In this document: positions 1 through 64,000 of the stretch, in pieces | Numbering within the stretch: position 1 is the stretch's first letter | Layout: each line of letters starts with the position of its first letter | Source of the DNA: Candidatus Woesearchaeota archaeon | GTDB taxonomy: Archaea; Nanobdellota; Nanobdellia; SCGC-AAA011-G17; UBA489 | Direction: 5' to 3' | Length of the DNA: 64,000 bases | Assembly: GCA_018302985.1 (NCBI GenBank) | Contig: JAGVZA010000005.1 | Span: forward strand, 10,281 to 74,280 | Position numbers and translations under genes: made by a program | Notes under the pieces: generated by a model | What the model was told of the DNA's origin: nothing | The model's input: the letters and a program-made list of their open reading frames with translations, nothing else | The model's database searches: none

Positions 1-9
1 ATAGCGAAG

Positions 10-504
10 ATGATAAAAGATTTTCTTAATAATAAAAATAAAGATTTGACTAAATTTAAGTATTTTAATAATGAGCCTATAAATAAAAAAGTTAGTTTAT
101 TAGAAGGTTTTTCCAATGGGAATAAATTAAACCCAGAAGAATTAAAATTACATAATTTGCTTAATAAAATAAGAGCTAATCCACAAGGGCATTATACAAT
201 AAGGACCAAATACAATAACAAAATTATCTTTGACAATTTCGAAAAAATAAAAAACTGTTTGGTAGCTTATGAAGTAACAAGATCCTGTAATCAAAAAGGA
301 TTAATGGCCTTGGCTGGTAAGATTATCTATCTTAAGAAACTATATAAAAATTTAAAGATAATTGTAATATTAACAAGAAAGAAAAAACTACTAAACACAG
401 TAGCTGACAAAGCTCTTAAGGAATATACAGATGTTATTATAATCAAAAGTCAATATAATACAAAAGGTTTGATAAGTGCAAGAAATAAAATATTACAAAC
501 CTAA
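10..504 (+). CDS. hypothetical protein, 164 aa, Lys/Asn-rich
   Basis: Intact ORF with a 4-nt tail-to-tail overlap with ftsY. No domain recognised; the C-terminal KGLISARNKIL only faintly recalls a GT2 segment. Confidence 0.3.
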   Translation: MIKDFLNNKNKDLTKFKYFNNEPINKKVSLLEGFSNGNKLNPEELKLHNLLNKIRANPQGHYTIRTKYNNKIIFDNFEKIKNCLVAYEVTRSCNQKGLMALAGKIIYLKKLYKNLKIIVILTRKKKLLNTVADKALKEYTDVIIIKSQYNTKGLISARNKILQT

Positions 505-1829
505 AGTCCTAAGCTCTTTATGATTTCATCTTTATTAAACTCTTTAAGCCCAGAAACCAGTTGTCCTATCCCTAGATAAAGAATGGGTTTGCCAGTCACA
601 TAAGCAACAGAGATCATCGCTCCACCTTTGTCATCAACATCTGCTTTGGTTAAAATAATACCATCGATACCAATAGACTTGTTAAATTCATCTGCTTGAG
701 TTAGAACGTCATTTCCAGTGATGCTCTCGCCAATAAATATTTTTAAATCTGGCTTAACAACTCGAATAATCTTTTCCATTTCTCTCATAAGATTTGTATT
801 ACTGTGCTGTCTACCAGCCGTATCTAACAGTACAACATCAAGTTCATTTCTTTTCGCAAAATTGACAGTATCCCAACAAATAGCGGCACTATCAGAACCA
901 TATTGTTGTTTTATAACTTTAACACTTAAGCGTCTTCCCCATTCTTCAAGTTGTTCTATAGCCCCTTTTCTAAATGAATCTCCAGCTCCTAGAACAACAG
1001 ATAATTTATGTTCAAGACATAAGTTTGCAAATTTCGCGAGTGTTGTTGTTTTTCCTGCTCCATTCACGCCAACAAAAACAATCACATAAGGTTTGTCAGT
1101 TTTTTTCTTAATTGCTGCAAGAACATCAATGGTCGGAACACTCAACACTTTCTCTATGCTTTCTTTCAAACTTTTATGGATGATAACTTCAATCTGACCT
1201 CTTTGTAAAGGCTTGTCAACCAGTCTATATTTCAATTCAGTTTTAATTCTGTCAATAGCAGTAACAGCAACATTATTTTCCAGCATAACAACTTCTAATT
1301 CCCAGAAAAGTTCTTCAAATTTCTCTGGAGTAATTTTCTTAGTGACTATTTTCTCTTTGAGCTTGCCAAAAAATCCTTTTTTCTCTTCAACAGTTTCTTC
1401 TAAAACTTGTTCTTGAGGTTTGACTTCTTCTTTTTTCTCCTCTGGAACAGTAATCTCTTCTGCTACTTCCTCTTTCTTTTTGAATAAACGTGAGAAAAAT
1501 CCTTTTTTCTCTGCGGGTTGTTCTTCTGGTTTTATTTCTGGTGCTGCTGGTTCAACATGAGGTAGATCTTCTTCCTTAACTAGTTCTTCTTGAATTTCTT
1601 GGGCTTCTGCAACTGGTTCTTCTACGACAGAAATTTCCTTTTTACTTTTCTTTTCCTTTTTCGGTTTTTTTTCCTTTTTTGGCTTGCTCGGTTTCTCTAC
1701 CTTAGGCTTCTTAGTTACCTTTGGTTGCTCCACTACTTGTTCTACTACTTCTTCTGGAGCTTCCTCTTCAACCTTCTTGGTAATCTTGGCTAAGGCTGAT
1801 TTCAGTTTGTCCTTAAGGAACTTAAACAT
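501..1829 (-). CDS. ftsY: signal recognition particle receptor FtsY
   Basis: SRP GTPase motifs GVNGAGKTTT, DTAGRQH and TKADVDDKGG. N-terminal Lys/Glu/Pro-rich A-domain. Confidence 0.93.
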   Translation of the reverse strand: MFKFLKDKLKSALAKITKKVEEEAPEEVVEQVVEQPKVTKKPKVEKPSKPKKEKKPKKEKKSKKEISVVEEPVAEAQEIQEELVKEEDLPHVEPAAPEIKPEEQPAEKKGFFSRLFKKKEEVAEEITVPEEKKEEVKPQEQVLEETVEEKKGFFGKLKEKIVTKKITPEKFEELFWELEVVMLENNVAVTAIDRIKTELKYRLVDKPLQRGQIEVIIHKSLKESIEKVLSVPTIDVLAAIKKKTDKPYVIVFVGVNGAGKTTTLAKFANLCLEHKLSVVLGAGDSFRKGAIEQLEEWGRRLSVKVIKQQYGSDSAAICWDTVNFAKRNELDVVLLDTAGRQHSNTNLMREMEKIIRVVKPDLKIFIGESITGNDVLTQADEFNKSIGIDGIILTKADVDDKGGAMISVAYVTGKPILYLGIGQLVSGLKEFNKDEIIKSLGL

Positions 1830-1964
1830 GGTCTAGAAGGGCTGAAAATGGTATTTAAAGGTTTGGAGATGTTAGGAGCTTCAAATGAAATAGAGAATGT
1901 ATTCTAGAACTATGCAATCAGACTCTTGATATTTGTTTAATATATTCAATTGAAACCTTAAAAT

Positions 1965-2699
1965 CTATGTTTTAATGTCAAAATTTGAGACAATTTTCCT
2001 TGTCCTCTCACAATTACGTTTCATATCTTCTGATTCTTTTTCCTTCTCGAGAATCCATCGTATAAATTCAACAAAATTCCATCCGAAAAGTTTTTTATCT
2101 ATTTTTGGATATTTTTTATATAATTCAGCTCTTTTGCTTAAGGAATAGGAATGATACTGAAGTCCATCAAATTCATGAATAACAATTTCTTCACCAATAC
2201 CTGTTATTAAAGTCATCATCTGATGAGGTCTTATTCCGGTTAACACAATTAATGTTTGCTCTATAGACTGACAGATTTTCGCTATTTTTGAAGATTGTAG
2301 TGGAGAGAATTTATATCCTCTTTTATTATCAAGCACCCAGCGAAGTTGTGCTATTTTTTCCTTAGCATCTGACTTTTTCTGATCTATGAACCTGATGAGC
2401 ATAAAATAAGTATCTTTATTAACATTCAGGAATTGTAAAACATGACTATAAATTTCAGGCAGATCATTATATTGATATGATTGGGTCGTAACATTTTTAC
2501 CAATTTCGAAAAGCCCTAAAGAGGGGGTTAATACAAAACTTATTATCTTTTCGTTGAGTCCTTCAAGATATGCTAAGAACTCTGAATGATTTCTATCTAT
2601 TGGCTTTCGCATCGGCAATGCGAAATAATGCTCAATCCATTGCTCGTTTAAGATTTTATCTTCATAATTAGTTTTTTTAAAAAAGTTCATTTTAATCAC
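1965..2699 (-). CDS. hypothetical protein, 244 aa (last gene of the 4-gene cassette)
   Basis: Intact ORF with an 8-nt overlap with the upstream gene. No recognisable motif. Confidence 0.5.
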   Translation of the reverse strand: MIKMNFFKKTNYEDKILNEQWIEHYFALPMRKPIDRNHSEFLAYLEGLNEKIISFVLTPSLGLFEIGKNVTTQSYQYNDLPEIYSHVLQFLNVNKDTYFMLIRFIDQKKSDAKEKIAQLRWVLDNKRGYKFSPLQSSKIAKICQSIEQTLIVLTGIRPHQMMTLITGIGEEIVIHEFDGLQYHSYSLSKRAELYKKYPKIDKKLFGWNFVEFIRWILEKEKESEDMKRNCERTRKIVSNFDIKT

Positions 2700-3057
2700 T
2701 CGAAAAAGATTTTATTCTCCTCCTTATTTTTTTATTTTTCGTTAATTTGACGATATTACTTTTATAAAATGGTTCTCTACCAATACCTTTCTTTATAATC
2801 TTCACAACTGCATCCATAGTTTTTGGTTTTAATTCAACCAAATTAAAATAATGACTATCCCATTTAATCACATTTTTAATTACTCTTTCTTTAATTCTTC
2901 CTTTTAACACTCTATGGTATATAACAAAGCTGTCATATCCTAAATCGTCTTCATACTTTCCTTTTTCATAAGTAACACTTCTAGCAGAAATTATTTTCCT
3001 TCTTACACTTTGATTTTGTATTTTTTTATAGCCAAATAACCATTTAAAAAGGCTCAT
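2692..3057 (-). CDS. hypothetical basic protein, 121 aa (cassette gene 3)
   Basis: Intact ORF starting 3 nt after the stop of the 35-aa peptide ORF. Lys/Arg-rich. Confidence 0.45.
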   Translation of the reverse strand: MSLFKWLFGYKKIQNQSVRRKIISARSVTYEKGKYEDDLGYDSFVIYHRVLKGRIKERVIKNVIKWDSHYFNLVELKPKTMDAVVKIIKKGIGREPFYKSNIVKLTKNKKIRRRIKSFSSD

Positions 3058-3060
3058 CGT

Positions 3061-3168
3061 TCACCTAAGCTGTCCAAGAGCAGTCGTGCATGCTTGTATT
3101 GCAAAAATGATAACTATGATACCAACGATGACTATAACTGCAGTCCATGTTATTTCTTTAAGACTCAT
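3061..3168 (-). CDS. 35-aa single-pass membrane peptide (cassette gene 2, not in ORF track)
   Basis: Manual translation gives MSLKEITWTAVIVIVGIIVIIFAIQACTTALGQLR. Its ATG overlaps the upstream stop as ATGA (3165..3168). Confidence 0.3.
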   Translation of the reverse strand: MSLKEITWTAVIVIVGIIVIIFAIQACTTALGQLR

Positions 3169-3599
3169 TTGTCCATCCCCTCTATACTTAAACCAGATAT
3201 ACCAAACTTATTAAAGATGATTTTTGCGTTTTTTATTGCTTCTTCTTCAGTGGCTGCATAGTGGTAAGATCCTACGACTCTTTTATCTAATTGAAGCCAA
3301 AAATTGGGGGAGTTTGGTTCTCCATAAACTAAATGTGTATCTAAGTTATAAGGTGCATTTTGGGGTAAATCTTTAGAATCATATCTGATAAGTACAATGC
3401 CAACAACATTTGTCGCAGATCCAATAGTAAGGATTGCAATTTTTTGGTTATATTTTTCATCCAGTGTTATGAAATCGGGGACTTTGCTAAGAAAGGAGAA
3501 AATACTTCCTGATGGATGATTTGCGAGCAACATTTCTACAGTATTTGGTGGTAACTCTTCTATTTTGAAGAAGGGTTCTTTCATGGTAAACGGTGGCAT
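3165..3599 (-). CDS. hypothetical protein, 144 aa (cassette gene 1)
   Basis: Intact ORF. TATTTATAA box at 3620..3628 lies about 25 nt upstream of the ATG, suggesting a leaderless transcript. Confidence 0.5.
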   Translation of the reverse strand: MPPFTMKEPFFKIEELPPNTVEMLLANHPSGSIFSFLSKVPDFITLDEKYNQKIAILTIGSATNVVGIVLIRYDSKDLPQNAPYNLDTHLVYGEPNSPNFWLQLDKRVVGSYHYAATEEEAIKNAKIIFNKFGISGLSIEGMDK

Positions 3600-3738
3600 C
3601 TAAAAACAGGAGTAGCTATTATTTATAAAGAATACTAAGCAATCTGAGAAGTGTAAAAACAGGTATTTTTAGATAAATCATTGTATCTAGCTTGAAGAGA
3701 ATAAAAAACTATTTAAGTGTGAATGATTTAACAAAATC

Positions 3739-4086
3739 ATGCCTAGAGATTTTTCGGGAAAAATGATGAAGACGGATTTATTTGGTAGAAAAATTCCTAA
3801 GAAAGAGATTAAGAGAGAAGTTCTTGCTGAAAATAGGAGAAATGGTAAATATGCTGAAGAGAATTATAGAATGAGAGCTTCTATACAAGGATATGAAGTA
3901 GAAAGAACTGGAAAGGGTCATGATTATAGAGTTAGAAAAAGAGATCCATTCACAGGAAAAGTAACGTATAGTGGATTAAGAGAAATTAAATCAGGGAAAG
4001 CAAAACTATCAAGATTACAAGAGAAAACAAAAAAGAAAAAATCAAATTACAAAGTCGTAAGGGAAAATCCTTATTCTATTTGGTAA
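3739..4086 (+). CDS. small PD-(D/E)XK-fold nuclease-like protein (Hjc/restriction-endonuclease-like), 115 aa
   Basis: Order of acidic and Lys residues: AEENY ... GKGHDY ... REIKSGKAKLSRLQ, consistent with E..D..ExK. Divergent from the cassette promoter region. Confidence 0.4.
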   Translation: MPRDFSGKMMKTDLFGRKIPKKEIKREVLAENRRNGKYAEENYRMRASIQGYEVERTGKGHDYRVRKRDPFTGKVTYSGLREIKSGKAKLSRLQEKTKKKKSNYKVVRENPYSIW

Positions 4087-4993
4087 GATCAGAAAACAGC
4101 TGTTTCACGACCATAGTCGCATACGCTCCTTTCTGCAGCTCAAAGTGCAGTAAGCACTTAAAGTGCATCGGATGTAACTCATCCTCTGCATAAGTATAAG
4201 AGAAGTCCTTGACAGTAACATAGAGTGGACGTGCATCGCCTTCATACAAAAGTTCAGGCATCGACTTCAGCAAAAAATCCTCTTGATTTATTCCTTCTTT
4301 CTTCAGTAACGTTTTATACAGCGTCCCAACTTTTCCAGTAAGTTCTGTCAAAAAGCCAACTAAAGGAACAGTCTCCACATCTTCAACTTTATCAGCAACA
4401 GTATTCCAGAGATACGATTGATAACTCGAGACATACAACCGTAATAATCGTTTAGGAATATTTCTTAATGCTTTCAAATAGTCTTTGCCATCATAAGGTA
4501 ATTGCAGAAGATCACAAGCGTCTTTGAATCGTCCTTGAATTAATGCTTTCCCAACAGGAACATTATTTTTTTCTACACCAAACCTCTGATCATCAAAAAG
4601 ATTTTTGATTTTAGTAATCGAAAGTGCTTTCCTTTCAGGTAAATCTCTAACAATAATGTCAAATGTATTCGCTTCCAAATCTCCCAATCGTAAGCGTTTA
4701 TCTCCAGAGCCTTGATACGTCAACGTCACATCTGAAAGAGAAAATTGTTCAACTTTCTTCCTAGACACACCAAAAATAGAAATGAATTGAGTAGTCACAG
4801 CTTGTTTGTCCTTATTGCCAGCAAAGCCAATATCTTTCAGAGGAATCTGTAAGAAGTCTGCTAGTCGTTTGACAGCTCCTAGAGTAGTCCATCCCTTTTT
4901 CTGGAGCAAATAATAGTCATACTTCCCCTTGCCAAGAGGAAGCTGAGCTACTTCTCTAACTACAAAATCCTCAGGAAGAGTCTTAATTTGCAT
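4076..4993 (-). CDS. truD: tRNA pseudouridine synthase D (TruD/Pus7 family)
   Basis: N-terminal LPEDFVVREV and the catalytic-region motif GFAGNKDKQAVTTQ. Confidence 0.85.
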   Translation of the reverse strand: MQIKTLPEDFVVREVAQLPLGKGKYDYYLLQKKGWTTLGAVKRLADFLQIPLKDIGFAGNKDKQAVTTQFISIFGVSRKKVEQFSLSDVTLTYQGSGDKRLRLGDLEANTFDIIVRDLPERKALSITKIKNLFDDQRFGVEKNNVPVGKALIQGRFKDACDLLQLPYDGKDYLKALRNIPKRLLRLYVSSYQSYLWNTVADKVEDVETVPLVGFLTELTGKVGTLYKTLLKKEGINQEDFLLKSMPELLYEGDARPLYVTVKDFSYTYAEDELHPMHFKCLLHFELQKGAYATMVVKQLFSDLTK

Positions 4994-5024
4994 AAAAGAA
5001 ATAAGAAAATAAGTCTTTAATTAG

Positions 5025-5273
5025 TTACTGTTCATCTTTATGATAAATATCTAAAATATAGACTACATTCTTATCTCTGAAATATTCATAGGAAAGTCTA
5101 AAGGGTTTTATATATAATTCTCTAGTGCCTTTTCTAACATTCCTCATGGGCTTTCCAATCTCAGGATTTATTTTTATTTTTTCAACTTGTTTTATAATTT
5201 TTATTTTGATAGAGTTATCTTTTATTTTAGAAAACAATTCTTTAAACTTTTCATCAAAAATAACTTCTACCAT
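5025..5273 (-). CDS. RelE/ParE-family toxin
   Basis: 82 aa. C-terminal FRLSYEYFRDKNVVYILDIYHKDE is typical of the family. 7-nt overlap with the upstream AbrB-type gene. Confidence 0.65.
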   Translation of the reverse strand: MVEVIFDEKFKELFSKIKDNSIKIKIIKQVEKIKINPEIGKPMRNVRKGTRELYIKPFRLSYEYFRDKNVVYILDIYHKDEQ

Positions 5274-5536
5274 GTCTTCATTTCTTTGATAAACTCGTCA
5301 AAATCCAGTCTCTTTCCCTTGCCGGCTTCTATTCGCTTGTAAGCTTCTTCAGTTCTTCTTGCAAATTCGAGATCTTCTGCAAGTTGTTTATCAAACTTGT
5401 CTGCTTTTTTCAAGATGATTTGGTCATGGTTGCGAATAACAACTATTTTGTCCCCTTCAGCAAAGTCTTCTCTAAGTTCTTGAGGGATAACAATCTGTCC
5501 TTTAGAACTCATCTTAGTAATGTCGATTTTAGCCAT
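5267..5536 (-). CDS. AbrB/SpoVT-family antitoxin
   Basis: MAKIDITKMSSKGQIVIPQELRE swapped-hairpin motif. Start moved to the ATG at 5536; a TATA box (GAGTATATAAATC) lies about 30 nt upstream. Confidence 0.7.
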   Translation of the reverse strand: MAKIDITKMSSKGQIVIPQELREDFAEGDKIVVIRNHDQIILKKADKFDKQLAEDLEFARRTEEAYKRIEAGKGKRLDFDEFIKEMKTW

Positions 5537-5603
5537 AGTAAGAATAATCTTACTGAGTATATAAATCTTTTGTATTTCTCTCGATTGAATAGTTGAGTTA
5601 AGA

Positions 5604-5612
5604 GGTGACCAC
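5604..5612. repeat. GGTGACCAC site between the divergent antitoxin and Fic TATA boxes
   Basis: Inverted copy GTGGTCACC at 6585..6593 (11-bp perfect inverted repeat: 5602..5612 versus 6585..6595). Direct near-copy GGTGTCCAC at 6554..6562. Confidence 0.5.
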
Positions 5613-5654
5613 AAAAGAGATAGTTTTATATATGTGGGCACCCAATAATAAAGT

Positions 5655-6581
5655 ATGTATCTAGAGAAGAGAAAAATAGGTAAAAATATTAAATATTACT
5701 TAGTTCATTCTTATAGAGAGAAAAGTAAAGTTGAGAAGATTCGAAGATATTTAGGATCTAATCTTGGAGAAAAAGAGTTAGAAGAGCAGAGAAGAAAAGT
5801 TGAGAAGATAATAAAAGAAATAGTGGAAGAAAGGAGTACAAAAGTCTTCTTTTTTAGATTATCAAAAAAACAGGTAGAGTTGCTTAATAGAGAGGATAAA
5901 AAAATAGATATTACTCATCTGAATAAAAAAGAGTGGAAAAAGTTTACAGAAGAATTTGTATATAACACCAATGCAATTGAAGGTTCAACAGTACGAGAAG
6001 AAGAAGTTCCTGGAATTCTTGAGAAGCAAAAACCAGTTAATGCAGATGAGATGGAAACAAAAGGTGTTGCAAATGCAGTAGAATATATGAAAAAGACTAA
6101 GGAAAAGCTATCATTGCAAACAGTGTTAAAATTACATAAAGTATGTTTTGAAAGTTCTAAGTCCTTTGCTGGAAAATTCAGAGATGTTGATGTTGTAATA
6201 AGAGATTACCTTGGTAATGTTATTCATGCTGGTGTTCCAAAAGAAAAACTTTATGAGTATCTAAATGATTTAATGAGATGGTACCAAATAAATAAGAGGA
6301 AATTTAAGCCATTGACATTGGCAGCAATAATGCATAACCAGTTTGAGCATATCCATCCGTTTCAAGACGGCAATGGAAGAGTTGGGAGATTGTTGTTAAA
6401 TTTCATTCTTATAAAAAACAAGTATCCTCCTATAAACATAACCTTAGAAGATCGACAGGAATATTACCGAACCTTACAAGAATATTCAAAAAATGGAAAT
6501 CTTAAGCCTACAATAAAATTCTTGATAAAACAATATAAAAAAACTTTAAGAAGGGTGTCCACAAAGAAGGAAAAAAGCTAA
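5655..6581 (+). CDS. Fic/DOC family protein (probable AMPylase)
   Basis: Canonical Fic motif HPFQDGNGRVGR. TATA box TTTTATATAT lies about 25 nt upstream. Confidence 0.85.
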   Translation: MYLEKRKIGKNIKYYLVHSYREKSKVEKIRRYLGSNLGEKELEEQRRKVEKIIKEIVEERSTKVFFFRLSKKQVELLNREDKKIDITHLNKKEWKKFTEEFVYNTNAIEGSTVREEEVPGILEKQKPVNADEMETKGVANAVEYMKKTKEKLSLQTVLKLHKVCFESSKSFAGKFRDVDVVIRDYLGNVIHAGVPKEKLYEYLNDLMRWYQINKRKFKPLTLAAIMHNQFEHIHPFQDGNGRVGRLLLNFILIKNKYPPINITLEDRQEYYRTLQEYSKNGNLKPTIKFLIKQYKKTLRRVSTKKEKS

Positions 6582-6593
6582 AACGTGGTCACC
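6554..6593. repeat. imperfect hairpin GGTGTCCAC-N22-GTGGTCACC straddling the Fic stop codon
   Basis: 9-bp stem with one central mismatch. Same core sequence as the site at 5604..5612. Confidence 0.45.
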
Positions 6594-6752
6594 TCAAAGC
6601 TAAATCAAAAATGAAATCAATAAAGAAGTGGTTAATGGATAAAAAGATACTATTTCTATAGACGAAGCCATAGCTAAAGCGAAAAAGAGATATCAGAAAC
6701 ATAGAAAATAGAGTTCCACAATCTTTAAGTAATCCCAAAGAAGAAAAAAGCT

Positions 6753-7385
6753 ATGGATGAAGTTATTACTTATGAGAAATTGTATGATATTCTAAGAAAA
6801 GAGAAATATGCTCAAGAATTGCAGAAAATTGACAAGGATTTCTTTAGAAGCGTAGTAGAATATCTCAAGGAAAAGGAAGCTATCGCAGAATCCCAGAAAG
6901 GAAAAGAGTCTATATTCAGTGCAGAAGCAGAGAGCACTATTAAACAGGTCAGTAATATCAAAAAATTGATTAAAGAACTCTATGAAAAGAGAGAATACAA
7001 AATTATTCAGTTAGCTATGTTTGCATCTAGGATCGCTGACAAGGAAATTCCATCCGCACTGTTAACAGAAGAGCGCCCTTTATTTTTAGATGTAGTCAAC
7101 ATATTAAATGTCTATAGAGAGAGCATAGTCCAAAACGTCATTGAAAAACGTCTCCCTACACCAGGAGAGCAACCAAAAAGCATAAAAAGGGATTTCCTTG
7201 ACGACACAAAACAGAGTGACACTAAAGTAGTGCGCTTTATGCATGCCGTGCCAAAATTCGTGGCAAATGACATGAACACTTACGGTCCATTTGACGAGGA
7301 GGATACAGCAATCCTTCCCAACAAAGCAGCCGACGTCCTGATCGACAAAAAGAGAGCAGAGGAAATAAAACTTGAAAATCCCTAA
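6753..7385 (+). CDS. GINS-family DNA replication protein (Gins51/15-like)
   Basis: N-terminal ITYEKLYDILRKEK..ELQKIDKDFF and C-terminal VRFMHAVPKFVANDMNTYGPFDEEDTAILPNKAADVLI resemble archaeal GINS. Identified from memory only. Confidence 0.55.
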   Translation: MDEVITYEKLYDILRKEKYAQELQKIDKDFFRSVVEYLKEKEAIAESQKGKESIFSAEAESTIKQVSNIKKLIKELYEKREYKIIQLAMFASRIADKEIPSALLTEERPLFLDVVNILNVYRESIVQNVIEKRLPTPGEQPKSIKRDFLDDTKQSDTKVVRFMHAVPKFVANDMNTYGPFDEEDTAILPNKAADVLIDKKRAEEIKLENP

Positions 7386-7689
7386 GAAAGTCAACAGATT
7401 TTGCAGAAAGTGTAAGAAGCACACAGAGCATACTGTTAGTGTTGCAAAGAAGCGTGATCGTTCTGCATTGAAAAAAGGCTCTCTTCAGCGTCGTAGATTA
7501 CGCGGTCTAGAACGCGGTGCAGGAAACAAAGGTAAGTCTTCTCGTGGTGCTCTCTCTAGCTGGAAGATGTATGGTAAAAAAGGTTCTAAAAAAGGTGACT
7601 TCAGATATAAATGTGAAACATGTAATAAGATGTCAGTCCAACGTAAAGGCTTCAGAGCTAAGAAATTTGAAATCGTTGCTAAAGAATAA
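7372..7689 (+). CDS. rpl44e: 50S ribosomal protein L44e (eL42)
   Basis: KIPKKVNRFCRKCKKHTEHTV ... CETCNK zinc-ribbon pairs. Apparent TTG start overlaps the preceding gene by 14 nt. Confidence 0.9.
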   Translation: MKIPKKVNRFCRKCKKHTEHTVSVAKKRDRSALKKGSLQRRRLRGLERGAGNKGKSSRGALSSWKMYGKKGSKKGDFRYKCETCNKMSVQRKGFRAKKFEIVAKE

Positions 7690-7697
7690 TAATAAAA

Positions 7698-8288
7698 TTA
7701 ATTTTTTCTTGCGAGAATAAAAACTGCTAGTCCTACTAATAAGAAACCAAATAAGGAATAATAATCTGAGCTTGCGCTTACACTGCCAACAGCCATGCCT
7801 GTAACACGACTCTGATCTAAAGAGAAAACTCCCAAGGCAAACAAAAGAATAGCGGCTGCTTGTTTTGCTAGTTCTTTGGTAACAATATCAGTCAAGCGCA
7901 ATCTATGGAAAGGTTTCTTGGCTAATTCTTCAGGAGTAAATGCATGTAAGGCATCACTAAGTTGGTGTTGGGTGCGATAAAGAATATCATTAAAGTGTTT
8001 ATCTCTGATTTTGCCAGCTCTATAAGCGGTAATAGCTTTGTCTAAAGTAGTATAAGCTGCGCGAGTTGCGAAATCTTGACGTCGTTGATCAAATACAGCG
8101 CGTCGAGTGCGAAGCACGCCAAGTTCTTGAACAGTTTCCATCATATCTTCAGCGTCTGCTCTATGCCCTATAGCTTTCAATTCACGACTTAAGTGTTCGT
8201 AATTAGCTGTAGTATCACGTTTATACCATTTTTTAGTTGAGTCTTCTTTATATTTAGAATCAAATTGTGTTGTATAGCCTTTGGCCAT
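7698..8288 (-). CDS. hypothetical protein with a C-terminal TM - TGMAV - Ser-rich loop - TM - basic tail
   Basis: Intact 196-aa ORF. Soluble helical N-domain followed by LLFALGVFSLDQSRVTGMAVGS...FGFLLVGLAVFILARKN. Confidence 0.5.
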   Translation of the reverse strand: MAKGYTTQFDSKYKEDSTKKWYKRDTTANYEHLSRELKAIGHRADAEDMMETVQELGVLRTRRAVFDQRRQDFATRAAYTTLDKAITAYRAGKIRDKHFNDILYRTQHQLSDALHAFTPEELAKKPFHRLRLTDIVTKELAKQAAAILLFALGVFSLDQSRVTGMAVGSVSASSDYYSLFGFLLVGLAVFILARKN

Positions 8289-8293
8289 AAAGA

Positions 8294-8530
8294 TTACTTC
8301 CTAGTAACTCGTAAATATAAGAAAACAATGACTGCTAACAGTGCAATAATAATGAAAGGAGATGCAGAACCATAAGTAGTGCTAAAGACAGAATAACCTG
8401 TCAAACTAGGATTGTCATAAGAAACAAAGAGAATAAATCCTGTAAGCATTCCCAAAGCTATTGTTAAGTAAGTAGTTAATCGTGTAAATAAGTCTGTTTT
8501 TTCCCTAGTCTCTATTTTTACTTGCTGCAT
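8294..8530 (-). CDS. small membrane protein with a TM - TGYSV - TM hairpin
   Basis: 78 aa. GFILFVSYDNPSLTGYSVFSTTYGSASPFIIIALLAVIVFLYLRVTRK. TATA box about 25 nt upstream. Confidence 0.45.
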   Translation of the reverse strand: MQQVKIETREKTDLFTRLTTYLTIALGMLTGFILFVSYDNPSLTGYSVFSTTYGSASPFIIIALLAVIVFLYLRVTRK

Positions 8531-8628
8531 TAGATTTCTTGTCCTTAAAGAACTATATAAACCTTACGTCGCCATGGAGAAAGAGGTTCAGATAGCTTTA
8601 TAAATCAAAAATGGAAGCTCTAGATATC

Positions 8629-8817
8629 ATGAGTGAAATAATCCTCGAACCAAAAAGCCGATTCATTAAGGTACGTTGCCCTAAATGCAAGAATGAACAA
8701 ATTATATTTGGAAAGCCTGCTTGCCATGTAAAATGCTTGGTCTGTGAAAAAATAATCACTGAATCCACAGGCGGAAAGGGACGTATCAAGGCGAGAATTC
8801 TCGAGGTATTAAGCTAA
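8629..8817 (+). CDS. rps27e: 30S ribosomal protein S27e
   Basis: FIKVRCPKCKNEQIIFGKPACHVKCLVCEKIITESTGGK. Start placed at ATG 8629 because the TATA box (8597) is too close to the ATG at 8611. Confidence 0.9.
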   Translation: MSEIILEPKSRFIKVRCPKCKNEQIIFGKPACHVKCLVCEKIITESTGGKGRIKARILEVLS

Positions 8818-9609
8818 ATGCTCTATAAGAAAGAAAATTTCCCTGAAGAAGGAGAAATCGTTCTCTGTACAGTCAAAAAAATTCTTCCGAATTCTGTGTT
8901 TGTAGTTTTAGACGAGTATAAAGATCGTGAAGGAATTGTGCATATTTCTGAAATTGCTCCTGGAAGAATAAGGACCATTCGTGACTTCGTTGCTGAAGGA
9001 AAAAAGATTGTTTGTAAAATTCTCAGAGTCAATAGAGAAAGAAATCAATTAGATTTATCGTTGCGTCGAGTAACTGTTTCTATGCAGATAGCAAAAAGTA
9101 CAGAAATTAAGCTAGAACAAAAAGCAGAAAAATTATTAGAATATGTCGCTCAGCAAAATAAAACAACTCTAGAAGTACTGCATAAGCAAATTGGAGAAAA
9201 GCTCATCAAAACATTTGGTTCTCTCAATGCAGCGTTCAATGAGTCACTAATACAGGGAGAAAAAATATTGGTAAATGCTGGTGTTGATAGTAATCTTGCC
9301 AAAAAAATTACAGAGCTCATTCAAACAAGAATGAAGCCAGCAGAAGTGGAAGTAACTGCAACCGTTGAATTAAAAAGTAGAGCAGCAAACGGTATCGACG
9401 TGGTTAAACAAGTAATAAAAAAAACTAAAGAGTATGGAAAAACAAAAAAATATGATCCTTTGTTCAAATATTTAGGAGCTCCGAGATATAGTATGACTAT
9501 CAAAGCTGTAGACTATAAATCAGGAGATATTGCTTTGCGGGATATTGGAGAATTCCTAGTAAAAACCATGCAAAAAGAAGGTGGCGAAGGAAGTATATTC
9601 AAGAAATGA
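8818..9609 (+). CDS. eif2a: translation initiation factor aIF2 alpha subunit
   Basis: S1 domain: PEEGEIVLCTVKKI...GIVHISEIAPGRIRTIRDFV. Conserved position after rps27e. Confidence 0.9.
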   Translation: MLYKKENFPEEGEIVLCTVKKILPNSVFVVLDEYKDREGIVHISEIAPGRIRTIRDFVAEGKKIVCKILRVNRERNQLDLSLRRVTVSMQIAKSTEIKLEQKAEKLLEYVAQQNKTTLEVLHKQIGEKLIKTFGSLNAAFNESLIQGEKILVNAGVDSNLAKKITELIQTRMKPAEVEVTATVELKSRAANGIDVVKQVIKKTKEYGKTKKYDPLFKYLGAPRYSMTIKAVDYKSGDIALRDIGEFLVKTMQKEGGEGSIFKK

Positions 9610-9782
9610 AAACAGAAATTCTTTGCTGCACCAAATGTAAGAAGTACACCATCAAAACTACTTGTCCTCAATGTAAAACTCCTTGTCTTTCTTCAAAACC
9701 AGCTAAGTTCAGTATTGAAGATAAATGGGGAAAATATAGAAGAATGGCAAAACAATCTGCTGAACAAACCAAAGCTTTATAA
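9606..9782 (+). CDS. nop10: H/ACA RNP protein Nop10 (58 aa, not in ORF track)
   Basis: Manual translation gives MKTEILCCTKCKKYTIKTTCPQCKTPCLSSKPAKFSIEDKWGKYRRMAKQ.. . Contains the CxxC..CxxC and KFSxEDxWGKYRR signature. ATGA overlap with the aIF2a stop. Confidence 0.9.
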   Translation: MKTEILCCTKCKKYTIKTTCPQCKTPCLSSKPAKFSIEDKWGKYRRMAKQSAEQTKAL

Positions 9783-9805
9783 AAATACTTTACAGTAATT
9801 GAGAT

Positions 9806-10591
9806 ATGACTTGGGATATTAAAAAAGTAGCCAACACTGTGTTAAAAAACCCGATTCTTATTGAAGGTTTACCAGGTGTAGGCAATGTAGGAAAGATTGC
9901 TGTAGATTTTCTCATTGAAAAATTAAGTGCTCAGAAAATATTGGAATGCTCATCCTACGATTTGCCGCATTGTGTCTTCGTCAATGAAGAGAATACTATA
10001 GAGCTGCCAATGATAGAAGTATATCACACTAAAATAGGCAAGAGGAGTGTATTATTTTTAGCAGGAGATATTGAGCCAACATCAGAAAAATCATGTTATG
10101 AATTTTGTCATACGCTCTTAGATAAGTTCCACAATGTCAAGAATATGGAAATCGTTACCTTGGGAGGTATTGCTCTTCCAACAGTTCCTGAAAATCCTAA
10201 AGTCTATTGCACTGGAAACTCAAAAAAGAGTATGCAAAAATATGCAGCAACCACAGATACAAACATCCATGGCGTAGTAGGACCTATTATTGGCGTCTCG
10301 GGAGTCTTGCCGGCATTAGCGGGAAAAAGAAACATCCCTTCAGTAGCGCTATTGGCGGAAACCTTCGGTCATCCGCAGTATATGGGTATCAAAGGTGCTA
10401 AAGAACTTCTCAAAGTATTGCAAAAGGAATTAAAAACAAAAATAGATGTCAGTGAATTGCAAGAAGATGGTTCTATTCTAACAGAAAAGAAAAGATCTGC
10501 ACTCAAAATAGAGAAACTAAAGAAGGCTGTAACTTTAAAAGAAACAAATAAGGGAAATCATAACGGAAAAGAAATTACATATATTGGTTAA
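9806..10591 (+). CDS. PAC2-family (proteasome assembly chaperone-like) protein
   Basis: N-terminal ILIEGLPGVGNVGKIAVDFLIEKL. Conserved archaeal neighbourhood after nop10. Confidence 0.65.
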   Translation: MTWDIKKVANTVLKNPILIEGLPGVGNVGKIAVDFLIEKLSAQKILECSSYDLPHCVFVNEENTIELPMIEVYHTKIGKRSVLFLAGDIEPTSEKSCYEFCHTLLDKFHNVKNMEIVTLGGIALPTVPENPKVYCTGNSKKSMQKYAATTDTNIHGVVGPIIGVSGVLPALAGKRNIPSVALLAETFGHPQYMGIKGAKELLKVLQKELKTKIDVSELQEDGSILTEKKRSALKIEKLKKAVTLKETNKGNHNGKEITYIG

Positions 10592-11082
10592 GTAGAGACT
10601 GTTCTTTTGGGAAAAAAGAGATTATCAAATAATTGTCTATCTGTGGGTGAAATTTCATATGCGCTCATCAATTTATGGTAAGCAGTATGTCCAAGTCTAT
10701 ATCTATCTCCTTCAGCTTTAACAACAGTAGTTCTATCAAGACCAGTCAATTGAGAAAGTCTAATTTTACTATATCCTGCTTGCCTTCTCATATCAGCAAG
10801 AGCATCAGCAGGTAAGCTATAAGGTCCTCTAAATGTAACTCTTACAGGAACAACAGGATTCAAAAGATCTATTAAAGTATCCCTGGCAGGTAATTTCTTG
10901 AGAGCACTTTCTAAGAGACCAAGCCAATGAAATCTTGCCCGTGGATCTTCTAATGATTGTAATCTTGCTTCAAACTGCTCAATGAATGTATCTAGAGCAT
11001 CGTGTAATCGGGGTGCGTAGAGATCTCTAAAAACAGCTAAAGGTATATTTTCTGGAAGTTCTCTATTTTTTGCTTGAGACAT
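10588..11082 (-). CDS. hypothetical protein with a C-terminal XRE-like HTH
   Basis: IRLSQLTGLDRTTVVKAEG helix-turn-helix-like segment. 4-nt overlap at its 3' end with the PAC2 gene. Confidence 0.4.
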   Translation of the reverse strand: MSQAKNRELPENIPLAVFRDLYAPRLHDALDTFIEQFEARLQSLEDPRARFHWLGLLESALKKLPARDTLIDLLNPVVPVRVTFRGPYSLPADALADMRRQAGYSKIRLSQLTGLDRTTVVKAEGDRYRLGHTAYHKLMSAYEISPTDRQLFDNLFFPKRTVST

Positions 11083-11086
11083 GTTC

Positions 11087-11806
11087 TTAGTTAAACACTA
11101 AAGTATAACCTTGGCCAAGATGAGACTCTTGTAAGGAATAAGTGTTTCTCATTTGCTGAGTATCTTGAGTTACTCTATCAACATTTCTAGTTTGAACAGC
11201 TGTGTTAGCAAAAAGAGAATCTTGTAAAGTTCTACGGTTAGTGTCTGCGGTGTTAGTATATCCATTAGTATTGCCAAAGTTTCTATTCAAGTTGATTTGT
11301 TCTCCACCACAAACAGTTTCTGTAATAGTAAAATCATTTCTGCTGCCTTTATAATTGCCTTGTAAAGTACGTTGATAACTAGGGGTGCTACAGTCACCAA
11401 AGCGATAATCTGCTGAGCCAGTGTCAAAACCAGTTCCATATTGTCGAGAAGTTGTTTGATCTTGGTTGTCAATTAAGTTTCTGCCATAGGTAGTTTGGCT
11501 GCCAAAGAAATTGTCAACAAAGTTTTCATGCATGCTTCTATCAACATTTTGGTTGGTGAAAAGGTTTGCAGTAGTAGAATCTCTATTGTTAGTATAATAT
11601 AAGTCTCCTCTGCCTCGTGGGAAAGAAAAGCTTTCATCGTAAACATTGGTGTTACCAGATTGAGGGTAGTAGGCTCCACGTTCTAAAGTATAAGGTGAAC
11701 TATACCCAGTGCCATAAGACCCATAGACGTAGGCTGCTTCAGCGAAAGAGCCAAAGAGTGTAAAAAGTAGTATAAAAGATGTAATTACAAATGTTTTGTG
11801 GTTCAT
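11087..11806 (-). CDS. secreted Asn/Gln/Thr/Tyr/Gly-rich low-complexity protein
   Basis: Sec-type signal (FGSFAEA|AY). Mature part is rich in N, T, Q, Y and G and contains RGRGD. Confidence 0.5.
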   Translation of the reverse strand: MNHKTFVITSFILLFTLFGSFAEAAYVYGSYGTGYSSPYTLERGAYYPQSGNTNVYDESFSFPRGRGDLYYTNNRDSTTANLFTNQNVDRSMHENFVDNFFGSQTTYGRNLIDNQDQTTSRQYGTGFDTGSADYRFGDCSTPSYQRTLQGNYKGSRNDFTITETVCGGEQINLNRNFGNTNGYTNTADTNRRTLQDSLFANTAVQTRNVDRVTQDTQQMRNTYSLQESHLGQGYTLVFN

Positions 11807-11889
11807 TGTATAAAATCTCCTTAATTTGTTACTATTAGACAGTTATGACATATATATAAGCTTTTCGCCCTTCTAAAAATTAGCCAAAA

Positions 11890-12198
11890 TCACTCATAAA
11901 AGGCTATACATTTGTTTTGGACGCAATTATAATCTTTAAGAGCCATACAGCCATAATCACAGGTAGATTTATAATCTCTAATAAGACGTTCAATATTTGC
12001 AGCTTCATTTTTATGGACAAATACATAACAGCCAAAAGGACATTGAGACTCGACTTGTTGACAATCTAATTTAACAGTACAATGATTCGCTGTCTCTATC
12101 TCGGTTAAAATACTCTCTTGACCAGTAGAAATAGAGCTAATACAACCTCCTACAAAAAGAAGAAGAGTTACAAAAACAGATACAAAGACGCGATGCAT
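11890..12198 (-). CDS. small secreted Cys-rich protein (lipobox-like VGGC)
   Basis: 102 aa with signal peptide and 10 Cys in the mature region. Confidence 0.45.
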   Translation of the reverse strand: MHRVFVSVFVTLLLFVGGCISSISTGQESILTEIETANHCTVKLDCQQVESQCPFGCYVFVHKNEAANIERLIRDYKSTCDYGCMALKDYNCVQNKCIAFYE

Positions 12199-12247
12199 AA
12201 AGCCTAGTAAGAAAAAGAAGCTAATATACTTTTCGATAATTAAAAAG

Positions 12248-13480
12248 TTAGAAATCTGTTAATGCTTTTTGTTTTTTGAGTGCTTTGTCTGCTTGATCTA
12301 AAAGAATAGTCCCATATACACCGTCGTAGCCAGGCTGCAATTTAAGGTCTTTTGCTCGATTTTTGAGAATAACTTGGACTACAGCAGGATCAACCACTTG
12401 CGCTAGAGCTGGTTGAGGTGCTTCCAATAAGACATTATATTCAGTGCCAAATTTCCCAATCAATTGTTGATAAAGTGCTGTCAACTTTTTCGAAGTCATC
12501 AATTTAATATTATAGACTGATCCAAGAAGTTCATGCAAAGGAATCAACGAATGAAAAAAAGGAGCATTAGGTTTGACATAACCAACAGGTCGATCTGCTA
12601 ATTGTTCGACTCGATACTCAACACCGATAGTCATTTCTTGTTTGCATTTAGGACATTGTTTGTTTAATTTTCTAGATTCAGCAGGAGCCATCATCACGCC
12701 ACAAGCTCTATGACCATCAAAATGATATTTTCCATATTCCGGAGGAGTTTCAATCGTTCCTTTAATTCCTATGCCAGTGCGTATGGCTTGTAAAATATTT
12801 TTATAAGTTAATTCCTTAAGATCAAAAATAGTCGCTTCTCTCCCAAGTCTCCAAGGATGGGAAGAGTGAGGATCAGAAAAACTTACAATATTGTATTTAT
12901 CTAAACTAGAAATTCTCCAATTCATTGCTCCACTTTCAATTGCATGAATATATTTTGCGCGTTCTTGAAAACATTCTTCGACAGAATCAAAACCAGATTT
13001 GCTCCCAAGTATGCCAAAAAACGATGTCCACGCATGCCCAGGTATCACTTCTATATCTGTGCTAATGCTACGTAACATATCAAGAAATTCAATACTATTC
13101 ATGCCAAAAATAGGTCTGCCATCATAATCAATCCTGCCTTTTTTTAACAATGCATCAATAAATTGTTTGACAACTTCACCATTAGGGAATAAAACTACAT
13201 GATGTATTCTTCTTCCTCTTCCACCTTGGGAATACATTAGACTAATTTCTGTCTGCCAGATAAAAGGAAATTTAGTTTTAGACCAAAGAATACCATTTTC
13301 ATCTTCTGTTAATTTTGAAGTTATTTCCTTATGCCATAAAGGGTGTTGTGCGTCACCAGTACCAAGAATATGTAAACCTTTAATGCATGCATTCCGTTCG
13401 AGATCTTCTAAAGTAGTCTTTTTACTGCAAGCCTGAGCATATCGTCCATGAATATGGAAGTCACCTATTATTTTCATCAA
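12248..13480 (-). CDS. endonuclease Q (EndoQ, PHP-domain deaminated-base endonuclease)
   Basis: DFHIHGRYAQACS, GLHILGTGDAQHPLW, RRIHHVVLFP, SDPHSSHPWRLGREAT, GKYHFDGHRAC, CPKCKQE Zn finger and C-terminal GYDGVYG. Collinear with Pyrococcus EndoQ as I recall it. Confidence 0.88.
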   Translation of the reverse strand: MMKIIGDFHIHGRYAQACSKKTTLEDLERNACIKGLHILGTGDAQHPLWHKEITSKLTEDENGILWSKTKFPFIWQTEISLMYSQGGRGRRIHHVVLFPNGEVVKQFIDALLKKGRIDYDGRPIFGMNSIEFLDMLRSISTDIEVIPGHAWTSFFGILGSKSGFDSVEECFQERAKYIHAIESGAMNWRISSLDKYNIVSFSDPHSSHPWRLGREATIFDLKELTYKNILQAIRTGIGIKGTIETPPEYGKYHFDGHRACGVMMAPAESRKLNKQCPKCKQEMTIGVEYRVEQLADRPVGYVKPNAPFFHSLIPLHELLGSVYNIKLMTSKKLTALYQQLIGKFGTEYNVLLEAPQPALAQVVDPAVVQVILKNRAKDLKLQPGYDGVYGTILLDQADKALKKQKALTDF

Positions 13481-14651
13481 TAGTCACCACATACTGACCG
13501 TAGTCATGATAATCACCAGAGGTATAAGGTTTTATACACTTTATTAAATTACGCTTTCTATACTTAATAATTGTATTACGGCATGAACCTACATCTCGAC
13601 CAGTAATCTTTGCTAAGTCTATACTAGTAAAATATCCTTTCGATTGTTGTATTTTTTGCATAAAATTAAAATAAGTTTTGTCTATGTCTTTTCTACGAAA
13701 CACAGTAAGAATATAAGAATTAAGTATCTGCAGAAGATTATTGGATTTTATTTGAGAACGTAAGGAAAGATTAGCATAGAGTTGTTTGAGTTGTAATTGA
13801 CCTCCGAGCTGTAATCTCCAGTTTCTTCTAGGTTCACCACGTTTTGAAGGGTAAACATTTCTTGGATAAATAGAGCTTAGGAGATTTAATGAAATTAAAA
13901 GATGTTGAATGTCTTTAAGAAGATGGGATTCAGGATATTTTTCCAAACAAGCAGAAGAAATTGAAATATGATATGATGCAGTATTTACTGTACCTTCATC
14001 ATCAATAAATTGAGATAAAAGAGCGTATTTTTGTTCTTGTTGTAATGAAAATATAAAAAGAGGAATATGCGGATTAGTTTCAACTTTCTTACCTGGTTTA
14101 ATGCCTAAAAGAAGAAATATAGAAGAAAGAAATCTAGGAAACGTTACTATTGTTAATAGAGTATTTTTACGTGGACGTTTTTCAGAAAAATAAGGAATAT
14201 TACCTAGTACAGAAGATATATCTAACATAAAACCATTAAAAATATTACTATCAGAATTCATATAATAAGGATTTAGTTTAATGCTAATTCCACCATCTCC
14301 CAAAATTCCAGCTATAACTCTAACTCCGGCACAGGTAGTAAAATCCAAGGGAAATTTAGGATTATAGATACCTCCACCATCTCTGCCTCTAATAAATACT
14401 ATTTTATCTTGATAATCTAATTGAAAATGCTCACAAACTGTCTTCAAGACATCTAATCGAATCAATGAATTTTTACTTAACCAATGACACAATATTCTTT
14501 TACTAATCTGAAGAGTTCTAGCTAATTTATGAATACCGAAAGATCTAATTTGAGAGTCCAATAATTGGAAAAGATTATCTTGAAGTTCAATATATAATTT
14601 ATTCAAAGGCAAATCCTCTAAATATATAATGCCATTGTCTAAAGGAGTCAT
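13461..14651 (-). CDS. free-standing double-motif LAGLIDADG endonuclease-like protein with N- and C-terminal HTH regions
   Basis: Motifs VIAGILGDGGIS and LLSQFIDDEGTV. HTH-like LARTLQISKRILCHW and LAKITGRDVGSCRNTI. 20-nt overlap with endoQ. Confidence 0.7.
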   Translation of the reverse strand: MTPLDNGIIYLEDLPLNKLYIELQDNLFQLLDSQIRSFGIHKLARTLQISKRILCHWLSKNSLIRLDVLKTVCEHFQLDYQDKIVFIRGRDGGGIYNPKFPLDFTTCAGVRVIAGILGDGGISIKLNPYYMNSDSNIFNGFMLDISSVLGNIPYFSEKRPRKNTLLTIVTFPRFLSSIFLLLGIKPGKKVETNPHIPLFIFSLQQEQKYALLSQFIDDEGTVNTASYHISISSACLEKYPESHLLKDIQHLLISLNLLSSIYPRNVYPSKRGEPRRNWRLQLGGQLQLKQLYANLSLRSQIKSNNLLQILNSYILTVFRRKDIDKTYFNFMQKIQQSKGYFTSIDLAKITGRDVGSCRNTIIKYRKRNLIKCIKPYTSGDYHDYGQYVVTIDENNR

Positions 14652-14671
14652 TAGAACAAAAAGATTTAAAG

Positions 14672-14708
14672 TATTTATAAATAATCGGAGGCTCTTTGAG
14701 AAGTAAAC
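14672..14708. promoter_or_regulatory. conserved promoter-associated element, copy A (TATTTATAA-N12-TCTTTGAGAAGTAAAC) upstream of the LAGLIDADG-endoQ operon
   Basis: 31 of 37 positions identical to 32600..32636, including a 16/16 block at identical spacing. The TATA part is about 25 nt from the ATG at 14651. Confidence 0.55.
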
Positions 14709-14735
14709 TACTTTTCTAATCTCTATTTAGAAGTT

Positions 14736-14763
14736 TTCCGGAATTTTCGGAAAGTTTTCGAAA
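14736..14763. promoter_or_regulatory. three TTC-N(2,1,0)-GAA palindromes phased about 10 bp apart
   Basis: TTCCGGAA (14736..14743), TTCGGAA (14746..14752) and TTTCGAAA (14756..14763), in the intergenic region upstream of the LAGLIDADG-endoQ operon. Confidence 0.35.
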
Positions 14764-15063
14764 TCAAGCGCTGCGGCTTAAGCAATAAGTTGTTTGTTTT
14801 CCTTGTCCACTTCTAGATAAAGTATAGTGTGTTAGCCATGCGTCTAATTCTTGACCAAAATCATGCATAGTACGAGCTGGTTGTTCCCATTGACTAACTC
14901 TTGCCAATTGATCTAAGGTTACTGATTGTCCTAAACGTTGGAGTAGAAACTTAAGAACTTTCCCAGTGCCAGCATCTTTCATAACTTCAGGACCATGCTC
15001 TGTTAAACAATAATAAGATCCCTTATCTAGAATACCAGGATATGAAGGTTGTGTTTTTCTCAT
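14764..15063 (-). CDS. small winged-helix-like protein, 99 aa
   Basis: KVLKFLLQRLGQSVTLDQLARVSQ HTH-like segment. Last gene of the envelope operon. Confidence 0.35.
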   Translation of the reverse strand: MRKTQPSYPGILDKGSYYCLTEHGPEVMKDAGTGKVLKFLLQRLGQSVTLDQLARVSQWEQPARTMHDFGQELDAWLTHYTLSRSGQGKQTTYCLSRSA

Positions 15064-15065
15064 AG

Positions 15066-15581
15066 TTAAGTAGCAGAAGAGTTAGGTTTTAATTTAAAAA
15101 AGAGATAGTAAATTATGACTCCATTGACAAGTAGGCGAAGAGCAATAGAAAGATTCATTTCAGAAGGAATAGATGGGTAAAAAATAGTTATAATGCCTAA
15201 AATAGAAAGGATAATAGCTGCTGTTCTTGCCCATGGTTGTGATTTATAAAATCCTCTTCCAATAAAATACGACAAGATTGCTAAGGCTATAAAACCTATA
15301 CGAAATATAATAAATGGATTTAGATTTAATTCTAGAGCATTAATAGTTGTAGAAGATAAAAAGGTTGTAAAAAAAGTTATTAGTAGCTCCATCAAACTTT
15401 GTAGTACAGCATAACCAAATAAAGAACCTCCTATTATAGTGAAATGATAAAAAAGAAATGAACCTCCAATAGAACCGAAAATAATATTAGGAGAAAAAAA
15501 GAATGAGTAAATAAAACAAAAAGCTGCACCTATATAATAATAAAGAGATAAAAAACGTAATCCTTTTAATATTTGTTTCAT
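15066..15581 (-). CDS. polytopic membrane protein, 171 aa
   Basis: About 5 hydrophobic helices. 2-nt gaps to both neighbouring genes. Confidence 0.5.
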   Translation of the reverse strand: MKQILKGLRFLSLYYYIGAAFCFIYSFFFSPNIIFGSIGGSFLFYHFTIIGGSLFGYAVLQSLMELLITFFTTFLSSTTINALELNLNPFIIFRIGFIALAILSYFIGRGFYKSQPWARTAAIILSILGIITIFYPSIPSEMNLSIALRLLVNGVIIYYLFFKLKPNSSAT

Positions 15582-15583
15582 AA

Positions 15584-16528
15584 TTATGCTACTGCATTAT
15601 CTACAGTTAATTGTGTTACTACAGCAGTTCTATACATATAATCTAGCTGTACTAAGACTAAATTCTGGAAAGTAACATCTTGTAAGCTAGTAGTATCAAT
15701 AGTGCAAGTAATATCCTTCTCTTTATTGACTAATCTAATAACACCGCTGTTCTGGTTGTTGAGTTGAGAACATTCAACTGTGAAAGCTCGTTCTGGAGAA
15801 GTTAAAGTGACTTTAACCATGTCTTTCAAATTGTCTTGACCGGCACAAACATTCGTGAAAGCATTAGGCTCATACACTACACCTGTGCCCATGTTCTTGA
15901 CTTTGAAGCTTAGCTTGACTCTGCTAGCGCCAACAGAAGTCTGTCGTAAATCAGTAGCTTGTAAAGGTCCAGCAGAATTGTGAAGAGCGACACTAGGTGC
16001 ATTAACATCACAAACATCATTCACACTCTTACGAGCAACAACGTTTTTCTTTAAGCAAAGATTAGCAACTGCTTTAGTTTGATAAGTGTAACAAATATCT
16101 GCGCGTATTTGAGTAGTAAAGGAAGCTGGAATATCAATAGTATATTTTGCTTCACCAAATTCTAAGGATTCTTCTGAACCTGGTTGAACTAAATCTAATT
16201 CCTTGGAGGCACCCATAATTTCGCGTGCATTAACAACATTCAAAGAACGTAAATTAAATGAGGCTTGAGGTATACCGCTTAAAGAAGCAATCAAACTATT
16301 TTTAGGAACAGTAAATTCTCCGCTGTTTTTTAAGAGAAGAGTAATGAAGAAAGTTTCTTGACCATTGTCTAAGACATGAGTAGGAGGTTCATTTTCAAAA
16401 AAAGCTACATCAACTGCCTGTGTCCCTCCTATAAAAGGAGAATCATTTTTAGATTGTTGAGATCCGCCGCCCTGACATCCTGCAAGCACTAGTGCTACAA
16501 GAGCAAGGAAAATAAAGCCTCTTTTCAT
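15584..16528 (-). CDS. secreted lipobox-like protein, 314 aa (envelope paralog)
   Basis: MKRGFIFLALVALVLAGC signal. Shares the FxxNxPP segment and a C-terminal CT-x-D domain with 16593..17639 and 17626..19191. Confidence 0.55.
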   Translation of the reverse strand: MKRGFIFLALVALVLAGCQGGGSQQSKNDSPFIGGTQAVDVAFFENEPPTHVLDNGQETFFITLLLKNSGEFTVPKNSLIASLSGIPQASFNLRSLNVVNAREIMGASKELDLVQPGSEESLEFGEAKYTIDIPASFTTQIRADICYTYQTKAVANLCLKKNVVARKSVNDVCDVNAPSVALHNSAGPLQATDLRQTSVGASRVKLSFKVKNMGTGVVYEPNAFTNVCAGQDNLKDMVKVTLTSPERAFTVECSQLNNQNSGVIRLVNKEKDITCTIDTTSLQDVTFQNLVLVQLDYMYRTAVVTQLTVDNAVA

Positions 16529-16592
16529 TGAAAGAAACTGTGTTTCTTCTATTATTTAAACCTAACGTAAACAAAAAGCAAGAGAAAAAGAA

Positions 16593-17639
16593 CTAAGTAA
16601 AGGAATAAGGTTGCTGAGTAGAAGAGCGAAGAGGAATAGAAGGTGTAGAAAGTTCTTGCTCATAAGGATAATGCAAGGTAATTTTATATTGATAATCTTG
16701 TCTTTCTTCAAATAAAGAGTCATAGCCTGTGCAATGCACTTTTGCTTTGCCGTTGCGTAAAACTAAAGATAATGCAGATCCTTTGCCAGTTTTAAAACGC
16801 TCTTGGGAGCTAGTGCAGTCAAAAGAAATAGCTCCTCCGCTGGTAGATTCTAGTTCAAAGCTAAATTGCTGTTCATCATCTGTCGGGTGAATGCGACCGA
16901 ATTCATAACTTGATCCAGAAAAAACACCTTGTTGCTGCCATCTGTCTTCAATAGTAATATCTAAGGTAACGCCTACGCCATTGGTAATGCTGGACAAAGT
17001 ACGAACAATGTTGGTAACAGTAACAGGATCATAAGCATAACCAAATCCTAATTGTGATCCACTAAGGCTTAAAGTGGTAGGACAAGAAAAAGGCATGGTA
17101 GCTTCAAGATCGAAAGTGCAGAATTGAAAATAAGAAACAGAAGGATAATCATTAATGAGCATTTTCACAAAAAAAGAAGTGCTTGCCCCTGCATCTACAT
17201 TGCTAAATTGAAAAGTGCCATATTGCAATCCATTATCTCTTCTTCTACTGGCAGATCCAACATAAGAGTACTCAGTGCCTGGTGCTAAAAACTCTGGTCC
17301 TCGAGCAGTTTCCCGAACAAGTGCTCCTTCAAGAGTAAGAGTTTCTTGCTCAAAATTAGTAAACCCCTCATAATGAGTAGAACTTCCAACAGTAAAAGAA
17401 TCCACAGTAATAGATTCTTGATTAAAATTAAAAAATTTAAGAGCAATGCTAAACGGACCATCTAGAGCATTAAAAGGTGGATTATTAGGAAGAAATCCTA
17501 CTTGTACTCCTTTGCCACCAATCAAGCCAGTAAAAGCTGTGCCTTCACCTTGTGGTTCCTTATCAGAGGTAGAAGGAAAACTAATGCATCCAGTCAAAAA
17601 CAGAAGTAAAAAAAGAAACAGGAGATTACGCAAGAGCAT
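16593..17639 (-). CDS. secreted lipobox-like protein, 348 aa (envelope paralog)
   Basis: LLLFLTGC signal and VGFLPNNPPFNAL. 14-nt overlap with the upstream gene. Confidence 0.55.
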   Translation of the reverse strand: MLLRNLLFLFLLLFLTGCISFPSTSDKEPQGEGTAFTGLIGGKGVQVGFLPNNPPFNALDGPFSIALKFFNFNQESITVDSFTVGSSTHYEGFTNFEQETLTLEGALVRETARGPEFLAPGTEYSYVGSASRRRDNGLQYGTFQFSNVDAGASTSFFVKMLINDYPSVSYFQFCTFDLEATMPFSCPTTLSLSGSQLGFGYAYDPVTVTNIVRTLSSITNGVGVTLDITIEDRWQQQGVFSGSSYEFGRIHPTDDEQQFSFELESTSGGAISFDCTSSQERFKTGKGSALSLVLRNGKAKVHCTGYDSLFEERQDYQYKITLHYPYEQELSTPSIPLRSSTQQPYSFT

Positions 17640-19191
17640 TCACTCCAGGCAATTCTTTTTCACGGTAAATATCAACCAATCCAGATTTGCGTATAACAAC
17701 ATCATAGTCTGCTCTGGCAGTAAGTTCATAGGCTCCTAATTGTTCAGGAGGTTGTGTAACTCTATATTCACATTTGAAAGATAAAGGTATAGTAATTTGA
17801 TTTTGAGTTGTTGTATTAAGATTGAAGAGTTGTAATAAATAAGTGTTCACAGTTTTCAAGCTATCATCGCGTAAAGTCATTGCTTGTTCACCAGTAAAGT
17901 CGCATGTTGATCGTTCTTGAAGCGTATCAAAAGTTATGCCTAAAGATTCTGGATAAATAAGTTGTAAACTGTTCAGTCTTGCAATAGTGCCAAAGCGAAG
18001 TTCATTTTTGACAAATCCTACGCGAAGATTAGGATAATTGGATTCCGTAAGGGGCATTTTGCCAGTCCCCATGGTCAATAAATAAGGTCCACCACATCCT
18101 CTTCTACATTGGGGAATACTAGTCTCATCAGAGGTGCTAAAAGTAAGATCGTTTTTCACGCTGGGAATTTGCAGAAGATCATCAGGTGCTTCTGCTTCCT
18201 GCACAGTCCATAACTTAAGTCCTGCTACTTGTAACATTCTCGTTCGTGCCTCTAAGACAATACGTTTTTTCATGTATAGTCTATTGCCAACTTCTGTGCC
18301 TTCTCCTCGATCTAAGATGCCTTGCCAATTGAAAGCTGTTTGAAGAGTATGGAAAGTTAGTCCTTTAGGAAATCTGCAGCTGACAAAATGAGTGCTAGTT
18401 GCTTTTTTTGGTACATTCAGGCTTTGAAGTTTATCATTAATATAGACTTCTCCTTCTTGTACTCGCTTGCCGTCTCTATCTTCTTCATAGCAAGAAAATA
18501 AGACTATTTGATCATCATATAGCTGGGTATCTGTATTATAGAAGCCATCAATTTGTACTTTTGCATCTAGTCGTACTGGTTTCCCTTCTTGAAATGCATC
18601 TGACGCTTCAAAGCTTAAAAATTGGATGCCTTTTTGTGGTTCAGTCTCTGCAATATTAGGATTATCCCATGTAGGATAAAGAAGTTCTTTAAAACTAGAC
18701 AAAGGATTTTTGATATCGAAATTTTCTCGTGCACTCTCAAACTTCGTTTGTAACATAAGACGAATATCTTCTGTCGTTGCTGTATAAAGAAGAGAGAATA
18801 CAAGTGCAGTAACAATAAAATGTCCAAGTTTCCAGGAAAGAATAAAATAAACTGCAAGTGATCCAAAAATAAAAATAACCCAGTCAAAAGACAATAATTT
18901 AAAAACTATGGTAGAAAAAAAATAAAGAATCATCAATAATAAAGTAAATCCGCGTGGATTTCTAACAAGAGGTTTAGGTTCGGTGCTAGATCCTCCACCA
19001 CCCCCATTTTGAACAACAACTTTGGTCGTTTTTGATTTAGAACTTTTTCCTTTACCATAAATAAATCTCTCTCTTAAAATGGCAGGCAATACTGAAAGAA
19101 GTCCTGTTTGTTTCTTGGATTCTTTAACTTCTTCTCTTAATTCCTCAGTCACTTCTCTATTGTGAGGTGCTAGAATATCTTGGATTCCCAT
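17626..19191 (-). CDS. membrane-anchored extracellular protein, 521 aa (envelope paralog)
   Basis: Charged N-terminus, GGGGG linker, 3 TM helices, then a large Cys-containing ectodomain. Confidence 0.55.
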   Translation of the reverse strand: MGIQDILAPHNREVTEELREEVKESKKQTGLLSVLPAILRERFIYGKGKSSKSKTTKVVVQNGGGGGSSTEPKPLVRNPRGFTLLLMILYFFSTIVFKLLSFDWVIFIFGSLAVYFILSWKLGHFIVTALVFSLLYTATTEDIRLMLQTKFESARENFDIKNPLSSFKELLYPTWDNPNIAETEPQKGIQFLSFEASDAFQEGKPVRLDAKVQIDGFYNTDTQLYDDQIVLFSCYEEDRDGKRVQEGEVYINDKLQSLNVPKKATSTHFVSCRFPKGLTFHTLQTAFNWQGILDRGEGTEVGNRLYMKKRIVLEARTRMLQVAGLKLWTVQEAEAPDDLLQIPSVKNDLTFSTSDETSIPQCRRGCGGPYLLTMGTGKMPLTESNYPNLRVGFVKNELRFGTIARLNSLQLIYPESLGITFDTLQERSTCDFTGEQAMTLRDDSLKTVNTYLLQLFNLNTTTQNQITIPLSFKCEYRVTQPPEQLGAYELTARADYDVVIRKSGLVDIYREKELPGVNALA

Positions 19192-19215
19192 TAGTACACT
19201 CCATACAAAGAAAAG

Positions 19216-20403
19216 TTACGCAAGGAAGACATCCAAGGAAGCAACATCGAAAGCAGTCTCCGCAATAATACGTAAATTATTCTGTCCAGGAACAACATAA
19301 GAGCTAATATCAAAACTAAAATGATCTCCATAAGTATCAAGATAAAGAGGATAACCGTTCACTAAAACAGTTGCAACTTTTCTGCGATTATCAGCACCTA
19401 ATTGCAGTTCCATGAACACTGAGCCACTACCAGTAGGTACACTAAAAGAATAACCAGGAGCTTTGCCAGCATCTATATCGCCTTCAAGCAGCATGCGTTC
19501 TAAAATATACTTGCCACCATCAATGCTGAGTTCCAAAACATTTCTTCCTTCATGAAGATCGTTTCTATTGAAATCATGGCTTACTTCACCAGCATCACAC
19601 ACAATTTGTTGTTGGCTGATAACTTTGCTGTTAAGTCTAATCCAAAGAGTTCCTTTTTCGTTAGCAGTTTGGCAGTTAATAATATAAAATAAACTTAAAT
19701 GTCCGAAGCGTTGGAGATCATCTGCACTTAAAACAAAAGTTCTTTGTTCAGTAGTATGCGCTAGGGTATAAGTTTTAAACAGGGTCACGTCTCGTAAGAC
19801 ATAGCTGCTTCTGCTAAAGCCTCCAGAAACTGAAAAGGTAATATGATTAACACTACGTATAGAAGAAGCAGGAAGTTGTAAAGGCAATTGTGAACTAGTA
19901 AGAGGACCACTAAAAATTTCTCTGTCATTCAAGGAAATAGTAATGCTGCCTTCAGCTTTCTCTAGAAAAAATAAGAGGCGAACATTGTCAAGAGGAGCAT
20001 CTTGTGAAACTTTAAAAATGAGTTCTTTTTCAGTGCCTGAGAAAAATCCTCCGCTAACATCAAGAGATTTTGCAAGGAGTTCTTCATCTTTATCTTGATC
20101 TGTATATAAAGAAACTGAAGCTAAGGGTTTTGCATAAATTTTTTGACCAAAGGGTTGAAGCTCGCCTATGCTTTGACTAAAAAGTATTTCTTGCTGTGTT
20201 GGACCATAACTGCCGCCATAATTTGGCTTTCCAGAGGAAGGATAATAACCAGAACTTGGCTGACCCACTAATTCTTCTTTTTGTCCTTCAGGAAGAAGAA
20301 CGATATATATCAATAAAAATAAACCAATAAATAAAATCAGATAATAAGCATTAAGAGATTCAGGTAAATCTACTCCTCCTTTTCTGCTAAAGCCCCTTTT
20401 CAC
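19216..20403 (-). CDS. N-terminally anchored extracellular protein, 395 aa
   Basis: MKRGFSRKGG..YYLILFIGLFLLIYIVLL anchor, Gly/Tyr/Ser/Pro linker, then a beta-rich domain. TATA box about 25 nt upstream. Confidence 0.55.
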   Translation of the reverse strand: MKRGFSRKGGVDLPESLNAYYLILFIGLFLLIYIVLLPEGQKEELVGQPSSGYYPSSGKPNYGGSYGPTQQEILFSQSIGELQPFGQKIYAKPLASVSLYTDQDKDEELLAKSLDVSGGFFSGTEKELIFKVSQDAPLDNVRLLFFLEKAEGSITISLNDREIFSGPLTSSQLPLQLPASSIRSVNHITFSVSGGFSRSSYVLRDVTLFKTYTLAHTTEQRTFVLSADDLQRFGHLSLFYIINCQTANEKGTLWIRLNSKVISQQQIVCDAGEVSHDFNRNDLHEGRNVLELSIDGGKYILERMLLEGDIDAGKAPGYSFSVPTGSGSVFMELQLGADNRRKVATVLVNGYPLYLDTYGDHFSFDISSYVVPGQNNLRIIAETAFDVASLDVFLA

Positions 20404-20509
20404 TAGTCAGAGTGAACTGAGAGATTATTTAAACCTTACGACAGGAATTCTGCTCTAAAAATCAACTAAAACAAAGTATTAATATAGCTTAAAGAGGTTG
20501 TCCAAAAAT

Positions 20510-21583
20510 ATGAGAATCTTAAAAGACAATCAAAAGCGTGGAGAAGTCTTAGTCAAAGTGACAACGCTCGATGATTTATGGTATCTCAGTCAAGTTTTGG
20601 ATAAGCATGATTTCGTAACTGGGGATACTGTCAGAAAGATAAAATTAGGAAATGGTGAAGAGGGAAAAACACAAATTATCAAAAAACATGCTCGCATCAC
20701 TGTGGAAGTAGAAAAAGTAGAGTTCCATAAATATACTAACGCATTAAGAATCAATGGAAAAATAAAGGAAGGTCCAGAAGACGTGCAAAGAGGAGCTTTC
20801 CATACTATTAATGTAGAAGAAAATGATACTTTGCTTATAGTCAAAGAGCACTGGCACAAATATCAAAGAGATAAACTGAAAGAAGCTTGTAAAGAAAAGC
20901 TCCCTAAGATTCTTATCTGTGTATTGGAAAGAAAAGAAGTATCCTTCGCTTTGCTCAAAAGATATGGTTATGAATATATTAGTGACTTCGAAGGAGAAGT
21001 GCAAGAAAAAGCTTTTCCAAATATAAAAAAAGATGCTACTTTCTATGCTGACATTGTAAAGCGATTGCAAGAATATGATCAGCGCTATAAGTTAGACAAG
21101 CTCATAGTTGCTTCCCCAGCATTCTGGAAAGAAGAATTCAATAAAGAAGTAGTAAAGCGTGCGCCAGATCTAAAAAAGAAAATACTCTACACAGTATGTC
21201 ATACTACAGGAAAAAGTGCTATGCATGAAGTGCTCAAAAGTGATGAAATTAAAAAAGCATTAAAGGATGAAAGAATTATTGAAGAAATACAATTAGTGCA
21301 GGAAGTATTCAAAGAGATTGCTAAAAATGGCAATGCTGTCTATGGCATGCGGGAAGTCCAAGAAGCTGCAGATATAGGTGCTATAAAAATATTATTAGTA
21401 ACTGATGAACTCATTCAGCAGCTAAGACAGTCAGAAAGTTATGAACCTCTAGATAACATCATGAAAACAGTGGAAGCTGCAGGCGGAGAAATTCATATTA
21501 TCACTGCAGAGCATCAGGCAGGACAAGAATTACAAGGAATTACAGGCATAGCTGCTATTACTCGTTATAAAATAAAAGAATAA
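20510..21583 (+). CDS. pelA: mRNA surveillance protein Pelota (Dom34)
   Basis: MRILKDNQKRGEVLVKVTTLDDLWYLSQVL N-domain and eRF1-like C-domains. Start moved to the ATG at 20510 (the track uses an upstream TTG). Confidence 0.9.
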   Translation: MRILKDNQKRGEVLVKVTTLDDLWYLSQVLDKHDFVTGDTVRKIKLGNGEEGKTQIIKKHARITVEVEKVEFHKYTNALRINGKIKEGPEDVQRGAFHTINVEENDTLLIVKEHWHKYQRDKLKEACKEKLPKILICVLERKEVSFALLKRYGYEYISDFEGEVQEKAFPNIKKDATFYADIVKRLQEYDQRYKLDKLIVASPAFWKEEFNKEVVKRAPDLKKKILYTVCHTTGKSAMHEVLKSDEIKKALKDERIIEEIQLVQEVFKEIAKNGNAVYGMREVQEAADIGAIKILLVTDELIQQLRQSESYEPLDNIMKTVEAAGGEIHIITAEHQAGQELQGITGIAAITRYKIKE

Positions 21584-21606
21584 AAAGAAAAAATAAAAAA
21601 GAAGAA

Positions 21607-22107
21607 TTAAGGATGACCAGGGACTGTGCCTGCTGGTGTTGGACCAGGAGGAGTTGCTGCTGGAGTAGCTGGTGTTGGAGGTTGTCCTGCTGCTGGTGCT
21701 GGCTGTTGTCTTCCAATACCTAGCATATATTTAGCGGCAATACCACAAACAGCTGCGAATGCTAAAGGAATAGCTTCAGCTGTACACTCTGCTACAAGTT
21801 TTGCTAATCCATAAGTAGGATTGCTATCAGCACCAAAAGTTCTCATAAAATTATTACCATAAACTGCCAAAAGACCTAAACCACGACCTAATTGCTTAGG
21901 AATAATGCCTGACTCTCCTAAATAGACACAAGTCATACCTAGAGCATCATCGATTGCGTCTTTAGGCATAGAAAGTCCTTGAAGATAATTCTCTACAGTT
22001 CTTGCTGTATTTTGAGGAATGCCAGATCTATTATAAAAAGTTGCCAGAGAAGTCATTACAGCGCCAGCTGTAACCACATGTATTGCTATTGATGTTGATT
22101 TTTTCAT
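21607..22107 (-). CDS. hypothetical membrane-associated protein with a Pro/Ala/Thr-rich C-terminal tail
   Basis: 166 aa. The tail QQPAPAAGQPPTPATPAATPPGPTPAGTVPGHP is encoded by a locally GC-rich stretch. Confidence 0.45.
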   Translation of the reverse strand: MKKSTSIAIHVVTAGAVMTSLATFYNRSGIPQNTARTVENYLQGLSMPKDAIDDALGMTCVYLGESGIIPKQLGRGLGLLAVYGNNFMRTFGADSNPTYGLAKLVAECTAEAIPLAFAAVCGIAAKYMLGIGRQQPAPAAGQPPTPATPAATPPGPTPAGTVPGHP

Positions 22108-22198
22108 GATTGTATTTATCCTCCCAATGAATAAAAAATTGAAGTATACTGGAGTATATAAATCTTTCTAATTGTAGTAACTAGGGAGTAGTATCCAT

Positions 22199-23275
22199 TT
22201 ACCAAAGAAACCTGGTGAACTGTAAAAAACGAGGCTCCAAAAGTGCCATTTTTGCCAGTAAAAGGCTAGGAAACTCCCGATCATGAGTAGTAATTAGCTT
22301 GGTTATTCTGGGTTGTTGCACCAGCCGAATCAGTTTGTTATAATCCTCTTTATGAAATCGTTGTAACATCATTTTATGAATCAAGAGATGAACCCATAAT
22401 TCAAAGCCAATGCGTTTTTTCCAAAGGTGTTCATAGCTCTTGCCAGTGACCAATGCTTTAGTGAGTTCTTCAGCAGCCATCATGCCAGGAATAATGCCTC
22501 CTAAAGTAGAAGCCTTAACTTGTGTTGCTGCATCACCAACTAAATAAACATGATCTTTTTCTGTAACAGTCTTAGGATCATACAAAGGAATAATGCCGCT
22601 CTGCCACTCCAAAATCTTTCCAGGTCGTAAATGATGAAGCTTATCAAAATAATGTTTAGGTTTGTCTAAAGAGCAAATACCCAGTCTTGCTATCTTGTTG
22701 CTCTCAGGAACCAGCCAGCCAAAATAGCCTTCATCAATAAAAAACTCAACTAGATCTTCTGCGCAATGAGTTTTAATTCTCGCTTGATGACCAATAATGA
22801 ATTTTCTTTGTCCATACATACCATTGCTCTTGGCAACTGCACTCAAAGGTCCATCTGCGCCAACTAAAAGATCAGTCTTTGAAGTTTTTCCGTTAACAAA
22901 ATGTAAAGTATGTTGTTGTCCTTGTCTTTCAGAACTGAGAAATTTATGATTGCTATGGTATTTTGCTCCATGACTTTGTGCGACTGTAGCTAAATGTGCA
23001 TCAAATTTTGTTCGATCAACAATGTAATTTTTAGGAAGAGCAATTTCCACAGATTTCCCATCAGGGCCAAAGACTTGTGTGCGGCTAATTCTATTAACGA
23101 CGAAAGAGTCATCAGGTTTCATGAGTTTGTTCAGGAAAAAAGTAGTTAGCCCAGTGCATTGGACTGGTTTCCCAATAACTTTATGTTCTTCGTAGACGTC
23201 TACGGAAAATCCTCGCTTGCAAAGTTCTGCTGCTAAATGATTCCCTACAGGTCCTGCTCCTATAATTGCTACCAT
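22199..23275 (-). CDS. geranylgeranyl reductase family FAD-dependent oxidoreductase (archaeal lipid saturation)
   Basis: MVAIIGAGPVGNHLAAELCKRGFSVDVYEE dinucleotide fold and LVGDAATQVKASTLGGI. Start moved to the ATG at 23275. Confidence 0.8.
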   Translation of the reverse strand: MVAIIGAGPVGNHLAAELCKRGFSVDVYEEHKVIGKPVQCTGLTTFFLNKLMKPDDSFVVNRISRTQVFGPDGKSVEIALPKNYIVDRTKFDAHLATVAQSHGAKYHSNHKFLSSERQGQQHTLHFVNGKTSKTDLLVGADGPLSAVAKSNGMYGQRKFIIGHQARIKTHCAEDLVEFFIDEGYFGWLVPESNKIARLGICSLDKPKHYFDKLHHLRPGKILEWQSGIIPLYDPKTVTEKDHVYLVGDAATQVKASTLGGIIPGMMAAEELTKALVTGKSYEHLWKKRIGFELWVHLLIHKMMLQRFHKEDYNKLIRLVQQPRITKLITTHDREFPSLLLAKMALLEPRFLQFTRFLW

Positions 23276-23330
23276 AAAACAAAAATGAGTAAGAACATTT
23301 ATAAGTATATCTTTGCGCAGAAAAAGGAAA

Positions 23331-24197
23331 ATGGTGATGATAGATATTTTACTTGCAAGCATAGCACTTCTTGGTTTAGGTGCTGCAAGTTGGCATGATC
23401 TGAAAACACGAGAAGTCCCTGATTGGATTACTTATGGATTAATATTTTCTGGCTTAGGTATTAGATTTATAGCTGCTCTTGGTCCAGAATCTTGGGTATA
23501 TTTCTTCAGTGCAGTAATTGCTTTAGGAATTACCTATCTCTTGGGAAGTCTCATGTATTACACAAAGCAATGGGGTGGTGGGGATGCTAAAATGATTATG
23601 GCTCTGGGAGTTATATTCTCTACGCGTCCTGCATTTGTTGCTCCTGCCATTATACCTTTTCTTGCTATACTCTGTATCAATATTGTTATTGTTGGAGCTC
23701 TCTATGGTTTAATTTGGGGGATACTTTTATCATGGAAGCATCGAAAGAAATTCACAGATAGAGCTAGAGAATTACTGCAAGAAAAAAGAATGTTAAAAAT
23801 GCGCATTATAGCGATTAGTTGTGCAATAGTAATCATAGCTGCAGCTTTCTTAGTGCAAGATCCTTTCTTAAGAATAGGTGTATTGACAGCTGGTCTTATG
23901 GTATTATTATACCCTTATTTATGGGTCTATATCAAAGCTGTTGAAAAATCTGCGATGTATAAGCATGTTAAACCACAACAACTCACTGAGGGTGATTGGG
24001 TGGAAAAGGATATTCTAGTGAATAAAAGAGTGATCTACAAAGTAAAAAATACAGGAATTGAAAAAGAAGATATTCAAAAATTGATCAAGGCTAAAATAAA
24101 AGAAGTATTAGTCAAGGAAGGTATTCCTTTCATCCCTCCATTTTTCATAGGAACGATACTAACAGTATTGCAGTGGAATATTTTAAATTTTATCTAA
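23331..24197 (+). CDS. A24-family prepilin/preflagellin peptidase (PibD/FlaK-like)
   Basis: Two catalytic Asp motifs: SWHDLKTREVPDW and WGGGDAKM. Polytopic. Start moved to the ATG at 23331. Confidence 0.8.
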   Translation: MVMIDILLASIALLGLGAASWHDLKTREVPDWITYGLIFSGLGIRFIAALGPESWVYFFSAVIALGITYLLGSLMYYTKQWGGGDAKMIMALGVIFSTRPAFVAPAIIPFLAILCINIVIVGALYGLIWGILLSWKHRKKFTDRARELLQEKRMLKMRIIAISCAIVIIAAAFLVQDPFLRIGVLTAGLMVLLYPYLWVYIKAVEKSAMYKHVKPQQLTEGDWVEKDILVNKRVIYKVKNTGIEKEDIQKLIKAKIKEVLVKEGIPFIPPFFIGTILTVLQWNILNFI

Positions 24198-24877
24198 AAA
24201 TCAGCAAAGGGTTCATCAGTGTTTTCTTCAAGCAGGTCTGAAGAGGAAGTCTTGGTATTAGGAGGAGTTGATGGTTGTGGTTCTGAAGCTTTTTGTTCTA
24301 AGGAAGAAAGCTGCGGTGCAATTTGTTGTTGAAGTTGTTGTAAACTTTCCTGTGAAGCGGGCTTTCCTTGCCAAGTAAGAGAAACTCCATCATCTTTGTA
24401 GCGAGGAATCACATGTAACAAGACATGATCTACTGTTTGCCCAGCAAGAGTGCCATTAGCAACAAATAAATTAGTTCCTTCACAACCTTCTAAATTTTCA
24501 AGAACTCCTGTTACTGTATGTGCTAAAGAGAAAAGCTTATTGGATTGTTCTCCTTGTAAAGAAGAAAAGTCAGCTATATGTTGTTTGGGAAATAGTACTG
24601 TGTGCCCTTTCGTTGCTGGCCTGATATCTAACACTGCCATGACCATATAATCTTCATATAAGACAACAGCATCTAATTTTTTTTGAACTATTAAGCAAAA
24701 AGGACAACTAGAGCCTTGCTTTGCTGTTTGACCTTGCTGTTCTTGCAAATATTTTATTTGTTCTGGAGAAAGTGTTTTCAAAAAATCTGGTAAAATTTTC
24801 TTTTGTTCTTCTGGTGGTAATTTAGAGATTTCAGTGAGTCGTTGAAGTTGTTCTGGAGAGAAAGGTGTTTCAGCCAT
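24194..24877 (-). CDS. HIT-family nucleotide hydrolase/transferase with N- and C-terminal extensions
   Basis: Histidine triad region VDHVLLHVIPRY and GHTVLFPKQH. Confidence 0.75.
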   Translation of the reverse strand: MAETPFSPEQLQRLTEISKLPPEEQKKILPDFLKTLSPEQIKYLQEQQGQTAKQGSSCPFCLIVQKKLDAVVLYEDYMVMAVLDIRPATKGHTVLFPKQHIADFSSLQGEQSNKLFSLAHTVTGVLENLEGCEGTNLFVANGTLAGQTVDHVLLHVIPRYKDDGVSLTWQGKPASQESLQQLQQQIAPQLSSLEQKASEPQPSTPPNTKTSSSDLLEENTDEPFADF

Positions 24878-25152
24878 CAGCCCAAAGCCCTGCCAACATT
24901 GACAACTTCCACATTCATGATGCCAGCTATAGCTTTAATCTGATCTTCAAGGACATCAGTAGATCCTTTGTTCTCGTCCATAGAAAAAGTCATTTTTAAC
25001 GCAACAAGTCCAAAACCAATAGGTTCTTTCTCAACACGCATCATTCTGCCGCCATATTTTTCAATAGCTTCCTTAGATGATTGTTCTATTTGAGTTAAAG
25101 AAACATCCACGCCTTCAGGCATGATTTTCAAAGTGACGATGACATAAGCCAT
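24877..25152 (-). CDS. ef1b: elongation factor 1-beta (aEF-1beta)
   Basis: 91 aa. VIVTLKIMPEGVDVSL...EPIGFGLVALKMTFSMDE is typical of aEF-1beta. Confidence 0.85.
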   Translation of the reverse strand: MAYVIVTLKIMPEGVDVSLTQIEQSSKEAIEKYGGRMMRVEKEPIGFGLVALKMTFSMDENKGSTDVLEDQIKAIAGIMNVEVVNVGRALG

Positions 25153-25154
25153 AG

Positions 25155-25328
25155 TTAGTTAGGACCTGAAAATTGGCAATTAGGACAGGTATAGCGTGCT
25201 GCAATCCTTCGACAGTAGAAGCAACGAACAATAAGGTGTTTTTCACACTGTGGACAGTTAAAAGAAGCATTGCCTTTAACATTTTCAAGGGGACGATGGC
25301 ACGTCATGCATTGTAATTGTTTTTCCAT
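25155..25328 (-). CDS. Zn-ribbon protein conserved next to aEF-1beta (COG2888-like; 57 aa, not in ORF track)
   Basis: Manual translation gives MEKQLQCMTCHRPLENVKGNASFNCPQCEKHLIVRCFYCRRIAARYTCPNCQFSGPN, with four CxxC pairs. TATA box about 25 nt upstream. Confidence 0.8.
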   Translation of the reverse strand: MEKQLQCMTCHRPLENVKGNASFNCPQCEKHLIVRCFYCRRIAARYTCPNCQFSGPN

Positions 25329-25434
25329 AAAGTGATGCCCAAATATACATTTATAAACCTTACCTTAGTTAGAGCATACCCTATAGTTAAGGATGAATAG
25401 TTAAAAATATAAATAGATATATGAATAAAAAAAG

Positions 25435-26556
25435 ATGAGAATTCTTTTAAGTAAAAAAAGTAGAGAATTATTATTTAATAAGTTAAAAGAAGAATATAAT
25501 GTCAAAAATTTAAAAGAACTAAGTAAAAATATAAAAGTTCCATTTAAAACGTTACAAAAATGGAGATATGGAGAATTATATTTGCCTGATAAATTGATAG
25601 GAACTAAAGAGAGTTCTCTAGAAATTATTGATAAAAAAGAAGATAATTGGGGAGCTAAAAAAGGTGGAATAATAGGGGGTAAAAAGAGTTCTCTAAATCT
25701 AATAAAAAAGCTTGGAAAAGAAAAATATAGTCAAGTAATGAAAAATAGAGGGAAGAAGATAAAAAACACTATTTGGAAGAGATATAAAAAAGAAGAAGTG
25801 CTTAGTTTAATTAAATTAGGTAAACTAAGAAAAAGAGAGGAGATGTGTAAGAGTTTAGAATTAAGTCATGAAAGCTTCTTCACAAATAATAAAATTGCAT
25901 TAGATACAAGCAAAGTTAATTGGAGTAGAGTAGATAAAAAGAAAGAACTGATATTACCAGAAAAGATGTCTAAAGAGTTAGCTGAAGAAATAGGCATTCA
26001 TTTAGGGGACGGTTGCTTATCATTAGGAAAAAATTATTTTTCAGCAAAAGGTACAAACCTAGAAGTTGAGTATTATCAAAACTATATTAAAAGTTTATAT
26101 AAAAAATTATATAATTTAAATCTTAATGTTAAACAGTTCGATAGTGTAAGTGGATTTGAGATATATTCTAAGGGTTTATTTGAGTTCAAAAACAAAGTGC
26201 TAGGAATACCATATGGAGAAAAAGTTGAAAGAATTGAGATTCCTAAAGAGATATTAGATTCAAAAAATAAAGAGATTTATAGAGCATGCATTAGAGGAAT
26301 TTTTGATACTGATGGTTGTATTTATTTATCAAAAGAAGATACTTATCCCGTACTTTCGATTACTATAAAATCAAAAAAGTTAATTGACCAATTAGAAGAT
26401 ATGTTAAAAAAGTTGGGGTTTTTACCAACAAAATATAAGTGGAGTTTATATTTAAATGGGGTAATATTGCTCAAAAAATGGGTAAATGAGATAAATTCTA
26501 ACAATCCTATAAAGAAAGAACAATTAGAAGAGGCAATAAAGGTAGTAGATTTATAA
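25435..26556 (+). CDS. free-standing double-motif LAGLIDADG endonuclease-like protein with an N-terminal HTH region
   Basis: Motifs LAEEIGIHLGDGCLS and CIRGIFDTDGCIYL. Very AT-rich. Its 3' end overlaps the tRNA promoter. Confidence 0.7.
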   Translation: MRILLSKKSRELLFNKLKEEYNVKNLKELSKNIKVPFKTLQKWRYGELYLPDKLIGTKESSLEIIDKKEDNWGAKKGGIIGGKKSSLNLIKKLGKEKYSQVMKNRGKKIKNTIWKRYKKEEVLSLIKLGKLRKREEMCKSLELSHESFFTNNKIALDTSKVNWSRVDKKKELILPEKMSKELAEEIGIHLGDGCLSLGKNYFSAKGTNLEVEYYQNYIKSLYKKLYNLNLNVKQFDSVSGFEIYSKGLFEFKNKVLGIPYGEKVERIEIPKEILDSKNKEIYRACIRGIFDTDGCIYLSKEDTYPVLSITIKSKKLIDQLEDMLKKLGFLPTKYKWSLYLNGVILLKKWVNEINSNNPIKKEQLEEAIKVVDL

Positions 26557-26580
26557 ACCCTTTTTTAGTTATTTAATAGC

Positions 26581-26675
26581 GCCCTCGTAGTTTAGCTTGG
26601 ATAGCTGAGAAAGCAGCCCAAAAAGAATACGAGCTTGCGGAGCTTGTGACACAGGTTCAAATCCTGTCGAGGGCG
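26581..26675 (+). tRNA. tRNA, probably tRNA-Arg(GCG), 95 nt with a ~23-nt insertion (candidate non-canonical intron, 26607..26629)
   Basis: Acceptor GCCCTCG/CGAGGGC plus G73. D-arm GTTT-AGCTTGGA-TAGC. Anticodon hairpin CGAGC-TTGCGGA-GCTTG (26630..26646). T-arm ACAGG-TTCAAAT-CCTGT. TATA box about 30 nt upstream and a T-run downstream. Confidence 0.8.
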
Positions 26676-26730
26676 TATATTTTATTTGTGAAAAAAAGCT
26701 TTATAAAGAAATCAAAAGCAGTCTAAATCA

Positions 26731-27222
26731 ATGATAGCAAATCAAGGAATTTTAAGGATTAATGAAGTAATCATGAGTATCTGGAGAGATGTTGAAAGGC
26801 ACACATTGTTTGGTGCAAGGCAGATGCTGGAGATGCCAAGCGGACTGTATGATGTCATATTACATGCTCGAAAGGGTTGGCCTGCACAAAGTATAGTGGA
26901 TCAAGCATTTGCAATTCCAGTGCTTAAGGGAGAATTTCAAGTTCATGATCTAGGAGAATATGCAGAAGAAAGAAGATTCGTGGGAGCTTTCTTTTTAAAG
27001 AATGAAACAGTAAATAGATATTGCGTTCGTTCAAGAGATAACAAGGACGGAGGGATTATATTCTTTGATTTAAAGAGAGAAGGAAAGGATGTTCTATCTA
27101 CATCCATTACATTAGAGAAAAGTATAGGATTAGTAGACCTAGAAAGAAGTCATACTGGAATAAGAGAGCACATAGGGGAAGCAAAAAAGTATTTTGAAAG
27201 TATAGTTATGAGCCCTGAATAA
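26731..27222 (+). CDS. hypothetical protein, 163 aa
   Basis: Intact ORF. No recognisable motif. Confidence 0.4.
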   Translation: MIANQGILRINEVIMSIWRDVERHTLFGARQMLEMPSGLYDVILHARKGWPAQSIVDQAFAIPVLKGEFQVHDLGEYAEERRFVGAFFLKNETVNRYCVRSRDNKDGGIIFFDLKREGKDVLSTSITLEKSIGLVDLERSHTGIREHIGEAKKYFESIVMSPE

Positions 27223-27226
27223 ATAA

Positions 27227-27406
27227 CTAAGAAGCTGGTTCTGATAGTTTATTAAGAAATACCATGAAGAGGAAAGTCAGTAATAAGACTGATAAAACTA
27301 AGAGAGGATAATGAATAACTGGTTGTAGATTAAGTTTTAAGAGAGCAGCAACACAGAGACCTAAAATTATAGCTATCAATAGCATGGTATAATCTCTGTA
27401 GTCCAT
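27227..27406 (-). CDS. possible 59-aa two-helix membrane peptide (not in ORF track)
   Basis: Manual translation gives MDYRDYTMLLIAIILGLCVAALLKLNLQPVIHYPLLVLSVLLLTFLFMVFLNKLSEPAS. No other support. Confidence 0.25.
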   Translation of the reverse strand: MDYRDYTMLLIAIILGLCVAALLKLNLQPVIHYPLLVLSVLLLTFLFMVFLNKLSEPAS

Positions 27407-27461
27407 GGAATAAGAAAGAAAAAAGAAGTTTATAAAAGTAATGAATGAAGGAAAAAAATCG

Positions 27462-30050
27462 TTATTGAGGTATTGAATCTGTAGTTTTGGATTTTTGTAT
27501 TTGTTCTTCTATATATTTTTTGTCTTTTAGAGATTCTAGATATGCTTGGCTTTTCTCATATTCTTCTGGAATCATGTCATGGGGAATTGAACTAGAAGGC
27601 ATATCTGGTCCTGTTGGGTCTCCTCCTCCTGGATTTTCAGGCGGTAATGTGCCGAAATAAGGTGGCCAATAAAATCCTTCTGGGCAGTCAAATGGTGGTT
27701 GATAGTATCCTCCAAATGGAATTGGTTCATTTATGAAATCACCATTGCCACATTGTTGGTTGTAAACTGGCGAAAGATAGTTTTCGCAGCTATTAGTAGT
27801 GCATTGTTGGTTATTGGTACAGGATGCTGGTGCTAAAGGAGGTGTTGAGCTCGGTGGAATTACAAAAGGTTTTGGAATTAAACCGAAGTTACCTCTCGGT
27901 ACATAAGGAAATGGATAGTTATAATAGAATTGATAAACCCATGGCAAAGAATTTGGATTTGCATAACAGTCAGCATTGCCTGTTGAAGGATTACAGCTGA
28001 GACCAGATCCTGGAGGTGGCTGGCAAATATTATTGACGCATGTCCCTTGATAATATCCGCAATCCCAGTCAGACATACAAGTTCCTCCGCAGTTTTTACA
28101 TACTACATCATCATGTCCTAATTCATATTGTTGTTCATCCCACATATTTTCTATCAATAATGATCCGCTGTCGCGTGCTGCGCCTAAGTTGTTGTTGACA
28201 AAGTTATTAGCAAAAAAGCCATAATAGTAGAATCCATCCGCGTTTATTCCATATCCTGAAATGGGATAGAGTGGATTTGGGGTGAAGCCATTTCCTTCAA
28301 TATGATTATTATAGGTTCTATAGGGAAAAATATAGGATGAAATTAGGTAGTTGGGATCTATGTAATATCTTATGCCATCTGCTCCATTATTGAGTACGCG
28401 ATTATGGCTTAGACGTTCCACTCCTGAATAGGCATTAAATCCCGTTCCCATGCCAGCTGTCAATTTTGCGTCAAAGTTAAAACCTTCTAAAGTGTTATAG
28501 CTCAAATCATTGCAAATAACATTATATGCCCATTGATTAGAAGCTCCATAGGGTGATTCTGGTACGTAAACTCCGCGATTATTGTTATTAATTTCATTGA
28601 GAATTACATAGTATAATTGCCCATAGTAGCTATAAATTCCATCTTTGATGTTGTTGCTAATGGTATTTCGATAAATAAATCTTGGATAACTATAATCAGG
28701 ATAGACTCCTTGAAATTGAGTGCTTTGATGTGCTGAACCTACGCTTATGCCGTTGCGGTTATTGCCATTAATAGTGTTGCTTCTAACGTCTGTCATACCA
28801 TTACCTTTTAGCAAGACTATTCCGTCATTAATGTTGTTGTTAATTTGGTTGTTGTTGATGTCTGTGTATTCTCCCCATTCTTTAAAGTCCATATCATAAA
28901 TATAAGGGTTTGTTGTAGTATCTTTTCTGCCTGCGACGATTCCATCTTGACCATTGTTGTTCATGGTGTTTCCTGCGATCGTAGTTGTTCTATGATAGGG
29001 TGTTGAACTTTGGTAAAAATAAGTGCTTCTGCCGTTGAGTTGTATTCCTGTCAAACTATTTTGTGTTAAAGTATTGCTTTCTATCTTGTGGCCTGCGCTG
29101 AAATATTCTTGTATATTATTTAATGGAAATTGAGGACTTGTCCAAGTATAGGGATTTATTTCAAAACCAACATAGATCGCGTTAACTTCTATGCCGTCTT
29201 GATTGGACTGAAGAGTATTTTGTTTAATGGTATTGTTAGTGCTATAAGTTGTGATTCCTTTGTTGTTGTTAAGTATATTATTATTTATTATTCTATAGTT
29301 TTGTCCACTTTGAGGTATTGCGCAGTAAACTGGAAGTGGCTGAGCTGGAAACATATTTATCGTTGTTCCTAAACTGCATAATGCATTAGGTATTGTCGCT
29401 GTTAAGCTTGCTGGATTTGTGCCTGTTATGATCCCATAAGTGTTTTGTGTAATCGTTGAGCTGCTTACAGATCCTTGGCTTCCTTCTAATTGCATTCCTA
29501 TCGCGGTTCTTTTTATAGTATTTCCAGAATAAGAATTTGATTGAGCGTTGAATGCTTCTTTGATGCCTGTTGTAGCTTGATCAATGTTGTTGTTAGTTAT
29601 TTGGCTATTGGTTACTCCTGGACCCACAGAAATCGCGTTGGTGAATCTTCCTTGAAAAGTACATCTCATAATTTGAACATTAGTCAATCCTGGAGCTATC
29701 TGCAATCCGTCAAATCTTGTGTTTCCTCGAGCTTTTACTAATATGGTATTTGGATCGCATACGACTACTACATTGCTTGCTGTAATGACTGTTGGAGCAT
29801 TCATCATTATTCTCCCACAAAGTGTCATGGAAGTTGAGATAGTTGCAGGTATAGTATTAGGAGTTACACAAGGAGGTGCTAAAGGTGTTGTTGGTGCTGG
29901 AGGAAGAGGTGTAGGAGCAGCAGCAATAGTTCCTCTGCGTATAACATTTCCTGTAGTAGGTTCGTTAATATAAGAAAGAATAACAGTAGCGAATAAAAGC
30001 AAAGCTAAAGTTAAAATAAACCCCTTTTGGAGTAGTCCTCTTTTCTGCAT
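27462..30050 (-). CDS. large secreted right-handed beta-helix (PbH1-repeat) protein with a Cys-rich C-terminal region, 862 aa
   Basis: N-terminal anchor followed by EPTTGNVI. At least 14 repeats of about 22 aa of the form N-x-I-x-x-N-x-x-x-G-I (for example NTINGNNRNGISV, NTISNNIKDGIYS). C-terminal Cys/Pro/Asn-rich modules. Confidence 0.65.
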   Translation of the reverse strand: MQKRGLLQKGFILTLALLLFATVILSYINEPTTGNVIRRGTIAAAPTPLPPAPTTPLAPPCVTPNTIPATISTSMTLCGRIMMNAPTVITASNVVVVCDPNTILVKARGNTRFDGLQIAPGLTNVQIMRCTFQGRFTNAISVGPGVTNSQITNNNIDQATTGIKEAFNAQSNSYSGNTIKRTAIGMQLEGSQGSVSSSTITQNTYGIITGTNPASLTATIPNALCSLGTTINMFPAQPLPVYCAIPQSGQNYRIINNNILNNNKGITTYSTNNTIKQNTLQSNQDGIEVNAIYVGFEINPYTWTSPQFPLNNIQEYFSAGHKIESNTLTQNSLTGIQLNGRSTYFYQSSTPYHRTTTIAGNTMNNNGQDGIVAGRKDTTTNPYIYDMDFKEWGEYTDINNNQINNNINDGIVLLKGNGMTDVRSNTINGNNRNGISVGSAHQSTQFQGVYPDYSYPRFIYRNTISNNIKDGIYSYYGQLYYVILNEINNNNRGVYVPESPYGASNQWAYNVICNDLSYNTLEGFNFDAKLTAGMGTGFNAYSGVERLSHNRVLNNGADGIRYYIDPNYLISSYIFPYRTYNNHIEGNGFTPNPLYPISGYGINADGFYYYGFFANNFVNNNLGAARDSGSLLIENMWDEQQYELGHDDVVCKNCGGTCMSDWDCGYYQGTCVNNICQPPPGSGLSCNPSTGNADCYANPNSLPWVYQFYYNYPFPYVPRGNFGLIPKPFVIPPSSTPPLAPASCTNNQQCTTNSCENYLSPVYNQQCGNGDFINEPIPFGGYYQPPFDCPEGFYWPPYFGTLPPENPGGGDPTGPDMPSSSIPHDMIPEEYEKSQAYLESLKDKKYIEEQIQKSKTTDSIPQ

Positions 30051-30113
30051 ACTAAAAAGAAATCGAAATGGTATATTAAACTATCTAAAAAAAGAAAAAG
30101 GAGTTACATTCAA

Positions 30114-31115
30114 TTAGATGCCTAAGTACGAGTTTGTCATATTCCCATAAGTTGGTTCTACTCCCAAAGCTCTATCAACTGCATCATAACATGCCTTACG
30201 TATTACAAAGGGATCAGTTGGAAATAGAGCAGCTAGAGGACCTAAATTATTTAGAGATGGTATATCTACAGGTTCAATATTATCGCAGATCTTTTTATTT
30301 CTCTTCCAAACTGCCTGATCATAAAAACAAGAATCACGAAGAGTATACCCACCACTAGCAGGAGCTTCTTTCGAAATCTTTGCGCAGTGTGATTCTTCTT
30401 GAAACAGATTTGCCATGTCTCTATAACAATAATCTTTAAATTCACCAGTTAAACTGCATAGTGCAGGATCTTTTGTCCGTAGAGCATAAGAATGTAAACA
30501 ACGAGATATCTTTTGTGGTTTCTCATTATCTTCAATTTGTTGTTTTAATTTTTTAATTTGTTGTTCAGAATAATCTGGATAAACAGTTCGTAAGTTCTCT
30601 TCTTTAACTCCTTTGACATAATTGTTTATAGTATTGCATAAATCTATATTTTTTTGCCTTATAGCAATCTCAGTTACACAAGCATCATCTGAATCCTCAT
30701 CTCCTCCAGGTTCTTCATCAAATCCTCCTGATCCTTCAGCTTTTTCGCATAGTGATGGTGTTTCAGACTCAACAACTGTAATTAAGTAGCAAGTTGCTTT
30801 TGAGCCATGATTCGAAAATTCTTCACATTGTTTTGTATCCGTACTATTTGAGACATCGATAACTGATAATTTGCAATCATCAGATAATTTAAAAAAGGTC
30901 TCTTGAGCAAATGCCGGTTCTTTTATTTCTTTAATCTTATCACACACATTCATATTTAGTGTCTTTGCCGCTAATTCTTGATAACAGCCCATTTTGCCTT
31001 CAACATTTGCAAGTGGTAGATCATCGCATTGTGAAGTATCAACTTGTGAACAACCAGTTAGTAAGAGAAGAGTTGTTAAAAATAAAGTAATGAGAAATGT
31101 CTTTGACAAATGCAT
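30114..31115 (-). CDS. lipobox-like secreted protein with repeated Cys-pair modules, 333 aa
   Basis: LLLLTGC signal. Repeats of C-[YF]-x3-A-x6-10-C-[DENS]-x-I (CYQELAAKTLNMNVCDKI, CVTEIAIRQKNIDLCNTI, CFYDQAVWKRNKKICDNI). Confidence 0.55.
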   Translation of the reverse strand: MHLSKTFLITLFLTTLLLLTGCSQVDTSQCDDLPLANVEGKMGCYQELAAKTLNMNVCDKIKEIKEPAFAQETFFKLSDDCKLSVIDVSNSTDTKQCEEFSNHGSKATCYLITVVESETPSLCEKAEGSGGFDEEPGGDEDSDDACVTEIAIRQKNIDLCNTINNYVKGVKEENLRTVYPDYSEQQIKKLKQQIEDNEKPQKISRCLHSYALRTKDPALCSLTGEFKDYCYRDMANLFQEESHCAKISKEAPASGGYTLRDSCFYDQAVWKRNKKICDNIEPVDIPSLNNLGPLAALFPTDPFVIRKACYDAVDRALGVEPTYGNMTNSYLGI

Positions 31116-31208
31116 GATTTCTAGTTAGAATAACCCTATTTATAGATTGCTATACAACAAATAAATAAGAAGTTAATGAAATGTAAAAAGAAAATGAAAA
31201 GGAGAGTT

Positions 31209-32267
31209 CTACTCCTCCACGTCTTCAAGTCCAGCATCAGTAATTCTAAAGATGCATTCAGCGTCAGCCAAGTACGGACTGTCCACAAGTTTTCCAACAC
31301 GTGTTCCTTTCTTGCCTTTGCGGAGATAAATTCTAGTCTGGGAATTATGCCCAACTATATGACCTCCAATAGCTGCAGTAGGATCACCGAAAAAAGTATC
31401 TGGCTTTGCCATGACTTGATTGGTGACATAGACACATAAATTATATTGGCTTGCTAGTTTCATCAGCGTGTGCATATGCTTGTTTAATTTCTGTTGTCTG
31501 TCTGCTAATTGTCCTCGACCAACAAAATCTGCTCTAAAGTGAGACGTTAGTGAGTCAACAACGATCAAGCGAACAGGTCTATCACTTGCCATTTTCTGTT
31601 TGATCAAATCTTCAGTTTTTTCTGCAATCAACATTTGATGATCGCTGTTAAAAGCTCGTGCTACAGCAATATTTTTGAGAGTTTCTATAGGATCTATTTT
31701 CAAGGATTCGGCAATTTGCTTAATTCTTTCAGGTCTGAACGTGCTTTCTCCATCGATAAAGATTACAGATCCATTGGATCCTCCTTGTTCTACAGGTAAT
31801 TGAGTTCGTACTGCTAAGACATGAGCTATCTGTGACTTGCTTGATCCAAATTCTCCGTAAGCCTCGCTAATCGCTCCAGTTTCAAAGCCACCACCAATCA
31901 TAGCGTCAAAAGCTTTGCTGCCTGTGCTTAAGCGTATAACTTCTTGTCTTCGTTTCAACAAGTCTATACCAGTTTCAAAACCCATGTCAAGTTTGCTTCT
32001 TGCTACATTAATGATACGTTTGGCGACAGATTCTCCAATAGCACAAACTTCAACTAACTCAGCAGGACTAGCAACTGCTAGACTCATTAAAGTATCAAAT
32101 CCAGCTTCTCTGAGCTTTTCAGCTGTAGCTGCTCCAACACCTGGTAGAGTATCAATACTTTGTGGCTCTGATTTAGTGGAGGTTTCCTGTTTAGTTTCCT
32201 TAGGTTTTTCTACCATGACAACTTCTTGCTGCATTCCTAGTACTTTAAGTTTACTCATTTGCATCAT
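31209..32267 (-). CDS. radA: DNA repair and recombination protein RadA
   Basis: HhH LPGVGAATAEKLREAGF, Walker A GEFGSSKSQ, Walker B LIVVDS and TNQV. Confidence 0.95.
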   Translation of the reverse strand: MMQMSKLKVLGMQQEVVMVEKPKETKQETSTKSEPQSIDTLPGVGAATAEKLREAGFDTLMSLAVASPAELVEVCAIGESVAKRIINVARSKLDMGFETGIDLLKRRQEVIRLSTGSKAFDAMIGGGFETGAISEAYGEFGSSKSQIAHVLAVRTQLPVEQGGSNGSVIFIDGESTFRPERIKQIAESLKIDPIETLKNIAVARAFNSDHQMLIAEKTEDLIKQKMASDRPVRLIVVDSLTSHFRADFVGRGQLADRQQKLNKHMHTLMKLASQYNLCVYVTNQVMAKPDTFFGDPTAAIGGHIVGHNSQTRIYLRKGKKGTRVGKLVDSPYLADAECIFRITDAGLEDVEE

Positions 32268-32526
32268 CTCCTTTGCTCTGCATATTTAGAAAAAGGTCTT
32301 CCTGTAGTTTTTGAACAATAAGGTGTATTTTAGGAAGATCACTGCGTCTAAGATTTAATTTCTCTTCTCTCCAGACATCTTGTCCCTTGTCTTTCCAAGC
32401 ACGACGTAAAGTAACAGTTTTGAACTCTATTTCTGTGCCATCCTCTTGTTTTCGCTTATTAGCCCATATGACGCCTTCTATAGCGCCAGATCTAAATTTT
32501 TTCACTGGTAGATGATTGCTAACCAT
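32251..32526 (-). CDS. small protein, possibly a PC4/YdbC-like ssDNA-binding fold, 91 aa
   Basis: FRSGAIEGVIWANKRKQEDGTEIEFKTVTLRRAWKDKGQDVWREEKLNLRRSDLPKI resembles the PC4-like beta-sheet pattern. AAGGAGTGA Shine-Dalgarno-like sequence upstream. 17-nt overlap with radA. Confidence 0.35.
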   Translation of the reverse strand: MVSNHLPVKKFRSGAIEGVIWANKRKQEDGTEIEFKTVTLRRAWKDKGQDVWREEKLNLRRSDLPKIHLIVQKLQEDLFLNMQSKGDDANE

Positions 32527-32599
32527 GTGACATCACTCCTTTGTTGCTTTCGCATTTTGTTTCAGTGTCCATGAAGGACAAAGCTAAGAAAGAGAAATC

Positions 32600-32636
32600 T
32601 ATTTATAAGCAAAAGGGGGGTCTTTGAGAAGTAAAC
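32600..32636. promoter_or_regulatory. conserved promoter-associated element, copy B, upstream of the PC4-like-radA operon
   Basis: Same element as 14672..14708. It lies in the intergenic region 74-110 nt upstream of the ATG at 32526. Confidence 0.55.
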
Positions 32637-32660
32637 AGATACTAGAGAATATAGGTCGGG

Positions 32661-33074
32661 TTATTTTCTAATGAAAGTTCGAACGGTGCGTGAAGAAGGA
32701 GTGCACAAGGTAAGAACTTGTTGTTCACAGAATTTGACAAAGTTATTTTTATCAATAGCAGAAGTACAAGAAACACGAACATTAGTATTCTTAGGTAATG
32801 ATAAGCCTGCTACTGCTTGTTTGCAATAGATTTGTGTCTGTCCTTTTTGGCAGCCATAGGCTCTATGTAAACTGCGTCCTAGATCTTGACCTGCTGCTTG
32901 GACACTAGGTTTGTTGCAAGATAAAGACCAAGTTTCTGGAAACGCTGCAGATGGTTGTATTCTAGTATACTCCCCAGAAATTGCTCCTCCTCGTTCAAAG
33001 CCAATAGCTACAAATAAAATTGCTAAGAAAAAGAGAATAGCATAAGTATTCCTCTTTTTTTGATCATCTGCCAT
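32661..33074 (-). CDS. N-terminally anchored Cys-containing extracellular protein, 137 aa
   Basis: TM helix YAILFFLAILFVAIGF followed by GGAISGEY. 6 Cys. Confidence 0.45.
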   Translation of the reverse strand: MADDQKKRNTYAILFFLAILFVAIGFERGGAISGEYTRIQPSAAFPETWSLSCNKPSVQAAGQDLGRSLHRAYGCQKGQTQIYCKQAVAGLSLPKNTNVRVSCTSAIDKNNFVKFCEQQVLTLCTPSSRTVRTFIRK

Positions 33075-33111
33075 GAAGAATCAAAGAGTGACGTCCTTTT
33101 TATAGCTTTCG

Positions 33112-34131
33112 TTATAATTGTGGAGCTTCTTTTACTAAGTCTTCAGCTAAATGCTCTGGATTTGGTTCTTCTACGCGTTGCACAAAAAATTCCATGCGTT
33201 GGAACATCTCGTTCTTAGTAACTCTGCCTGTCAAAAGCAATTGCTTACCTAGCAGCTGTTGTTTATAAGGTTCAAATAAAGAAATATTTTCTCTAAAGGG
33301 TAAAAGTGTAGCTTCATCAATGCCTGTTAATTGAAGTACTTGATCTCTAAATGCTACTGCGCGAATATTGCTCGTGCCATCATCGAAATAAAAGTTCAGC
33401 AAAGGTACAGGTTTTGGAATGACTGCTCCATGTTCTTGGCATTGTCCTTGCACAATTTTCTTGTTGCATTGGGTGCAGGCATCGTAAAATTTAGGCTCAA
33501 AAAGTTGTACAATCGTGCCAAAGAGTTGAACATTAGTATCTCCTTCTTGCAATTCATGAATTTTCTTTTTTTGTAGGCTTGGTCCGCTAGGTACTGGTCT
33601 TTCTATAACTGTTACTGTTTCACCCGGTGGATTCAAGATAAGTTGGCTCATAGTGCCTAGATGTAATTCCATGTATTGGGGATTTTGTTGATTCTGTCTT
33701 GCCATACTGTTAATAATCTTAACAATAGTGCCTTCTTGGAGTTGTCCTTGTTCCATATATTGTAAATGCTGAGTATCCCATAAAACTATTCTGATGGTGC
33801 CAGTCTCATCGCCTATTAAAAAACTGCCAACTTTGCCTTCGCGTCCTTGTTTGGAAAAAGAATGAACTTCATAAATACGTAACACTTTGCCTAAAAGATT
33901 AACATTTTTCATGCCAGCCATAACTCTATTGATCTTGACTCCTCGTCTGCGTAATTCATCTGCTAAGTTAATGCCGCATTCATTGGCAATAATATGTACA
34001 GCACCTTCTTTGCTGATTAGTCCAGAAAGCTTGTCAATTTTCTCTTTGACTTTAAGTTCTAATTCTTGATCAGTAAATCCTTTGGTTTCTTTGATTTTTG
34101 CGCAGATATCTTCGTAAGTAAGACCTAACAT
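33112..34131 (-). CDS. replication protein A (RPA, OB-fold ssDNA-binding protein with a Zn finger)
   Basis: N-terminal LTYEDICAKIKE...GLISKEGAVHIIANECGI, OB-fold segments, and a CTQCNKKIVQGQCQEHG zinc motif. Confidence 0.75.
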   Translation of the reverse strand: MLGLTYEDICAKIKETKGFTDQELELKVKEKIDKLSGLISKEGAVHIIANECGINLADELRRRGVKINRVMAGMKNVNLLGKVLRIYEVHSFSKQGREGKVGSFLIGDETGTIRIVLWDTQHLQYMEQGQLQEGTIVKIINSMARQNQQNPQYMELHLGTMSQLILNPPGETVTVIERPVPSGPSLQKKKIHELQEGDTNVQLFGTIVQLFEPKFYDACTQCNKKIVQGQCQEHGAVIPKPVPLLNFYFDDGTSNIRAVAFRDQVLQLTGIDEATLLPFRENISLFEPYKQQLLGKQLLLTGRVTKNEMFQRMEFFVQRVEEPNPEHLAEDLVKEAPQL

Positions 34132-34137
34132 GTGATT

Positions 34138-34938
34138 TTAACCCCCAAATAAAGGACTGTAATTTTTTGGAGTCTCTACATTATTTAAGGATATCGCAAA
34201 TGAAAAAGATAGATAGTCTGAAAGGAAAAAAGGTTTCTGTGTCTTAGCTGTAATGAGTAAAAGTTGATTTTCTTCCTTGATAGTCCAAATAAAATCTTGA
34301 GATAAAGAGCATTTAGTAGCACTTTCTGCACGATATTCTAAAAGACAGGGAATGTTGTTGGTAAGAGTAGTAAAAAATAAACCATACTCATGTAAGTCAT
34401 AAGAAAAACTTTCAGCATAAGTAACTGGGAAAGTATAAGTAACATGTTTTCCTTGATAAGAAAGAGGAGAGGCAAAAGATCCAGAAAAGTCCATGTGTCT
34501 AGAAGTAATTGCTAAACTCAAAGTAGAGGAAGGAAGTTTTTTGAGACTAGGATAAGAAGTTGCTTGTAGCGTAGCTTCCCAATGAGATTTAACCAAGGAT
34601 AAAAACTGTGCTTCAAATTGTGCTTGAGAAAAAGTGCAAGTAGGAGAAGAAAGTAAAAGAGGTTTGCCTTGGTAAAGAGAACAATCCTCACTGGAGAAAA
34701 AAGGTGCTAGTCCATCTTGGGTAAGTTGTTGCAAAGAAGTATGCACAGCATCACGTAATGCCTGACTCACATAAAAATTAATCCTTCGTTCATCCATAAC
34801 TTCATCTAAAACAGAAGCAGAAGTTTGTCCAACTGCAGTATAAGTAACAGAATGTTGCAGTAAAGTTAAAAAAATAAGAAGTACTCCAAATCCTAGGACA
34901 ATAAGGATAAGTGCACCAGTTCCTTGTTTAGAGATCAT
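34138..34938 (-). CDS. pilin-like protein (class III signal-like N-terminus), 266 aa
   Basis: MISKQG|TGALILIVLGFGVLLIFLTLL. 4-nt overlap with the upstream gene. Confidence 0.5.
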   Translation of the reverse strand: MISKQGTGALILIVLGFGVLLIFLTLLQHSVTYTAVGQTSASVLDEVMDERRINFYVSQALRDAVHTSLQQLTQDGLAPFFSSEDCSLYQGKPLLLSSPTCTFSQAQFEAQFLSLVKSHWEATLQATSYPSLKKLPSSTLSLAITSRHMDFSGSFASPLSYQGKHVTYTFPVTYAESFSYDLHEYGLFFTTLTNNIPCLLEYRAESATKCSLSQDFIWTIKEENQLLLITAKTQKPFFLSDYLSFSFAISLNNVETPKNYSPLFGG

Positions 34939-35486
34939 GCGTTAATCACACTCTGAGCTGCTTTCCACCAACGAAGTTCTACAATGATAGGGGTGTTTTT
35001 ATGAGGGAAGAGCAGTGATTGATGATGATAAGTTTTTCCAGAAACAGGAACAGGAGAAGAAACCCAGCTTTGAGTTTGTTGCTGTACAGTAAAGTTGGAA
35101 AGAGGAGTAACAAAAGTGAGTATCCAATCAATGTGGTTCGGCGTAACATAACTAATTTCTTTCTGTGCCGCTTGAATAAATAATTGGCGATAAGATTCTT
35201 GTTCTGTAGATGATAAAAAGGAAAATGTAAGTAAGTCTCCATAAGTATAGCCCTTATCTAAAAGTTCAGGAGGTGTAGTATAAAAAGGAGGATTTGTAGC
35301 AAGAGGAGACGCTAAAAAAGTCAGTAAGGCTCTGTCAAAAGCATCTTGAAAAGGTAAATCTGCAGCAGTAAGAGATTCTTCCACAGTCTGTTGCTGGAGA
35401 GTGCAAGAAGAAAAAATAAGTATTGCTAGGAGTAAAGGAATTGCAATAATGGCTTCTAACCAATAGTTGATAAGTCCCTTACGCAC
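34935..35486 (-). CDS. pilin-like protein, 183 aa
   Basis: MRKG|LINYWLEAIIAIPLLLAILIF. 8-nt overlap with the upstream gene. Confidence 0.5.
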   Translation of the reverse strand: MRKGLINYWLEAIIAIPLLLAILIFSSCTLQQQTVEESLTAADLPFQDAFDRALLTFLASPLATNPPFYTTPPELLDKGYTYGDLLTFSFLSSTEQESYRQLFIQAAQKEISYVTPNHIDWILTFVTPLSNFTVQQQTQSWVSSPVPVSGKTYHHQSLLFPHKNTPIIVELRWWKAAQSVINA

Positions 35487-35913
35487 GAGGCACCTCTACT
35501 CTAAAAAGAGCTCGCTTGCCTTCAACTAAAACATATTCTTGATAAAAAAGCTGTGAAAGCGGTTTTTCTCGTAAAGAATCTTGTGTAGTTGTTATGCGAA
35601 CTCCAGATTCATCAATCGTATCCAAGGTAATACGTAAGGGTCTAGTAGTGCAAGTTCGTAAATGAATATCAGTAAAAGAAGAAAGATTAAAATGACCATG
35701 TAACATTCTACTTCGATCATCATAAGTAGAAAAACAAACATCAACAAGCGAGCGTCCAAAATAATAATCATTGAGAGTTTCTTGTTGTTGGGCAATTTCA
35801 AAAAAAGATTTCCCTTGTCTAGCTTGAAGAGACATAAGAATTAATCCACAAACCAAAACTAAGATGATGGAATAAATAGTAACATGGGGAAGACTAAAAG
35901 AGCCTCGCTTCAT
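35479..35913 (-). CDS. pilin-like protein, 144 aa
   Basis: MKRG|SFSLPHVTIYSIILVLVCGLIL. 4-nt overlap with the upstream gene. Confidence 0.5.
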   Translation of the reverse strand: MKRGSFSLPHVTIYSIILVLVCGLILMSLQARQGKSFFEIAQQQETLNDYYFGRSLVDVCFSTYDDRSRMLHGHFNLSSFTDIHLRTCTTRPLRITLDTIDESGVRITTTQDSLREKPLSQLFYQEYVLVEGKRALFRVEVPRA

Positions 35914-36140
35914 TTTCCAACATCCTTTCCAGAAACAAATTTAAGGTTTTGCACTGAAGGAGAAATACGTAAAGCAGAGTCAGTTAATGCTTGGTCTATG
36001 GTCGGATAACTTACTGTAGCTTTAATCACTGCTTCCTTTTCTTGACTATAATCTTGTACATAAAGGCCAAACATAAAAAGAACTAAAATAAGAAGAATGA
36101 CAAAAAACAATTGTTCTACTACAATCTGACCTCTTTTCAT
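35910..36140 (-). CDS. small pilin-like protein, 76 aa
   Basis: MKRG|QIVVEQLFFVILLILVLF, with Glu at +5 after the predicted cleavage site. Confidence 0.55.
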   Translation of the reverse strand: MKRGQIVVEQLFFVILLILVLFMFGLYVQDYSQEKEAVIKATVSYPTIDQALTDSALRISPSVQNLKFVSGKDVGK

Positions 36141-36172
36141 AAATAGGAAAGGATAGAGCTAATTTATATGAG

Positions 36173-37528
36173 TTATGATTTCGGAAAAAGATCTACTGGT
36201 TGGTCATTAGGTGGTGAAGATTTAGGGAGTTGTTGTAAATACCTTTGAAATCCTAAGGCCAAAGCTTCTGCAAAGGCAGGTAAATGGTTGTCCAAAAGAG
36301 TAAATGTATTGGTGTTGTCTGTAAAGTCTATAAACACTGCTGGAATTTGTAAACGTTCTTTGTAAAAAAGAGGATGTGATTGTTCTAGAGTAGGTTGCGC
36401 TAAAAAGAGTCCTTGTTGTGCAGCTTGTTCTAAATTCAAAGGCTTTAAGTTTAGAGTAAAATCAAGCTTGTAGACTGCATGCTCAGGTGTATCTTGGAGT
36501 TGCTGGTTATGTAAATAAACTTTGCCTGATAAAGAGCGAAGTGACTGTTCTAGTGCTTCTGCAAAGAGTTTGCTTTGAGAAGAATCTTGTAAATAATAAA
36601 GAGTTACTATGTCTTGTGTAGTCGCTGTTGAATAAGAAACTAAAGGAGAAAGAATAAGGAGTTTGTCTGCTAGAGGTGGATTAAGATTCTTGGAAAAAGT
36701 AGTTAATTTTGCTGGAAGTGTATCTGTGAGTCGAGTATAATCAGCAGAAGGAAGAGTAAAGGGAAGAGCAATAGGAAGACCGCGCATAAAAGGACTAACT
36801 CGACTAGTAGAAACCAGACTAGAAGAGGAGAAAGATTGTTGCAAGGAAGATATTAAATCTTTACCTATAGTTAAAACACGTTCTGGATCTCCAGTATTAG
36901 GAGTATAACGATGATTAAAGAAAATGCTCATGAGTTGGTTTGGATAATCTCTTTTTTGTGCGCAAGTTGGCAAGCGTGAAGAATATGCCTCTGATAAAAT
37001 GGGAGTTTGATCTGCGGTAAAATCTAAAAAAGTAGTAGCTTGGCAAAGACGTCCATCAGGAGCGATATAAGCCATAAAATAATGGGTATCAAGAGGTAAT
37101 CTATAATAAGGAGAGGTAAATAAATCATACTCACTTAGTGGAGAAACTTTCCATTGTGTAGGTTTGGTATCATCAGAATAACCATAAGAGCATAAAGGTT
37201 TGTCATTTATTTTTTTGCTCAGTAAACGCTTGTTAGTTTCCTTTTTAGTTAAATCTAAATAAACACCATCTGCTGCAGTAATCAATTGAATGACATCTTC
37301 TTTAGGAAAAGAAGGAAGAGTAACATAAGGACAGTAGCAGTCTACTTGTTGAAAACTCATACATTCTTGCAAATAATTTTGTAATTGATCATAAACCATT
37401 CTTGAACGCACATCAATTTTATTCTCAAAAAAAACTTGATTAGTACAAGAAATGGTAACAATAATAAGGATAAGAGAAAGAATAAGACCTGTAAAAAAAG
37501 GAGAAAAAGATTCTTCTGCTCGTTTCAT
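36173..37528 (-). CDS. large pilin-like / pilus-associated protein, 451 aa
   Basis: MKRA|EESFSPFFTGLILSLILIIVTI, then a large ectodomain. Confidence 0.5.
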   Translation of the reverse strand: MKRAEESFSPFFTGLILSLILIIVTISCTNQVFFENKIDVRSRMVYDQLQNYLQECMSFQQVDCYCPYVTLPSFPKEDVIQLITAADGVYLDLTKKETNKRLLSKKINDKPLCSYGYSDDTKPTQWKVSPLSEYDLFTSPYYRLPLDTHYFMAYIAPDGRLCQATTFLDFTADQTPILSEAYSSRLPTCAQKRDYPNQLMSIFFNHRYTPNTGDPERVLTIGKDLISSLQQSFSSSSLVSTSRVSPFMRGLPIALPFTLPSADYTRLTDTLPAKLTTFSKNLNPPLADKLLILSPLVSYSTATTQDIVTLYYLQDSSQSKLFAEALEQSLRSLSGKVYLHNQQLQDTPEHAVYKLDFTLNLKPLNLEQAAQQGLFLAQPTLEQSHPLFYKERLQIPAVFIDFTDNTNTFTLLDNHLPAFAEALALGFQRYLQQLPKSSPPNDQPVDLFPKS

Positions 37529-37530
37529 AG

Positions 37531-37716
37531 TTATGGACCTATAATATCTTTAATAGGCGGTCTAGATTGATTAATCTCCTTGGAAATGGAAAAAATGGTG
37601 TTGAAAAAGTTGCTCACTTGTTCTCGAAACATGACAGACAAAACAAGTAAGACTAAAATAGCAAGAATAAAGAGAATAACATACTGTAGTTCTAATGCCC
37701 CTTTTTTAAATAGCAT
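37531..37716 (-). CDS. small pilin-like protein, 61 aa
   Basis: MLFKKG|ALELQYVILFILAILVLLVL. Own TATA box (TTTAAATAAC) about 25 nt upstream. Confidence 0.55.
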   Translation of the reverse strand: MLFKKGALELQYVILFILAILVLLVLSVMFREQVSNFFNTIFSISKEINQSRPPIKDIIGP

Positions 37717-37826
37717 ATAAGAAGTTAGAGGAATGTGTTATTTAAAGGTTATGGAGTTCGTCAAAAACATTATTTATCTGAATCAGTAATAGAAAAGTGT
37801 GACAAGTTATGTGCAAAACTAGGTTT

Positions 37827-38999
37827 TTATTTCTTGTTAGGGACTATTAATTTTTGTATTCCTGTAAATAATACTTTACCTTCTCCCGTAGAAACTTGCA
37901 CAATCAGCTCTGGATATCCAATATCTAGTATGTTTTCTGTTGTCCAACTCACTTTTATTTTATCTCCATCGCGTACTATCGCTTGTTCTGTAAATGTAGC
38001 AACTTCGTCAGGTTTACCAACATCACTATCTAAAATTTTAATGACTAAATCTTCTACAATGCAATCAATAACTTTAAGATTAATAGTGACTTTTTCTCCT
38101 AAATCTTTTCTTTCTTGAAGTTCTTCTTCCCACCATTTTTTTGGAGTTTCCAAAGTTTTTCCAAATTCATCTCCCCAATAAGTATAACCTGCAAAAGCTG
38201 CTTGCACTTTACAAGCATTAGGTTTTAGTTGCTGAGCTGGAGTGGATTCATCACATAAGGGTCTATTGATATAAGTTCCAGAAAATTGTGGATTAATAAA
38301 ACACATCTGATCTGGTGTAGGCTTATAAAAATAAATTAAGAAAGGAATAGTATGGCTATCAGTAAGAAGATTTTCATTATTGGTATAAGTAAGGCTAAAC
38401 ATTGCATCCTTGCTATCTTCAATAGGTCCACTCGTCGATTGAGTCGCAAAAAAAGATTCCAAAGGATAAAGTTGTTGAGTTAAGGGTAAGGGTATAGTAA
38501 GAGATGCTGGAAAAGTATTTGCTGTAATATAACAAAGACGTTTTCTCTTTGATGCTGTATCTAAACCAAGAGGAATGCGTTTTTGTAAAACAAACTGTTT
38601 TCCTTCCTCGATGCGATAGGGGAAAAGATAGTAGCCTAAATTAGGATCTCGTTTAAGTGTAAAGGTATATTTCTCATCACCCGAGCTGGAAAGTGGTATT
38701 CTGCAAAAACAGTCACTTTTCGGTGAATTAAAACAGCTTTGAAAACTTGTAACGAAAGAGGTATATTTAGCTAGGAAATCTCCATCTGCTTGTGTTTTTC
38801 TTACCTCTTCTTCTTTGCCTGTAAGCTTGTCAAATCCAGCTTTGATGTCCTTGCTAATCTCTCGCAAAGTGCCATATTGCTCTGAAGATCCTTTTTGAAA
38901 AAAGGGAACAAGAACAAAAATAACTATAAGTGCGAGAACAGTTATAATAAGAAGATTAGGAATTTCTGTTGTTGCCTTTTTTGAAGAAAGAAGAGTCAT
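37827..38999 (-). CDS. large pilin-like / pilus-associated protein, 390 aa
   Basis: MTLLSSKKA|TTEIPNLLIITVLALIVIFVLV. ATGA overlap with the upstream small ORF. Confidence 0.5.
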   Translation of the reverse strand: MTLLSSKKATTEIPNLLIITVLALIVIFVLVPFFQKGSSEQYGTLREISKDIKAGFDKLTGKEEEVRKTQADGDFLAKYTSFVTSFQSCFNSPKSDCFCRIPLSSSGDEKYTFTLKRDPNLGYYLFPYRIEEGKQFVLQKRIPLGLDTASKRKRLCYITANTFPASLTIPLPLTQQLYPLESFFATQSTSGPIEDSKDAMFSLTYTNNENLLTDSHTIPFLIYFYKPTPDQMCFINPQFSGTYINRPLCDESTPAQQLKPNACKVQAAFAGYTYWGDEFGKTLETPKKWWEEELQERKDLGEKVTINLKVIDCIVEDLVIKILDSDVGKPDEVATFTEQAIVRDGDKIKVSWTTENILDIGYPELIVQVSTGEGKVLFTGIQKLIVPNKK

Positions 39000-39166
39000 T
39001 TTCTAGTAAGTAACCCCAAAATTCTATCAAAAATACTAGAAGATTCTCCTCGCAAAATACCAGAATAGATTAAGAGAATAACAAGAACAACTAAAGCTAT
39101 AACTAAAATAACTACTTGTTCAATAGTTATATTTCCTTTAGTTTTAGCCTGAGACAACAGTATCAC
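38996..39166 (-). CDS. small pilin-like protein, 56 aa (not in ORF track; GTG start assumed)
   Basis: Manual translation gives (M)ILLSQAKTKG|NITIEQVVILVIALVVLVILLIYSGILRGESSSIFDRILGLLTRK. Overlaps both neighbouring genes. Confidence 0.45.
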   Translation of the reverse strand: MILLSQAKTKGNITIEQVVILVIALVVLVILLIYSGILRGESSSIFDRILGLLTRK

Positions 39167-40043
39167 ATCTTTGTTTTTCTAAAGTTTTGTAATCAGTCAA
39201 AAAAATTGCTCCAGTATCTGTTCCTAATTCAAAATAATCAAAAAGGAAATAGCCTGTAGCATGAACATTCAAGCTAACATAACAAATACCTGAAGCTGCT
39301 GATACTCCAATAATGGGGCCGACTACAGGAACAATCCATCCTACTACAAAACCAATTCCAACACCTGCTGCGCAAGTACCGGCAAAACTTTCTGCCGTAT
39401 CTAGCAATTTAGAAAATGAACCACGAGAGACAGTAACATAAGTTATACCATAATTTTTGCCAGTGTCTAATGTACCTGAAGATGATTTTGAATTAATACC
39501 AATACCTCCTTGAAGATCAGCAACTATAGTGTTTCCATCTTTTTTAAATTCAGTATTGTAATCTAGTCCTGAAGCTGTTTCCATGCGTAAAGCGGCTGAG
39601 TGTAAATCTGCTTCTGTAATAAAGGGTGTTGTTTTATCTGTTTCCAGTGAATAGCAAATATAACAATATTGATGAGAAATAAATCCAGCGGCTTTTGGTC
39701 CTCCAACCATCTCCTTGCAAGTCAGCATTTTATCTAAGATAATGTGCATGGCTGCATCTTTCTGAGTTTCTCCTTTGTCCCGTTGTTTGTCAATAAATTT
39801 ATCATTAAATTTGATAATGGAAGTTGAGCACCAAGGTTTAACATGTGTAGAAAACACAGGTAATTGATTCAGCATAAGACTAAAACTGCAGCGCCATTCT
39901 TGTAAGCTCAGACGAGTAGATGTAGAGCCTACTTTAGTGATCATAGGAATAGTAACAATAAGAAAAACAACTGTGAGAATAAGAACAATGATAAGATTAG
40001 TACTTAATTCAAAACCTCTTTTATTAAAAAAAGTTTTACCCAT
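39144..40043 (-). CDS. pilin-like protein, 299 aa
   Basis: MGKTFFNKRG|FELSTNLIIVLILTVVFLIVTI. Cys-containing ectodomain and a C-terminal hydrophobic Gly-rich segment. Confidence 0.55.
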   Translation of the reverse strand: MGKTFFNKRGFELSTNLIIVLILTVVFLIVTIPMITKVGSTSTRLSLQEWRCSFSLMLNQLPVFSTHVKPWCSTSIIKFNDKFIDKQRDKGETQKDAAMHIILDKMLTCKEMVGGPKAAGFISHQYCYICYSLETDKTTPFITEADLHSAALRMETASGLDYNTEFKKDGNTIVADLQGGIGINSKSSSGTLDTGKNYGITYVTVSRGSFSKLLDTAESFAGTCAAGVGIGFVVGWIVPVVGPIIGVSAASGICYVSLNVHATGYFLFDYFELGTDTGAIFLTDYKTLEKQRCDTVVSG

Positions 40044-40176
40044 GGATGAATCTCCCGATTGCTAGAAAAATAAGAACACCTATAAGTATGGTCAATAAGA
40101 TATATACCAGCTCTTTTTCCATAAGAACAAAAGAAGTTAGCTTATTTATAAAGATTGAGGAAATAAACTTAAATCA

Positions 40177-40662
40177 TCATTTATTGGAATCGAGAACTGT
40201 TTGTATCTTTTGAAGACAATACTCTGATGGGGATTGCACTTTTTCTGTAGTTGTACCGTCTGCGTTAGGAATAGTAACAGTTTGAGGACAAGGAACATCT
40301 AAAGATTCATCGCCTGATCTAGGATAACAATAATACTTATCATATTGTTTTACATCGCCAGTCATATCAAATTCTGCTTCACCATCATTGTTTTCATCAA
40401 TAGAGAAACTTTCCTTGCAATAAGCTGAGCTGGTCCAAGAAGATTGAGGCAAGATTTCTAGAGAATCACAGCGTGCTTTGCAAATACCTACTGCAGTTAC
40501 TCTGTCTTGTCCTGCAATAGTGTCATAAAAGAAGCCACGAATGAATTTAGAAACGCCACTAGTACCGCCTAAGAAGAAAGCACCGACAACAAATAAGACT
40601 AATACGACGAGAATTGCAATAATCACCGTATTCATTGGTAATGCTTGAGCTTTACGAGACAT
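40177..40662 (-). CDS. candidate major pilin, 161 aa
   Basis: MSRKAQA|LPMNTVIIAILVVLVLFVVGAFFLGG, then a Cys-containing globular domain. Own TATA box plus a GAGGT Shine-Dalgarno. Start moved to the ATG at 40662. Confidence 0.6.
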   Translation of the reverse strand: MSRKAQALPMNTVIIAILVVLVLFVVGAFFLGGTSGVSKFIRGFFYDTIAGQDRVTAVGICKARCDSLEILPQSSWTSSAYCKESFSIDENNDGEAEFDMTGDVKQYDKYYCYPRSGDESLDVPCPQTVTIPNADGTTTEKVQSPSEYCLQKIQTVLDSNK

Positions 40663-40668
40663 AACTTG

Positions 40669-40716
40669 AACCTCTTTTCTAAAAACGTTCAACGATCCTT
40701 CCTATATAAATATTGT
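40669..40716 (-). promoter_or_regulatory. promoter (TATA ATATTTATATAGG) and GAGGT Shine-Dalgarno of the candidate major pilin
   Basis: On the minus strand the TATA-like box lies at 40701..40716 and GAGGTT at 40669..40674, with GAGGT ending 7 nt before the ATG (40662). Confidence 0.4.
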
Positions 40717-40755
40717 GGTCATTTTTTTGAATCATAGAATGTCTCCTAACTAGGA

Positions 40756-40965
40756 TTAGTCTTTCTTTTTGAAGCCTATAAACAAAGCAAGAGCTCCAAC
40801 AACAGTAATAATAATGGAATAAATACTGCCACTAGAAGGAATAAAGTTCAAGAAAGAAAGAAAACTAATGCCTTGAAGAAAGGGAAGTAACCCTAAAAAT
40901 AAAGTAAGTAATCCGAATAAAATGAAAAGTGTTTTCATATGATGCCTCCTTAGGTAAGTATACAA
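40756..40965 (-). CDS. small two-helix membrane protein, 69 aa
   Basis: Two hydrophobic helices. 16-nt overlap with the upstream gene. Confidence 0.4.
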   Translation of the reverse strand: MYTYLRRHHMKTLFILFGLLTLFLGLLPFLQGISFLSFLNFIPSSGSIYSIIITVVGALALFIGFKKKD

Positions 40966-41369
40966 GAATAGTCTGTTAGTGTTTTTAAAAGTTGTTCTTG
41001 TTGTACTTTAGTTTGAATTTGCCTTTTGCAAAGATGGTAAAGATTATCTAGCTCCTCGCGAAGAAACACGCTTTCATTGGCAATTTCCTCGCCCTTGCGA
41101 ATTTGTTCACAAAAATGATGAACTATAAAGCGCATAATTTTGATAACTAATTGGCGGCGTTTAAGGAAAAATGAGCCTTGATGTTTGCTTGCATCCGCTA
41201 AGAGGAATTGCTCAATAGTGCGAACTGATTGTAAGGCGTTGGAAATATTGTCTAGCACTTGCTGTTCTTTCTTGTTTAATTCTTGAACGTTCGTTAGTCT
41301 TCTCTTCAAAAGAAACTTTAAACTAATCAAATCTGTTTCCAAAAGTTGAGTTACAAGTTGTTGTGTCAT
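40950..41369 (-). CDS. soluble helical protein of the pilus operon, 139 aa
   Basis: No TM segment. Heptad-like Leu/Gln-rich sequence. 1-nt gap to the upstream gene. Confidence 0.4.
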   Translation of the reverse strand: MTQQLVTQLLETDLISLKFLLKRRLTNVQELNKKEQQVLDNISNALQSVRTIEQFLLADASKHQGSFFLKRRQLVIKIMRFIVHHFCEQIRKGEEIANESVFLREELDNLYHLCKRQIQTKVQQEQLLKTLTDYSCILT

Positions 41370-41370
41370 A

Positions 41371-42048
41371 CTAACGATCTTTCCAGCCTTTCCAGATCAA
41401 ACTGCCTATAATTAAAAATCCGCCAATAGCAGCCATCTGAGCGAAGGTTAAATCCATACTAAAAGAGAATTGATTACAGTCAAACAGCCAATAAAAATTT
41501 GTACAGAGCCATGTCTGTAAATCATTGAAAAGACTCGTCAATAAAACAATAGCAAGTAAAGTACCTACAACTGCAGCCCAATGTTTTTCAGTTGCTTTAA
41601 AAATACCATAATAAATACCTGCTAAAAGTGCAGCAAGAAGAACAATGATGCCGACAGGACCTAACTCATAAATAATGTAGATACCTTGTCGTTCTTCCCA
41701 GATCATAAGTCCTAAAGTAAGAGCTAATCCTACTGCCACATACAAAGATTTACCGCCCGTGTTAAAGTGTTTCAAAAAGACAGCTTTACCTATACTTAAA
41801 AAGATTATAAGAAAAATTATAGAGTCGATATAAACATGAAATTCTTCATAAAAATTAGTAATACTAAGTTGACCACCGCCATAAAATCCACCATAGCCAC
41901 CACCATATCCTCCGCCGTAACTATAATCACGATAAACTAATGCACCAGTAGGATCAAAACTAGGTTGCATGAAAATTCCCACAGTAACAATAGCTATGAA
42001 AACAAGTGCTATAGAAATCCACGGGATACGAGAAACCTCTTTTTGCAT
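41371..42048 (-). CDS. polytopic membrane protein with an extracellular GGY-repeat loop
   Basis: TM helix, then QPSFDPTGALVY, then YSYGGGYGGGYGGFYGGG, then about 5 TM helices. Confidence 0.5.
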   Translation of the reverse strand: MQKEVSRIPWISIALVFIAIVTVGIFMQPSFDPTGALVYRDYSYGGGYGGGYGGFYGGGQLSITNFYEEFHVYIDSIIFLIIFLSIGKAVFLKHFNTGGKSLYVAVGLALTLGLMIWEERQGIYIIYELGPVGIIVLLAALLAGIYYGIFKATEKHWAAVVGTLLAIVLLTSLFNDLQTWLCTNFYWLFDCNQFSFSMDLTFAQMAAIGGFLIIGSLIWKGWKDR

Positions 42049-42083
42049 AAAAGAAATTCATCCTTAGAACTATATAAAGATTG

Positions 42084-44195
42084 CTAACTAACGCCTACAA
42101 AGCTAACTGTATTGGCTAAAAGAGTAAAGACAACAATGCCTATAAAACTTACTAGAAAATAAAGAATGCCTGCAGTCAAAAGATTTTTGCTAAGACGCTG
42201 GTGTGTAGTAGTCTGATCATATCCTCGTTCAATGCGTGTAGATAATAAAGTAAGAATAATAGTGATCTGTACAACATAAATGCCAACAACTAACTGAAAA
42301 TAATAGCTGGGAATAACATCTTTAATATCCAAAACACTGACTAAAGCGCTAATGCCTCCAGTCAATCCTTGTTCTGGATTCTCTAGACTTGCAAATTGTT
42401 CTCCTAATTTGTTAATGATTGTAACCACCATGCTGCCCACACCAACAACTATGCCTGCAATTAAGGGAGTCAAAAAAGTAATTTGGCTAGTCATGCTGCT
42501 TAAGACATCTGCTAGTAAATCTTTCAATCGTTCATTAATGCGATAAATTCTAGTGATATAATCGCTGATAGTTAACAAGCTTCTGCTGACAATTTGTGAA
42601 CCTTTTTTTGCGCTTTCAACTAGAACTTTCATCGTGCTTTCAATTAAAGAACTTGGGAAAAATAATAAAGCTCCACGTTGGGGATGAAATATAGCTTCTT
42701 TAATGCTCATGCCTGCATTGCGAATATTCATGTTGACAATTCTAAAGAAATCACCAGTAGGTGTTCCTTGCATTTGTTGACTGACATCACCGAAAGCAAT
42801 CTCTGCTGGAATGCCATCGCCAATTCTATTGCCTAATTGAAATAATGCACCGCTAAACTCAACTTCCAAGGCATCTGTCTTTTCTTTGAAGGCAATCAGT
42901 TTTCTGCTTTTGACCCAATAGAAAAAAGCTAATCCTAAGGAAAGTCCAAGAGGAATCAAGAGACTCAAAAAGAGTGCACCTACTCCGTAAGGCCCATTGC
43001 CTCCTTTAAAGTCAAAGAATTCTCCGCCGAAAAAAGGAAAATCAAAGTCAGGACTAAAAAAATAAATATAAATAGGAATAAATCCTACAATGCAAAATAA
43101 CGAAATAATGGATAAAGTAATAGACAAAGGAGACACTCCATTTGCTAAGCTTTGATAGCGCTTCAAATCTGGATGTTGTAAAAGAATGTCATTTTCTCCA
43201 TAGCCCGTAGGTCTGGTGTTAAGCATAGAATTACCCAGATACATGACTAAAAAAGGTAAAATTAAATTATAAAGAAATGCAATATGATACCATTTAACCA
43301 GTCCTGATAAAAAACTGCCAATCATAGGAAACATGACTAAACCCAGAATAGGTAAGATAATACCTAACATGTGTAAGACAGTAATGGGGCTTTTCAAATT
43401 GTGTGCATAATGCAGCATCTTGTCATAAGTTCCATCCAGCATGACTTGTAAAGATTTTTCCAATAATTCCAAGCGTTTGCCTTCGCTCTGCTCATACAAA
43501 CTTCCTTCAATCAAATGAAAAGATTCTAAAAATTCTAAGTTGTATTTTCTCCATTGTTCTAAATAAGCATCCAAACTTTCTTTGATTGTAAAATATTCTT
43601 CAGTTTCTATTTGCCAAAAGACACGTTTTAAATCTAAGCTTAAAGGTCCTCCTAAGTGTTCTGCGGCAAATTTGACTGCATGTTCTAAATTAGAAGTATG
43701 ACGCATGTACATGACAATATACAGAATACACAAAACCATTTGATTGCTCACTTGTAATCTCCATCGAGTTGCAAAATAATGAGGTAATCTTGACAAAGGT
43801 TTAATTAAAACTACACCTGCTAAAATAAAAAATAAGCTAGCAGATAACAAAAGACTGCCAGCAACATAGCTGATTACTCCAATAAAGACGCCAAAAAATA
43901 CTAGGGCTAAAGAAGCTAAAGCAGCGAAGCTAGCGGTGCTGTTAGGTGTAATATCTAGATGAGAAATACGCAGAGATTCTTGAATTGCTGGAAGTTCTTT
44001 GTCTTGAACTTTAACTGGAAGAAGATGTTCTGCAAATTTGCACCATTGCTCATAATAAGTAAATCGTTTCTCCAAAGCTTCTTTGCGAAATAAGAGATAT
44101 TCGCGAGATTGCACTGGAGAATATAAAGAATCTCCTGTTGATGCTTCAAGACGCTGTTGATATTTGCGGACAACGTCGTCTACTGTCGAATTCAT
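42084..44195 (-). CDS. polytopic membrane platform protein (TadC/FlaJ/PilC-like by position and topology), 703 aa
   Basis: 4-nt overlap with the ATPase gene. Many TM helices alternate with cytoplasmic helical domains. Family membership not verified by motif. Confidence 0.55.
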   Translation of the reverse strand: MNSTVDDVVRKYQQRLEASTGDSLYSPVQSREYLLFRKEALEKRFTYYEQWCKFAEHLLPVKVQDKELPAIQESLRISHLDITPNSTASFAALASLALVFFGVFIGVISYVAGSLLLSASLFFILAGVVLIKPLSRLPHYFATRWRLQVSNQMVLCILYIVMYMRHTSNLEHAVKFAAEHLGGPLSLDLKRVFWQIETEEYFTIKESLDAYLEQWRKYNLEFLESFHLIEGSLYEQSEGKRLELLEKSLQVMLDGTYDKMLHYAHNLKSPITVLHMLGIILPILGLVMFPMIGSFLSGLVKWYHIAFLYNLILPFLVMYLGNSMLNTRPTGYGENDILLQHPDLKRYQSLANGVSPLSITLSIISLFCIVGFIPIYIYFFSPDFDFPFFGGEFFDFKGGNGPYGVGALFLSLLIPLGLSLGLAFFYWVKSRKLIAFKEKTDALEVEFSGALFQLGNRIGDGIPAEIAFGDVSQQMQGTPTGDFFRIVNMNIRNAGMSIKEAIFHPQRGALLFFPSSLIESTMKVLVESAKKGSQIVSRSLLTISDYITRIYRINERLKDLLADVLSSMTSQITFLTPLIAGIVVGVGSMVVTIINKLGEQFASLENPEQGLTGGISALVSVLDIKDVIPSYYFQLVVGIYVVQITIILTLLSTRIERGYDQTTTHQRLSKNLLTAGILYFLVSFIGIVVFTLLANTVSFVGVS

Positions 44196-47100
44196 GATGA
44201 TGGAAACTTCCTGCGTTTAACTTCTTGGCGCAACCAAGCTTCCCAATCTGCAAAAATGCGTTTATTGTCATAAACATGATGTTGTTCATTGATTTTGTCT
44301 GCGCTTTGATGAAAATAATCATTGCTTTGCACAACAAAAGGTGCTTCAAGAAGTTCTGGAAGTGCATAAGCCTGTGCTGCCTTAAGTAAAGTTTCTTTCA
44401 CTTGTGCGCGCACTAAGACTCCATCCCAGACCGCATCCCAATTGCCTGCCCATTCACGAACATTTGCAGCAATGCTTTTCAAGACTTCGCTATTGCCTTG
44501 TAATAAATCATCTGTAGGTAAAAGTGCATCTTGTTTGCTGTCATATCTGAACAAATCTACAAAGCCGCCTTGCTTTTGTGGATCATCATCCCAATGTTTG
44601 CGTACTTCTGTAATTTGTAAAACTCTTCTCTTGCTGTGTAAGCCATCTGCGCTGCGAACTGGATTGCTAACGATAATAAGATCAACTGCTTTGAAGCTAG
44701 TTTTGGGTACTCCCAAATCATTAACTATTCTATCATAAACAGCATAAGGATGTGCACCATGAATAGTTCCTGCAACAACATTTGCTAAAGCGCCAATTCT
44801 CATCGCTTCAAACAAAGCTTTAGCTTCAAGACTTCTGATTTCTCCAACAATTAAGGAACTATCACCCATACGAAGAGAAGTTCTAATGCCTTCATCAGCA
44901 GCAAGTTCATTGCCTCCGCTCATTAATGCGGCTCGTACTTTCATCGGTTGAATATTATAACCCATATTGCGTAAAGCGTCAATCGGAAGTTCAAGCGTAT
45001 TATGAAGTAAAATATTATTACAAACAAAGTTTTCATAATCTGGAACAGATAAGTCATAGACATATAATTCTGTAGAGGATAGTGGTTCAATCTCTGCAAC
45101 TTCATCCCAAAAAATGTCGGCATGAACTAATTTTTGCAAATTTTGAGTAATGTTAGTTGTTATCTGAACTTGAGTCATTAAAGTTAGGAATTTTCTTCTA
45201 CCGACATTATTATTTCTAGAGATATAATCTTGAGTATTAAAAATTTTATTATCTTTAGTAAGATTAGAAATTTCTTTTTTCAGCTGGAGAGATAGAGGGA
45301 TAATATCAGTAGTGTCATGTGTTGAACGTTTTAAGCAAAGTTTATCTAAACAATTGAGTTTGTAAGATTGTAAAACACCAATATTTTTCTTAAATTCTAT
45401 AAAATCTCTTAATGTGCTAATCCCAGCATTAAAAGTACCGTCTTTCCTTTTTTTTCCTATTCGAAGGGTAATGTCATAACCCAAGAGCAAAGTTTGAAGA
45501 TCTCTTAATAATTGATAAGAGGCTAGAGGAATAACTATTTCATTATCAGAAACACAGCCGTCTCCACTGAAAACTCCCTGAAGAACAAAAGCTATTTGTT
45601 GTTTGGAAAGACTATAAATCCATGAAGGAACTTTCTTAGTATAAGCATCTCCGCGAAGTTCAAGGATGTCTCGAAAAATAAATCTAAGAGTTGTTGAATT
45701 AATCATTAAAGATCCACCATCAGAATGAATCTTAGGGGTCAATTTGAATTGTTTTGCGGCTAAACAAACTATATTACTATCTTCTTCGTCAAAGCTAGAC
45801 ACGATTATAGATCTTTCATCATAACAGCCATCTGCTAGCCATAAGCCAACAAGCATTAAAAATTCAGAATCAAGTCTAATGTCTGTTGGTATTGGTTGGG
45901 AATTTCCAGAGTATTTATAGGATAATTTTTCTTTAAAGGGAGTAAAGTCTATATTTAAGTTCTTAAGGATAACAATAGGCAATTGTCCTAATCTAAGCCA
46001 ACGAGGAGGTATCGAACGTGTATAACCTTGTTCTTTTGCTAATTGTTTAATCTCAGAGTAGTATTTTTTTATAAATTTTTTCAAAGATTCTCCTTGTAAA
46101 ATACCTCTAGGAATTCTATCTAAATAATCTAATAAGTTAATAGTATTCTGAGCATAGTCGTTGAAAGGTATTTTTCGTATGGTAGCTATATGAGATCCTA
46201 TAGATAAATTAACGGGTTTTATTTCTTGAAGTGTGCCTTCGTCACCTAAAGTAAAAAGAGAATGATCTGCAGTAGTTTTAATAATTCGTCCAGTTCGTGT
46301 TTTAATCTGATAAATTTGCTTTTGCACTTTGTGACGAATAAGTTTTGATGGATGTGACCAAGTAAGTTTATTGTCTTTATTGAGAGAAAGAACTTGAATG
46401 GATTCACGATTCCCTAAGACTTCATGGCCTGAAAGATTATACCATGATCCATATTTTTGAATTGAAGAATCTATAAGTTTACCTATAGTGGTTTTTTGTA
46501 TGCAATTTGCTTTTTTGATAAGAATTTCTGAATCACCTGTAACACTGTCTTCAATGGAAATAATTCTATGGGTGCGCATAATTTCTACAAGTGATGCTCC
46601 CAACAAACTAGTCTTACCGCTTCCTCTTGTACCTGCAAATAATAAAGTTCTTCCGCCATCAATAGCAAAACTCAAAACTGCGGCAGCTAAAGGTGTCAGC
46701 ATTTTCTGTTGAATAAATAAAGGCAATGTCCAAGGTTTATCTCTATGTCTACGGAATGCAAAAGACAATCCGACAGGGCTTAAGGGAGTTGTAATAACAG
46801 ATACTCTGCTTCTTGCTCCGGGTATAGACAAGTCCGTATCTAGAACAGGATTTGCTTCATCTAAAGGTCTTCCGCTTAACAAACGCAATTTAGTTGCCCA
46901 ACTATCACTGTCTTCTCTGCTTGGAATAATATTAGTAACACATTCTCCATAATCTTGATGCACTAAGAAGATAGGAGTTTGACCTATAGGTCCATTCACC
47001 ATGATGTCTTGTACCTTTTCGTCTTGTAATAAAATTTCTAAAATGCCAAAACCAACAGTATAGCGCACTAAAATATCTGCTAATAGTGCAATTTGTTTGT

Positions 47101-48040
47101 AGTCAAGGGAAATTTGTTTGTGTTCTACTAGTTCTTGCAATAAATCTCTCCCAATGTTAAAAAACGTTTTTCTCATGCGTTGAGGATCTAAAAATTCTTC
47201 TTGCCGTGGCTTGTGTTCTGCTAAAACATTTCTTGCTAATTCTAAAAGAGTATATTCGTCTTCAGTTAATTTGAATTCTGGAGGATAAAGATGATAAAGT
47301 AATTTAATGTCTCCTGGTATGCGAAAAACAGTAATCTCGCTTTTGCCATTAGAATAGACATCAACTTGTTCTCCATTCAAAGGAGGTTGTGCCATCACCT
47401 GAGTATACATGAAATCGGGAGTCATCAAAGGTCGGAAGAGTTGACGGTAGAAGCTTCTGTCACCTATCTTATAGCCAGCTAATTGGCTGCGAACCACAGC
47501 AACCATCTGTGTAGAATCAAGTAAGGTGAAGAAATATTCTAATAATCCAGCATAACGTTTGCGTAAATGAAGTAAAGGCTGAACAGTTTCTCGTTCTATA
47601 ACTATTTTTTCTTCGCGTAGTAATCTCTGAACTTCAATATAGCAGCCCAAGGGATCATGACGCAATAAATCAAAGACTAAATATTCAAAGAGTGAGTTTT
47701 TTTCTTGAATAAATCCAACATAAGATTCATCAAAACCTAATGCTCCTAAAGTAAAGAGTTTTTTTCCTCGAACTAGATGATCATAGATTTTGGCAATTTC
47801 AACTAGATATTGAGTCTGTTCAGAATTATAAGAGTAGTAACGTCTCTGATGAAAAAACAAACGACTTACTGTAGGGACTTCAACTAATTTGTCAATCGTG
47901 CTTGCCATCACTAGGGGATGGTCTTCTACAGAGGGACTATGGCTCCATTTATTCGCGTCAATGCGTAAAACTTCCTCACTCCCTTCCAAAATAATTTCAT
48001 ATTCACCAGTTTTTTGTGCCTCAGGCATAAAATCTTTCAA
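44192..48040 (-). CDS. type IV pilus/archaellum-family assembly ATPase (GspE/FlaI/VirB11 superfamily), intein-containing precursor (1282 aa; 766-aa extein)
   Basis: Walker A GTRGSGKTS. IED|TLEL is restored after intein removal. Also LIVGEIRSLEA and GTIHGA boxes. Confidence 0.9.
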   Translation of the reverse strand: MKDFMPEAQKTGEYEIILEGSEEVLRIDANKWSHSPSVEDHPLVMASTIDKLVEVPTVSRLFFHQRRYYSYNSEQTQYLVEIAKIYDHLVRGKKLFTLGALGFDESYVGFIQEKNSLFEYLVFDLLRHDPLGCYIEVQRLLREEKIVIERETVQPLLHLRKRYAGLLEYFFTLLDSTQMVAVVRSQLAGYKIGDRSFYRQLFRPLMTPDFMYTQVMAQPPLNGEQVDVYSNGKSEITVFRIPGDIKLLYHLYPPEFKLTEDEYTLLELARNVLAEHKPRQEEFLDPQRMRKTFFNIGRDLLQELVEHKQISLDYKQIALLADILVRYTVGFGILEILLQDEKVQDIMVNGPIGQTPIFLVHQDYGECVTNIIPSREDSDSWATKLRLLSGRPLDEANPVLDTDLSIPGARSRVSVITTPLSPVGLSFAFRRHRDKPWTLPLFIQQKMLTPLAAAVLSFAIDGGRTLLFAGTRGSGKTSLLGASLVEIMRTHRIISIEDSVTGDSEILIKKANCIQKTTIGKLIDSSIQKYGSWYNLSGHEVLGNRESIQVLSLNKDNKLTWSHPSKLIRHKVQKQIYQIKTRTGRIIKTTADHSLFTLGDEGTLQEIKPVNLSIGSHIATIRKIPFNDYAQNTINLLDYLDRIPRGILQGESLKKFIKKYYSEIKQLAKEQGYTRSIPPRWLRLGQLPIVILKNLNIDFTPFKEKLSYKYSGNSQPIPTDIRLDSEFLMLVGLWLADGCYDERSIIVSSFDEEDSNIVCLAAKQFKLTPKIHSDGGSLMINSTTLRFIFRDILELRGDAYTKKVPSWIYSLSKQQIAFVLQGVFSGDGCVSDNEIVIPLASYQLLRDLQTLLLGYDITLRIGKKRKDGTFNAGISTLRDFIEFKKNIGVLQSYKLNCLDKLCLKRSTHDTTDIIPLSLQLKKEISNLTKDNKIFNTQDYISRNNNVGRRKFLTLMTQVQITTNITQNLQKLVHADIFWDEVAEIEPLSSTELYVYDLSVPDYENFVCNNILLHNTLELPIDALRNMGYNIQPMKVRAALMSGGNELAADEGIRTSLRMGDSSLIVGEIRSLEAKALFEAMRIGALANVVAGTIHGAHPYAVYDRIVNDLGVPKTSFKAVDLIIVSNPVRSADGLHSKRRVLQITEVRKHWDDDPQKQGGFVDLFRYDSKQDALLPTDDLLQGNSEVLKSIAANVREWAGNWDAVWDGVLVRAQVKETLLKAAQAYALPELLEAPFVVQSNDYFHQSADKINEQHHVYDNKRIFADWEAWLRQEVKRRKFPSS
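44999..46546 (-). mobile_element. 516-aa intein with a LAGLIDADG homing endonuclease domain (Ser1 ... His-Asn | Thr+1)
   Basis: Block A SVTGDSEILI, block B TTADHSLF, LAGLIDADG motifs LVGLWLADGCY and LQGVFSGDGCV, block F VYDLSVPDYENFV, block G NNILLHN|T. In frame with the host gene. Confidence 0.85.
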
Positions 48041-48151
48041 AAGAACGAAATTTATATACTTTCCTCATGCACGAGAGAAAGGCAGAAAGCTATTTAAAGG
48101 ACGATACCTCCTCACAAAAGAAAGAGGTGAACGAGAGTTCTCCAAACAAGT

Positions 48152-48523
48152 ATGCAAGAAGGGCAAGAAATAACACAGGTCATCGTTGATTTAAACAATC
48201 GTATCAGAACTTTAGAAAACAAATACAATTTGCTCGGTGAAAGATTATTAGTAGTCAATCAAAACATGATCGAAGAGTATAAACGATTGCTTAGAGAGAT
48301 GAAAATAATTAATGAAGATCTAAGAGAAATGCGGCAAGAAACTATGCTCACACAAGACGCAATGAGAAACATGGTCAAAGAAATGGAGTTATTTGCAAAA
48401 AAAGAGCAAGTAAGAGTCCTGGAAAAATATATTGACTTAATTAATCCTATGCGTTTCGTAACGACAGAAGAAGTAGAAAGTCTCATTATACAAAAATCTG
48501 CAGGTGTAAAACGTGGCAAATGA
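48152..48523 (+). CDS. coiled-coil protein, 123 aa
   Basis: Heptad-rich sequence. Divergent from the pilus ATPase promoter. 11-nt overlap with the next gene. Confidence 0.4.
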   Translation: MQEGQEITQVIVDLNNRIRTLENKYNLLGERLLVVNQNMIEEYKRLLREMKIINEDLREMRQETMLTQDAMRNMVKEMELFAKKEQVRVLEKYIDLINPMRFVTTEEVESLIIQKSAGVKRGK

Positions 48524-49148
48524 ACCTCCAACAGAACTAGTCATGAATATGGTAAAGCGTGGAGCTTCGAACAAGCAAATTATAGAGGAATTAGAAAGTC
48601 AGGGTTTCAGCTATGAACAAATTGCAGATGCTTTAACGCAGGCAGAAACAAAGGCAAATATTGAAACGCCCCCAGCACCTACGCCAGCAGGCATGCAACC
48701 ATCTGCTATGTCTATGACTAGACCAATGCCTCCTTCCAATCCTAGTCCTCAAGTAATGCAAGTAAGTTCTCAAATGATGCGTCCTGCAATGACAGCAAGT
48801 AATCCAGGAAATAGGGATACAGAAGATATGATTGAACAAGTTGCAGAGTCTATCATCAATGAGAAATGGCAGAAATTGATGGAGAATATGGGAGACTTAA
48901 ATATGTGGAAGGAAAAAGTAAGAACTGATGTGCTTTCCATCAAGCAAGAATTAGTGCGCTTAGATGCTAAAGTAGAAAGTCTGCAAAAGATAATTATTGG
49001 AAAAGTGCATGATTATGATCAGCACATTACAGAAGTAGGAACAGATATTAAAGCATTGGAAAAAGTATTGCAGAATGTAATCACACCCTTGTCTTCCAAT
49101 GTAAAAGAATTGTCAAGAATTACAGAAAAATTCAAAGCTAAAAAATAA
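48513..49148 (+). CDS. protein with a small N-domain, a Pro/Met-rich linker and a C-terminal coiled coil, 211 aa
   Basis: Linker is PPAPTPAGMQPSAMSMTRPMPPSNPSPQVMQ. C-terminal region is heptad-rich. Confidence 0.4.
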   Translation: MANEPPTELVMNMVKRGASNKQIIEELESQGFSYEQIADALTQAETKANIETPPAPTPAGMQPSAMSMTRPMPPSNPSPQVMQVSSQMMRPAMTASNPGNRDTEDMIEQVAESIINEKWQKLMENMGDLNMWKEKVRTDVLSIKQELVRLDAKVESLQKIIIGKVHDYDQHITEVGTDIKALEKVLQNVITPLSSNVKELSRITEKFKAKK

Positions 49149-49150
49149 AA

Positions 49151-49669
49151 TTATTTTGTTGAGCCTAAGTAACGTACTGTAAAGGCTGCAATCATCAAAA
49201 GGAAAAGACCGCCAAGAACTCTTGGGGAAAAGACAACTCGTTTAGTAGATTCCCAAAATCCTGCTTGCCCGCTCACTTGGAATATAGGTCCGAATGCTTT
49301 TGTTAGGGATATTAAAAAGATAATAAGAAAGATAACAATCATAGTATTATAAAAACCAGGGCTTTTAACAACATGTTTCACTAAATCATCATCTTTTGCT
49401 CCTAAGAACATAAAGAATAGGAAAATCAAGAAGACAAACAAAAACATAATGACTATCATAGGAGTCATAGTTTGCACAACATCTCTTGCTGGTGTAGACA
49501 AGACTATAAGTATCGATAAGGAAAAAGCTGCTATTGCTGCAAGATTCTCAGATTTGTCACCAAAGATCTTGAATTTTTTAATTAAAGCAAAAAAGATAGC
49601 AAACAATAAGATGAATATAAAGATAGGTGTTAAAAACGAGACAATGCTGGTATCGAGAATGGTTGCCAT
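49151..49669 (-). CDS. membrane protein, tandem paralog 3 of 3
   Basis: Shares an N-terminal helix plus a K-x-K-IFG motif (FFALIKKFKIFGD) with the two upstream genes. Confidence 0.5.
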   Translation of the reverse strand: MATILDTSIVSFLTPIFIFILLFAIFFALIKKFKIFGDKSENLAAIAAFSLSILIVLSTPARDVVQTMTPMIVIMFLFVFLIFLFFMFLGAKDDDLVKHVVKSPGFYNTMIVIFLIIFLISLTKAFGPIFQVSGQAGFWESTKRVVFSPRVLGGLFLLMIAAFTVRYLGSTK

Positions 49670-49672
49670 GAA

Positions 49673-50206
49673 TTATTCCTCTTCTTGTTTCTTTGGTTTT
49701 TTACCGGAAGAACTGCTTCCAGGTTCTTTAGTAAGGAAGTAAAGAATAGTTCCTACAATAGCTATTACAACAATCCATTGAGGTATAGTTTCAAAGAAAT
49801 AATAGACAGGATCCCAGCCAAAGCCTTCACTTTCTAGAGGACTTAAAGACCAAATGAGGAAAATAGCAGCTGCTAAAAAAGCTAACCAGCTCCATCCATT
49901 GCTTGCTTCATGAGTTTTTCCTGAAAGGACGCCTGCCAATAATAAAAATAAGACAAAGATGAGTAAGGAAAATGCAACTTTAGGCAAAATAAACTGAATG
50001 CGTTCAATCAAATAAACGTTTTGTAAAAACAGAAGTCCTAGAATTGCAGAAACTAGAACATTAATTTGTTTCTTGCCTTCTCCGAAGATTTTGATCTTTT
50101 CTAAAATAGCAAAACTAATTGCAAAAATAAGTAAGAAGGGAAGTAAAACTCCATAAACACCAATTTCCTGCCATTGCGTTATCACGCTGTAAAGATCGTA
50201 AGCCAT
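49673..50206 (-). CDS. membrane protein, tandem paralog 2 of 3
   Basis: LLPFLLIFAISFAILEKIKIFGEG. Charged C-terminal tail. Confidence 0.5.
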   Translation of the reverse strand: MAYDLYSVITQWQEIGVYGVLLPFLLIFAISFAILEKIKIFGEGKKQINVLVSAILGLLFLQNVYLIERIQFILPKVAFSLLIFVLFLLLAGVLSGKTHEASNGWSWLAFLAAAIFLIWSLSPLESEGFGWDPVYYFFETIPQWIVVIAIVGTILYFLTKEPGSSSSGKKPKKQEEE

Positions 50207-50217
50207 AGTTAAATCAC

Positions 50218-50790
50218 CTAAGTTTTAGATTTGCCTCCACTACCTTCTGCTGATGGGTTGCCTTTGCCTATAACAAACCACATAGCAGCAACTAATAGAA
50301 GTAAAAAGATAACTGAAGTAAAAATAGTGCTACTTTGTGCATCACCTGTAAAGAAGTTTAAAATAGTTCCTAACTGACCAAATGCTGCAAGGAAGATAAT
50401 TAAAACAACTACAATAAGAATAACCATAAAAGTTGCGGTAGGTTTCTTGAATGTTTTGAAAAAGTCAAGTTGACCTTCACCAAAAAAGATGCCTACTAAT
50501 AACATGAAGCTCACAATAATAACTAAGACTAAAGCTACCCAAGGTAAAGCAATTTGGAATGCGCTAACTATGCTCACAGAAGCAGTTACAAAAAAAGCAA
50601 CTGAAAAAGCTACCATAGCGTTCAAATTCTTTCGTGTTTGTTCTTTGTCTTTAGACCCTTCCGTACCGAAGATTTTGGTTTTTTCTAAAACTGCGAATAC
50701 TAAAGTGAAAACTAGTAAAAAAGGTAGAATAACATCGAAAAGTCCAAAGTCTTGCAAGAACTGTATCGCATTCCCTAACGTACTAGCCAT
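50218..50790 (-). CDS. membrane protein, tandem paralog 1 of 3
   Basis: ILPFLLVFTLVFAVLEKTKIFGTEG. Charged C-terminal tail. Confidence 0.5.
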   Translation of the reverse strand: MASTLGNAIQFLQDFGLFDVILPFLLVFTLVFAVLEKTKIFGTEGSKDKEQTRKNLNAMVAFSVAFFVTASVSIVSAFQIALPWVALVLVIIVSFMLLVGIFFGEGQLDFFKTFKKPTATFMVILIVVVLIIFLAAFGQLGTILNFFTGDAQSSTIFTSVIFLLLLVAAMWFVIGKGNPSAEGSGGKSKT

Positions 50791-50888
50791 GAAGAAAACA
50801 AACTGAACCTACTATAAAAACCTTATGATTCTCATAGCTCTGTCCTAAACCTTGATTCTGAAGATTTAAATAATAAATTAAAAGAAAG

Positions 50889-51176
50889 TTATTCTATCCT
50901 TAATCTTTTGAAATGATGGAACATCTTTCCTTTAATGTGGTGGATTTTCCAAACTCCTAAGAATACTGGAACAAAAATAAGAACAATGCCAAGCCAAAGT
51001 GCATTCCAGGGATTTTCTGGTTCAATTAATTTAATGATTGCGCTAATAAACAAAGCAAATCCGAGTGAAAAGCTAAGAACTGCTAAAGTTACATAAAGTT
51101 CAAGAAAGGATTTTTTAGCTTTAACAATGTGTTTATGGATTTTAATAGTCTTAATGAGTCTTTGTTTGGCTTTCAT
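50889..51176 (-). CDS. small membrane protein, 95 aa
   Basis: Two hydrophobic helices with basic termini. Confidence 0.35.
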   Translation of the reverse strand: MKAKQRLIKTIKIHKHIVKAKKSFLELYVTLAVLSFSLGFALFISAIIKLIEPENPWNALWLGIVLIFVPVFLGVWKIHHIKGKMFHHFKRLRIE

Positions 51177-51185
51177 AAAAGAAAA

Positions 51186-51503
51186 TTATGCTTCAGCCAT
51201 ATTCATACCAGAATCACTTTCTGATCTGTTGACTGCAGCATCTTCGCCTTCGGCGCCAGCTGGTATTGCACTCTTGCTGATAATCATTATATCGCCAATT
51301 GCACGAACTAAGCGATGAGGAACTATAACTCCTTTCGCTCCCCCTAATAATTTGTGCAAGGAAGAATTACGAGTTGCTCTAACTCTCCACCCAAAAATTT
51401 TATTCATAGTAAGAATGCATTCTTCAACATCCCCAAAGTACTCACCAGCGTCAGTAAACACCTTCATTTCATAGACATGGGTAATCTTTTTGACTTTGAG
51501 CAT
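51186..51503 (-). CDS. PRC-barrel domain protein
   Basis: VFTDAGEYFGDVEECIL...KGVIVPHRLVRAIGDIMII pattern, typical of archaeal PRC-barrel proteins. Confidence 0.6.
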   Translation of the reverse strand: MLKVKKITHVYEMKVFTDAGEYFGDVEECILTMNKIFGWRVRATRNSSLHKLLGGAKGVIVPHRLVRAIGDIMIISKSAIPAGAEGEDAAVNRSESDSGMNMAEA

Positions 51504-51595
51504 GTATCACCCTCCAGGAGTGTTGTTTTGAATAAAGCGAATCAGCAAGTCAAAGTATATAAAGATTTTCCTTTCTTTAAAGTAGATTTTAAGCC

Positions 51596-52291
51596 ATGAA
51601 AACCTACAAAAATCTTTACTTGATAGGGACGTCCCACATAGCAAAGCAAAGTGTGGAAGAAGTAGAAAAAGTTATTTTAGAAATAAAACCAAAAATTGTA
51701 GCGCTAGAATTAGATAAAAGAAGATTTTTTGCATTGATGCATCCAACAAAAAGAAAAATAAGTCTCGCAGATATAAGAAAGGTGGGCGTTAAAGGATTTG
51801 TATTCCAATTGATAGGGTTCTGGGCAGAAAAAAAGCTAGGAAAGATAGTCGGAGTCCCCCCCGGATCAGAAATGAAGAAAGCAGCAGAGATTGCAGGCAA
51901 AGTAAAGGCAAATCTTGCATTAATAGATGAAGACATAGAAATAGTATTGAAAAGATTTTCAAAGAGAGTCACCTGGAGAGAGAAAGGAAGATTCATTAAA
52001 GAAATACTTTTCAGCTTTGTTTCCAGTAAACAAAAAATAAAAATAGATCTCACAAAAGTGCCTGAAGAAAGAGTAATTAGGCAATTAACAGCGCAAGTTA
52101 GGAAAAGATACCCCTCATTTTACAAAACTATCGTCGAAGAGCGAAATGAGTACATGGCAAAAAACTTATATAAACTAATGAGTATGGAAAAAGAAGAACC
52201 TATTGTCGCTGTTGTGGGTGCAGGTCATGAAAAAGAGTTAATTGATTTGATCAAACATGAAAATAAGCTTCACGAAAAAAGAGATAATTAA
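51596..52291 (+). CDS. TraB/PrgY family protein
   Basis: LIGTSHIAKQSVEEVEKVILEIKPKIVALELDKRR and VVGAGHEKEL. Confidence 0.75.
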   Translation: MKTYKNLYLIGTSHIAKQSVEEVEKVILEIKPKIVALELDKRRFFALMHPTKRKISLADIRKVGVKGFVFQLIGFWAEKKLGKIVGVPPGSEMKKAAEIAGKVKANLALIDEDIEIVLKRFSKRVTWREKGRFIKEILFSFVSSKQKIKIDLTKVPEERVIRQLTAQVRKRYPSFYKTIVEERNEYMAKNLYKLMSMEKEEPIVAVVGAGHEKELIDLIKHENKLHEKRDN

Positions 52292-53021
52292 CTTAATAGT
52301 ATCAGCTCTAGTGCTGGGATTCGTATTTGGTTTCGATGATGGCCATGAATTTTTTGATCTGCAAGTATGGTTTTCAAATTATATGTTTATGGTTGCTTTA
52401 AGCTTAATTTCATTAACAGTCATGGTTTTAGGGCATAAATGGGCTGCAGGACGTTATAGCATACAGACAGAATATAATATCTGGGGAATAAGTCGCTTCG
52501 GATTCAAAGATTATCAGTATATTCACAAAAATAAGCTAATGAATCGTTTTCCTTTAGGAATTATTCTGCCAATATTCATCGCAGTTTTTAGTGAAGGACA
52601 AATATGGTTGGCAAGTGTGGCTATGGTTTTGACATCAGTCAATACTGTGCATCGTATTGGGAAAAAATGGGTGCATGACACTGATTATGAAGAAGCTCGC
52701 ATTATGTTTGCAGGCATTATGGCAACTACTTTGGTGATTATACTTTTTGCTTTTGCTTTTGAAAAAACAGGTGCAGAACTTTGGAAACAATTAATATTTA
52801 TGAATATTGCTTTATTATTAAGTCATATGCTTCCCTTTCCACAGTTAGCTGGAGGAAGAATGTTATTTACATCACTATATCTCTTCACTTTTGCTTTAGC
52901 CATTACAGCAATAACTAGTATATTAGTGCTCTTGATTCCAGCAGTCTCAACCATAATGATTGCTTTCATATTGGCAGTCATGACAGTTATTGGAGTCTAT
53001 TTCAAAAGAGAAGTTAACTAA
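52257..53021 (+). CDS. polytopic membrane protein, 254 aa
   Basis: About 6 TM helices. VLGHKWAAGRY vaguely recalls an M50 HExxH helix but lacks the Glu. Confidence 0.4.
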   Translation: MKISFTKKEIINLIVSALVLGFVFGFDDGHEFFDLQVWFSNYMFMVALSLISLTVMVLGHKWAAGRYSIQTEYNIWGISRFGFKDYQYIHKNKLMNRFPLGIILPIFIAVFSEGQIWLASVAMVLTSVNTVHRIGKKWVHDTDYEEARIMFAGIMATTLVIILFAFAFEKTGAELWKQLIFMNIALLLSHMLPFPQLAGGRMLFTSLYLFTFALAITAITSILVLLIPAVSTIMIAFILAVMTVIGVYFKREVN

Positions 53022-53280
53022 GTAAGCTAATGAGTGATTTTTGGAATAACCAAAGAATAACAATCCAATAAAATAAAGAATAAATGCCTTGTGCTGCCAA
53101 AATTAATAAAACTCCTCCGGCAAGATCAAAAAAAGTGTTAATGCCTCCAAAAAAGAGTAAACCCTTCAAAATCAAGTATCCTGCGAAAAAATAAGCGAAA
53201 GTTTCTCCAATACCATACTTCAGTAAAATAAGTAAAAATGCAGAAAGCAGATCCAGGAAACCAAAAAGCTTAATTATCAT
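53014..53280 (-). CDS. small membrane protein, 88 aa
   Basis: Three hydrophobic helices. Confidence 0.4.
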   Translation of the reverse strand: MIIKLFGFLDLLSAFLLILLKYGIGETFAYFFAGYLILKGLLFFGGINTFFDLAGGVLLILAAQGIYSLFYWIVILWLFQKSLISLLS

Positions 53281-53320
53281 AATTTCCAGCTAGAAGTAAA
53301 CCTATTTAAAACTTAGCACC

Positions 53321-54835
53321 ATGATAGAAATTAGAAACTTCTCCCCGCGAGAATATCAAAAAAATATCCTCGAAACCTGTAAAAAGAAGAATACTTTAGT
53401 ATGCCTGCCAACAGGAACTGGAAAGACAAAAGCAGCCATTTTGCTCGCTGTAGATCGTTTAAACAAACATGCTTTTTCTAAGGTAGTAATCTGCTCTCCG
53501 ACAAAACCCTTAGCCAGTCAAATTTGTAAGGAGTTTAAAGAGTGTACTAATATCAACCCAGAAGAAATTAATCTATTGACTGGGCAGGTAAATCCAGAAC
53601 TCAGAGCCAAGATATGGAATGACTCACAAATCATCGTTGCTACTCCACAAACTATAGAAAGTGATCTGGAAAAGAAAAGAATATCTTTAGAAAATGTTTC
53701 TTTATTATGTATTGATGAGTGCCATCGTTCCAAAGAAAACTTCGCAAACACCACTGTAGCAAAAATCTATAATGAAACAGCGAAAAACGCAAGAATTTTA
53801 GGTTTAACTGCTTCACCAGGATCATCTAGAGAAATCATTGATCTAGTCTGTCAAAATTTATTTATTGAATCAGTTGAAGTAAGAACACAAGAAGATGAGG
53901 ATATTAAAGAATATATTCAGGAAAAAGATATGCAGTATATCAAAGTGGATTTGCCAGAAGAAATAAATGAGATTCGTAATCTCTTAACTCCAGTCTATCT
54001 CTCAAAAGTAGGAGAACTCAAAAAATTTGGAATGACTAAGCCCACAGGAATAATTAACAAAAAAGATTTGCTCATGATGCAGAGACAGTTGCTGCAAGAC
54101 ATTCGTCACGGCAATCCAGCAGCTTACAGTGGCATTTCTATGGTTACTCAAGCTATCAAGCTAAGTTATCTTATTGAATTAGTAGAAACACAAAGTCTGG
54201 CAGCAGCAAAAGAATACTTAGTTAAGTTAGAAGAAGAAACAAGTAAAGCAGCCACATTCTTAAGAAATCAAAAACAAGTCATAGAAGCTAAGAAAAAAAT
54301 TCTTGAAGCAGTTGAGAAACAAGTCAAGCATCCAAAATTACTGAAATTAATGGAAATCTTGCAGGAAGAAGTAAAAAATCCTGATGCAAGAGTCATCGTC
54401 TTTGCAAATTTAAGAACTATTGTAGATGAAATAGTTGCAGAGCTTACTAAAATAAACATCAAGGCAAAAAAATTCGTAGGACAGTCAGATAAAAAGAATA
54501 AAGGATTAAAACAAAAAGAACAAATAGAAACCATCGAGCAGTTCAAAGACAAAGAATTCAAAGTCTTGGTTGCCTCTTCAGTCGGTGAAGAAGGTCTAGA
54601 CATCCCAGAAGTCAATGCTGTAATATTTTATGAGCCTGTCGCAAGTGAGTTAAGACGTGTCCAGCGTTCAGGTCGTACTGGAAGAACAATGCCAGGGAGA
54701 ATTATTTATTTAATTACAAAAAAAACAAGAGATGAAGCTTATCATTGGGTAGCGCAGAAAAAAGAAATCAAGATGCAGAATATTTTGCAGAGCATGAAAA
54801 GGAAACAAGAGCAGCAAACAACACTAGACAAATGA
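53321..54835 (+). CDS. hef: Hef/FANCM-type SF2 helicase (helicase half only)
   Basis: CLPTGTGKT (motif I), IDECHR (motif II), LTASPG (motif III), VGEEGLDIPEVN (motif V) and QRSGRTGR (motif VI). Confidence 0.85.
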   Translation: MIEIRNFSPREYQKNILETCKKKNTLVCLPTGTGKTKAAILLAVDRLNKHAFSKVVICSPTKPLASQICKEFKECTNINPEEINLLTGQVNPELRAKIWNDSQIIVATPQTIESDLEKKRISLENVSLLCIDECHRSKENFANTTVAKIYNETAKNARILGLTASPGSSREIIDLVCQNLFIESVEVRTQEDEDIKEYIQEKDMQYIKVDLPEEINEIRNLLTPVYLSKVGELKKFGMTKPTGIINKKDLLMMQRQLLQDIRHGNPAAYSGISMVTQAIKLSYLIELVETQSLAAAKEYLVKLEEETSKAATFLRNQKQVIEAKKKILEAVEKQVKHPKLLKLMEILQEEVKNPDARVIVFANLRTIVDEIVAELTKINIKAKKFVGQSDKKNKGLKQKEQIETIEQFKDKEFKVLVASSVGEEGLDIPEVNAVIFYEPVASELRRVQRSGRTGRTMPGRIIYLITKKTRDEAYHWVAQKKEIKMQNILQSMKRKQEQQTTLDK

Positions 54836-55494
54836 GTAAAATTATTGTAGACCATCGTGAACGATCTTCAGGCATCATTCCAGAATTAGCAAAACATGAT
54901 TTAGAAGTAGAAGTACAACAATTAGTTACTGCAGACTTCATAGTACAGACCATCGACAGTAATGGTGTAATTCATAATGTAGGTGTTGAAAAGAAAACAC
55001 AAACAGATTTTCTAAATTCAATCATAGACAAAAGAATTATCACTCAATTAGTAATGTTGAAAGAGAACTTCTCTGTTCCATTGTTAATCATTGAAGGCGA
55101 AGATAATATCTATCAGCTAAGAAATTTTCACCCTAATGCAATCAGAGGAATGTTAGCTGCCATTGCGATTGACTTCCAAATCCCAATTCTCCACACAAAA
55201 AACTTTAGAGACACTGCATCGCTCTTAGCAATCATCGCAAAAAGATTGGAAAAGCCTTCGCGTGTTATGAGTTTGTTTGCAAAGAGAAAGTCATTAACTA
55301 AAAAACAGCAGCAGGAATATTTTATGGAAGCTCTGCCTAGTGTAGGTCCAACCCTGGCAAAGAATTTGTTAAATAAATTTAAGTCTATCAAGAACATTAT
55401 GAATGCTACTGAAGAAGAGCTGCAAGAAGTTGATAAAATTGGAAAGAAAAAAGCCAAAGAAATTAAGGAATTAATAGAACACATTTATGATTAA
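54832..55494 (+). CDS. XPF/ERCC4-type nuclease with C-terminal (HhH)2 (Hef nuclease half as a separate ORF)
   Basis: IIVDHRERSSGI, ADFIV, VGVEKKTQTDFLNSI (ERK motif) and LPSVGPTLAKNLL...VDKIGKKKAKEI. ATGA overlap with the helicase stop. Confidence 0.85.
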   Translation: MSKIIVDHRERSSGIIPELAKHDLEVEVQQLVTADFIVQTIDSNGVIHNVGVEKKTQTDFLNSIIDKRIITQLVMLKENFSVPLLIIEGEDNIYQLRNFHPNAIRGMLAAIAIDFQIPILHTKNFRDTASLLAIIAKRLEKPSRVMSLFAKRKSLTKKQQQEYFMEALPSVGPTLAKNLLNKFKSIKNIMNATEEELQEVDKIGKKKAKEIKELIEHIYD

Positions 55495-55665
55495 AATAGC
55501 TAAAATCAAGCAAAATTCTTCCGTAAATAGAATGGAATAAATGATAATTTTTGCTATAATTCGAAAAGAATAGAGTCAACACCGCAAAAGTTACGAAGAA
55601 TCTAAGTGTATTTCCGGAGACGTCTACGACAGTGTTAAAGATTTCATTGCTTTACAGTAGAGTCT

Positions 55666-56013
55666 ATGGATGAACAAAGACTATCAAAAATAGCGTTGCT
55701 ATGCTCTTTAGTAGGCATATTACTGTTATTGCTCATAGTAGAGGAGCGGCAAGTAAGCGCTTCATCCATACAAAATATAACAAATCAATCCGTCGATAAA
55801 GAAGTAAAAATTAAAGGAAAAATCAATACACTAACAGAAAATCCCAGTGTAACCATCATGCAAGTCAAAGATGCAAGTGGTGAAATCACAGTAATTCTAT
55901 TTCAGAAAAAAGAGATAACCATCAAGAAAGGAGATCAAGTAGAAGTCCAAGGAATTGTCAAGGAATTTGAAGGTAAACTAGAGATAGAAGCGAAAACTAT
56001 ACAGGTTTTCTAA
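55666..56013 (+). CDS. membrane-anchored OB-fold (tRNA_anti-like) protein, 115 aa
   Basis: N-terminal TM helix, then VKIKGKINTL...GEITVILFQKK...GDQVEVQGIVKEFEGKLEIEA. Confidence 0.5.
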   Translation: MDEQRLSKIALLCSLVGILLLLLIVEERQVSASSIQNITNQSVDKEVKIKGKINTLTENPSVTIMQVKDASGEITVILFQKKEITIKKGDQVEVQGIVKEFEGKLEIEAKTIQVF

Positions 56014-56014
56014 G

Positions 56015-57217
56015 ATGCTCATTATTGAATTACTTTTGGGATTGTGCATCGGTTGCTTAATAGGTATTTTCACAGGCATCACTCCAGGAGTGCATATCAA
56101 TTTAGTCTCAGTTATTATTCTCTCCTTAAGTCCCTGGCTTTTGCAGCACGTCTCTCCTTTAACATTAGCTCTAGTAATTGTAGGCATGACTATAGTGCAC
56201 ACTTTTCTAGATAGTATTCCAGCAACGTTTCTAGGTGCTCCTGATAGTGATGAAATCTTATCAGTCTTGCCAGGACATAAATTATTATTAGATGGCAAAG
56301 GCTATGAAGCAGTCACGAGAACAGTCATAGGAACTCTAGCTGCAGCAATAGTTATGATTGCTTTAACACCTGTATTAATTTTCGGAGTAAATGTGCTCTA
56401 TCCCTTAGTCAAAGAAAAAATGAGCATTATTTTGTTAGTATTATGCTGTTTTTTTATTTGGAAAGAGCCAAGATCAAAACTCTGGGCATTATTAGTTTTT
56501 TCTTTAGCAGGAGTTTTAGGAATAGTCACTTTAACCTTTGGATTAAAAGATCCTTTATTTCCTTTATTCTCAGGATTATTTGGGACAGCTGGATTGTTAT
56601 TAAGTATCAATGATAAAGTAAATGTTCCTGAACAAAAAATATCATTCCCAACAATAGAAAAAAATCAAGGATTTAATGCTATTACTTCTGCAGTCATCTC
56701 AGGATCAGTATGTTCTATGTTGCCGGGTCTTGGTCCATCACAAGCTGCCATGATTGGAGCTCAATTCACCAAAGCTATGACTAGTGAAACATTTCTCATC
56801 CTCAACAGCGCGTTAAACATGGTCAACATGATGATGTCTTTCATAACTTTATACGCCATTGACAAGGGAAGAAACGGAGCAATAGTAGTTGTAGGACAAA
56901 TCATAGGAGATTTAGGAAAAAGAGAATTACTTATCTTGCTTGCTGCAGTATTAATTGCATTGGGCATTGGCACTTGGCTTACGTTAAACTTAACCAAAAT
57001 CTTTGCAAAGCTCATGACAAAAATAAATTATAAAAAGCTCTGCATAGGGATTATAGTCTTTGTTACTAGTTTAGTAATCTTTATGACAAGTTGGCAAGGA
57101 TTACTTATTTATCTCACAGCAACTAGTCTAGGGTTGTTGCCGCCATTAAAAAATGTTGGTCGTTCACATATGATGGGATGTTTATTAGTTCCCATTATTT
57201 TATTTTTAATGTTATAA
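56015..57217 (+). CDS. TctA-family (DUF112/COG1784-like) integral membrane protein
   Basis: ITPGVHINL and MLPGLGPSQAAMIGA resemble the duplicated G-x-x-PG-x-G TctA motif. About 10 TM helices. Confidence 0.5.
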   Translation: MLIIELLLGLCIGCLIGIFTGITPGVHINLVSVIILSLSPWLLQHVSPLTLALVIVGMTIVHTFLDSIPATFLGAPDSDEILSVLPGHKLLLDGKGYEAVTRTVIGTLAAAIVMIALTPVLIFGVNVLYPLVKEKMSIILLVLCCFFIWKEPRSKLWALLVFSLAGVLGIVTLTFGLKDPLFPLFSGLFGTAGLLLSINDKVNVPEQKISFPTIEKNQGFNAITSAVISGSVCSMLPGLGPSQAAMIGAQFTKAMTSETFLILNSALNMVNMMMSFITLYAIDKGRNGAIVVVGQIIGDLGKRELLILLAAVLIALGIGTWLTLNLTKIFAKLMTKINYKKLCIGIIVFVTSLVIFMTSWQGLLIYLTATSLGLLPPLKNVGRSHMMGCLLVPIILFLML

Positions 57218-57396
57218 TTCTGCAAGAACAACATTGCATCCTTTGCACATCAAAAAGCGAAATCTTCCTATGTTAGCCTCGAAAGCAACAATAGAATTAC
57301 ACTTAGAACATTTGTTTGCTGGTGTCGTCACTGAAAATCATCTCTTTGTAACAACTCGAGTCAAAAATTTATTTATAAAGATTGCGAAAGAAGAAG

Positions 57397-57999
57397 TTAG
57401 GCAGGCTTTTGTAAAGTAAGTTCAATCCAGTTTTGATCTTGAAAATGTTCTATTTCTTTTGTAAGAACCTTAAATCCTTTTGCTAAAGCAAGAATCTCCT
57501 TATCAGAATAATAATAGTAAGTTCTAGTCCCAAATTCATCTTGTCTGGTGAACTCCTTGTATTTTTTATCATATTTCAGAGAAAGACGAAGAATACCTGA
57601 AGGATTCAAAGCAATAAATAATTTCTTGAAAAGAGCTCCCAATTGTTCTTTGTTTAAATGAATAAGAGAGGCAAAAGCAAAAAGAATATCAATATTATTG
57701 GGAAATACAAAAGAAATTGCATCAGCTACAAAAAACGTAGCATTAGGACATTTAACTCTAGCTATATTTAACAGCCCTTGAGACACATCAAAGCCAAAGT
57801 AATTATCAGTATGTTGTAAGATAAGTTGTGCATCTTTGCCAGTGCCGCAGCCAATTTCTACGACTAAAGGATTTGATTTGTTTAGAAGTCGAAAAGTTTC
57901 TTCGATATGTTTGGTGCGTGTAGGAAGTGCATCAAATTTAGCTGCTAAAGCCTCTGCCTTATCTTGATAAACTTTAATGGTTTGAGTATGAGTATCCAT
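57397..57999 (-). CDS. class I SAM-dependent methyltransferase
   Basis: Motif I VVEIGCGTGKDAQ and post-I FGFDVS. Confidence 0.75.
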   Translation of the reverse strand: MDTHTQTIKVYQDKAEALAAKFDALPTRTKHIEETFRLLNKSNPLVVEIGCGTGKDAQLILQHTDNYFGFDVSQGLLNIARVKCPNATFFVADAISFVFPNNIDILFAFASLIHLNKEQLGALFKKLFIALNPSGILRLSLKYDKKYKEFTRQDEFGTRTYYYYSDKEILALAKGFKVLTKEIEHFQDQNWIELTLQKPA

Positions 58000-58011
58000 G
58001 GTAAATGCTCC

Positions 58012-58458
58012 TTAGTCAGACATAACTTTTGATTTGGTATTATCTCTTTTTAAGAGTCCTAGTTCTGTATCTAATTCTTTAGCCATACTCTGCAAGTCTT
58101 CAAATACTCTATGTAAATCTCTTTGAAGTTCAGTTACTAAGGTCTCTAGATTTTCTACACGCAGCATATATTTGCCTTCATGCTGTGCAACCAAGCCAGA
58201 TTCCACTAAATGATTGATATGATGGATGACAGTTCCCCGAGTAAGATTGGTTTTCAACGCTAATTCATCTGAACTCAAGAGTTGTCTACGTCGTGCTGAC
58301 TTCACTAATTCAACAAAGATTCTAAAGCAAGATCTTTCTTTGTCTCGTTGAGAAAAGAGTCCTAGGGATTCTGAAAACCATTGTAAATCTGTATTCAAGT
58401 CTTTCTTCTGGGGCTTTCTCGTCTTGATGACAGTTACTCGTCTGAATTCATAGATCAT
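58012..58458 (-). CDS. winged-helix transcriptional regulator (ArsR/TrmB-like)
   Basis: LSSDELALKTNLTRGTVIHHINHLVESGLV. Start moved to the ATG at 58458, about 25-30 nt below the TATA box GTATATAAAAG. Confidence 0.55.
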   Translation of the reverse strand: MIYEFRRVTVIKTRKPQKKDLNTDLQWFSESLGLFSQRDKERSCFRIFVELVKSARRRQLLSSDELALKTNLTRGTVIHHINHLVESGLVAQHEGKYMLRVENLETLVTELQRDLHRVFEDLQSMAKELDTELGLLKRDNTKSKVMSD

Positions 58459-58525
58459 GGTCTGTTGAGCTAAGGTGAACAAGTATATAAAAGTAGCTTA
58501 AAATTAATCAGAATAAATTAGAGAT

Positions 58526-59344
58526 TTAAGCACGTAAAGTTTCTATATTAAAAGCATGAAGAGTTGCATCACAGGGTTTACTAAATAAAGCTATTTTTAA
58601 ACCTACAGAAGGTAAATTAAAGAAACCACTATCTCTTAATAAAGAATCACCGTGGAATGCTAAAAGACCCTTAACAGAAGCTTTGTAAAAACGAATTAAA
58701 TCTTCACCAGAAACAAATCTTCCATCTCTGGCATCATCAAAAGGATATGAATTCCTAATTAATTGTGCAGTAGATCGATATTCTTCCGTACCTAATTTTT
58801 GTTCAGCATCTTCAATACCAACATTATTTCTAGTCATTTCTAAAGTACTTAATAATTGAATTGCGAGTTGTTGAGGTTTTAAGGATTCTAAAGCTTCTTT
58901 ATTGCCTTGAAGTTGTCTTTGAGTGTAGGGATGGCTTGCTAGAAGAGTAAACTGAAGGTTTGGAAGAAGATATTTATCTATTTGTCCTAAAACGAATAGA
59001 TTTTTTCGCGAAGGTTGTATAATCAAACAGGGTGAATAACCTCTTGAAGTTTGCTGACGAGTAGGACTAACTCGAGGTAAAGAAAGGTAAACTCTAAGAG
59101 GTGTTTTTTGACCGTCTAATTGATCCAGATAAAAAGAACCGAATTGAATAACACATCCTTCTAGCTCACCAAATTTTTGAAAGAGCATATCATGAGTTTT
59201 ATGGTCTCCAGTTATTCGTTGAACTGCAAGTTCAAGTTCTGCAAGTCTAGCTCCTTGTGCCATCATATCTTCAGCTGAGACTTTTTGCTGTCCTAATTTT
59301 ATCAAGCGTTCTAATTCTCCTTCATCAAATAAGCTGTCACTCAT
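58526..59344 (-). CDS. hypothetical protein, 272 aa
   Basis: Intact ORF. No recognisable motif. Confidence 0.45.
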   Translation of the reverse strand: MSDSLFDEGELERLIKLGQQKVSAEDMMAQGARLAELELAVQRITGDHKTHDMLFQKFGELEGCVIQFGSFYLDQLDGQKTPLRVYLSLPRVSPTRQQTSRGYSPCLIIQPSRKNLFVLGQIDKYLLPNLQFTLLASHPYTQRQLQGNKEALESLKPQQLAIQLLSTLEMTRNNVGIEDAEQKLGTEEYRSTAQLIRNSYPFDDARDGRFVSGEDLIRFYKASVKGLLAFHGDSLLRDSGFFNLPSVGLKIALFSKPCDATLHAFNIETLRA

Positions 59345-59485
59345 GAAGATTTTTAAAGAATTGAACTATTTAAATCTTCCTATTTTAATCACTAGAAAGT
59401 AGATACAAAAGAACAAAACCTTTATATACTAGTTCATCACATAGCATTCTTGTTGATTTAAGATGAACATAGACAACACCAAACA

Positions 59486-59998
59486 ATGACTAAAAAAGAC
59501 CAAAAGCAACCAGAAAAGCTCGAACCTCAGCCTGTTAAAGATATAGAAGACAAGTCCAAAATCATAGCTGACTACGAAAACACACTCAAACGTCTGCAAG
59601 CAGACTTTGAAAACTACGTCAAAAGAGTAGACAAAGAAAAACAAGATGCCACAAAATATGCAGTAGCAAAAATCCTCACAAAAATAGTCAATCTCGTTGA
59701 TGATCTCGATCGTTCCATGCAAGTCTTGGAAAAAACACAAGACAAGGAAATTAAAACAGGAATCCAAATGATCCATAAACAATTTCATAAAATATTGCAG
59801 GAAGAAGGCATCAAACCTTTCGACAGTAAAGGAAAGAAACTCGATCCTTACCAACATGAAGTCATAGAAATGGTAGCGCATGACTCTCCAGAAGGAACAG
59901 TCATTGAAGAATTACAAAAAGGCTATCATTTACACGATAAAATACTCAGAACTGCAAAAGTTAGAGTATCCAAAGGAAAATCACAGGAGAAGAAATGA
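59486..59998 (+). CDS. grpE: nucleotide exchange factor GrpE
   Basis: LQADFENYVKRVDKEK...VNLVDDLDRS...FDPYQHEV. Confidence 0.85.
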   Translation: MTKKDQKQPEKLEPQPVKDIEDKSKIIADYENTLKRLQADFENYVKRVDKEKQDATKYAVAKILTKIVNLVDDLDRSMQVLEKTQDKEIKTGIQMIHKQFHKILQEEGIKPFDSKGKKLDPYQHEVIEMVAHDSPEGTVIEELQKGYHLHDKILRTAKVRVSKGKSQEKK

Positions 59999-60064
59999 AC
60001 AAAGATCCAAGAAGACCACAACGAGAACAAAATACTATAATCACAAACTTAACTAACCAATAAC

Positions 60065-61000
60065 ATGAAAACAATATCTATTCAACAAACACTGGAAGAA
60101 ATTAAAGATATGAAGAGAAATGGAAATAATTTTCAAACTATTAAGCATCAAATAGGAGAAAAGAGGTTGAAAAGTTTCCTGAAGACAATCTACCCAAATT
60201 TTTCTTTACCTGAAATAGAAAAAATAACAGGAGTTCCAGACTCTAGTTTAGGCTATTGGTTTGAAAAGTTAAAAATTCCACGTAGTAGATGGCATATGAA
60301 AACAATAGCATATGCAGGGGATAATGAAAAAGAACAAATAGTTACTGTAGAAAAGAAAGTTTACAAATTAAAAACTATAAAAATTAGTCCAGAACTAGCA
60401 TATCTTATTGGATTTAATATAGGTGATGGTAATACTGAGCCATATAGTGTAGCTGTCTTTAATCAAGATAGAGGAATGAAGGCTTATTTATCCAGGATTA
60501 TGAAGAAGTATGGGAACATTACTCATAATAAACGAGAAGATGGATTATGGAGATTAAGATTATCAAAAGGAATAATTGCTAATTTAATAAAAGATCATGA
60601 AGGATTAAGATATGATACATTAGATTATATTTTTAATAATGATAAACTAGCAAGAACATTTATTGCGGGATTTTGGGATGCTGAAGGTACAGTAAGAAAA
60701 CAGAATAAGTACAATTATTATAATATTTATGTATACAATAGTAAAGAACATCTTTTAAAGAGAATTGAAGAGTTTTTTACTAAGAAAGGAATAAAATGTT
60801 CTAAATTAAGTAAAGAGCCTCCAAAAGGAATAAGATACATAAAAGGAAAAAGAATCTATTCTAAAAAAATAGTGTATAGATTATCAATTCCAAAAGATTC
60901 TGCTAAAAATTGGATTAAAGAAATAGGTGTTAATATGTTACATTCAAAAAAGAGTGAGACAGTAAAACAAATGACTCAAACTAACTATGGAGGAAATTAA
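60065..61000 (+). CDS. free-standing double-motif LAGLIDADG endonuclease-like protein with an N-terminal HTH region, inserted between grpE and dnaK
   Basis: Motifs [14 protein letters not shown] and [12 protein letters not shown]. Own TATA box about 25 nt upstream. Its stop lies 1 nt before the dnaK ATG. Confidence 0.7.
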
Positions 61001-61001
61001 A

Positions 61002-62840
61002 ATGGCAACAAAAGAAAAAATCATAGGCGTCGATCTCGGGACACAAAACTCAGCAGCAGCAGTATTGCAAGCAGGTCGTCCAACTTTAATTTCAAGCGCA
61101 GAAGGAGCATCCTTATACGGTAAAGCTTTCCCAAGTTTCGTAGCATTCACTAAAGACGGTCAAGTTTTAGTCGGTGAGCCAGCACGTCGTCAAGCAGTCT
61201 CTAACCCAGAAGGAACTGTCTACGGTGCTAAAAGAAAAATGGGAACACACCATAAATATAAAATCTATGGAAAAGAATACACACCTCAACAAATCTCTGC
61301 ATTCATTCTCCAGAAGATCAAGAAAGACACAGAAGAATTCTTAGGAGAAAAAATTAACAAGGCAGTTATCACAGTTCCAGCTTATTTCGACGACAATCAA
61401 CGTCAAGCAACTAAAGATGCTGGTCAGATTGCTGGCTTAGAAGTAGTTCGTATTATCAATGAACCAACAGCAGCAGCATTAGCCTATGGTCTAGACAAGC
61501 AAGACAAAGAAGCAAAAATCTTAGTCTTTGATTTAGGTGCAGGTACTTTAGATGTAACTATTATGGAATTAGGAGACGGAATCTTCCAAGTCAAATCTAC
61601 ATCAGGAGACACGCAATTAGGTGGTCACGACATGGATAACGCGATCATGGATTATATTACTAAAGAATTCGATAAAGATCACGACTTTGATTTAAATGAT
61701 GACAAAACTGCAGTCCAAAGAGTTCGTGAAGCTGCGGAAAAAGCAAAAATAGAATTGTCAACAGTCACTGAAACAGAAATCAATCTGCCATTCATTCATG
61801 GACAGCAAAATCTCAAGTTAACATTATCACGAGCGAAGCTGGAAGAGTTAATTGATCCTATTGTCCAGCGCTGTAAAAAACCTTTGCTCCAAGCAATCAA
61901 GGACAGTAAGTTAGAAACTAATAAAATTGACAAAATTATCTTAGTAGGCGGACCAACTCGTATGCCTGTCATTAAGAAGTTCGTTGAAGATCTCTTGGGC
62001 AAAAAAGCAGAACGCGGTGTTGATCCTATGGAATGTGTAGCTCATGGTGCAGCTATTCAAGGAGGAGTCTTAGGTGGAGAAGTCAAAGACATTCTCTTAT
62101 TAGATGTCACACCCTTAACTTTAGGTATTGAAACTCTAGGCGGAATTAGAACTCCATTAATCCAGAGAAACACAACCATTCCAACAAAGAAATCACAAAC
62201 GTTCTCTACTGCAGACGATAATCAAGGAGCAGTAACTATTCATGTCTTGCAAGGAGAAAGAGAAATGGCTGCAGACAATAAAAGTATGGGTCGTTTTGAT
62301 TTAGTAGGTATTCCTCCAGCTCCAAGAGGAGTCCCACAGATTGAAGTCTCTTTCGATATTGACGCCAATGGAATCATTCATGTCACAGCAAAAGATCTAG
62401 GCACTGGTAAAGAGCAGAATATTAAAATTACTGCGTCCAACAAGCTCTCAGAAGCTGAAGTGGAAAAAATGAAAAAATCAGCAGAAGAATTTGCCGAGGA
62501 AGACAAGAAGAAAAAGGAAAAAGCAGAAGTCAGAAACGAAGCTGATGCCTTAGTCTACACTTTAGAAAAAAGTCTCAAAGAGTTCAAAGGAAAAATAGAA
62601 GAAAAAGAAATCAAAGCAATAGAGAAAGATAAAGAAGAACTCAAGAAACTGCTCAAGGAAGACAACACAGACGCTCTCAAGCAGCACATGGAAGAACTGA
62701 ACAAGAGACTTCATGAAGCCTCAACAAAGCTCTATCAAAAAGCCCAAGAAGCAGAGCAGCAAGCCAAAGATCACGAAATAGGCAAAGACCAAAAGAAAAA
62801 GGACAAAGTAGTTGATGCTGAAGTCGTAGACAAAAAGTAG
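61002..62840 (+). CDS. dnaK: molecular chaperone DnaK (Hsp70)
   Basis: [32 protein letters not shown] and the full substrate-binding domain. Start placed at MATKEK, preceded by GGAGGA. Confidence 0.97.
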
Positions 62841-62850
62841 GTGAAAAAAG

Positions 62851-63237
62851 ATGGAAAATAAACCAGAACCAACTAATGTAAATTTAAACATTGACGAAGG
62901 TAGCGCAAGCTTCTTCGCCCATGAATTTTCAGTAGAAATCAATCCTACACAGGCGACATTAGATTTTAAGAATGTATCCTCTCGTACTGACCAAAGATCA
63001 CTTTCAGGAAAAAAGCATTTTAAAATGGTGCATAATGTTATTAGTGTAGAGCCTTTACTGTTAAAAGAAATGAGCAGGATTTTAAATGAAATAATTAAAA
63101 AGTATGAAGAAAAATTAGGAGAAATAAAGAAAAGCGAAGCAATGCTCAAAGCAGAAAAAGAATTGCAAAAAGATGTTGAGAGCATACACAAATCCCAGCA
63201 AAAATCAAGTAATAAAAAAGCAGATTATTTAGGATAG
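62851..63237 (+). CDS. DUF3467-like small protein between dnaK and dnaJ
   Basis: [22 protein letters not shown] resembles the DUF3467 core. Identified from memory only. Confidence 0.4.
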
Positions 63238-63239
63238 AG

Positions 63240-64000
63240 ATGAGTGACGACTATTATAAAAGTTTAGGAGTTAGTAAAACTGCTACTGAAGAAGAGATTA
63301 AGAAAGCGTATAAAACATTAGCAAAAAAACATCATCCTGACATCAATAAAGAAGCTGGTGCAGAAGCAAAGTTCAAAGAAATCTCAGAAGCATACGCAGT
63401 ACTCTCAGACAAGCAAAAACGTACTCAATATGATCAATTTGGTAAAGAAGGATTCCAGCAGAGATATTCTTCAGAAGATATTTTCCGTGGATTTGATACT
63501 TCTCAGTTTGAAGATTTATTCGGCGGCTCTATCTTTGATGCTTTATTCGGCGGCGGTGGAAGACGTCAGCGAAAGCAAAAAGGCAGAGACTTAAAAGTTT
63601 CATTAGACATCACTTTTGAAGAAGCTGCATTTGGTACAAAAAAAGAAATCAAAATCAGAAAACCAGAACACTGTGAAGCTTGTGAAGGCACTGGCGCGGA
63701 AGACGGAGAGTTAGAATCTTGTGACACTTGTAAGGGTGCAGGCCAAGTAAGAAAAGCTACTCGTACTCCTTTTGGAAGTTTCATGCAAGTAGGTGTCTGT
63801 CCAGAGTGTCAAGGACAAGGAAAAATTCCAGAAAAAATATGTAAACAATGTCACGGTGAAGGTCGTGTAGAAATACTGAAAGAAATTAAAGCAAATATTC
63901 CAGCAGGTGTAGATACAGGATCAACGTTACGCGTTCCTGGAGAAGGAGAAGCAGGTCCTCATGGAAGTCAATCAGGAGATTTATACATCACAGTCCAAGT
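63240..64000 (+). CDS. dnaJ: molecular chaperone DnaJ (partial, runs off the window; not in ORF track)
   Basis: Manual translation gives [38 protein letters not shown] (J-domain with HPD). G/F-rich linker. Four CxxCxGxG Zn motifs ([32 protein letters not shown]). Confidence 0.93.

Follow-up and report, generated by a model that had tools for sequence, protein, structure and literature searches.

Free-standing LAGLIDADG genes beside conserved genes of a DPANN archaeal chromosome as probable homing endonuclease genes

Three LAGLIDADG genes and their conserved neighbors

The DNA analyzed here (hereafter the window) is a stretch of 64,000 nt from Candidatus Woesearchaeota, a DPANN archaeon, and carries three free-standing LAGLIDADG ORFs, which we term G1, G2, and G3. 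Their positions in an earlier note on this DNA, 13461..14651, 25435..26556, and 60065..61000, are exact; G1 is on the minus strand, and G2 and G3 are on the plus strand. Each gene lies directly 5′ of one conserved gene on the same strand, and the neighbors are those the note had named: endoQ for G1, a tRNA for G2, and grpE/dnaK for G3 (EndoQ matches PfuEndoQ with an E-value of 3.6e-44; GrpE, DnaK, and EF-1beta were assigned by Pfam).

G1 (396 aa) is composed of an N-terminal HTH, a two-domain LAGLIDADG core, and a C-terminal winged helix, and its last codons overlap the start of the conserved gene that it abuts, endoQ (endonuclease Q; 12248..13480, minus strand). Its two motifs read GILGDGG (aa 114-121, 14289-14312) and FIDDEGT (aa 214-221, 13989-14012). 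G3 (311 aa) combines an N-terminal HTH region with an I-DmoI-like core, in which NIGDGN (aa 116-123, 60410-60433) and FWDAEGT (aa 202-209, 60668-60691) are found. Its slot is bounded upstream by grpE (59486..59998, plus strand; Pfam), and it abuts the conserved gene dnaK (61002..62840, plus strand; start at 61002 probable), whose ribosome-binding site is overlain by the last G3 codons. In G2 (373 aa), a conserved N-terminal stretch of ~170 aa precedes a two-domain core with the motifs HLGDGC (aa 187-194, 25993-26016) and IFDTDGC (aa 288-295, 26296-26319). All of the motifs that the note had quoted, two per ORF, were located in the translations. Local GC content is 27.6% for G3 and 30% for G2, against a window background of ~35%. 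The note had also given each gene its own TATA box; for G1 and G2 we do find TATA-like boxes ~26-33 nt 5′ of both start codons. That of G1, TTTATAAAT (14673..14681, minus strand; read by eye), lies ~27 nt 5′ of the ATG, and similar boxes are present 5′ of its homologs in the relatives' loci L007-L009.

Family alignments bear out the claim that each motif retains its catalytic acid. D121/E207 are invariant in the G3 family (68 sequences aligned), as are D119/E219 in the G1 family (30 sequences aligned); in the G2 family (63 sequences aligned), D192 is invariant and D293 nearly so. These acids are kept in alignments whose members share only ~40-55% identity overall.

The significance of the motifs by HMM holds with Pfam for G2 and G3 (LAGLIDADG_3, 4e-11 and 1.6e-12, respectively) and fails with Pfam for G1 (19.2 bits, under the 22.5-bit cutoff), which is matched by family profile and structure. 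In fact, the AF2 models of G3 and G1 (pLDDT 93 and 91.6) adopt the two-domain LAGLIDADG fold, with I-DmoI, PI-SceI, I-Tsp061I, and the TliVMA intein endonuclease domain as top Foldseek matches (probability 1.0). The same fold is indicated for G2 by its family profile, which aligns to the TliVMA intein with an E-value of 3.4e-12, spanning both domains. Because the G1 family profile matches PI-PfuI and its AlphaFold model reaches the Foldseek probability given above, we take the identity of G1 as a LAGLIDADG protein to be established from modeled structure and profile, despite the sub-cutoff Pfam score. The solved structures are only 12-20% identical in sequence to G1-G3. As for the HTH-like segments of the note, extra HTH domains are present, but the Pfam HTH calls fall below threshold and the C-terminal winged helix of G1 was recognized only through weak Foldseek matches.

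The note had further described the three genes as one family. Close paralogy is ruled out, as the best pairwise BLASTP E-value of 0.007 is not significant; the three are linked only by profile comparison, in which hhalign gives probabilities of 96% for G2-G1, 95% for G2-G3, and 55% for G1-G3. Judged from their sequences, G1, G2, and G3 are three separate families, anciently diverged and each DPANN-wide. None of the genes lies inside an intron or intein, as claimed: Pfam finds no intein splicing domain in G1-G3, and an Rfam scan of the whole window gave no match to group I or II introns at gathering score. Around G2, the Rfam search recovered neither a group I or II intron at E<=1 nor any other structured RNA. 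A fourth LAGLIDADG domain, rightly counted by the note, is carried by an intein (44999..46489, minus strand) inside a T2SSE-type pilus ATPase gene (44192-48040). This domain is a LAGLIDADG_3 by Pfam with both motifs (LVGLWLADGC and FSGDGC), and falls outside the G1, G2, and G3 families.

Occupied and empty slots at endoQ and grpE-dnaK

In 4/4 G1 loci, the gene directly abuts endoQ on its upstream side. G1 is present in 0/80 sampled endoQ loci, and seven of these 80 are precise empty sites, with a gap of 50-60 nt and the same flanking genes. Only 30 G1 homologs were found, against at least 589 EndoQ relatives in one metagenome collection. In an NJ tree of EndoQ, the window clusters with G1-less loci and the G1-bearing locus L008 clusters with the G1-less L104, both at 100% bootstrap; G1-bearing loci are scattered among G1-less ones, a pattern that in this sample is compatible with gain and with loss. 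No G1 target signature was found in the first 70 nt of endoQ.

Two further candidates at endoQ were rejected. A 412-aa ORF that fills the G1 slot in L096 contains motif-like strings only, with no Pfam, hhalign, or PDB support for a LAGLIDADG gene. L010 and L130 suggested that LAGLIDADG genes are specially associated with endoQ, but the frequent location of tRNA-Arg(GCG) near endoQ, as in L099, explains this better. PADLOC gave no meaningful matches that would place G1, endoQ, or the upstream genes in a defence system; its lone match, a marginal one, was to G2 (E 0.0047).

In 10/10 G3 loci, the gene sits in the grpE-dnaK slot, with differing outer flanks. In the nearest relative, L013 (DnaK 89% and GrpE 90% identical), the slot is empty and the grpE-dnaK gap is only ~80 nt; it is also empty in four more DPANN loci (L015, L016, L017, and L020). 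Likewise, L014 is devoid of G3 and is the sister of the G3-bearing L018 (DnaK 89% identical). Two DnaK sister pairs differ in G3 content, in a sample that accommodates gain as well as loss, and the pairwise identities of G3, all ~46-58%, neither clearly track nor contradict the DnaK tree.

Close to the insertion point, the dnaK codons for IIGVDLGT (61020..61043, plus strand) form a candidate target or immunity segment for G3. In the window these codons are atypically GC-rich and diverged from G3-less alleles. The IIGIDLGT sequence is altered in 8/9 G3-bearing versus 2/17 G3-less dnaK alleles (Fisher p = 2e-4, for a consensus built from the G3-less alleles and with shared ancestry ignored). At the third position of its codons, the GC fraction is 0.25-0.62 when the allele is G3-bearing and 0-0.25 when it is G3-less; the G3-less pattern could be due in part to AT-rich codons close to translation starts. 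The dnaK genes of the window and L013 are 84% identical overall and 68% identical in the first 60 nt. The G3-bearing allele of L018 almost matches the consensus, and the excess in the L018/L014 pair is only modest. We regard these sequence comparisons as suggestive of a G3 target site in the IIGIDLGT-coding segment. Target-site duplications were rejected: a 19/23 repeat around G3 is confined to the window (p about 0.01-0.03), being absent from eight other G3 loci, and nothing comparable flanks G1.

With a fixed address and absence from close relatives, G1-G3 look like homing selfish genes, not tamed regulators. The earlier note had left the choice between homing and domestication open, and had named fixation in all relatives, with no empty sites, as an argument for domestication. 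The survey of relatives that it proposed reveals the opposite, since the genes are missing from close relatives: vacant slots exist for G1 and G3, and tRNA-Arg(GCG) genes exist without G2. Empty sites at the exact slots and invariant acids therefore favor homing and disfavor domestication, on the basis of comparative patterns. We consider it fairly probable that G1-G3 are homing endonuclease genes of the free-standing kind, with present or recent mobility, and that they belong to three independent lineages; from the same comparisons we infer cleavage, target identity, and current mobility.

Each lineage would combine a monomeric, I-DmoI-like two-domain nuclease with HTH/winged-helix DNA-binding modules. 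The nuclease would cut a nuclease-free allele in or beside the conserved neighbor, repair by recombination would fill the break with a copy of the nuclease gene plus a short flanking stretch, and the occupied allele would be spared because its target had changed. For G3, the candidate target in dnaK would lie 20-45 bp downstream of the insertion point; the cut is predicted near ATAATTGGAATAGATTTAGGAAC in the L013 allele, and the window allele is predicted to be resistant. The classical homing cycle predicts degenerate copies, and none of G1 or G3 were found in empty or otherwise-filled slots. Patchiness could also come from repeated loss of ancestral genes. A viral origin was rejected: IMG/VR viral contigs hold no orthologs, only matches of 23-39% identity to the LAGLIDADG core, and there were no PHROG matches.

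Repeated loss is central to another account, rather unlikely in our judgment, by which G1-G3 are former homing genes that have become immobile, with one old insertion per family followed by vertical inheritance and lineage-by-lineage loss. Identity among homologs that share an address is only 40-58%, so each family is old; neither strain-level polymorphism nor orthologs of >73% identity at other sites were seen, and the lack of orthologs on viral contigs also fits. Yet immobile genes should decay, whereas every member examined has retained its full length and its catalytic residues. Many precise independent deletions would also be needed, each restoring a spacer of 50-80 nt, and G3 and G2 keep their addresses between outer flanks that are unrelated from locus to locus. 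In addition, the tRNA remnants beside G2 (see below) are still well formed, and they vary from host to host, suggesting that G2 inserted recently.

We consider it unlikely that the three genes encode domesticated LAGLIDADG/HTH proteins acting as DNA-binding regulators or accessory factors of the following gene; G3, for instance, could regulate the heat-shock operon in place of the absent HrcA, and G1 could regulate endoQ. The constant position on the same strand and the overlap or abutment of each ORF with the downstream start do suggest co-transcription or translational coupling. Homologs are full-length and free of frameshifts, the extra HTH and winged-helix domains would suit such a role, and WhiA, whose N-terminal domain appears at rank 50 of the Foldseek matches, is a precedent for a tamed LAGLIDADG protein with an HTH. 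However, the closest relatives have grpE-dnaK and endoQ loci that are intact apart from lacking these genes, and near-universal vertical conservation in the host clade is not observed. Both catalytic acids are invariant in the three families (nearly so for D293 of G2), and the loss that marks a WhiA-like class is not seen. Regulation also fits poorly with a dnaK that is altered specifically beside G3, and leaves unexplained why G2 precedes a tRNA gene with tRNA remnants around it.

G2 and its tRNA-Arg(GCG)

The note had placed G2 in an intergenic slot next to a tRNA. A tRNA-Arg(GCG) does adjoin it (26581..26675, plus strand; anticodon loop 26635-26641), but the slot is not a simple intergenic one, as G2 lies between this intact tRNA and a degenerate tRNA 5′ fragment (25377..25400, plus strand) consisting of the acceptor 5′ strand, TA, and the D-arm. 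A TATA-like promoter element, ATTTATAAACC (25349..25359, plus strand), is located 5′ of the fragment and lies within the left-hand unit of a direct repeat of 26 nt (25346-25371, 26546-26571). The G2-linked tRNA has its own TATA-like box at 26549-26559, spanning the G2 stop codon. This tRNA carries an insertion of ~21 nt at 26604-26624, a putative non-canonical intron, and was detected neither by ARAGORN nor by Rfam at gathering score. We read the fragment as the probable left remnant of a resident tRNA-Arg gene that was split by the G2 cassette.

The arrangement recurs in relatives. G2 abuts tRNA-Arg(GCG) in 5/5 loci with unrelated outer flanks, and a tRNA 5′ fragment is found 46-51 nt upstream of the G2 ATG in all five, for a motif with a background rate of 2.5e-5 per nt. 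The C-terminal tails of 65/83 G2-family proteins read as a translated tRNA 5′ end, as was confirmed on DNA in three cases. In L012 and L130, the intact tRNA is trailed by matching 3′ tRNA remnants, and the remnant acceptor of L130 is that of the G2-less tRNA in L099. The G2 gene of the window has a collinear repeat of 63 nt on its two sides, and 0/1000 shuffles reach its score. Since the remnant fragments are too short, nhmmer recovered them only in L012. We rejected the idea that G2 occupies a functional intron of a tRNA or a split tRNA gene, as the remnant acceptor does not pair with the 3′ strand of the downstream tRNA and the 3′ remnants are devoid of an anticodon arm.

The strict linkage to tRNA-Arg(GCG), together with the insertions or introns in the linked tRNAs of the window and L010, would also suit an RNA-binding, maturase-like factor for processing or expressing the adjacent, sometimes intron-containing tRNA. 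Some LAGLIDADG proteins are maturases, and the bI3 maturase and I-AniI are among the Foldseek/PDB matches. We nevertheless consider this role highly improbable: 3/5 linked tRNAs are intron-free, tRNA-Arg(GCG) genes exist without G2 (L099 and L161), one of them with a 77-nt intron, and the catalytic acids of G2 are kept. Moreover, it is the splicing endonuclease that removes introns from archaeal tRNAs, with no need for a maturase.

The sequence patterns instead suggest that the mobile unit of G2 is a nuclease and tRNA cassette inserted in a resident tRNA-Arg gene. This unit would comprise a promoter, the nuclease ORF, and its own tRNA-Arg(GCG), inside a resident gene split at ~position 26. For the window itself, local duplication may perhaps be a better account than a cassette-borne tRNA, because the acceptor stem of its G2-linked tRNA is unlike the family norm and a local repeat is common to tRNA and remnant. 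The well-preserved tRNA remnants might also be functional rather than recent scars.

With these points in mind, we raise as a tentative possibility, short of a likely one, that G2 is an undescribed selfish DPANN cassette equipped with its own tRNA-Arg(GCG). Such a cassette would destroy the resident gene at ~position 26 and supply a cleavage-resistant copy, which in some lineages would be protected by an intron in the target region, and the host would then depend on it for an essential tRNA. More broadly, this proposal would have free-standing LAGLIDADG genes homing in cellular archaeal chromosomes and docking at the 5′ ends of conserved genes.

Known systems and biological meaning

Much is known about the free-standing homing endonucleases of phages and organelles, and archaeal LAGLIDADG enzymes are known from rRNA introns and inteins. 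The literature that we searched yielded no account of free-standing, site-specific LAGLIDADG genes on archaeal chromosomes. Free-standing phage endonucleases have been reviewed, with downstream promoters displaced or embedded in the nuclease ORF and with start/stop overlap (PMC2988022), and SegB of the T4 tRNA cluster recognizes tRNA gene sequence and drives the inheritance of adjacent tRNA genes (PMC2330249). Similarly to G1-G3, the seg and mob genes of T4-like phages (SegB; MobE between nrdA and nrdB) occupy intergenic slots between conserved genes and are patchy in relatives. Their target lies in the conserved neighbor and not at the insertion point, as presumed for G1-G3, and SegB resembles the link between G2 and tRNA-Arg. 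However, the seg and mob genes belong to phage genomes, which recombine during co-infection, whereas G1-G3 reside in a cellular archaeal chromosome, and the distance of tens of base pairs between insertion point and candidate target given above for G3 compares with hundreds of bp in the T4-like systems. We know of no phage case in which an element lies inside a split copy of its own target tRNA gene.

I-DmoI, I-Tsp061I, I-PorI, PI-PfuI, PI-SceI, and TliVMA share the same pseudo-dimeric fold, with one acidic residue per motif. Unlike these intron-borne or intein-borne enzymes, G1-G3 lie outside rRNA/tRNA introns and inteins, and unlike the I-DmoI type they carry extra N-terminal (in G1 also C-terminal) HTH/winged-helix domains. 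In this respect they resemble bacterial WhiA, with its C-terminal HTH, and yeast HO, in which a free-standing LAGLIDADG core is likewise joined to DNA-binding domains. WhiA is devoid of the catalytic acids, which are lost in domesticated LAGLIDADG proteins, and is universal in its clade, whereas G1-G3 keep the acids and are patchily distributed. HO is intein-derived and serves mating-type switching, for which it acts at one host locus. The G2 unit also resembles tRNA-targeting integrative elements, which sit within a tRNA gene, are bordered by tRNA fragments, and leave an intact tRNA after insertion. In contrast to these elements, it measures only ~1.3 kb, has no integrase, and has a LAGLIDADG nuclease as its sole ORF; it leaves the 5′ part of a tRNA upstream and adds a complete second tRNA, where integrative elements duplicate a 3′ att segment.

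If the homing reading is true, G1-G3 would add three natural nucleases, and genome comparison allows a guess at their probable targets: the 5′ end of dnaK, tRNA-Arg(GCG), and the upstream junction of endoQ. That introns or gene fragmentation protect tRNA genes against mobile elements is an old idea, for which G2 and its tRNA would provide a concrete case. For annotation, it would be a warning that 'hypothetical proteins' or 'regulators' beside housekeeping genes are probably selfish. Finally, homing would amount to a gene-conversion drive between DPANN cells, which would imply frequent DNA exchange and recombination in these episymbionts.

Three LAGLIDADG proteins from separate families

The three free-standing ORFs, G1 (13461..14651, minus strand, 396 aa), G2 (25435..26556, plus strand, 373 aa) and G3 (60065..61000, plus strand, 311 aa), were found with their LAGLIDADG motifs exactly where the earlier note had placed them. 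G2 (4e-11) and G3 (1.6e-12, with Hom_end at 6.7e-5) match Pfam LAGLIDADG_3 significantly; G1 reaches 19.2 bits, under the gathering score of 22.5 bits. Despite this sub-threshold score, G1 is a LAGLIDADG protein as judged from its family profile, which matches PI-PfuI, and from its predicted structure: an AlphaFold model built from 30 homologs (pLDDT 91.6) is paired by Foldseek, at probability 1.0, with the TliVMA intein, PI-SceI, I-Tsp061I and I-DmoI endonuclease domains. The G3 model (pLDDT 93.1) has I-DmoI as its top Foldseek match (E 4.5e-9, TM 0.70 on target), and the G2 family profile covers both domains of the TliVMA intein endonuclease (3.4e-12). In all three families, at overall identities of ~40-55%, the acidic residue ending each LAGLIDADG helix is invariant or nearly so. 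The HTH segments claimed alongside these motifs fared less well: every assignment stays under Pfam thresholds, the C-terminal winged helix in the G1 model has only weak Foldseek matches, and the similarity of the G3 family profile to Lrp/AsnC-type regulators, over its N-terminal region, is weak. G3 (27.6%) and G2 (about 30%) lie below the GC background of the window (about 35%).

The description of these genes as one family has to be given up. No pairwise BLASTP similarity is significant (best E-value 0.007), and the cores are linked only remotely by profiles, with profile-profile probabilities of 96% for G2-G1, 95% for G2-G3 and 55% for G1-G3. By sequence, G1, G2 and G3 are thus members of three separate families, each with full-length homologs in DPANN archaea (Woesearchaeota, Nanoarchaeia, Diapherotrites, Aenigmatarchaeota): 30 matches at 31-53% identity for G1, at least 288 for G2, and 75 at 40-73% for G3. 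None has a further family member within the window. The fourth LAGLIDADG domain noted earlier is present: the intein of the 1282-aa T2SSE ATPase includes a LAGLIDADG_3 domain, in which both motifs are found. Orthologs of G1, G2 or G3 were absent from viral contigs, a PHROG search gave no matches, and a PADLOC search gave no meaningful ones.

Occupied and empty sites at endoQ and grpE-dnaK

The neighbor genes are likewise as first reported, with endoQ by G1 and G3 between grpE and dnaK; G2 follows an EF-1beta gene. The gene downstream of G1 encodes a 410-aa endonuclease Q (E 3.6e-44 to PfuEndoQ), and G1 lies immediately before, and overlaps, endoQ in the window and in three homolog loci. A metagenome search with an EndoQ alignment yielded a sample of 80 loci (EndoQ 48-67% identical to that of the window), none of which carries G1; seven of them retain the same flanks (a homolog of window gene 15584-16528, endoQ and a PAC2 gene) with a gap of only 50-60 nt before endoQ. 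In a neighbor-joining tree of EndoQ, the window groups with seven G1-less loci and the G1-bearing L008 with the G1-less L104, both at 100% bootstrap, and the four G1-bearing loci are scattered.

In the G1 slot of L096, another endoQ locus, a 412-aa ORF (2760-3998, plus strand) between a homolog of the window's 314-aa gene and endoQ contains the LAGLIDADG-like strings GLYLAEGG and GFLSGDGS; Pfam, hhalign and PDB sequence searches gave no support for a LAGLIDADG gene, and it was rejected. We also note that neither Pfam nor PADLOC gives a match for any of four consecutive window genes (15584-20403, minus strand; 314, 348, 521 and 395 aa). Homologs of the 314-aa and 395-aa genes lie upstream of endoQ in several DPANN loci (e.g., L007-L009, L091-L095), as does one of the 521-aa gene in L009.

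The order grpE, G3, dnaK, usually with dnaJ next, holds in the window and in all nine homolog loci examined, and the genes beyond the operon vary. The final codons of G3 overlie the ribosome-binding site of dnaK (GGAGGAAATTAAAATG), and half of the G3 family have a ..GG.. ending, which is what one would predict if most members adjoined such a site. For dnaK, the ATG at 61002 (MATKEKIIG, with GGAGG ahead of it) is a likelier start than the ORF-finder ATG at 60987; with the former, the coding sequences of G3 and dnaK do not overlap. With the window DnaK as query and one genome per species, 28 loci were obtained. In the nearest, L013 (DnaK 89%, GrpE 90% identical), the grpE-dnaK gap is only about 80 nt; the slot is also empty in L015, L016, L017 and L020, and L014 lacks G3 though its DnaK is 89% identical to that of the G3-bearing L018. 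In this unbiased sample, G3 is present in only 2 of about 11 DPANN dnaK loci. In L021-L024 and L038 (DPANN and Methanosarcinales-labelled MAGs), the slot holds an unrelated conserved gene pair and no G3.

Several further observations concern this operon. That gene pair codes for a Cys-rich protein (CxxCxxCC) of roughly 170 aa and for a second protein, of roughly 120 aa, which is DUF3467-like by eye. A 22-codon micro-ORF (59995-60063, plus strand) overlaps the grpE stop codon (ATGA), and a similar one is recognisable in the G3-less L013 (about 1864-1947), extending to the dnaK ribosome-binding site. In the G3-bearing L164 (3444-5178), dnaK is called as two ORFs of 161 and 422 aa, which could reflect a frameshift, a pseudogene or an assembly error. 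The window organism belongs to the Woesearchaeota; the C-terminus of its DnaK is matched at 99% by a Woesearchaeota MAG contig, the next relative being at 89% DnaK identity. Its nearest non-DPANN relatives (L022-L030) are Methanosarcinales-labelled MAGs (67-69%) and Elusimicrobia (64-67%), which is consistent with lateral transfer of the operon.

Comparison of dnaK 5' ends from 9 G3-bearing and 17 G3-less loci, with a consensus derived from the G3-less alleles and statistics that ignore shared ancestry, points to a candidate G3 target. The phosphate-binding motif IIGIDLGT is altered in 8/9 G3-bearing alleles and intact in 15/17 G3-less ones (Fisher p = 2e-4), and V or C stands at its position 4 in 5/9 alleles, compared with 0/17 (p = 0.002). 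Window and L013 dnaK are 84% identical overall and 68% over the first 60 nt, the difference being concentrated in ATCATAGGCGTCGATCTCGGGACA against ATAATTGGAATAGATTTAGGAACC. Divergence from each allele's nearest G3-less relative is higher in this segment than over the following 300 nt for 5/9 G3-bearing alleles and lower for 8/11 G3-less ones. Third-position GC of these eight codons (dnaK codons 5-12) is 0.25-0.62 in G3-bearing alleles and 0-0.25 in all G3-less DPANN-type alleles, even where gene GC3 is 0.5-0.6; this points to a protein-independent constraint on DNA or mRNA, and AT-rich codons near start codons may contribute to the pattern in G3-less alleles. Differences of this kind between G3-bearing and G3-less alleles would be expected from immunity substitutions or from a short co-conversion tract beside a homing endonuclease gene. 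The dnaK of the G3-bearing L018 is almost consensus, and the first 70 nt of endoQ hold no comparable signal for G1.

G2 and its linked tRNA-Arg(GCG)

G2 abuts or overlaps a same-strand tRNA gene in the window and in four further loci (L010, L011, L012, L130) whose flanking genes are unrelated, and the anticodon loops identify all five tRNAs as tRNA-Arg(GCG). The L010 gene (5102-5187), miscalled tRNA-Ala(TGC) by ARAGORN, has a 12-nt canonical intron after position 37. The window gene (26581-26675, plus strand) is missed by ARAGORN, scores 25.2 bits against the gathering score of 29 of the Rfam tRNA model, and has some 21 nt (26604-26624) inserted into its D-arm region; with at least 18 nt taken out there, ARAGORN reports tRNA-Arg(gcg). 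The link with tRNA-Arg(GCG) is family-wide: 65 of 83 G2-family C-termini have a tRNA-derived tail at a fixed offset after a conserved SNNP motif (e.g., ASSITG*, ASSSVD.., ..QPCG..), being the translated tRNA 5' end (GCGAGTAGT...) and the CTTGCGG anticodon loop, an origin confirmed on DNA for L010, L011 and L012.

Three tRNA-Arg(GCG) genes occur in loci not chosen via G2. One has G2 (L130); the others, directly after endoQ in L099 and after ndk in L161 (1670-1820, minus strand, with a 77-nt intron), do not. Introns seem common in DPANN tRNA-Arg(GCG). A maturase-like role for G2 is very improbable. The tRNA often lies near endoQ in DPANN genomes (L099 at 4001-5321, L010, L130), which probably explains the G2-family genes found there.

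Each G2 start codon is preceded by a tRNA 5' fragment consisting of acceptor 5' strand, TA and D-arm, after which comes a TATA-like box. In 5/5 loci the D-arm motif starts 46-51 nt ahead of the ATG, against 47 occurrences in 1.87 Mb of this same pattern, whose definition was made after the fact. In L012 and L130 the matching T-arm and acceptor 3' strand lie 11-45 nt past the intact tRNA-Arg, and nhmmer finds both L012 pieces (model positions 1-26 and 39-71). Acceptor stems of the remnants vary between loci, that of L130 (GCCCCTA) being identical to the acceptor of the G2-less L099 tRNA-Arg(GCG), and GGCGAG is common to the G2-linked tRNAs of four DNA loci and inferred for most family tails. 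The simplest reading is that the promoter, the nuclease ORF and the tRNA-Arg(GCG) linked to it would form one cassette, lying inside a resident tRNA-Arg(GCG) gene that was split at about position 26.

The window tRNA departs from this norm in its acceptor (GCCCTCG), and tRNA plus promoter (26545-26611) resemble the upstream remnant plus promoter (25345-25407) collinearly over 63 nt, scoring 22 against 9.0 +/- 1.4 for shuffles (0/1000 reach it); local duplication may therefore have occurred there. The 21-nt insertion falls where the cassette splits resident tRNAs and may be an intron, possibly non-canonical; that it is spliced and also shields the tRNA gene from cutting is speculation.

Homing and its alternatives

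The earlier note had left homing and domestication side by side, and our results favor the former. A survey of the slots found empty sites for G1 and G3, which are therefore not fixed in all relatives, and the two G2-less tRNA-Arg(GCG) genes argue against fixation of G2. Regulators domesticated from nucleases are improbable, given the patchy distribution and the catalytic residues kept; relic genes, now immobile and lost lineage by lineage, are unlikely. G1-G3 are probably free-standing homing endonuclease genes, because nuclease folds with invariant catalytic residues are encoded at a single precise address for each family, between outer flanks that are unrelated, because the closest relatives have empty sites and the distribution on the neighbor-gene tree is scattered, and because the conserved segment beside G3 is altered and tRNA remnants surround G2.

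The suggestion that each gene has its own TATA box is borne out for G1, which like its homologs has a TATA-like box ~26-33 nt before the ATG, and for G2, which has one at a similar distance. In occupied alleles no spacer of its own is left to the downstream gene, which is therefore probably transcribed from the promoter of the nuclease gene; promoter displacement and embedding of a like kind are described for phage free-standing endonucleases (PMC2988022).

Archaeal LAGLIDADG enzymes have been described in rRNA introns, in group I introns and in inteins (PMC6125680, PMC2602781). Our literature searches turned up no account of site-specific free-standing LAGLIDADG genes beside archaeal dnaK, endoQ or tRNA-Arg, nor of a nuclease-plus-tRNA cassette. 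G1-G3 would be to archaea, with LAGLIDADG enzymes, what the seg and mob genes are to phages. For G2 the nearest functional analogy is SegB of the T4 tRNA cluster (PMC2330249), and it is the arrangement of G2 with its tRNA that is most likely to be truly new.

Follow-up and report, generated by a model that had tools for sequence, protein, structure and literature searches.

What does a 37-nt stretch that stands almost unchanged in front of two different genes do there, and does it mark promoters that are controlled together? The question arises from a 64-kb window of archaeal DNA (the whole stretch of 64,000 nucleotides analysed here), which has ~35% G+C and encodes proteins closest to those of Candidatus Woesearchaeota/Nanoarchaeia (DPANN) assemblies. 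One copy precedes a gene for a free-standing LAGLIDADG protein followed by endoQ, the other a small gene followed by radA.

Two copies of a composite promoter element

The copies at 14672–14708 (TATTTATAAATAATCGGAGGCTCTTTGAGAAGTAAAC) and 32600–32636 (TATTTATAAGCAAAAGGGGGGTCTTTGAGAAGTAAAC) align without gaps and are identical at 31 of 37 positions, having in common TATTTATAA and the 16-mer TCTTTGAGAAGTAAAC, a 16/16 block located at 14693–14708 and 32621–32636. A first-pass annotation of this DNA had reported the match and placed both copies in intergenic DNA, 5' of minus-strand genes; its coordinates and sequences proved exact, and the intergenic placement was confirmed. No other gapless 37-nt pair on either strand of the whole window scores as high, and none of 30 dinucleotide-preserving shuffles reached 31 identities (shuffle maxima 27–30). 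The 16-mer alone is less telling. The window holds 13 exact 16-mer repeat pairs, so such repeats are not unusual there, and with up to three mismatches allowed the 16-mer matches three times against 2.4 expected. These within-window counts are at chance level and make a weak argument taken alone; the decisive evidence comes from outside the window, where the box and its TATA spacing recur in relatives and at radA orthologues.

Copy 1 belongs to the promoter of the LAGLIDADG gene (13461–14651, minus strand; 396 aa with an HTH-like N-terminal part). Reading away from the ATG (14651) on the minus strand, the palindromic TATA box TTTATAAA (14674–14681) has its edge 22 nt from the start codon, a leaderless spacing, and is followed by an 11-nt spacer (14682–14692) that ends in GRGGS (14688–14692, GAGGC). 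The 16-mer (14693–14708), which reads GTTTACTTCTCAAAGA in gene orientation, then occupies about −41 to −56 from the ATG/TSS of this leaderless gene. Beyond it lies a proximal upstream block of class A (14709–14734, minus strand), composed of TACTTTTCTAATCTCTATTT and AGAAGT. It contains a TACT motif, an AT-rich box and another AGAAGT at a distance of 29 nt from the first one. The outermost part is a phased array, TTTCCGGAATTTTCGGAAAGTTTTCGAAA (14735–14763, assigned to neither strand), which adjoins the stop codon of a 99-aa ORF; A-tracts and T-tracts separate its CG steps, which are found at 14739/40, 14748/49 and 14759/60, at intervals of 9 and 11. An nhmmer profile of the module matches 14672–14739 with 52.9 bits, against at most 25.7 bits for chance 16-mers.

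Copy 2 drives a minus-strand operon (31209–32526) that consists of a gene for a 91-aa protein (32251–32526) and radA (31209–32267; Rad51 Pfam match, 1.9e-90). Its 16-mer (32621–32636, minus strand; nhmmer 49.0 bits) is preceded by the TATA box TTTATAAG (32602–32609) and an 11-nt spacer ending in GGGGG, the two together spanning 32602–32620 on the minus strand. The proximal upstream block is of class C/B (32637–32660, minus strand; AGATACTAGAGAATATAGG), reaches the stop codon of a 137-aa gene and has no phased array. The 91-aa protein has no Pfam, NCBIfam or PDB sequence match. Its structural model (pLDDT 82.5) shows four strands and a C-terminal helix (β-β-β-β-α), and the best Foldseek matches are Pur-alpha (E = 0.058) and the T5 PC4 homologue (E = 0.36), all with E > 0.05. 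The first-pass annotation had labelled this protein PC4-like; the modelled topology is compatible with a PC4/Pur-alpha/Whirly-type fold, with no significant match.

A position-locked module in related genomes

When GTDB genomes, one per species, were scanned for the exact 16-mer, at least 114 loci were found, mostly single chance matches in unrelated bacteria. Among the matches listed, six lie in Woesearchaeota/Nanoarchaeia MAGs: one Woesearchaeota MAG has three of them and another has one, and a Nanoarchaeia MAG has the other two. These six were chosen by the 16-mer only and not by TATA; all the same, every one has TTTATAWA at −19 to −12 and a leftward ATG ~20 nt beyond, and the other matches listed are without this TATA/ATG layout. 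Again among the matches listed, at least three exact copies fall in MAG JAUXTV01 and at least two in DATDXZ01, all in TATA register. A metagenome scan with a pattern that combined the TATA box with a slightly relaxed 16-mer gave 49 loci, about 40 of them distinct after unrelated sequences had been removed; eight metagenome contigs in which TTCTTGAGAAGTAAAT precedes tacccatg, and a further five pattern matches, were excluded as unrelated.

The ~40 distinct loci, from related Woesearchaeota/Nanoarchaeia genomes and metagenomes, have one common layout. The ATG of a leftward gene is followed by ~20 nt and TTTATAWA; an 11-nt spacer, closed by GRGGS, then leads to TCTTTGAGAAGTAAAC and a conserved AT-rich block, and in many copies the outermost part is an optional phased CGGAAA/TTTCCG array. 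In gene orientation the module thus reads as the optional array and AT-rich block, GTTTACTTCTCAAAGA, SCCYC within the 11-nt spacer, TWTATAAA, ~20 nt and the ATG. Most copies were retrieved by patterns that require the 16-mer, which inflates its apparent invariance. Conservation extends past the search pattern, both into GRGGS before the 16-mer and into positions +17 to +37 after it. In the G-rich box, which the pattern did not impose, G is found at −5 in 31/40, at −3 in 36/40 and at −2 in 31/40 copies, and G or C at −1 in 40/40. The block past the 16-mer measures ~22 nt and has the form (T/A)RNTAYT...AA.ATATAT. The spacer of many other copies contains a small CTC-N-GAG palindrome.

A profile of the whole module separates true copies (35–59 bits) from chance 16-mers (≤25.7 bits) and finds just the two known copies in the window. 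Five copies were found without the exact-16-mer requirement, namely three radA orthologues (L121 and L115 among them), L126:5225 and L043:1757, and all keep TGAGAAGT and the TATA register; one is exact, three have two or three mismatches, and one has an 8-nt tandem duplication inside the box. From these five, the real box family appears to be moderately degenerate and larger than the retrieved set. One 240-kb contig carries at least five members (upstream of radA, a Bro-N gene, two LAGLIDADG genes and a gene for a 66-aa protein), and the module occurs about once per 25–60 kb. The first-pass picture of an element placed upstream of a TATA box is therefore borne out at many promoters of related genomes, where the distance is fixed, with one motif in constrained position and orientation at several promoters per genome, as for a regulon site. 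A chance similarity of two AT-rich promoters, which the 16-mer counts within the window would allow, is negligible: it is already refuted by the best-of-window 37-nt pair that beat all 30 shuffles, by identical geometry across the loci, and by conservation at orthologues. Within one DPANN clade, the element forms the core of a promoter module that is conserved, present in many copies and locked in position. The literature searched describes neither this motif nor promoter regulons of DPANN archaea.

Orthologous radA promoters provide a direct view of constraint. Synteny of the radA operon is kept in L115–L121, and the box is kept at the operon in four lineages, in which the small upstream protein is 78–86% identical. 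Across these orthologues, invariant columns make up 13/16 of the 16-mer, 6/8 of the TATA box and 12/18 of the block upstream of the 16-mer. The figures drop to 0/12 in the spacer between TATA box and 16-mer, 2/19 between the TATA box and a conserved leader stretch, and 4/29 far upstream, giving 0–14% invariant columns in the flanking spacers. The first-pass annotation had asked for conservation at orthologous promoters, and on the radA side the box has it. Judged by these columns, the radA promoter box is a clear phylogenetic footprint, and it is under selection.

The part upstream of the 16-mer comes in three flavours. Class A, seen in 14 copies on different contigs, shows TRCTTTT and an AT-rich stretch before AGAAGT occurs for the second time, at a distance of 29 nt from the first, with the array behind it. 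Class B has AGATACTAGAG and AACTAAAAATTTAAAAAGCG, followed by the array, and class C, to which the radA copy belongs, combines AGATACTAGA with ATATATATT and lacks an array. In 23 class A/B copies the spacing of the CG steps alternates between 9 and 11 bp (18 of 9, 27 of 11), with A-tracts and then T-tracts between them. Alternating phased A- and T-tracts are a classic pattern of intrinsically curved or histone-positioning DNA. In work attributed to Hagerman in 1986, helically phased A-/T-tract DNA of the (GAAAATTTTC)n type is reported to be intrinsically curved, and such patterns are also known as histone-positioning from work on archaeal histones. The class A/B array, written as CG-GAAA(N)TTTC-CG in alternating 9/11-bp steps, resembles this DNA by sequence alone, and it differs as a system in being optional and absent at radA.

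The position of the TATA box fits an archaeal core promoter, which for a leaderless gene has an 8-bp TATA box centred ~26 nt upstream of a transcription start at or beside the ATG. In most copies the ATG is 19–21 nt from the TATA flank, TTTATAWA itself ending 21–23 nt before it, three gene families having instead a longer 5'UTR with a Shine-Dalgarno sequence, and the same leaderless spacing is the commonest among other promoters of the window. Given the usual archaeal distance from TATA box to start, such spacing corresponds to leaderless transcripts. By this spacing the module has the look of a leaderless TATA/BRE core promoter, and by its position the TATA box is evidently the ordinary promoter of the leftward gene. 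With the start taken at the ATG, the 16-mer spans about −41 to −56 and GRGGS about −36 to −40, just upstream of the BRE position.

Since TTTATAAA is palindromic, it could also fire rightward. A short divergent noncoding RNA would in that case begin in the 16-mer and terminate at the T-runs of the array, and this RNA would be the functional unit under conservation. A rightward TSS, predicted from the usual TATA-to-TSS distance, would fall at about position 11–12 of the 16-mer; T-runs (TTTT, three times) follow within 30–70 nt on the plus strand, and a second AT-rich box is placed symmetrically beyond the 16-mer. Such an RNA is nevertheless very unlikely. RNAalifold on the 14 class-A copies gave a consensus of −0.74 kcal/mol with 0 compensatory pairs, and Rfam returned no family match, just sub-threshold noise. 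What follows the 16-mer downstream varies between classes A, B and C, at radA just 24 nt separate the copy from its neighbour's stop codon and there is no array, and the fixed leaderless distance to the leftward ATG argues that the TATA box serves that gene. The missing consensus structure and Rfam match speak against a structured RNA and for an element that acts at the level of DNA, not RNA.

Genes behind the module and the origin of the endoQ-side copy

The 40 copies drive a distinctive set of genes. Free-standing LAGLIDADG proteins form the largest class (13 copies); they are divergent, 154–463 aa long, keep the acidic residues of both motifs, and most have an HTH-like N-terminus. Eight copies precede an acidic 64–67-aa protein, four the small gene and radA operon, and four Bro-N proteins of ~280 aa. 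A 78-aa protein and a 38-aa protein account for three copies each, a DinD equivalog (351.6 bits, cutoff 242) for two, and other or truncated genes for three. Most members are genes of mobile or selfish DNA and not canonical repair genes, and the module travels with mobile nuclease genes. Within the window, hef (helicase part at 53321–54835) and the RPA-like gene directly upstream of the radA operon are without the box, as is the ancestral form of endoQ. The DNA-repair regulon proposed in the first pass is thus partly upheld: radA, the DinD equivalog, Bro-N and LAGLIDADG genes are driven by the module, but the members are mostly mobile genes, and hef, the RPA-like gene and ancestral endoQ stay outside. 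A link of the module to DNA transactions is plausible from the content of driven genes.

The endoQ side of the window has a history of its own. EndoQ is encoded at 12248–13480 on the minus strand (TIGR00375, 1.9e-45; homologues are named endonuclease Q). Compared with five relatives whose EndoQ is 70–90% identical, the window carries an insertion of ~2.1 kb, at about 13478–15581 (minus strand), which contains a 171-aa ORF, a 99-aa ORF, the promoter module and the LAGLIDADG gene. Junction alignment and the gene orders of L171–L175 show that it stands in place of a ~30-nt spacer between a 314-aa gene and endoQ. In the five relatives, endoQ follows the 314-aa gene after ~30–50 nt or has its own plain promoter; a profile scan found no element upstream of endoQ in any of them (0/5), and none has a LAGLIDADG gene there. 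The insertion is absent even from the relative with EndoQ 90% identical. The inserted LAGLIDADG protein matches Pfam LAGLIDADG_3 with E = 0.0015, below the family cutoff, is 32% identical to the element-adjacent LAGLIDADG protein in L101/L161, and appears from its sequence to retain the acidic residues of both motifs. Since the insertion carries both the module and the LAGLIDADG gene, the module belongs to that gene, and endoQ is a passenger behind it, not an ancestral member of a regulon. The earlier description of copy 1 as an element of the endoQ promoter does not survive this comparison, the box being absent from 5/5 orthologous endoQ loci. At the level of annotation the correction is that endoQ is not co-regulated with radA here and sits behind a recently inserted mobile gene.

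This history could suggest that the module is a portable promoter of selfish cassettes (LAGLIDADG, Bro-N, DinD-like), kept similar by recent spread and gene conversion with no dedicated regulator, and that the radA operon acquired one copy. In addition to the arrival of the window copy with the insertion and the 13/40 copies at LAGLIDADG genes, several others driving Bro-N or DinD, exchange between copies can be seen directly. At an orthologous locus in which a Tag glycosylase gene, the element and DinD are linked, class A and class B upstream parts have been exchanged between contigs (L085 versus L137), and on a third contig (L132) the driven gene is Bro-N instead of DinD. The copies thus recombine or undergo gene conversion, which can also maintain identity. 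We still consider a purely portable promoter doubtful. The LAGLIDADG proteins are very divergent in length and sequence (32% identity between the window and L101), yet the 16-mer and its flanking blocks are near-identical, which requires selection on the DNA. The radA box occupies orthologous positions in four lineages beside spacers that are hardly conserved. Nor does a viral source fit: 2.9 million IMG/VR viral contigs contained 0 full-pattern matches, and seven loose matches scored ≤15.8 bits, as expected by chance, so that a viral or proviral promoter was rejected. The portable promoter also overlaps partly with our preferred explanation, a factor-bound module, as a conserved box at −41 to −56 would need a reason even in a mobile cassette.

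The abundance of LAGLIDADG genes likewise raises the idea that the 21–22-bp block formed by GRGGS and the 16-mer is a recognition site of these proteins, either a homing or cleavage target or a WhiA-like autoregulatory operator of domesticated LAGLIDADG-HTH factors. The block is as long as a typical LAGLIDADG target, LAGLIDADG genes are the largest class adjoining the box, and most of the adjoining proteins, as read from their sequences, have an HTH-like N-terminal segment. A precedent is bacterial WhiA, a transcription factor derived from a LAGLIDADG protein, which binds the promoter of its own gene (PMC3240954); here too, a LAGLIDADG-plus-HTH architecture adjoining a conserved promoter site would allow autoregulation. 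WhiA exists as one conserved orthologue whose catalytic residues have been lost. By contrast, the proteins found here are paralogues so divergent that a common 22-bp specificity is unlikely, and as read from their sequences they keep the acidic residues of both LAGLIDADG motifs; in many copies, moreover, the box serves genes of unrelated kinds. An active enzyme that cut ~20 promoter copies of its own genome, radA included, would be lethal. Finally, the empty site in relatives (L175, L171) lacks the box, which means that the box was not the insertion target. Recognition by the LAGLIDADG proteins themselves is on balance improbable.

A putative regulon and its closest known counterparts

We regard it as probable that the 37-nt match is the core of a composite promoter module, conserved in one Woesearchaeota/Nanoarchaeia clade, that is bound by a factor and co-regulates a small regulon. 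The 16-mer and adjacent G-rich box (about −36 to −56) would form the site of a sequence-specific transcription factor, and the position just upstream of the BRE makes an activator or recruiter more likely than a repressor. The predicted factor would control about one promoter per 25–60 kb, with the radA operon as the stable core, together with the DinD equivalog, Bro-N, several small proteins and, above all, many free-standing LAGLIDADG genes. Mobile LAGLIDADG genes carry the module along, as in the copy that came to lie upstream of endoQ in the window. With less confidence, the regulon may respond to DNA damage or to a demand for recombination, so that homing-endonuclease genes plugged into it would be expressed when the recombinase is. 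The label of DNA damage rests on radA and DinD plus inference, as canonical repair genes nearby are without the box. A point against a factor site is that the near-invariant, non-palindromic block of 16–21 nt exceeds most archaeal factor sites in length and rigidity.

Further sites and binders named in the first pass were not supported. A degenerate third copy had been placed at 3620–3660 (minus strand), where TGAGAAGT and the TATA box of an ORFan gene are in register. Its profile score ranks third in the window, but the value, −12.8, falls within the shuffle maxima (−15 to +10.6), nhmmer finds no match there, and the gene has no homologues outside its own cluster; being statistically unsupported, it was not counted as a member. 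The 10-mer near hef (53292–53301), also put forward as a site, runs in the opposite orientation to the gene, abuts the TATA box with the wrong spacing and has no profile match. As for the suggested binding by local wHTH or HTH proteins, no association with the element was seen elsewhere: a tblastn search with the 99-aa protein of the window found no homologue in any other element-bearing locus. Conversely, the window contains no homologues of the 78-aa, 66-aa, 38-aa, Bro-N or DinD proteins, and no candidate regulator co-occurs with the element among the loci retrieved.

The closest precedent for such an upstream factor site, by analogy, is the motif of UV-inducible Sulfolobus promoters, which is essential and located at −39 to −44 from the TSS, upstream of the BRE, with the sequence 5'-A(N)TTTC-3' (PMC5817253). 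Being essential for promoter activity, it probably works through an activator. The Sulfolobus motif and the DPANN box (about −36 to −56) are both non-palindromic, lie just upstream of BRE/TATA, and are each common to promoters linked to DNA transfer or recombination. Later work has reportedly tied the Sulfolobus motif to Orc1-2-dependent activation of the DNA-damage response. The sequences are unrelated, A(N)TTTC being absent from −56 to −36 of the DPANN box (GTTTACTTCTCAAAGA plus SCCYC). The systems differ further in length (16–21 nt against 6 nt in Sulfolobus), in lineage (DPANN against Thermoproteota) and in membership, which in DPANN consists mostly of genes of the homing-endonuclease type.

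Archaeal activators with upstream sites include Ptr2 of Methanocaldococcus jannaschii and TFB-RF1 of Pyrococcus furiosus. The DPANN box resembles their sites in lying immediately upstream of BRE/TATA in a fixed helical register, consistent with TBP/TFB recruitment. Those activators, themselves known, recognise shorter and degenerate sites, in many cases with dyad symmetry; the DPANN box is asymmetric and its factor is predicted.

In gene content the module recalls the bacterial SOS regulon, in which a LexA box controls recA, dinD and prophage or mobile genes. Here too a RecA-family recombinase, a DinD equivalog, Bro-N/antirepressor-like proteins and selfish elements would stand under one operator. 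Unlike SOS, the module has no LexA and no palindromic box, belongs to an archaeal TATA/TFB promoter, lies upstream of the TATA box (activator-like) instead of over the core promoter, and is damage-inducible only putatively. We tentatively raise an SOS-like DPANN regulon as a possible, though not the expected, outcome. The predicted factor would read the asymmetric ~21-nt box at −36 to −56, the radA operon and the DinD homologue would be the cellular core, and LAGLIDADG genes would have captured the module, timing their cutting to induction of the recombinase.

To our knowledge, almost nothing is known of transcriptional regulation in DPANN archaea, none of these organisms being in pure culture. 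The recurrence of the module suggests an undescribed, lineage-specific regulon linked to recombination and mobile DNA. A module that can be found by sequence offers a handle for finding the first specific regulator in DPANN. With it one can also test whether these reduced genomes mount a damage or recombination response centred on radA, and how free-standing homing-endonuclease genes come to be expressed.

Leader and coding sequence of the radA operon

The radA operon (window 31209-32526, minus strand), which comprises a gene for a small 91-aa protein followed by radA, carries a near-invariant block of ~40 nt in its 5' leader (32527-32580, minus strand). Comparison with the regions upstream of the 90-aa gene in the related loci L115, L118, and L121 revealed that the block reads TTTGTCC-TNNNGGACACTGAAACAAAATGCGA-AAGCAAC, with 32 of 37 columns invariant across the four lineages, and that the surrounding intergenic DNA is less conserved. 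The block begins with a GTCC...GGAC hairpin closing a variable loop and may constitute a leader RNA element. Upstream of the 90-aa gene in L115, L116, and L117, the conserved 16-mer promoter element contains an internal 8-nt tandem duplication, GTTTACTTCTTCACTTCTCAAAGA (L115, about 9880-9905), that doubles the GAAGT unit without shifting the half nearest the TATA box out of register. RadA of one relative (843-851 aa; L118 10242-12797 and L119 6371-8902) contains an intein that has a LAGLIDADG domain; therefore, radA of that lineage hosts a homing endonuclease, besides the promoter box common with free-standing ones.

Insertion between the 314-aa gene and endoQ

Comparison with five relatives delineated an insertion of ~2.1 kb (window about 13478-15581) between the 314-aa gene and endoQ, made up of two ORFs (171 and 99 aa) and the LAGLIDADG gene with its promoter module. 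The insertion is missing in all five relatives, one of which has an EndoQ 90% identical to that of the window. The insertion junctions show no obvious target-site duplication.

Other repeats and look-alike sequences

Two further promoter-like similarities occur in the window: the repeat TTATTTATAAAGATTG, present at 40141-40157 and 57368-57384, and the arrangement CAT-N20-TATTTATAAA, common to the promoters at 14648-14685 and 40119-40156. Both follow from the leaderless TATA-to-ATG layout that is common in this genome rather than from the 16-mer box. An exact 18-nt direct repeat, AAAAATCCTTTTTTCTCT (1369-1386 and 1495-1512, 126 nt apart), falls within the span of a 442-aa ORF (501-1829). Eight metagenome contigs (L122, L128, L133, L142, L149, L153, L159, and L162) share the conserved stretch ...TTATAAAAAAGGCTTGCTTTCTTGAGAAGTAAATTACCCATG... 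and fit the search pattern, yet belong to an unrelated sequence family and were set aside.

Neighbours of the element and the Tag glycosylase locus

The element copies that drive an acidic 64-67-aa protein in L148, L154, L155, and L130 sit directly downstream of a gene of 297-355 aa, located to the right of the element, whose product ends in ...YGMKTLQDFT and contains a GxPGxGKT motif. Read by eye, this product looks like an Orc1/Cdc6-type ATPase. To the left of the element, L126, L143, and L151 encode a 38-aa ORF (MALKVFRLHREKGPDYPLAKVIGEDFIILGKEELL...) preceded by a conserved Shine-Dalgarno leader and followed by a G/C hairpin, GGGGGTTGCTCTTCCCC; this arrangement is conserved across the three contigs.

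A single locus, represented by L085, L137, and L132, places the gene for Tag (DNA-3-methyladenine glycosylase I) before the element and DinD or Bro-N after it. Upstream of the 16-mer, L137 carries a class A part, whereas L085 and L132 carry a class B part; the driven gene is Bro-N in L132 and DinD in L085 and L137. These differences indicate that the box is a point of recombination or of cassette exchange.

Follow-up and report, generated by a model that had tools for sequence, protein, structure and literature searches.

The minus-strand gene cluster at 34138..48040 of the window (the whole 64,000-nucleotide stretch of DNA that was analysed) is a real type IV pilus-like cluster, typical of the lineage of this tiny-genome Woesearchaeota (DPANN) archaeon. 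The likely product of the locus is a machine for assembling type IV filaments (pili), of a kind particular to Woesearchaeota and other cluster-2 DPANN archaea, with the mechanism and cell-wall role proposed below. Judging from sequence comparisons and structural models, its probable use to the cell is in attachment to, or attack on, other cells. A sequence-only reading of the same DNA had taken the cluster for a type IV pilus-like operon of a small-genome archaeon, with many class-III-signal substrates, rather than for an archaellum. That core reading is supported, having survived three tests that concerned its N-termini, its platform protein and its ATPase.

Layout and conservation of the cluster

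Every ORF named in that reading is present with the strand, size and junctions that it gave. The order on the minus strand is ATPase, platform, and proteins of 225 (with a GGY repeat), 139, 69 and 161 aa, followed by proteins of 299, 56, 390, 61, 451, 76, 144, 183 and 266 aa; the ATPase (44192..48040) and platform (42084..44195) genes have 4 nt in common. We scanned all ORFs of the window for class-III signals, defined as [KR][GA] followed by an 18-residue hydrophobic stretch. Ten consecutive matches lie between 34935 and 40692, and only about 4 in the other ~57 kb, a background rate at which ~0.45 matches would be expected in 6.5 kb (Poisson P ~1e-10). The leader consensus MNKKG/ (a slash marks a cleavage or splitting point) is conserved among 253 ORFs that lie downstream of the platform gene in a set of 70 related loci; the small ORFs among them are acidic at +1 and +5. 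The leaders of the window fit this consensus.

This arrangement is not peculiar to one genome. At least 518 Woesearchaeota/Nanoarchaeia species genomes have a gene of the platform family, and a synteny comparison found the layout kept in most of the 23 long related loci that we tabulated, with about 8-11 class-III ORFs each. The set of such proteins, earlier called unusually large, is thus the usual size for related Woesearchaeota loci. The same architecture is found in Aenigmatarchaeota.

Between the platform and the pilin-like genes lie three unclassified genes, all on the minus strand. The 225-aa membrane protein (41371..42048), with a GGYGGGYGG repeat and 5 hydrophobic segments, has no family match in Pfam or NCBIfam, and homologs occupy the same position in 13 related loci. 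The 139-aa soluble helical protein (40950..41369) has only sub-threshold matches in those databases and is 79% identical to its counterpart in the close relative L084. The third is a 2-TM membrane protein of 60-69 aa (40756..40965; called as 60 aa in the public record) with homologs in 10 related loci.

The conserved system also reaches past 34138..48040. Divergent from the ATPase gene, on the plus strand, are two overlapping genes for coiled-coil proteins of 123 and 211 aa (48152..49148); 59 of 80 related loci, and an Aenigmatarchaeota locus as well, have homologs of the pair beside the ATPase gene, which by sequence marks the two as conserved partners of the system. Three polytopic membrane proteins of ~180 aa (172, 177 and 190; 49151..50790, minus strand), recognised by their paralogy, probably belong to it too, as candidate accessory components: ~50 related loci keep such genes upstream of the ATPase, and the Aenigmatarchaeota locus L082 has four copies near its ATPase and platform. 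Their 452 homologs are all annotated as "hypothetical", and almost none has a Pfam match.

The downstream flank raises the question of a pilus for DNA uptake or exchange (competence- or Ups-like), in which case RPA and RadA, whose genes come directly after the cluster, would take over the captured DNA. RPA begins 6 nt past the last pilin gene on the same strand; among loci with enough downstream flank, RPA is present in 31 and RadA in 11, and several have the order RPA, ~150 aa, ~85 aa, RadA. DPANN archaea have limited biosynthetic capacity, which would also fit such a role. However, the adjacency of RPA is weak evidence because the whole ~25-kb region is collinear in relatives, including unrelated housekeeping genes (a TraB-family gene and a DEAD helicase). 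The RPA and RadA genes presumably serve ordinary housekeeping in the cell, no DNA translocase and no Ced/ComEC-like gene is among those neighbouring ORFs that were scanned with Pfam, and the Aenigmatarchaeota locus has no adjacent RPA. We regard a DNA pilus as improbable.

Assembly machinery

The ATPase belongs to the GspE/CpaF/FlaI clade of secretion ATPases (PF00437, 1.5e-11) and has a recognisable Walker A motif, GTRGSGKTS. Its precursor is 1282 aa long, although the ATG at 48028 is the more likely start and the public gene call gives 1278 aa. The presence of an intein, as previously noted, is borne out: 516 residues (44999..46546; ATPase residues 499-1014) match PF14890 (6.4e-24) and the homing endonuclease family LAGLIDADG_3 (PF14528, 4.9e-12), begin with Ser and end in HN/T, and split the ATPase motif IED/TLEL. 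The spliced extein would be 766 aa, including an N-terminal extension of ~300 aa; intein-free orthologs have ~760 aa. Most relatives lack the intein, but that of L047 ends at the same ATPase site, and the L018 ATPase is of comparable length (1259 aa).

Compared with PDB sequences, the extein groups with archaeal GspE (AfGspE 2oap, 1.9e-29), CpaF (6e-25) and FlaI (2e-21) rather than with VirB11 (3e-7). A conjugative or type IV secretion apparatus with a VirB11-type ATPase is therefore the least probable reading of the locus: the extein does match VirB11 and TrbB models weakly (1e-15 to 1e-18), but it is far closer to GspE, CpaF and FlaI, VirB4, VirD4 and a relaxase are absent, and a T2SSF platform and class-III substrates are present.

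The 703-aa polytopic platform protein (42084..44195, minus strand) has no direct match in Pfam or NCBIfam, and its assignment comes through its homologs and its predicted fold. Among 70 full-length, unambiguous homologs (E<1e-96 to its profile), 37 match PF00482 (best 5e-9), and the top match of the family profile among PDB sequences is GspF (E=0.017). The AlphaFold2 model (pLDDT 77.5) gives high-probability Foldseek matches (0.97-0.99) only to the cytoplasmic domains of EpsF and OutF (TMt 0.64-0.74); the Foldseek E-values are poor (about 2), the good values being the probability and TM-score for this small domain only. Homolog bridging and the modelled fold agree in identifying it as a divergent, single-chain T2SSF platform of the TadC/FlaJ kind.

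The A24 prepilin/preflagellin peptidase is, as had been read, encoded separately (23331..24197, plus strand). It matches PF01478 (4.6e-13) and has both Asp motifs, the first in the region WHDLKTREVPD and the second as GGGD; its best NCBIfam model is FlaK (1.4e-9), with EppA at 1.2e-3. The best NCBIfam model for the extein is likewise an archaellum protein, FlaI (1e-39; TadA 8e-37), which together with FlaK might point to a motility organelle. Yet both scores are far under the equivalog cut-offs (137 vs 550 bits for FlaI, 38 vs 330 bits for FlaK), and the ~300-aa N-terminal extension is unlike the minimal archaellum ATPases. The sequence-only reading had seen no archaellum accessory genes, and none of FlaH/KaiC-like, FlaF/G, FlaC/D/E, FlaX or an archaellin domain is matched by the ORFs of the locus. 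An archaellum is thus very unlikely.

Pilin-like subunits and cell walls

The most conserved class-III protein of the set is the 161-aa, family-5 protein (40177..40662, minus strand; family-5 HMM 4.9e-46), which matches the class-III scan, has homologs in 29 related loci and 6 Cys, and is 56% identical to its L084 counterpart. By sequence it is a candidate structural pilin. The TATA box and GAGGT reported ahead of its gene are there, the former as the TATA-like TTTATATA. The clustering of the class-III N-termini listed in the earlier reading holds; cleavage of this protein at RKAQA/LPMN does not, since orthologs (KKG/QELSLNT) put the cut in its leader at MSRKA/QALPMN, and the KQG/ leader of the 266-aa protein is degenerate.

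Two genes for tiny Flp-like pilins were missed by the public gene calls of the contig. One encodes 56 aa (mature ~45 aa; 38996..39166, minus strand) with the leader TKG/NITIEQ and Glu at +5; the L084 ortholog (NRRG/DLTIES) is 41% identical. The other encodes 61 aa (37531..37716, minus strand; KKG/ALELQY), is 61% identical to its L084 counterpart and matches Flp1_like under the cut-off (4.9e-4); for related small pilins, too, this family heads the Pfam matches (7 of 115, best 3.3e-7). A small 76-aa class-III protein that is in the public record (35910..36140, minus strand; KRG/QIVVEQ, Glu at +5) is 34% identical to that of L084.

The remaining class-III proteins, all encoded on the minus strand, are larger. 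The 299-aa protein (39144..40043; NKRG/FELST; family-1 HMM 2.9e-14), with 8 Cys, contains another hydrophobic segment toward its C terminus, rich in Gly, at 219-256; family 1 occurs in 36 loci and is the first pilin-like gene after the platform in most related loci. The 390-aa protein (37827..38999; SKKA/TTEIP), also with 8 Cys, matches family 7 weakly (3.9e-5) and Pfam not at all; its L084 ortholog is 229 aa long and 28% identical, and lacks its ~150-aa C-terminal extension. The 144-aa protein (35479..35913; MKRG/SFSLP) belongs to family 3 (5.4e-8), and the 183-aa protein (34935..35486; MRKG/LINYW; 36% identical in L084) falls outside the families. The 266-aa protein (34138..34938) belongs to family 2 (5.6e-19), which in related loci is the last pilin-like gene ahead of RPA, and its positional orthologs have a canonical KKG or KKA leader. 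Ectodomains that had seemed assignable to no family fall mostly into conserved, Woesearchaeota-specific families, with that of the 451-aa protein predicted to be Amidase_3-like. Cys counts are even in most ectodomains of the related families and in 5 of the 7 larger pilins of the window. Identity to L084 is 28-61% for the pilins and 79-85% for the platform, RPA and coiled-coil partners; the pilin-like subunits are thus fast-evolving, and we count this, like the even Cys counts, toward surface exposure.

The 451-aa protein (p451; 36173..37528, minus strand; MKRA/EESF) combines a pilin-like N-terminal module with a C-terminal domain that is predicted to have an Amidase_3 (MurNAc-L-Ala amidase)-like fold and is probably catalytically degenerate. 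The AlphaFold2 model, from a 6-sequence alignment, shows a helix and a sheet at its N-terminus. Its mean pLDDT is low at 57; values are mostly >70 in residues 1-115 (52-89 when averaged over blocks of 10 residues) and ~46-87 in residues 290-435. Foldseek ranks 2-14 are peptidoglycan amidases (CwlD, CwlV, Rv3717/Ami1, LytH and AmiB; E 5e-6 to 1e-3), and the first rank goes to an integrative model that includes B. subtilis YrvJ, a protein that we take to be an amidase. The p451 sequence has no match in Pfam or PDB, but aligns weakly and co-linearly with AmiA/B/C in hhalign (P=0.004). In register with AmiC, p451 has Leu in place of the Zn-ligand His and Asp in place of the catalytic Glu, and for this reason no enzymatic activity can be claimed. 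In the model, residues ~200-435 resemble the amidases (CwlD, CwlV, AmiA/B/C, Rv3717, LytH) in fold and in helix and strand order; p451 differs from them in these replacements of the SIHAD-motif His and the Glu, in a ~55-residue low-confidence insertion and in its fusion to a class-III pilin module.

Genuine hydrolase fusions occur in relatives: in L061, L058, L049 and L042, SLT, M23 or Amidase_2 murein hydrolase domains are joined to class-III proteins encoded in the corresponding operon, and the L042 ortholog of the 266-aa protein is 518 aa long with an Amidase_2 domain (1.2e-24). Of the 70 related loci, however, only about 5 have such a fusion, and the window has none. To our knowledge, archaea have no murein. 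Given this, the amidase-like p451 and the hydrolase-bearing equivalents, the filament is most likely aimed at bacterial walls. Murein transglycosylases of Woesearchaeota have been interpreted as a means of attacking bacteria (PMC9723730).

These fusions could also suit a short pseudopilus for surface display or secretion (T2SS- or archaeal bindosome-like) that exposes or releases class-III-signal proteins, cell-wall hydrolases among them. The many different class-III proteins with no one clearly dominant pilin, the enzyme domains fused to class-III leaders in related loci and a weak match of the extein to the BasE bindosome ATPase model (5.5e-17) all fit this, as does the proposal of "functionalised" archaeal type IV filament machineries that bear class-III-signal binding proteins (Sivabalasarma & Albers 2026). 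Against it, most loci keep two or three tiny Flp-like pilins that consist of a helix only, as is typical of the filament-forming Tad/Epd pili, and substrate-binding-protein domains occur in 0 of 146 large class-III ORFs. A pseudopilus therefore seems unlikely, though less so than the other alternatives to a filament.

For the filament system that we favour, the parts are identified by homology and the steps follow established knowledge of type IV filament systems. About ten pilin-like proteins, inserted in the membrane, would lose their short basic leaders (consensus MNKKG/) to the separate A24 peptidase. A hexameric CpaF/FlaI-type ATPase, formed after intein splicing, would power the single-chain T2SSF-type platform, which would raise processed subunits from the membrane and stack their hydrophobic N-terminal helices into a filament. 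The likeliest bulk subunits are the tiny Flp-like proteins (56, 61 and perhaps 76 aa) and/or the conserved 161-aa pilin; the larger, Cys-rich proteins would probably be minor or tip subunits that prime assembly and bear binding or effector domains. We infer a role in adhesion or host attachment: the filament would most likely serve an episymbiotic or predatory cell in touching, and possibly breaching, the walls of bacteria.

Comparison with known systems

Loci of this type are already known from cluster-2 DPANN, in which Hamm et al. 2024 (Nat Commun, PMC11291902) describe conserved CpaF/TadC/coiled-coil type IV pilus-like loci in Woesearchaeota, Pacearchaeota, Nanoarchaeota, Aenigmarchaeota and Nanohaloarchaeota. 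In those loci, too, a CpaF-like ATPase adjoins a TadC-like platform with coiled-coil genes flanking, the same core that we find in Woesearchaeota and Aenigmatarchaeota, and the coiled-coil pair of the window is the probable equivalent of their "CCP" genes. The paper focuses on the coiled-coil proteins of Nanohaloarchaeum, and the part of it available to us makes no mention of a ~10-gene class-III pilin array, tiny Flp-like pilins, ~180-aa membrane paralogs or hydrolase-bearing pilins. Newly described here are the two tiny pilin genes, the divergence between pilins and machinery (28-61% against about 85% identity to a close relative), the p451 domain and the hydrolase-bearing pilins at orthologous positions.

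The Epd (EppA-dependent) pilus of Methanococcus maripaludis (archaeal "System 1") and the bacterial Tad/Flp pilus have in common with the window a CpaF/TadA-like ATPase, very small helix-only pilins with Glu near +5 and a multi-gene operon with several minor pilins. In both, however, the platform is made from two TadB/TadC-type genes rather than one fused 703-aa protein, the ATPase is without the long N-terminal extension and the accessory genes differ; the peptidase of Epd is EppA-like, whereas that of the window is FlaK/PibD-like and lies outside the operon.

The T4P of Saccharibacteria (CPR; PMC11623550) is a bacterial machine of the T4aP type that has PilB/PilC/PilD and retraction ATPases, unlike the window system, to which it is homologous only at the superfamily level, and its accessory domains are lectin-like or beta-propeller rather than murein-hydrolase-like. 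The resemblance is in organisation and lifestyle: an ultrasmall episymbiont pairs small major pilins with many minor pilins, and binds its host through those minor pilins that bear large accessory domains at the C terminus, which mediate attachment to the host cell wall.

Predicted filament machinery

Every ORF that the sequence-only reading had assigned to the minus-strand operon (34138..48040) was located, with lengths and junctions as it described them, including a 4-nt overlap between the genes for the ATPase (44192..48040) and the 703-aa protein (42084..44195). Junctions downstream mostly overlap or leave gaps of at most 35 nt, and three wider gaps, of 93-133 nt, lie ahead of the 161-, 299- and 61-aa genes; the TATA-like box and GAGGT motif noted ahead of the 161-aa gene are both present in the sequence. 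No Rfam family reached threshold in a scan of the entire window.

The ATPase matches T2SSE (PF00437), and its 766-aa spliced extein, with the Walker A motif GTRGSGKTS, is far closer to pilus and archaellum ATPases than to VirB11, as originally proposed: against PDB sequences it matches Archaeoglobus GspE (1.9e-29), CpaF (6e-25), FlaI (2e-21) and VirB11 (3e-7), and against NCBIfam it matches FlaI (1e-39) and TadA (8e-37) well ahead of TrbB and VirB11. It is thus predicted to be the GspE/PilB/CpaF/FlaI-family ATPase, with Walker motifs, of a type IV filament (TFF) system. We rejected a type IV secretion system on the same VirB11 versus GspE comparison and because VirB4 and VirD4 are not in the locus. 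We also rejected an archaellum: as the sequence-only reading had said of accessory genes, Pfam and NCBIfam searches of the ORFs in 34138..48040 revealed no FlaH (KaiC-like), FlaF/FlaG, FlaC/D/E, FlaX or archaellin domain. Scores with both models, FlaI and FlaK, fall far short of the equivalog cut-offs.

Residues 499-1014 of the ATPase precursor (1282 aa) form an intein of 516 aa that includes a LAGLIDADG endonuclease (44999..46546, minus strand; boundaries S1...HN/T, insertion site IED/TLEL; in motifs, the slash marks the splice junction here and the predicted leader cleavage point below). Two related loci have an ATPase of intein-containing length, namely L047, where an intein end lies at the same site, and L018, and so sporadic an occurrence suggests that the intein is a mobile allele. 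Because intein-free orthologs are about 760 aa long, the ~300-aa N-terminal extension is native to the family. The mechanical ORF begins at a TTG (48040) and the public gene call is 1278 aa long; a TATA-like GTATATAAA precedes the ATG at 48028 by ~25 nt, and a leaderless transcript from that ATG seems more likely. Elsewhere in the window, LAGLIDADG_3 matches at 25435..26556 (plus strand, 4e-11) and 13461..14651 (minus strand, 1.5e-3) suggest further homing-endonuclease-related genes besides the ATPase intein.

The 703-aa protein itself matched nothing in Pfam or NCBIfam, and a profile of its close homologs drew only spurious GPCR matches from PDB sequences. A broader profile search of 1.84 billion representatives yielded 1287 relatives, from which 70 full-length sequences (all E<1e-96) were aligned and individually searched with Pfam: T2SSF (PF00482) was found in 37 of the 70 (best 5e-9) and the related Spore_III_AB in 8. 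The best PDB sequence matches of the broader profile were GspF cytoplasmic domains (E=0.017). The AlphaFold2 model (pLDDT 77.5, pTM 0.73) had no global structural neighbour in a whole-chain Foldseek search; the only matches at probability 0.97-0.99 were the cytoplasmic domains of EpsF and OutF, over ~115 residues, with target-normalised TM scores of 0.64-0.74 and an rmsd of ~3.1-3.6 Å. An hhalign test for an internal repeat gave no signal (Neff 2.4). The T2SSF assignment that we set out to check is thus supported indirectly, through the homologs' PF00482 matches and the EpsF/OutF fold matches, and we conclude that the protein is a divergent single-chain platform of the T2SSF/TadC/FlaJ type.

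The A24 prepilin peptidase is indeed encoded apart from the operon, ~10 kb from its nearest end. It matches PF01478 (4.6e-13), has the first-Asp region and the GGGD motif, and scores 1.4e-9 with the FlaK model versus 1.2e-3 with EppA; we take it as the genome's putative aspartic prepilin peptidase. Homology thus shows the parts list of a TFF machine: ATPase, platform, peptidase and predicted class-III substrates. As in established TFF systems, the peptidase would remove the leaders, subunits would be extracted from the membrane in an ATP-driven step, and they would polymerise helically.

Pilin-like proteins

We scanned every ORF in the window for a prepilin-type (class-III) N-terminus, requiring K or R followed by G or A and, within 8 residues, an 18-residue stretch with a mean hydropathy of at least 2.0. 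The pattern occurs in 10 consecutive ORFs (34935..40692) and in four ORFs in the remaining ~57 kb, one of which (15584..16528) is lipoprotein-like. At this background rate, ~0.45 matches would be expected per 6.5 kb, far too few for chance to explain the cluster. Of the at least 11 class-III-signal-like proteins originally claimed, ten therefore fit the strict pattern, but the 266-aa protein, with its KQG/ leader, does not (Gln at -2); its positional orthologs have canonical KKG or KKA leaders. A leader consensus M-N-K-K-G/ followed by a hydrophobic helix is common to 253 ORFs downstream of the platform gene in 70 related loci, and small class-III proteins of those loci have acidic residues at +1 and +5/+6 (such as KKG/DxxWEE). 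The pilin-like operon proteins are accordingly predicted to carry the class III signal peptides of TFF substrates, in which a short basic leader with G or A at -1 precedes ~20 hydrophobic residues.

Pfam and NCBIfam scans of all pilin-like proteins in the window returned nothing significant. The class-III proteins nevertheless form orthologous families across loci, to which we assigned the window's members with profile HMMs: the 299-aa protein, first after the platform, belongs to family 1; the 266-aa protein, the last class-III gene, to family 2; the 144-aa protein to family 3; the 161-aa protein to family 5; and, by a weak match, the 390-aa protein to family 7. The 451-aa protein (p451; 36173..37528, minus strand) and the 183-aa protein matched none of these profiles. 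The original statement that the large ectodomains fit no family hence does not hold for the 299-, 266- and, weakly, 390-aa proteins. BLAST comparisons between the window's pilins confined paralogy to the N-terminal helices, and we therefore dropped the idea of a triplicated module of large and small pilins.

The pilin-like proteins diverge much faster than their neighbours. Compared with a closely related locus (L084), the platform, RPA and coiled-coil proteins are 79-85% identical versus 28-61% for the pilin-like proteins (390 aa, 28%; 451 aa, 32%; 266 aa, 33%; 56 aa, 41%; 161 aa, 56%; 61 aa, 61%), a pattern expected of what would be surface-exposed subunits under diversifying pressure. The 390-aa protein (37827..38999, minus strand) has a beta-rich C-terminal extension of ~150 residues that is not found on its 229-aa ortholog in L084, apparently an example of rapid modular gain at one operon position.

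Two of the smallest ORFs, of 56 aa (38996..39166, minus strand) and 61 aa (37531..37716, minus strand), are missing from the public gene calls for the window's own contig. Both are conserved, with leaders, and called as genes in L084, and two small-pilin types recur across related loci, so we regard them as real genes. The N-termini of the small proteins are G/NITIEQ (56 aa), G/ALELQY (61 aa) and G/QIVVEQ (76 aa). Their top Pfam family is Flp1_like, with a below-cut-off match for the 61-aa protein (4.9e-4) and matches in 7 of 115 relatives (best 3.3e-7). Judging by size and conservation, the shaft would be built of the 161-aa pilin, of these tiny Flp-like proteins or of both, with the large Cys-rich ones as minor or tip subunits.

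Conservation and neighbouring genes

The platform family is encoded in at least 518 species-representative genomes. The best 80 loci, which include the complete AR20 genome, are nearly all labelled Woesearchaeota, Nanoarchaeia or Nanoarchaeota, with a few MAGs under another or no phylum label. Comparing synteny with related MAGs, as had been suggested, gave one layout that most of the 23 tabulated long loci follow. It begins with genes for a TraB-family protein, a PRC-barrel-like protein and three membrane paralogs of ~180 aa, continues with a divergently oriented coiled-coil pair (~130 and ~220 aa), the ATPase gene (~760 aa) and the platform gene (~715 aa), and closes with 8-11 class-III ORFs and RPA. 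In the window the coiled-coil pair lies at 48152..49148, and it adjoins the ATPase gene in 59 of the 80 loci. The three polytopic ~180-aa paralogs (49151..50790, minus strand) have no known domain, and all 452 homologs for which we sought an annotation are "hypothetical"; in Woesearchaeota they accompany the genes for the ATPase, the platform and the coiled-coil proteins. The same set is found on an Aenigmatarchaeota contig, with four such paralogs, homologs of both coiled-coil genes, the platform, an ATPase with T2SSE and proteins with KKG leaders. Since the coiled-coil and ~180-aa genes are conserved with the system, the functional unit extends beyond the originally proposed operon.

On the other side, RPA, a 137-aa Cys-rich membrane protein, a 91-aa protein and RadA are encoded in that order (31209..34131, minus strand), adjoining the operon; the archaeon has a low GC content (about 35%). 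RPA homologs are found in 31 related loci and RadA homologs in 11, where the flank is long enough. RPA begins 6 nt past the final pilin gene, in the same orientation, with RadA further on, which would favour a rival reading of the system as a DNA-uptake pilus; RPA is possibly co-transcribed with the pilus genes, but relatives are collinear over the whole region.

Other parts of the window encode further candidate surface proteins. Right-handed beta-helix and NosD domains were found in an 862-aa protein within 27462..31115 (minus strand), whose N-terminus, MQKRGLLQKGFILTLALLL, is similar to a class-III or signal-anchor sequence. Its 333-aa neighbour contains 17 Cys and the lipobox-like motif LLTGC; like the 862-aa protein, it is a candidate surface protein encoded outside the operon. 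At 11087..20403 (minus strand), about ten successive ORFs of 99-521 aa are essentially without Pfam matches; one of them encodes a 395-aa protein whose start is class-III-like (MKRGFSRKGG…, hydrophobic from +8) and another a 314-aa lipoprotein-like protein. We considered and rejected a second pilus locus there, as no T2SSE or T2SSF was found among its unannotated ORFs; it may be another lineage-specific surface gene cluster.

Candidate murein-targeting domains and comparison with known systems

When 146 large class-III ORFs from operons of this type were scanned with Pfam, no shared domain emerged. Some of them did have murein hydrolase domains, which individual scans confirmed: SLT (6e-20) plus Peptidase_M23 (4e-26) on a 682-aa protein (related locus L061, 15183-17228), SLT (1.5e-13) on a 531-aa protein (L058, 10357-11949), M23 (2.7e-12) on a 350-aa protein (L049, 18335-19384) and Amidase_2 (1.2e-24) on a 518-aa protein (L042, 20229-21782) that is the ortholog of the window's 266-aa protein. 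To our knowledge murein is absent from archaea, and the hydrolase-bearing proteins therefore look like pilin-fused effectors aimed at bacteria.

In the window, p451 is the protein of interest in this respect. Its C-terminal half contains stretches reminiscent of Amidase_3 (…VTLYYLQDSSQSKLFAEALEQSL… and …IPAVFIDFTDNTN…LALGFQRYL). The AlphaFold2 model, built from just six homologs, has a mean pLDDT of 57; two parts are better, namely residues 1-115, a helix-plus-sheet module (10-residue block means 52-89), and residues 290-435 (block means about 46-87). When this low-confidence model was submitted to Foldseek, an integrative model involving B. subtilis YrvJ ranked first and ranks 2-14 were Amidase_3 enzymes acting on peptidoglycan, among them CwlD, CwlV, Rv3717/Ami1, LytH and AmiB (E 5e-6 to 1e-3, probability 1.0, TMt 0.5-0.62). 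An hhalign comparison with E. coli and Bartonella AmiA/B/C was co-linear over 184 columns, though weak (P=0.004, probability 8.5%). By sequence, Amidase_3 was not found in a Pfam scan of all six homologs or in a PDB profile search, and a scan of viral contigs for diverse amidases found none. In the uncertain hhalign register p451 does not keep the full set of zinc-binding residues (His, Glu, His) plus catalytic Glu: SIHAD pairs with SPLVS, which has no His, and the catalytic Glu pairs with the invariant Asp401. Given the fold and alignment results and the replaced His and Glu, we have moderate confidence that the C-terminal domain is Amidase_3-like, probably non-catalytic and possibly murein-binding.

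The hydrolase and amidase-like domains, in archaea without murein, suggest that the filament may engage bacterial cell walls. We put forward only tentatively, and as a rather doubtful proposal, that in Woesearchaeota and perhaps other cluster-2 DPANN it serves as a wall-engaging weapon or grappling device whose fast-evolving minor pilins carry murein-binding or -cleaving tip domains in modular fashion; the Amidase_3-like domain of p451 and the SLT+M23, M23 and Amidase_2 domains of relatives would be instances. Besides the DNA-uptake pilus, a pseudopilus for display or secretion is a rival explanation. Engagement of cell walls fits an earlier suggestion, made from lytic transglycosylase genes and with no mention of pili, that some Woesearchaeota attack bacteria (PMC9723730).

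The locus offers concrete candidates for Woesearchaeota attachment machinery, in a group of which we know no cultured representative. Were the link between pilins and murein domains true, it would make the long-standing question of Woesearchaeota hosts accessible to testing and bear on how these are breached; were the weapon reading true, the locus would encode an archaeal pilus-borne effector system, and there would be direct genomic evidence that the partner or prey of many Woesearchaeota is bacterial, not archaeal. It has probably been under-recognised: nearly all named platform family members among the matches listed are called "hypothetical protein" (including a 100% identical protein in a Candidatus Woesearchaeota MAG), none of the matches listed has a precomputed Pfam domain, and the tiny pilins are partly missed by gene callers. 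According to a widely cited groundwater study, DPANN genomes lack T4P components, and pili served there as a marker for calling imaged cells CPR bacteria; recognising the locus bears on what ultrasmall piliated cells seen by cryo-EM are taken to be.

In the literature we searched, we found no description of an array of about ten pilins that is conserved and includes Flp-like ones invisible to gene callers, of the rapid divergence of arrayed pilins, or of recurrent class-III pilin modules fused to murein-targeting domains. The type IV filament system is of a well-known kind, and the lineage-restricted locus, although poorly characterised, has already been noted. Two conserved loci across cluster-2 DPANN, Woesearchaeota included, place CpaF-like and TadC-like genes beside coiled-coil genes (Hamm et al., 2024; PMC11291902). 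As far as that locus description goes, the window agrees with it, and the coiled-coil pair beside the ATPase and the cluster-2 spread point to a locus of this type. A 2026 census of archaeal TFF systems, whose subsystems list only "a few DPANN", defines System 1 (Tad/Flp - Epd) by two platform genes, TadB plus TadC or EpdJ plus EpdK, whereas the window has one 703-aa gene, conserved in relatives. Epd also has a dedicated EppA-type (9-TM) peptidase, unlike the FlaK-like, unlinked one here, and the accessory genes of Epd and Tad differ from those of the window. Tad/Flp - Epd systems have a tiny Flp-type major pilin with no globular domain and with Glu near +5, for which the 56-, 61- and 76-aa proteins are the candidate counterparts. 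In Saccharibacteria, domain-bearing minor pilins bind the host (PMC11623550), a parallel to the role proposed here. The locus is ordinary as a type IV pilus operon, yet it is a testable lead on the interaction of Woesearchaeota with bacteria.
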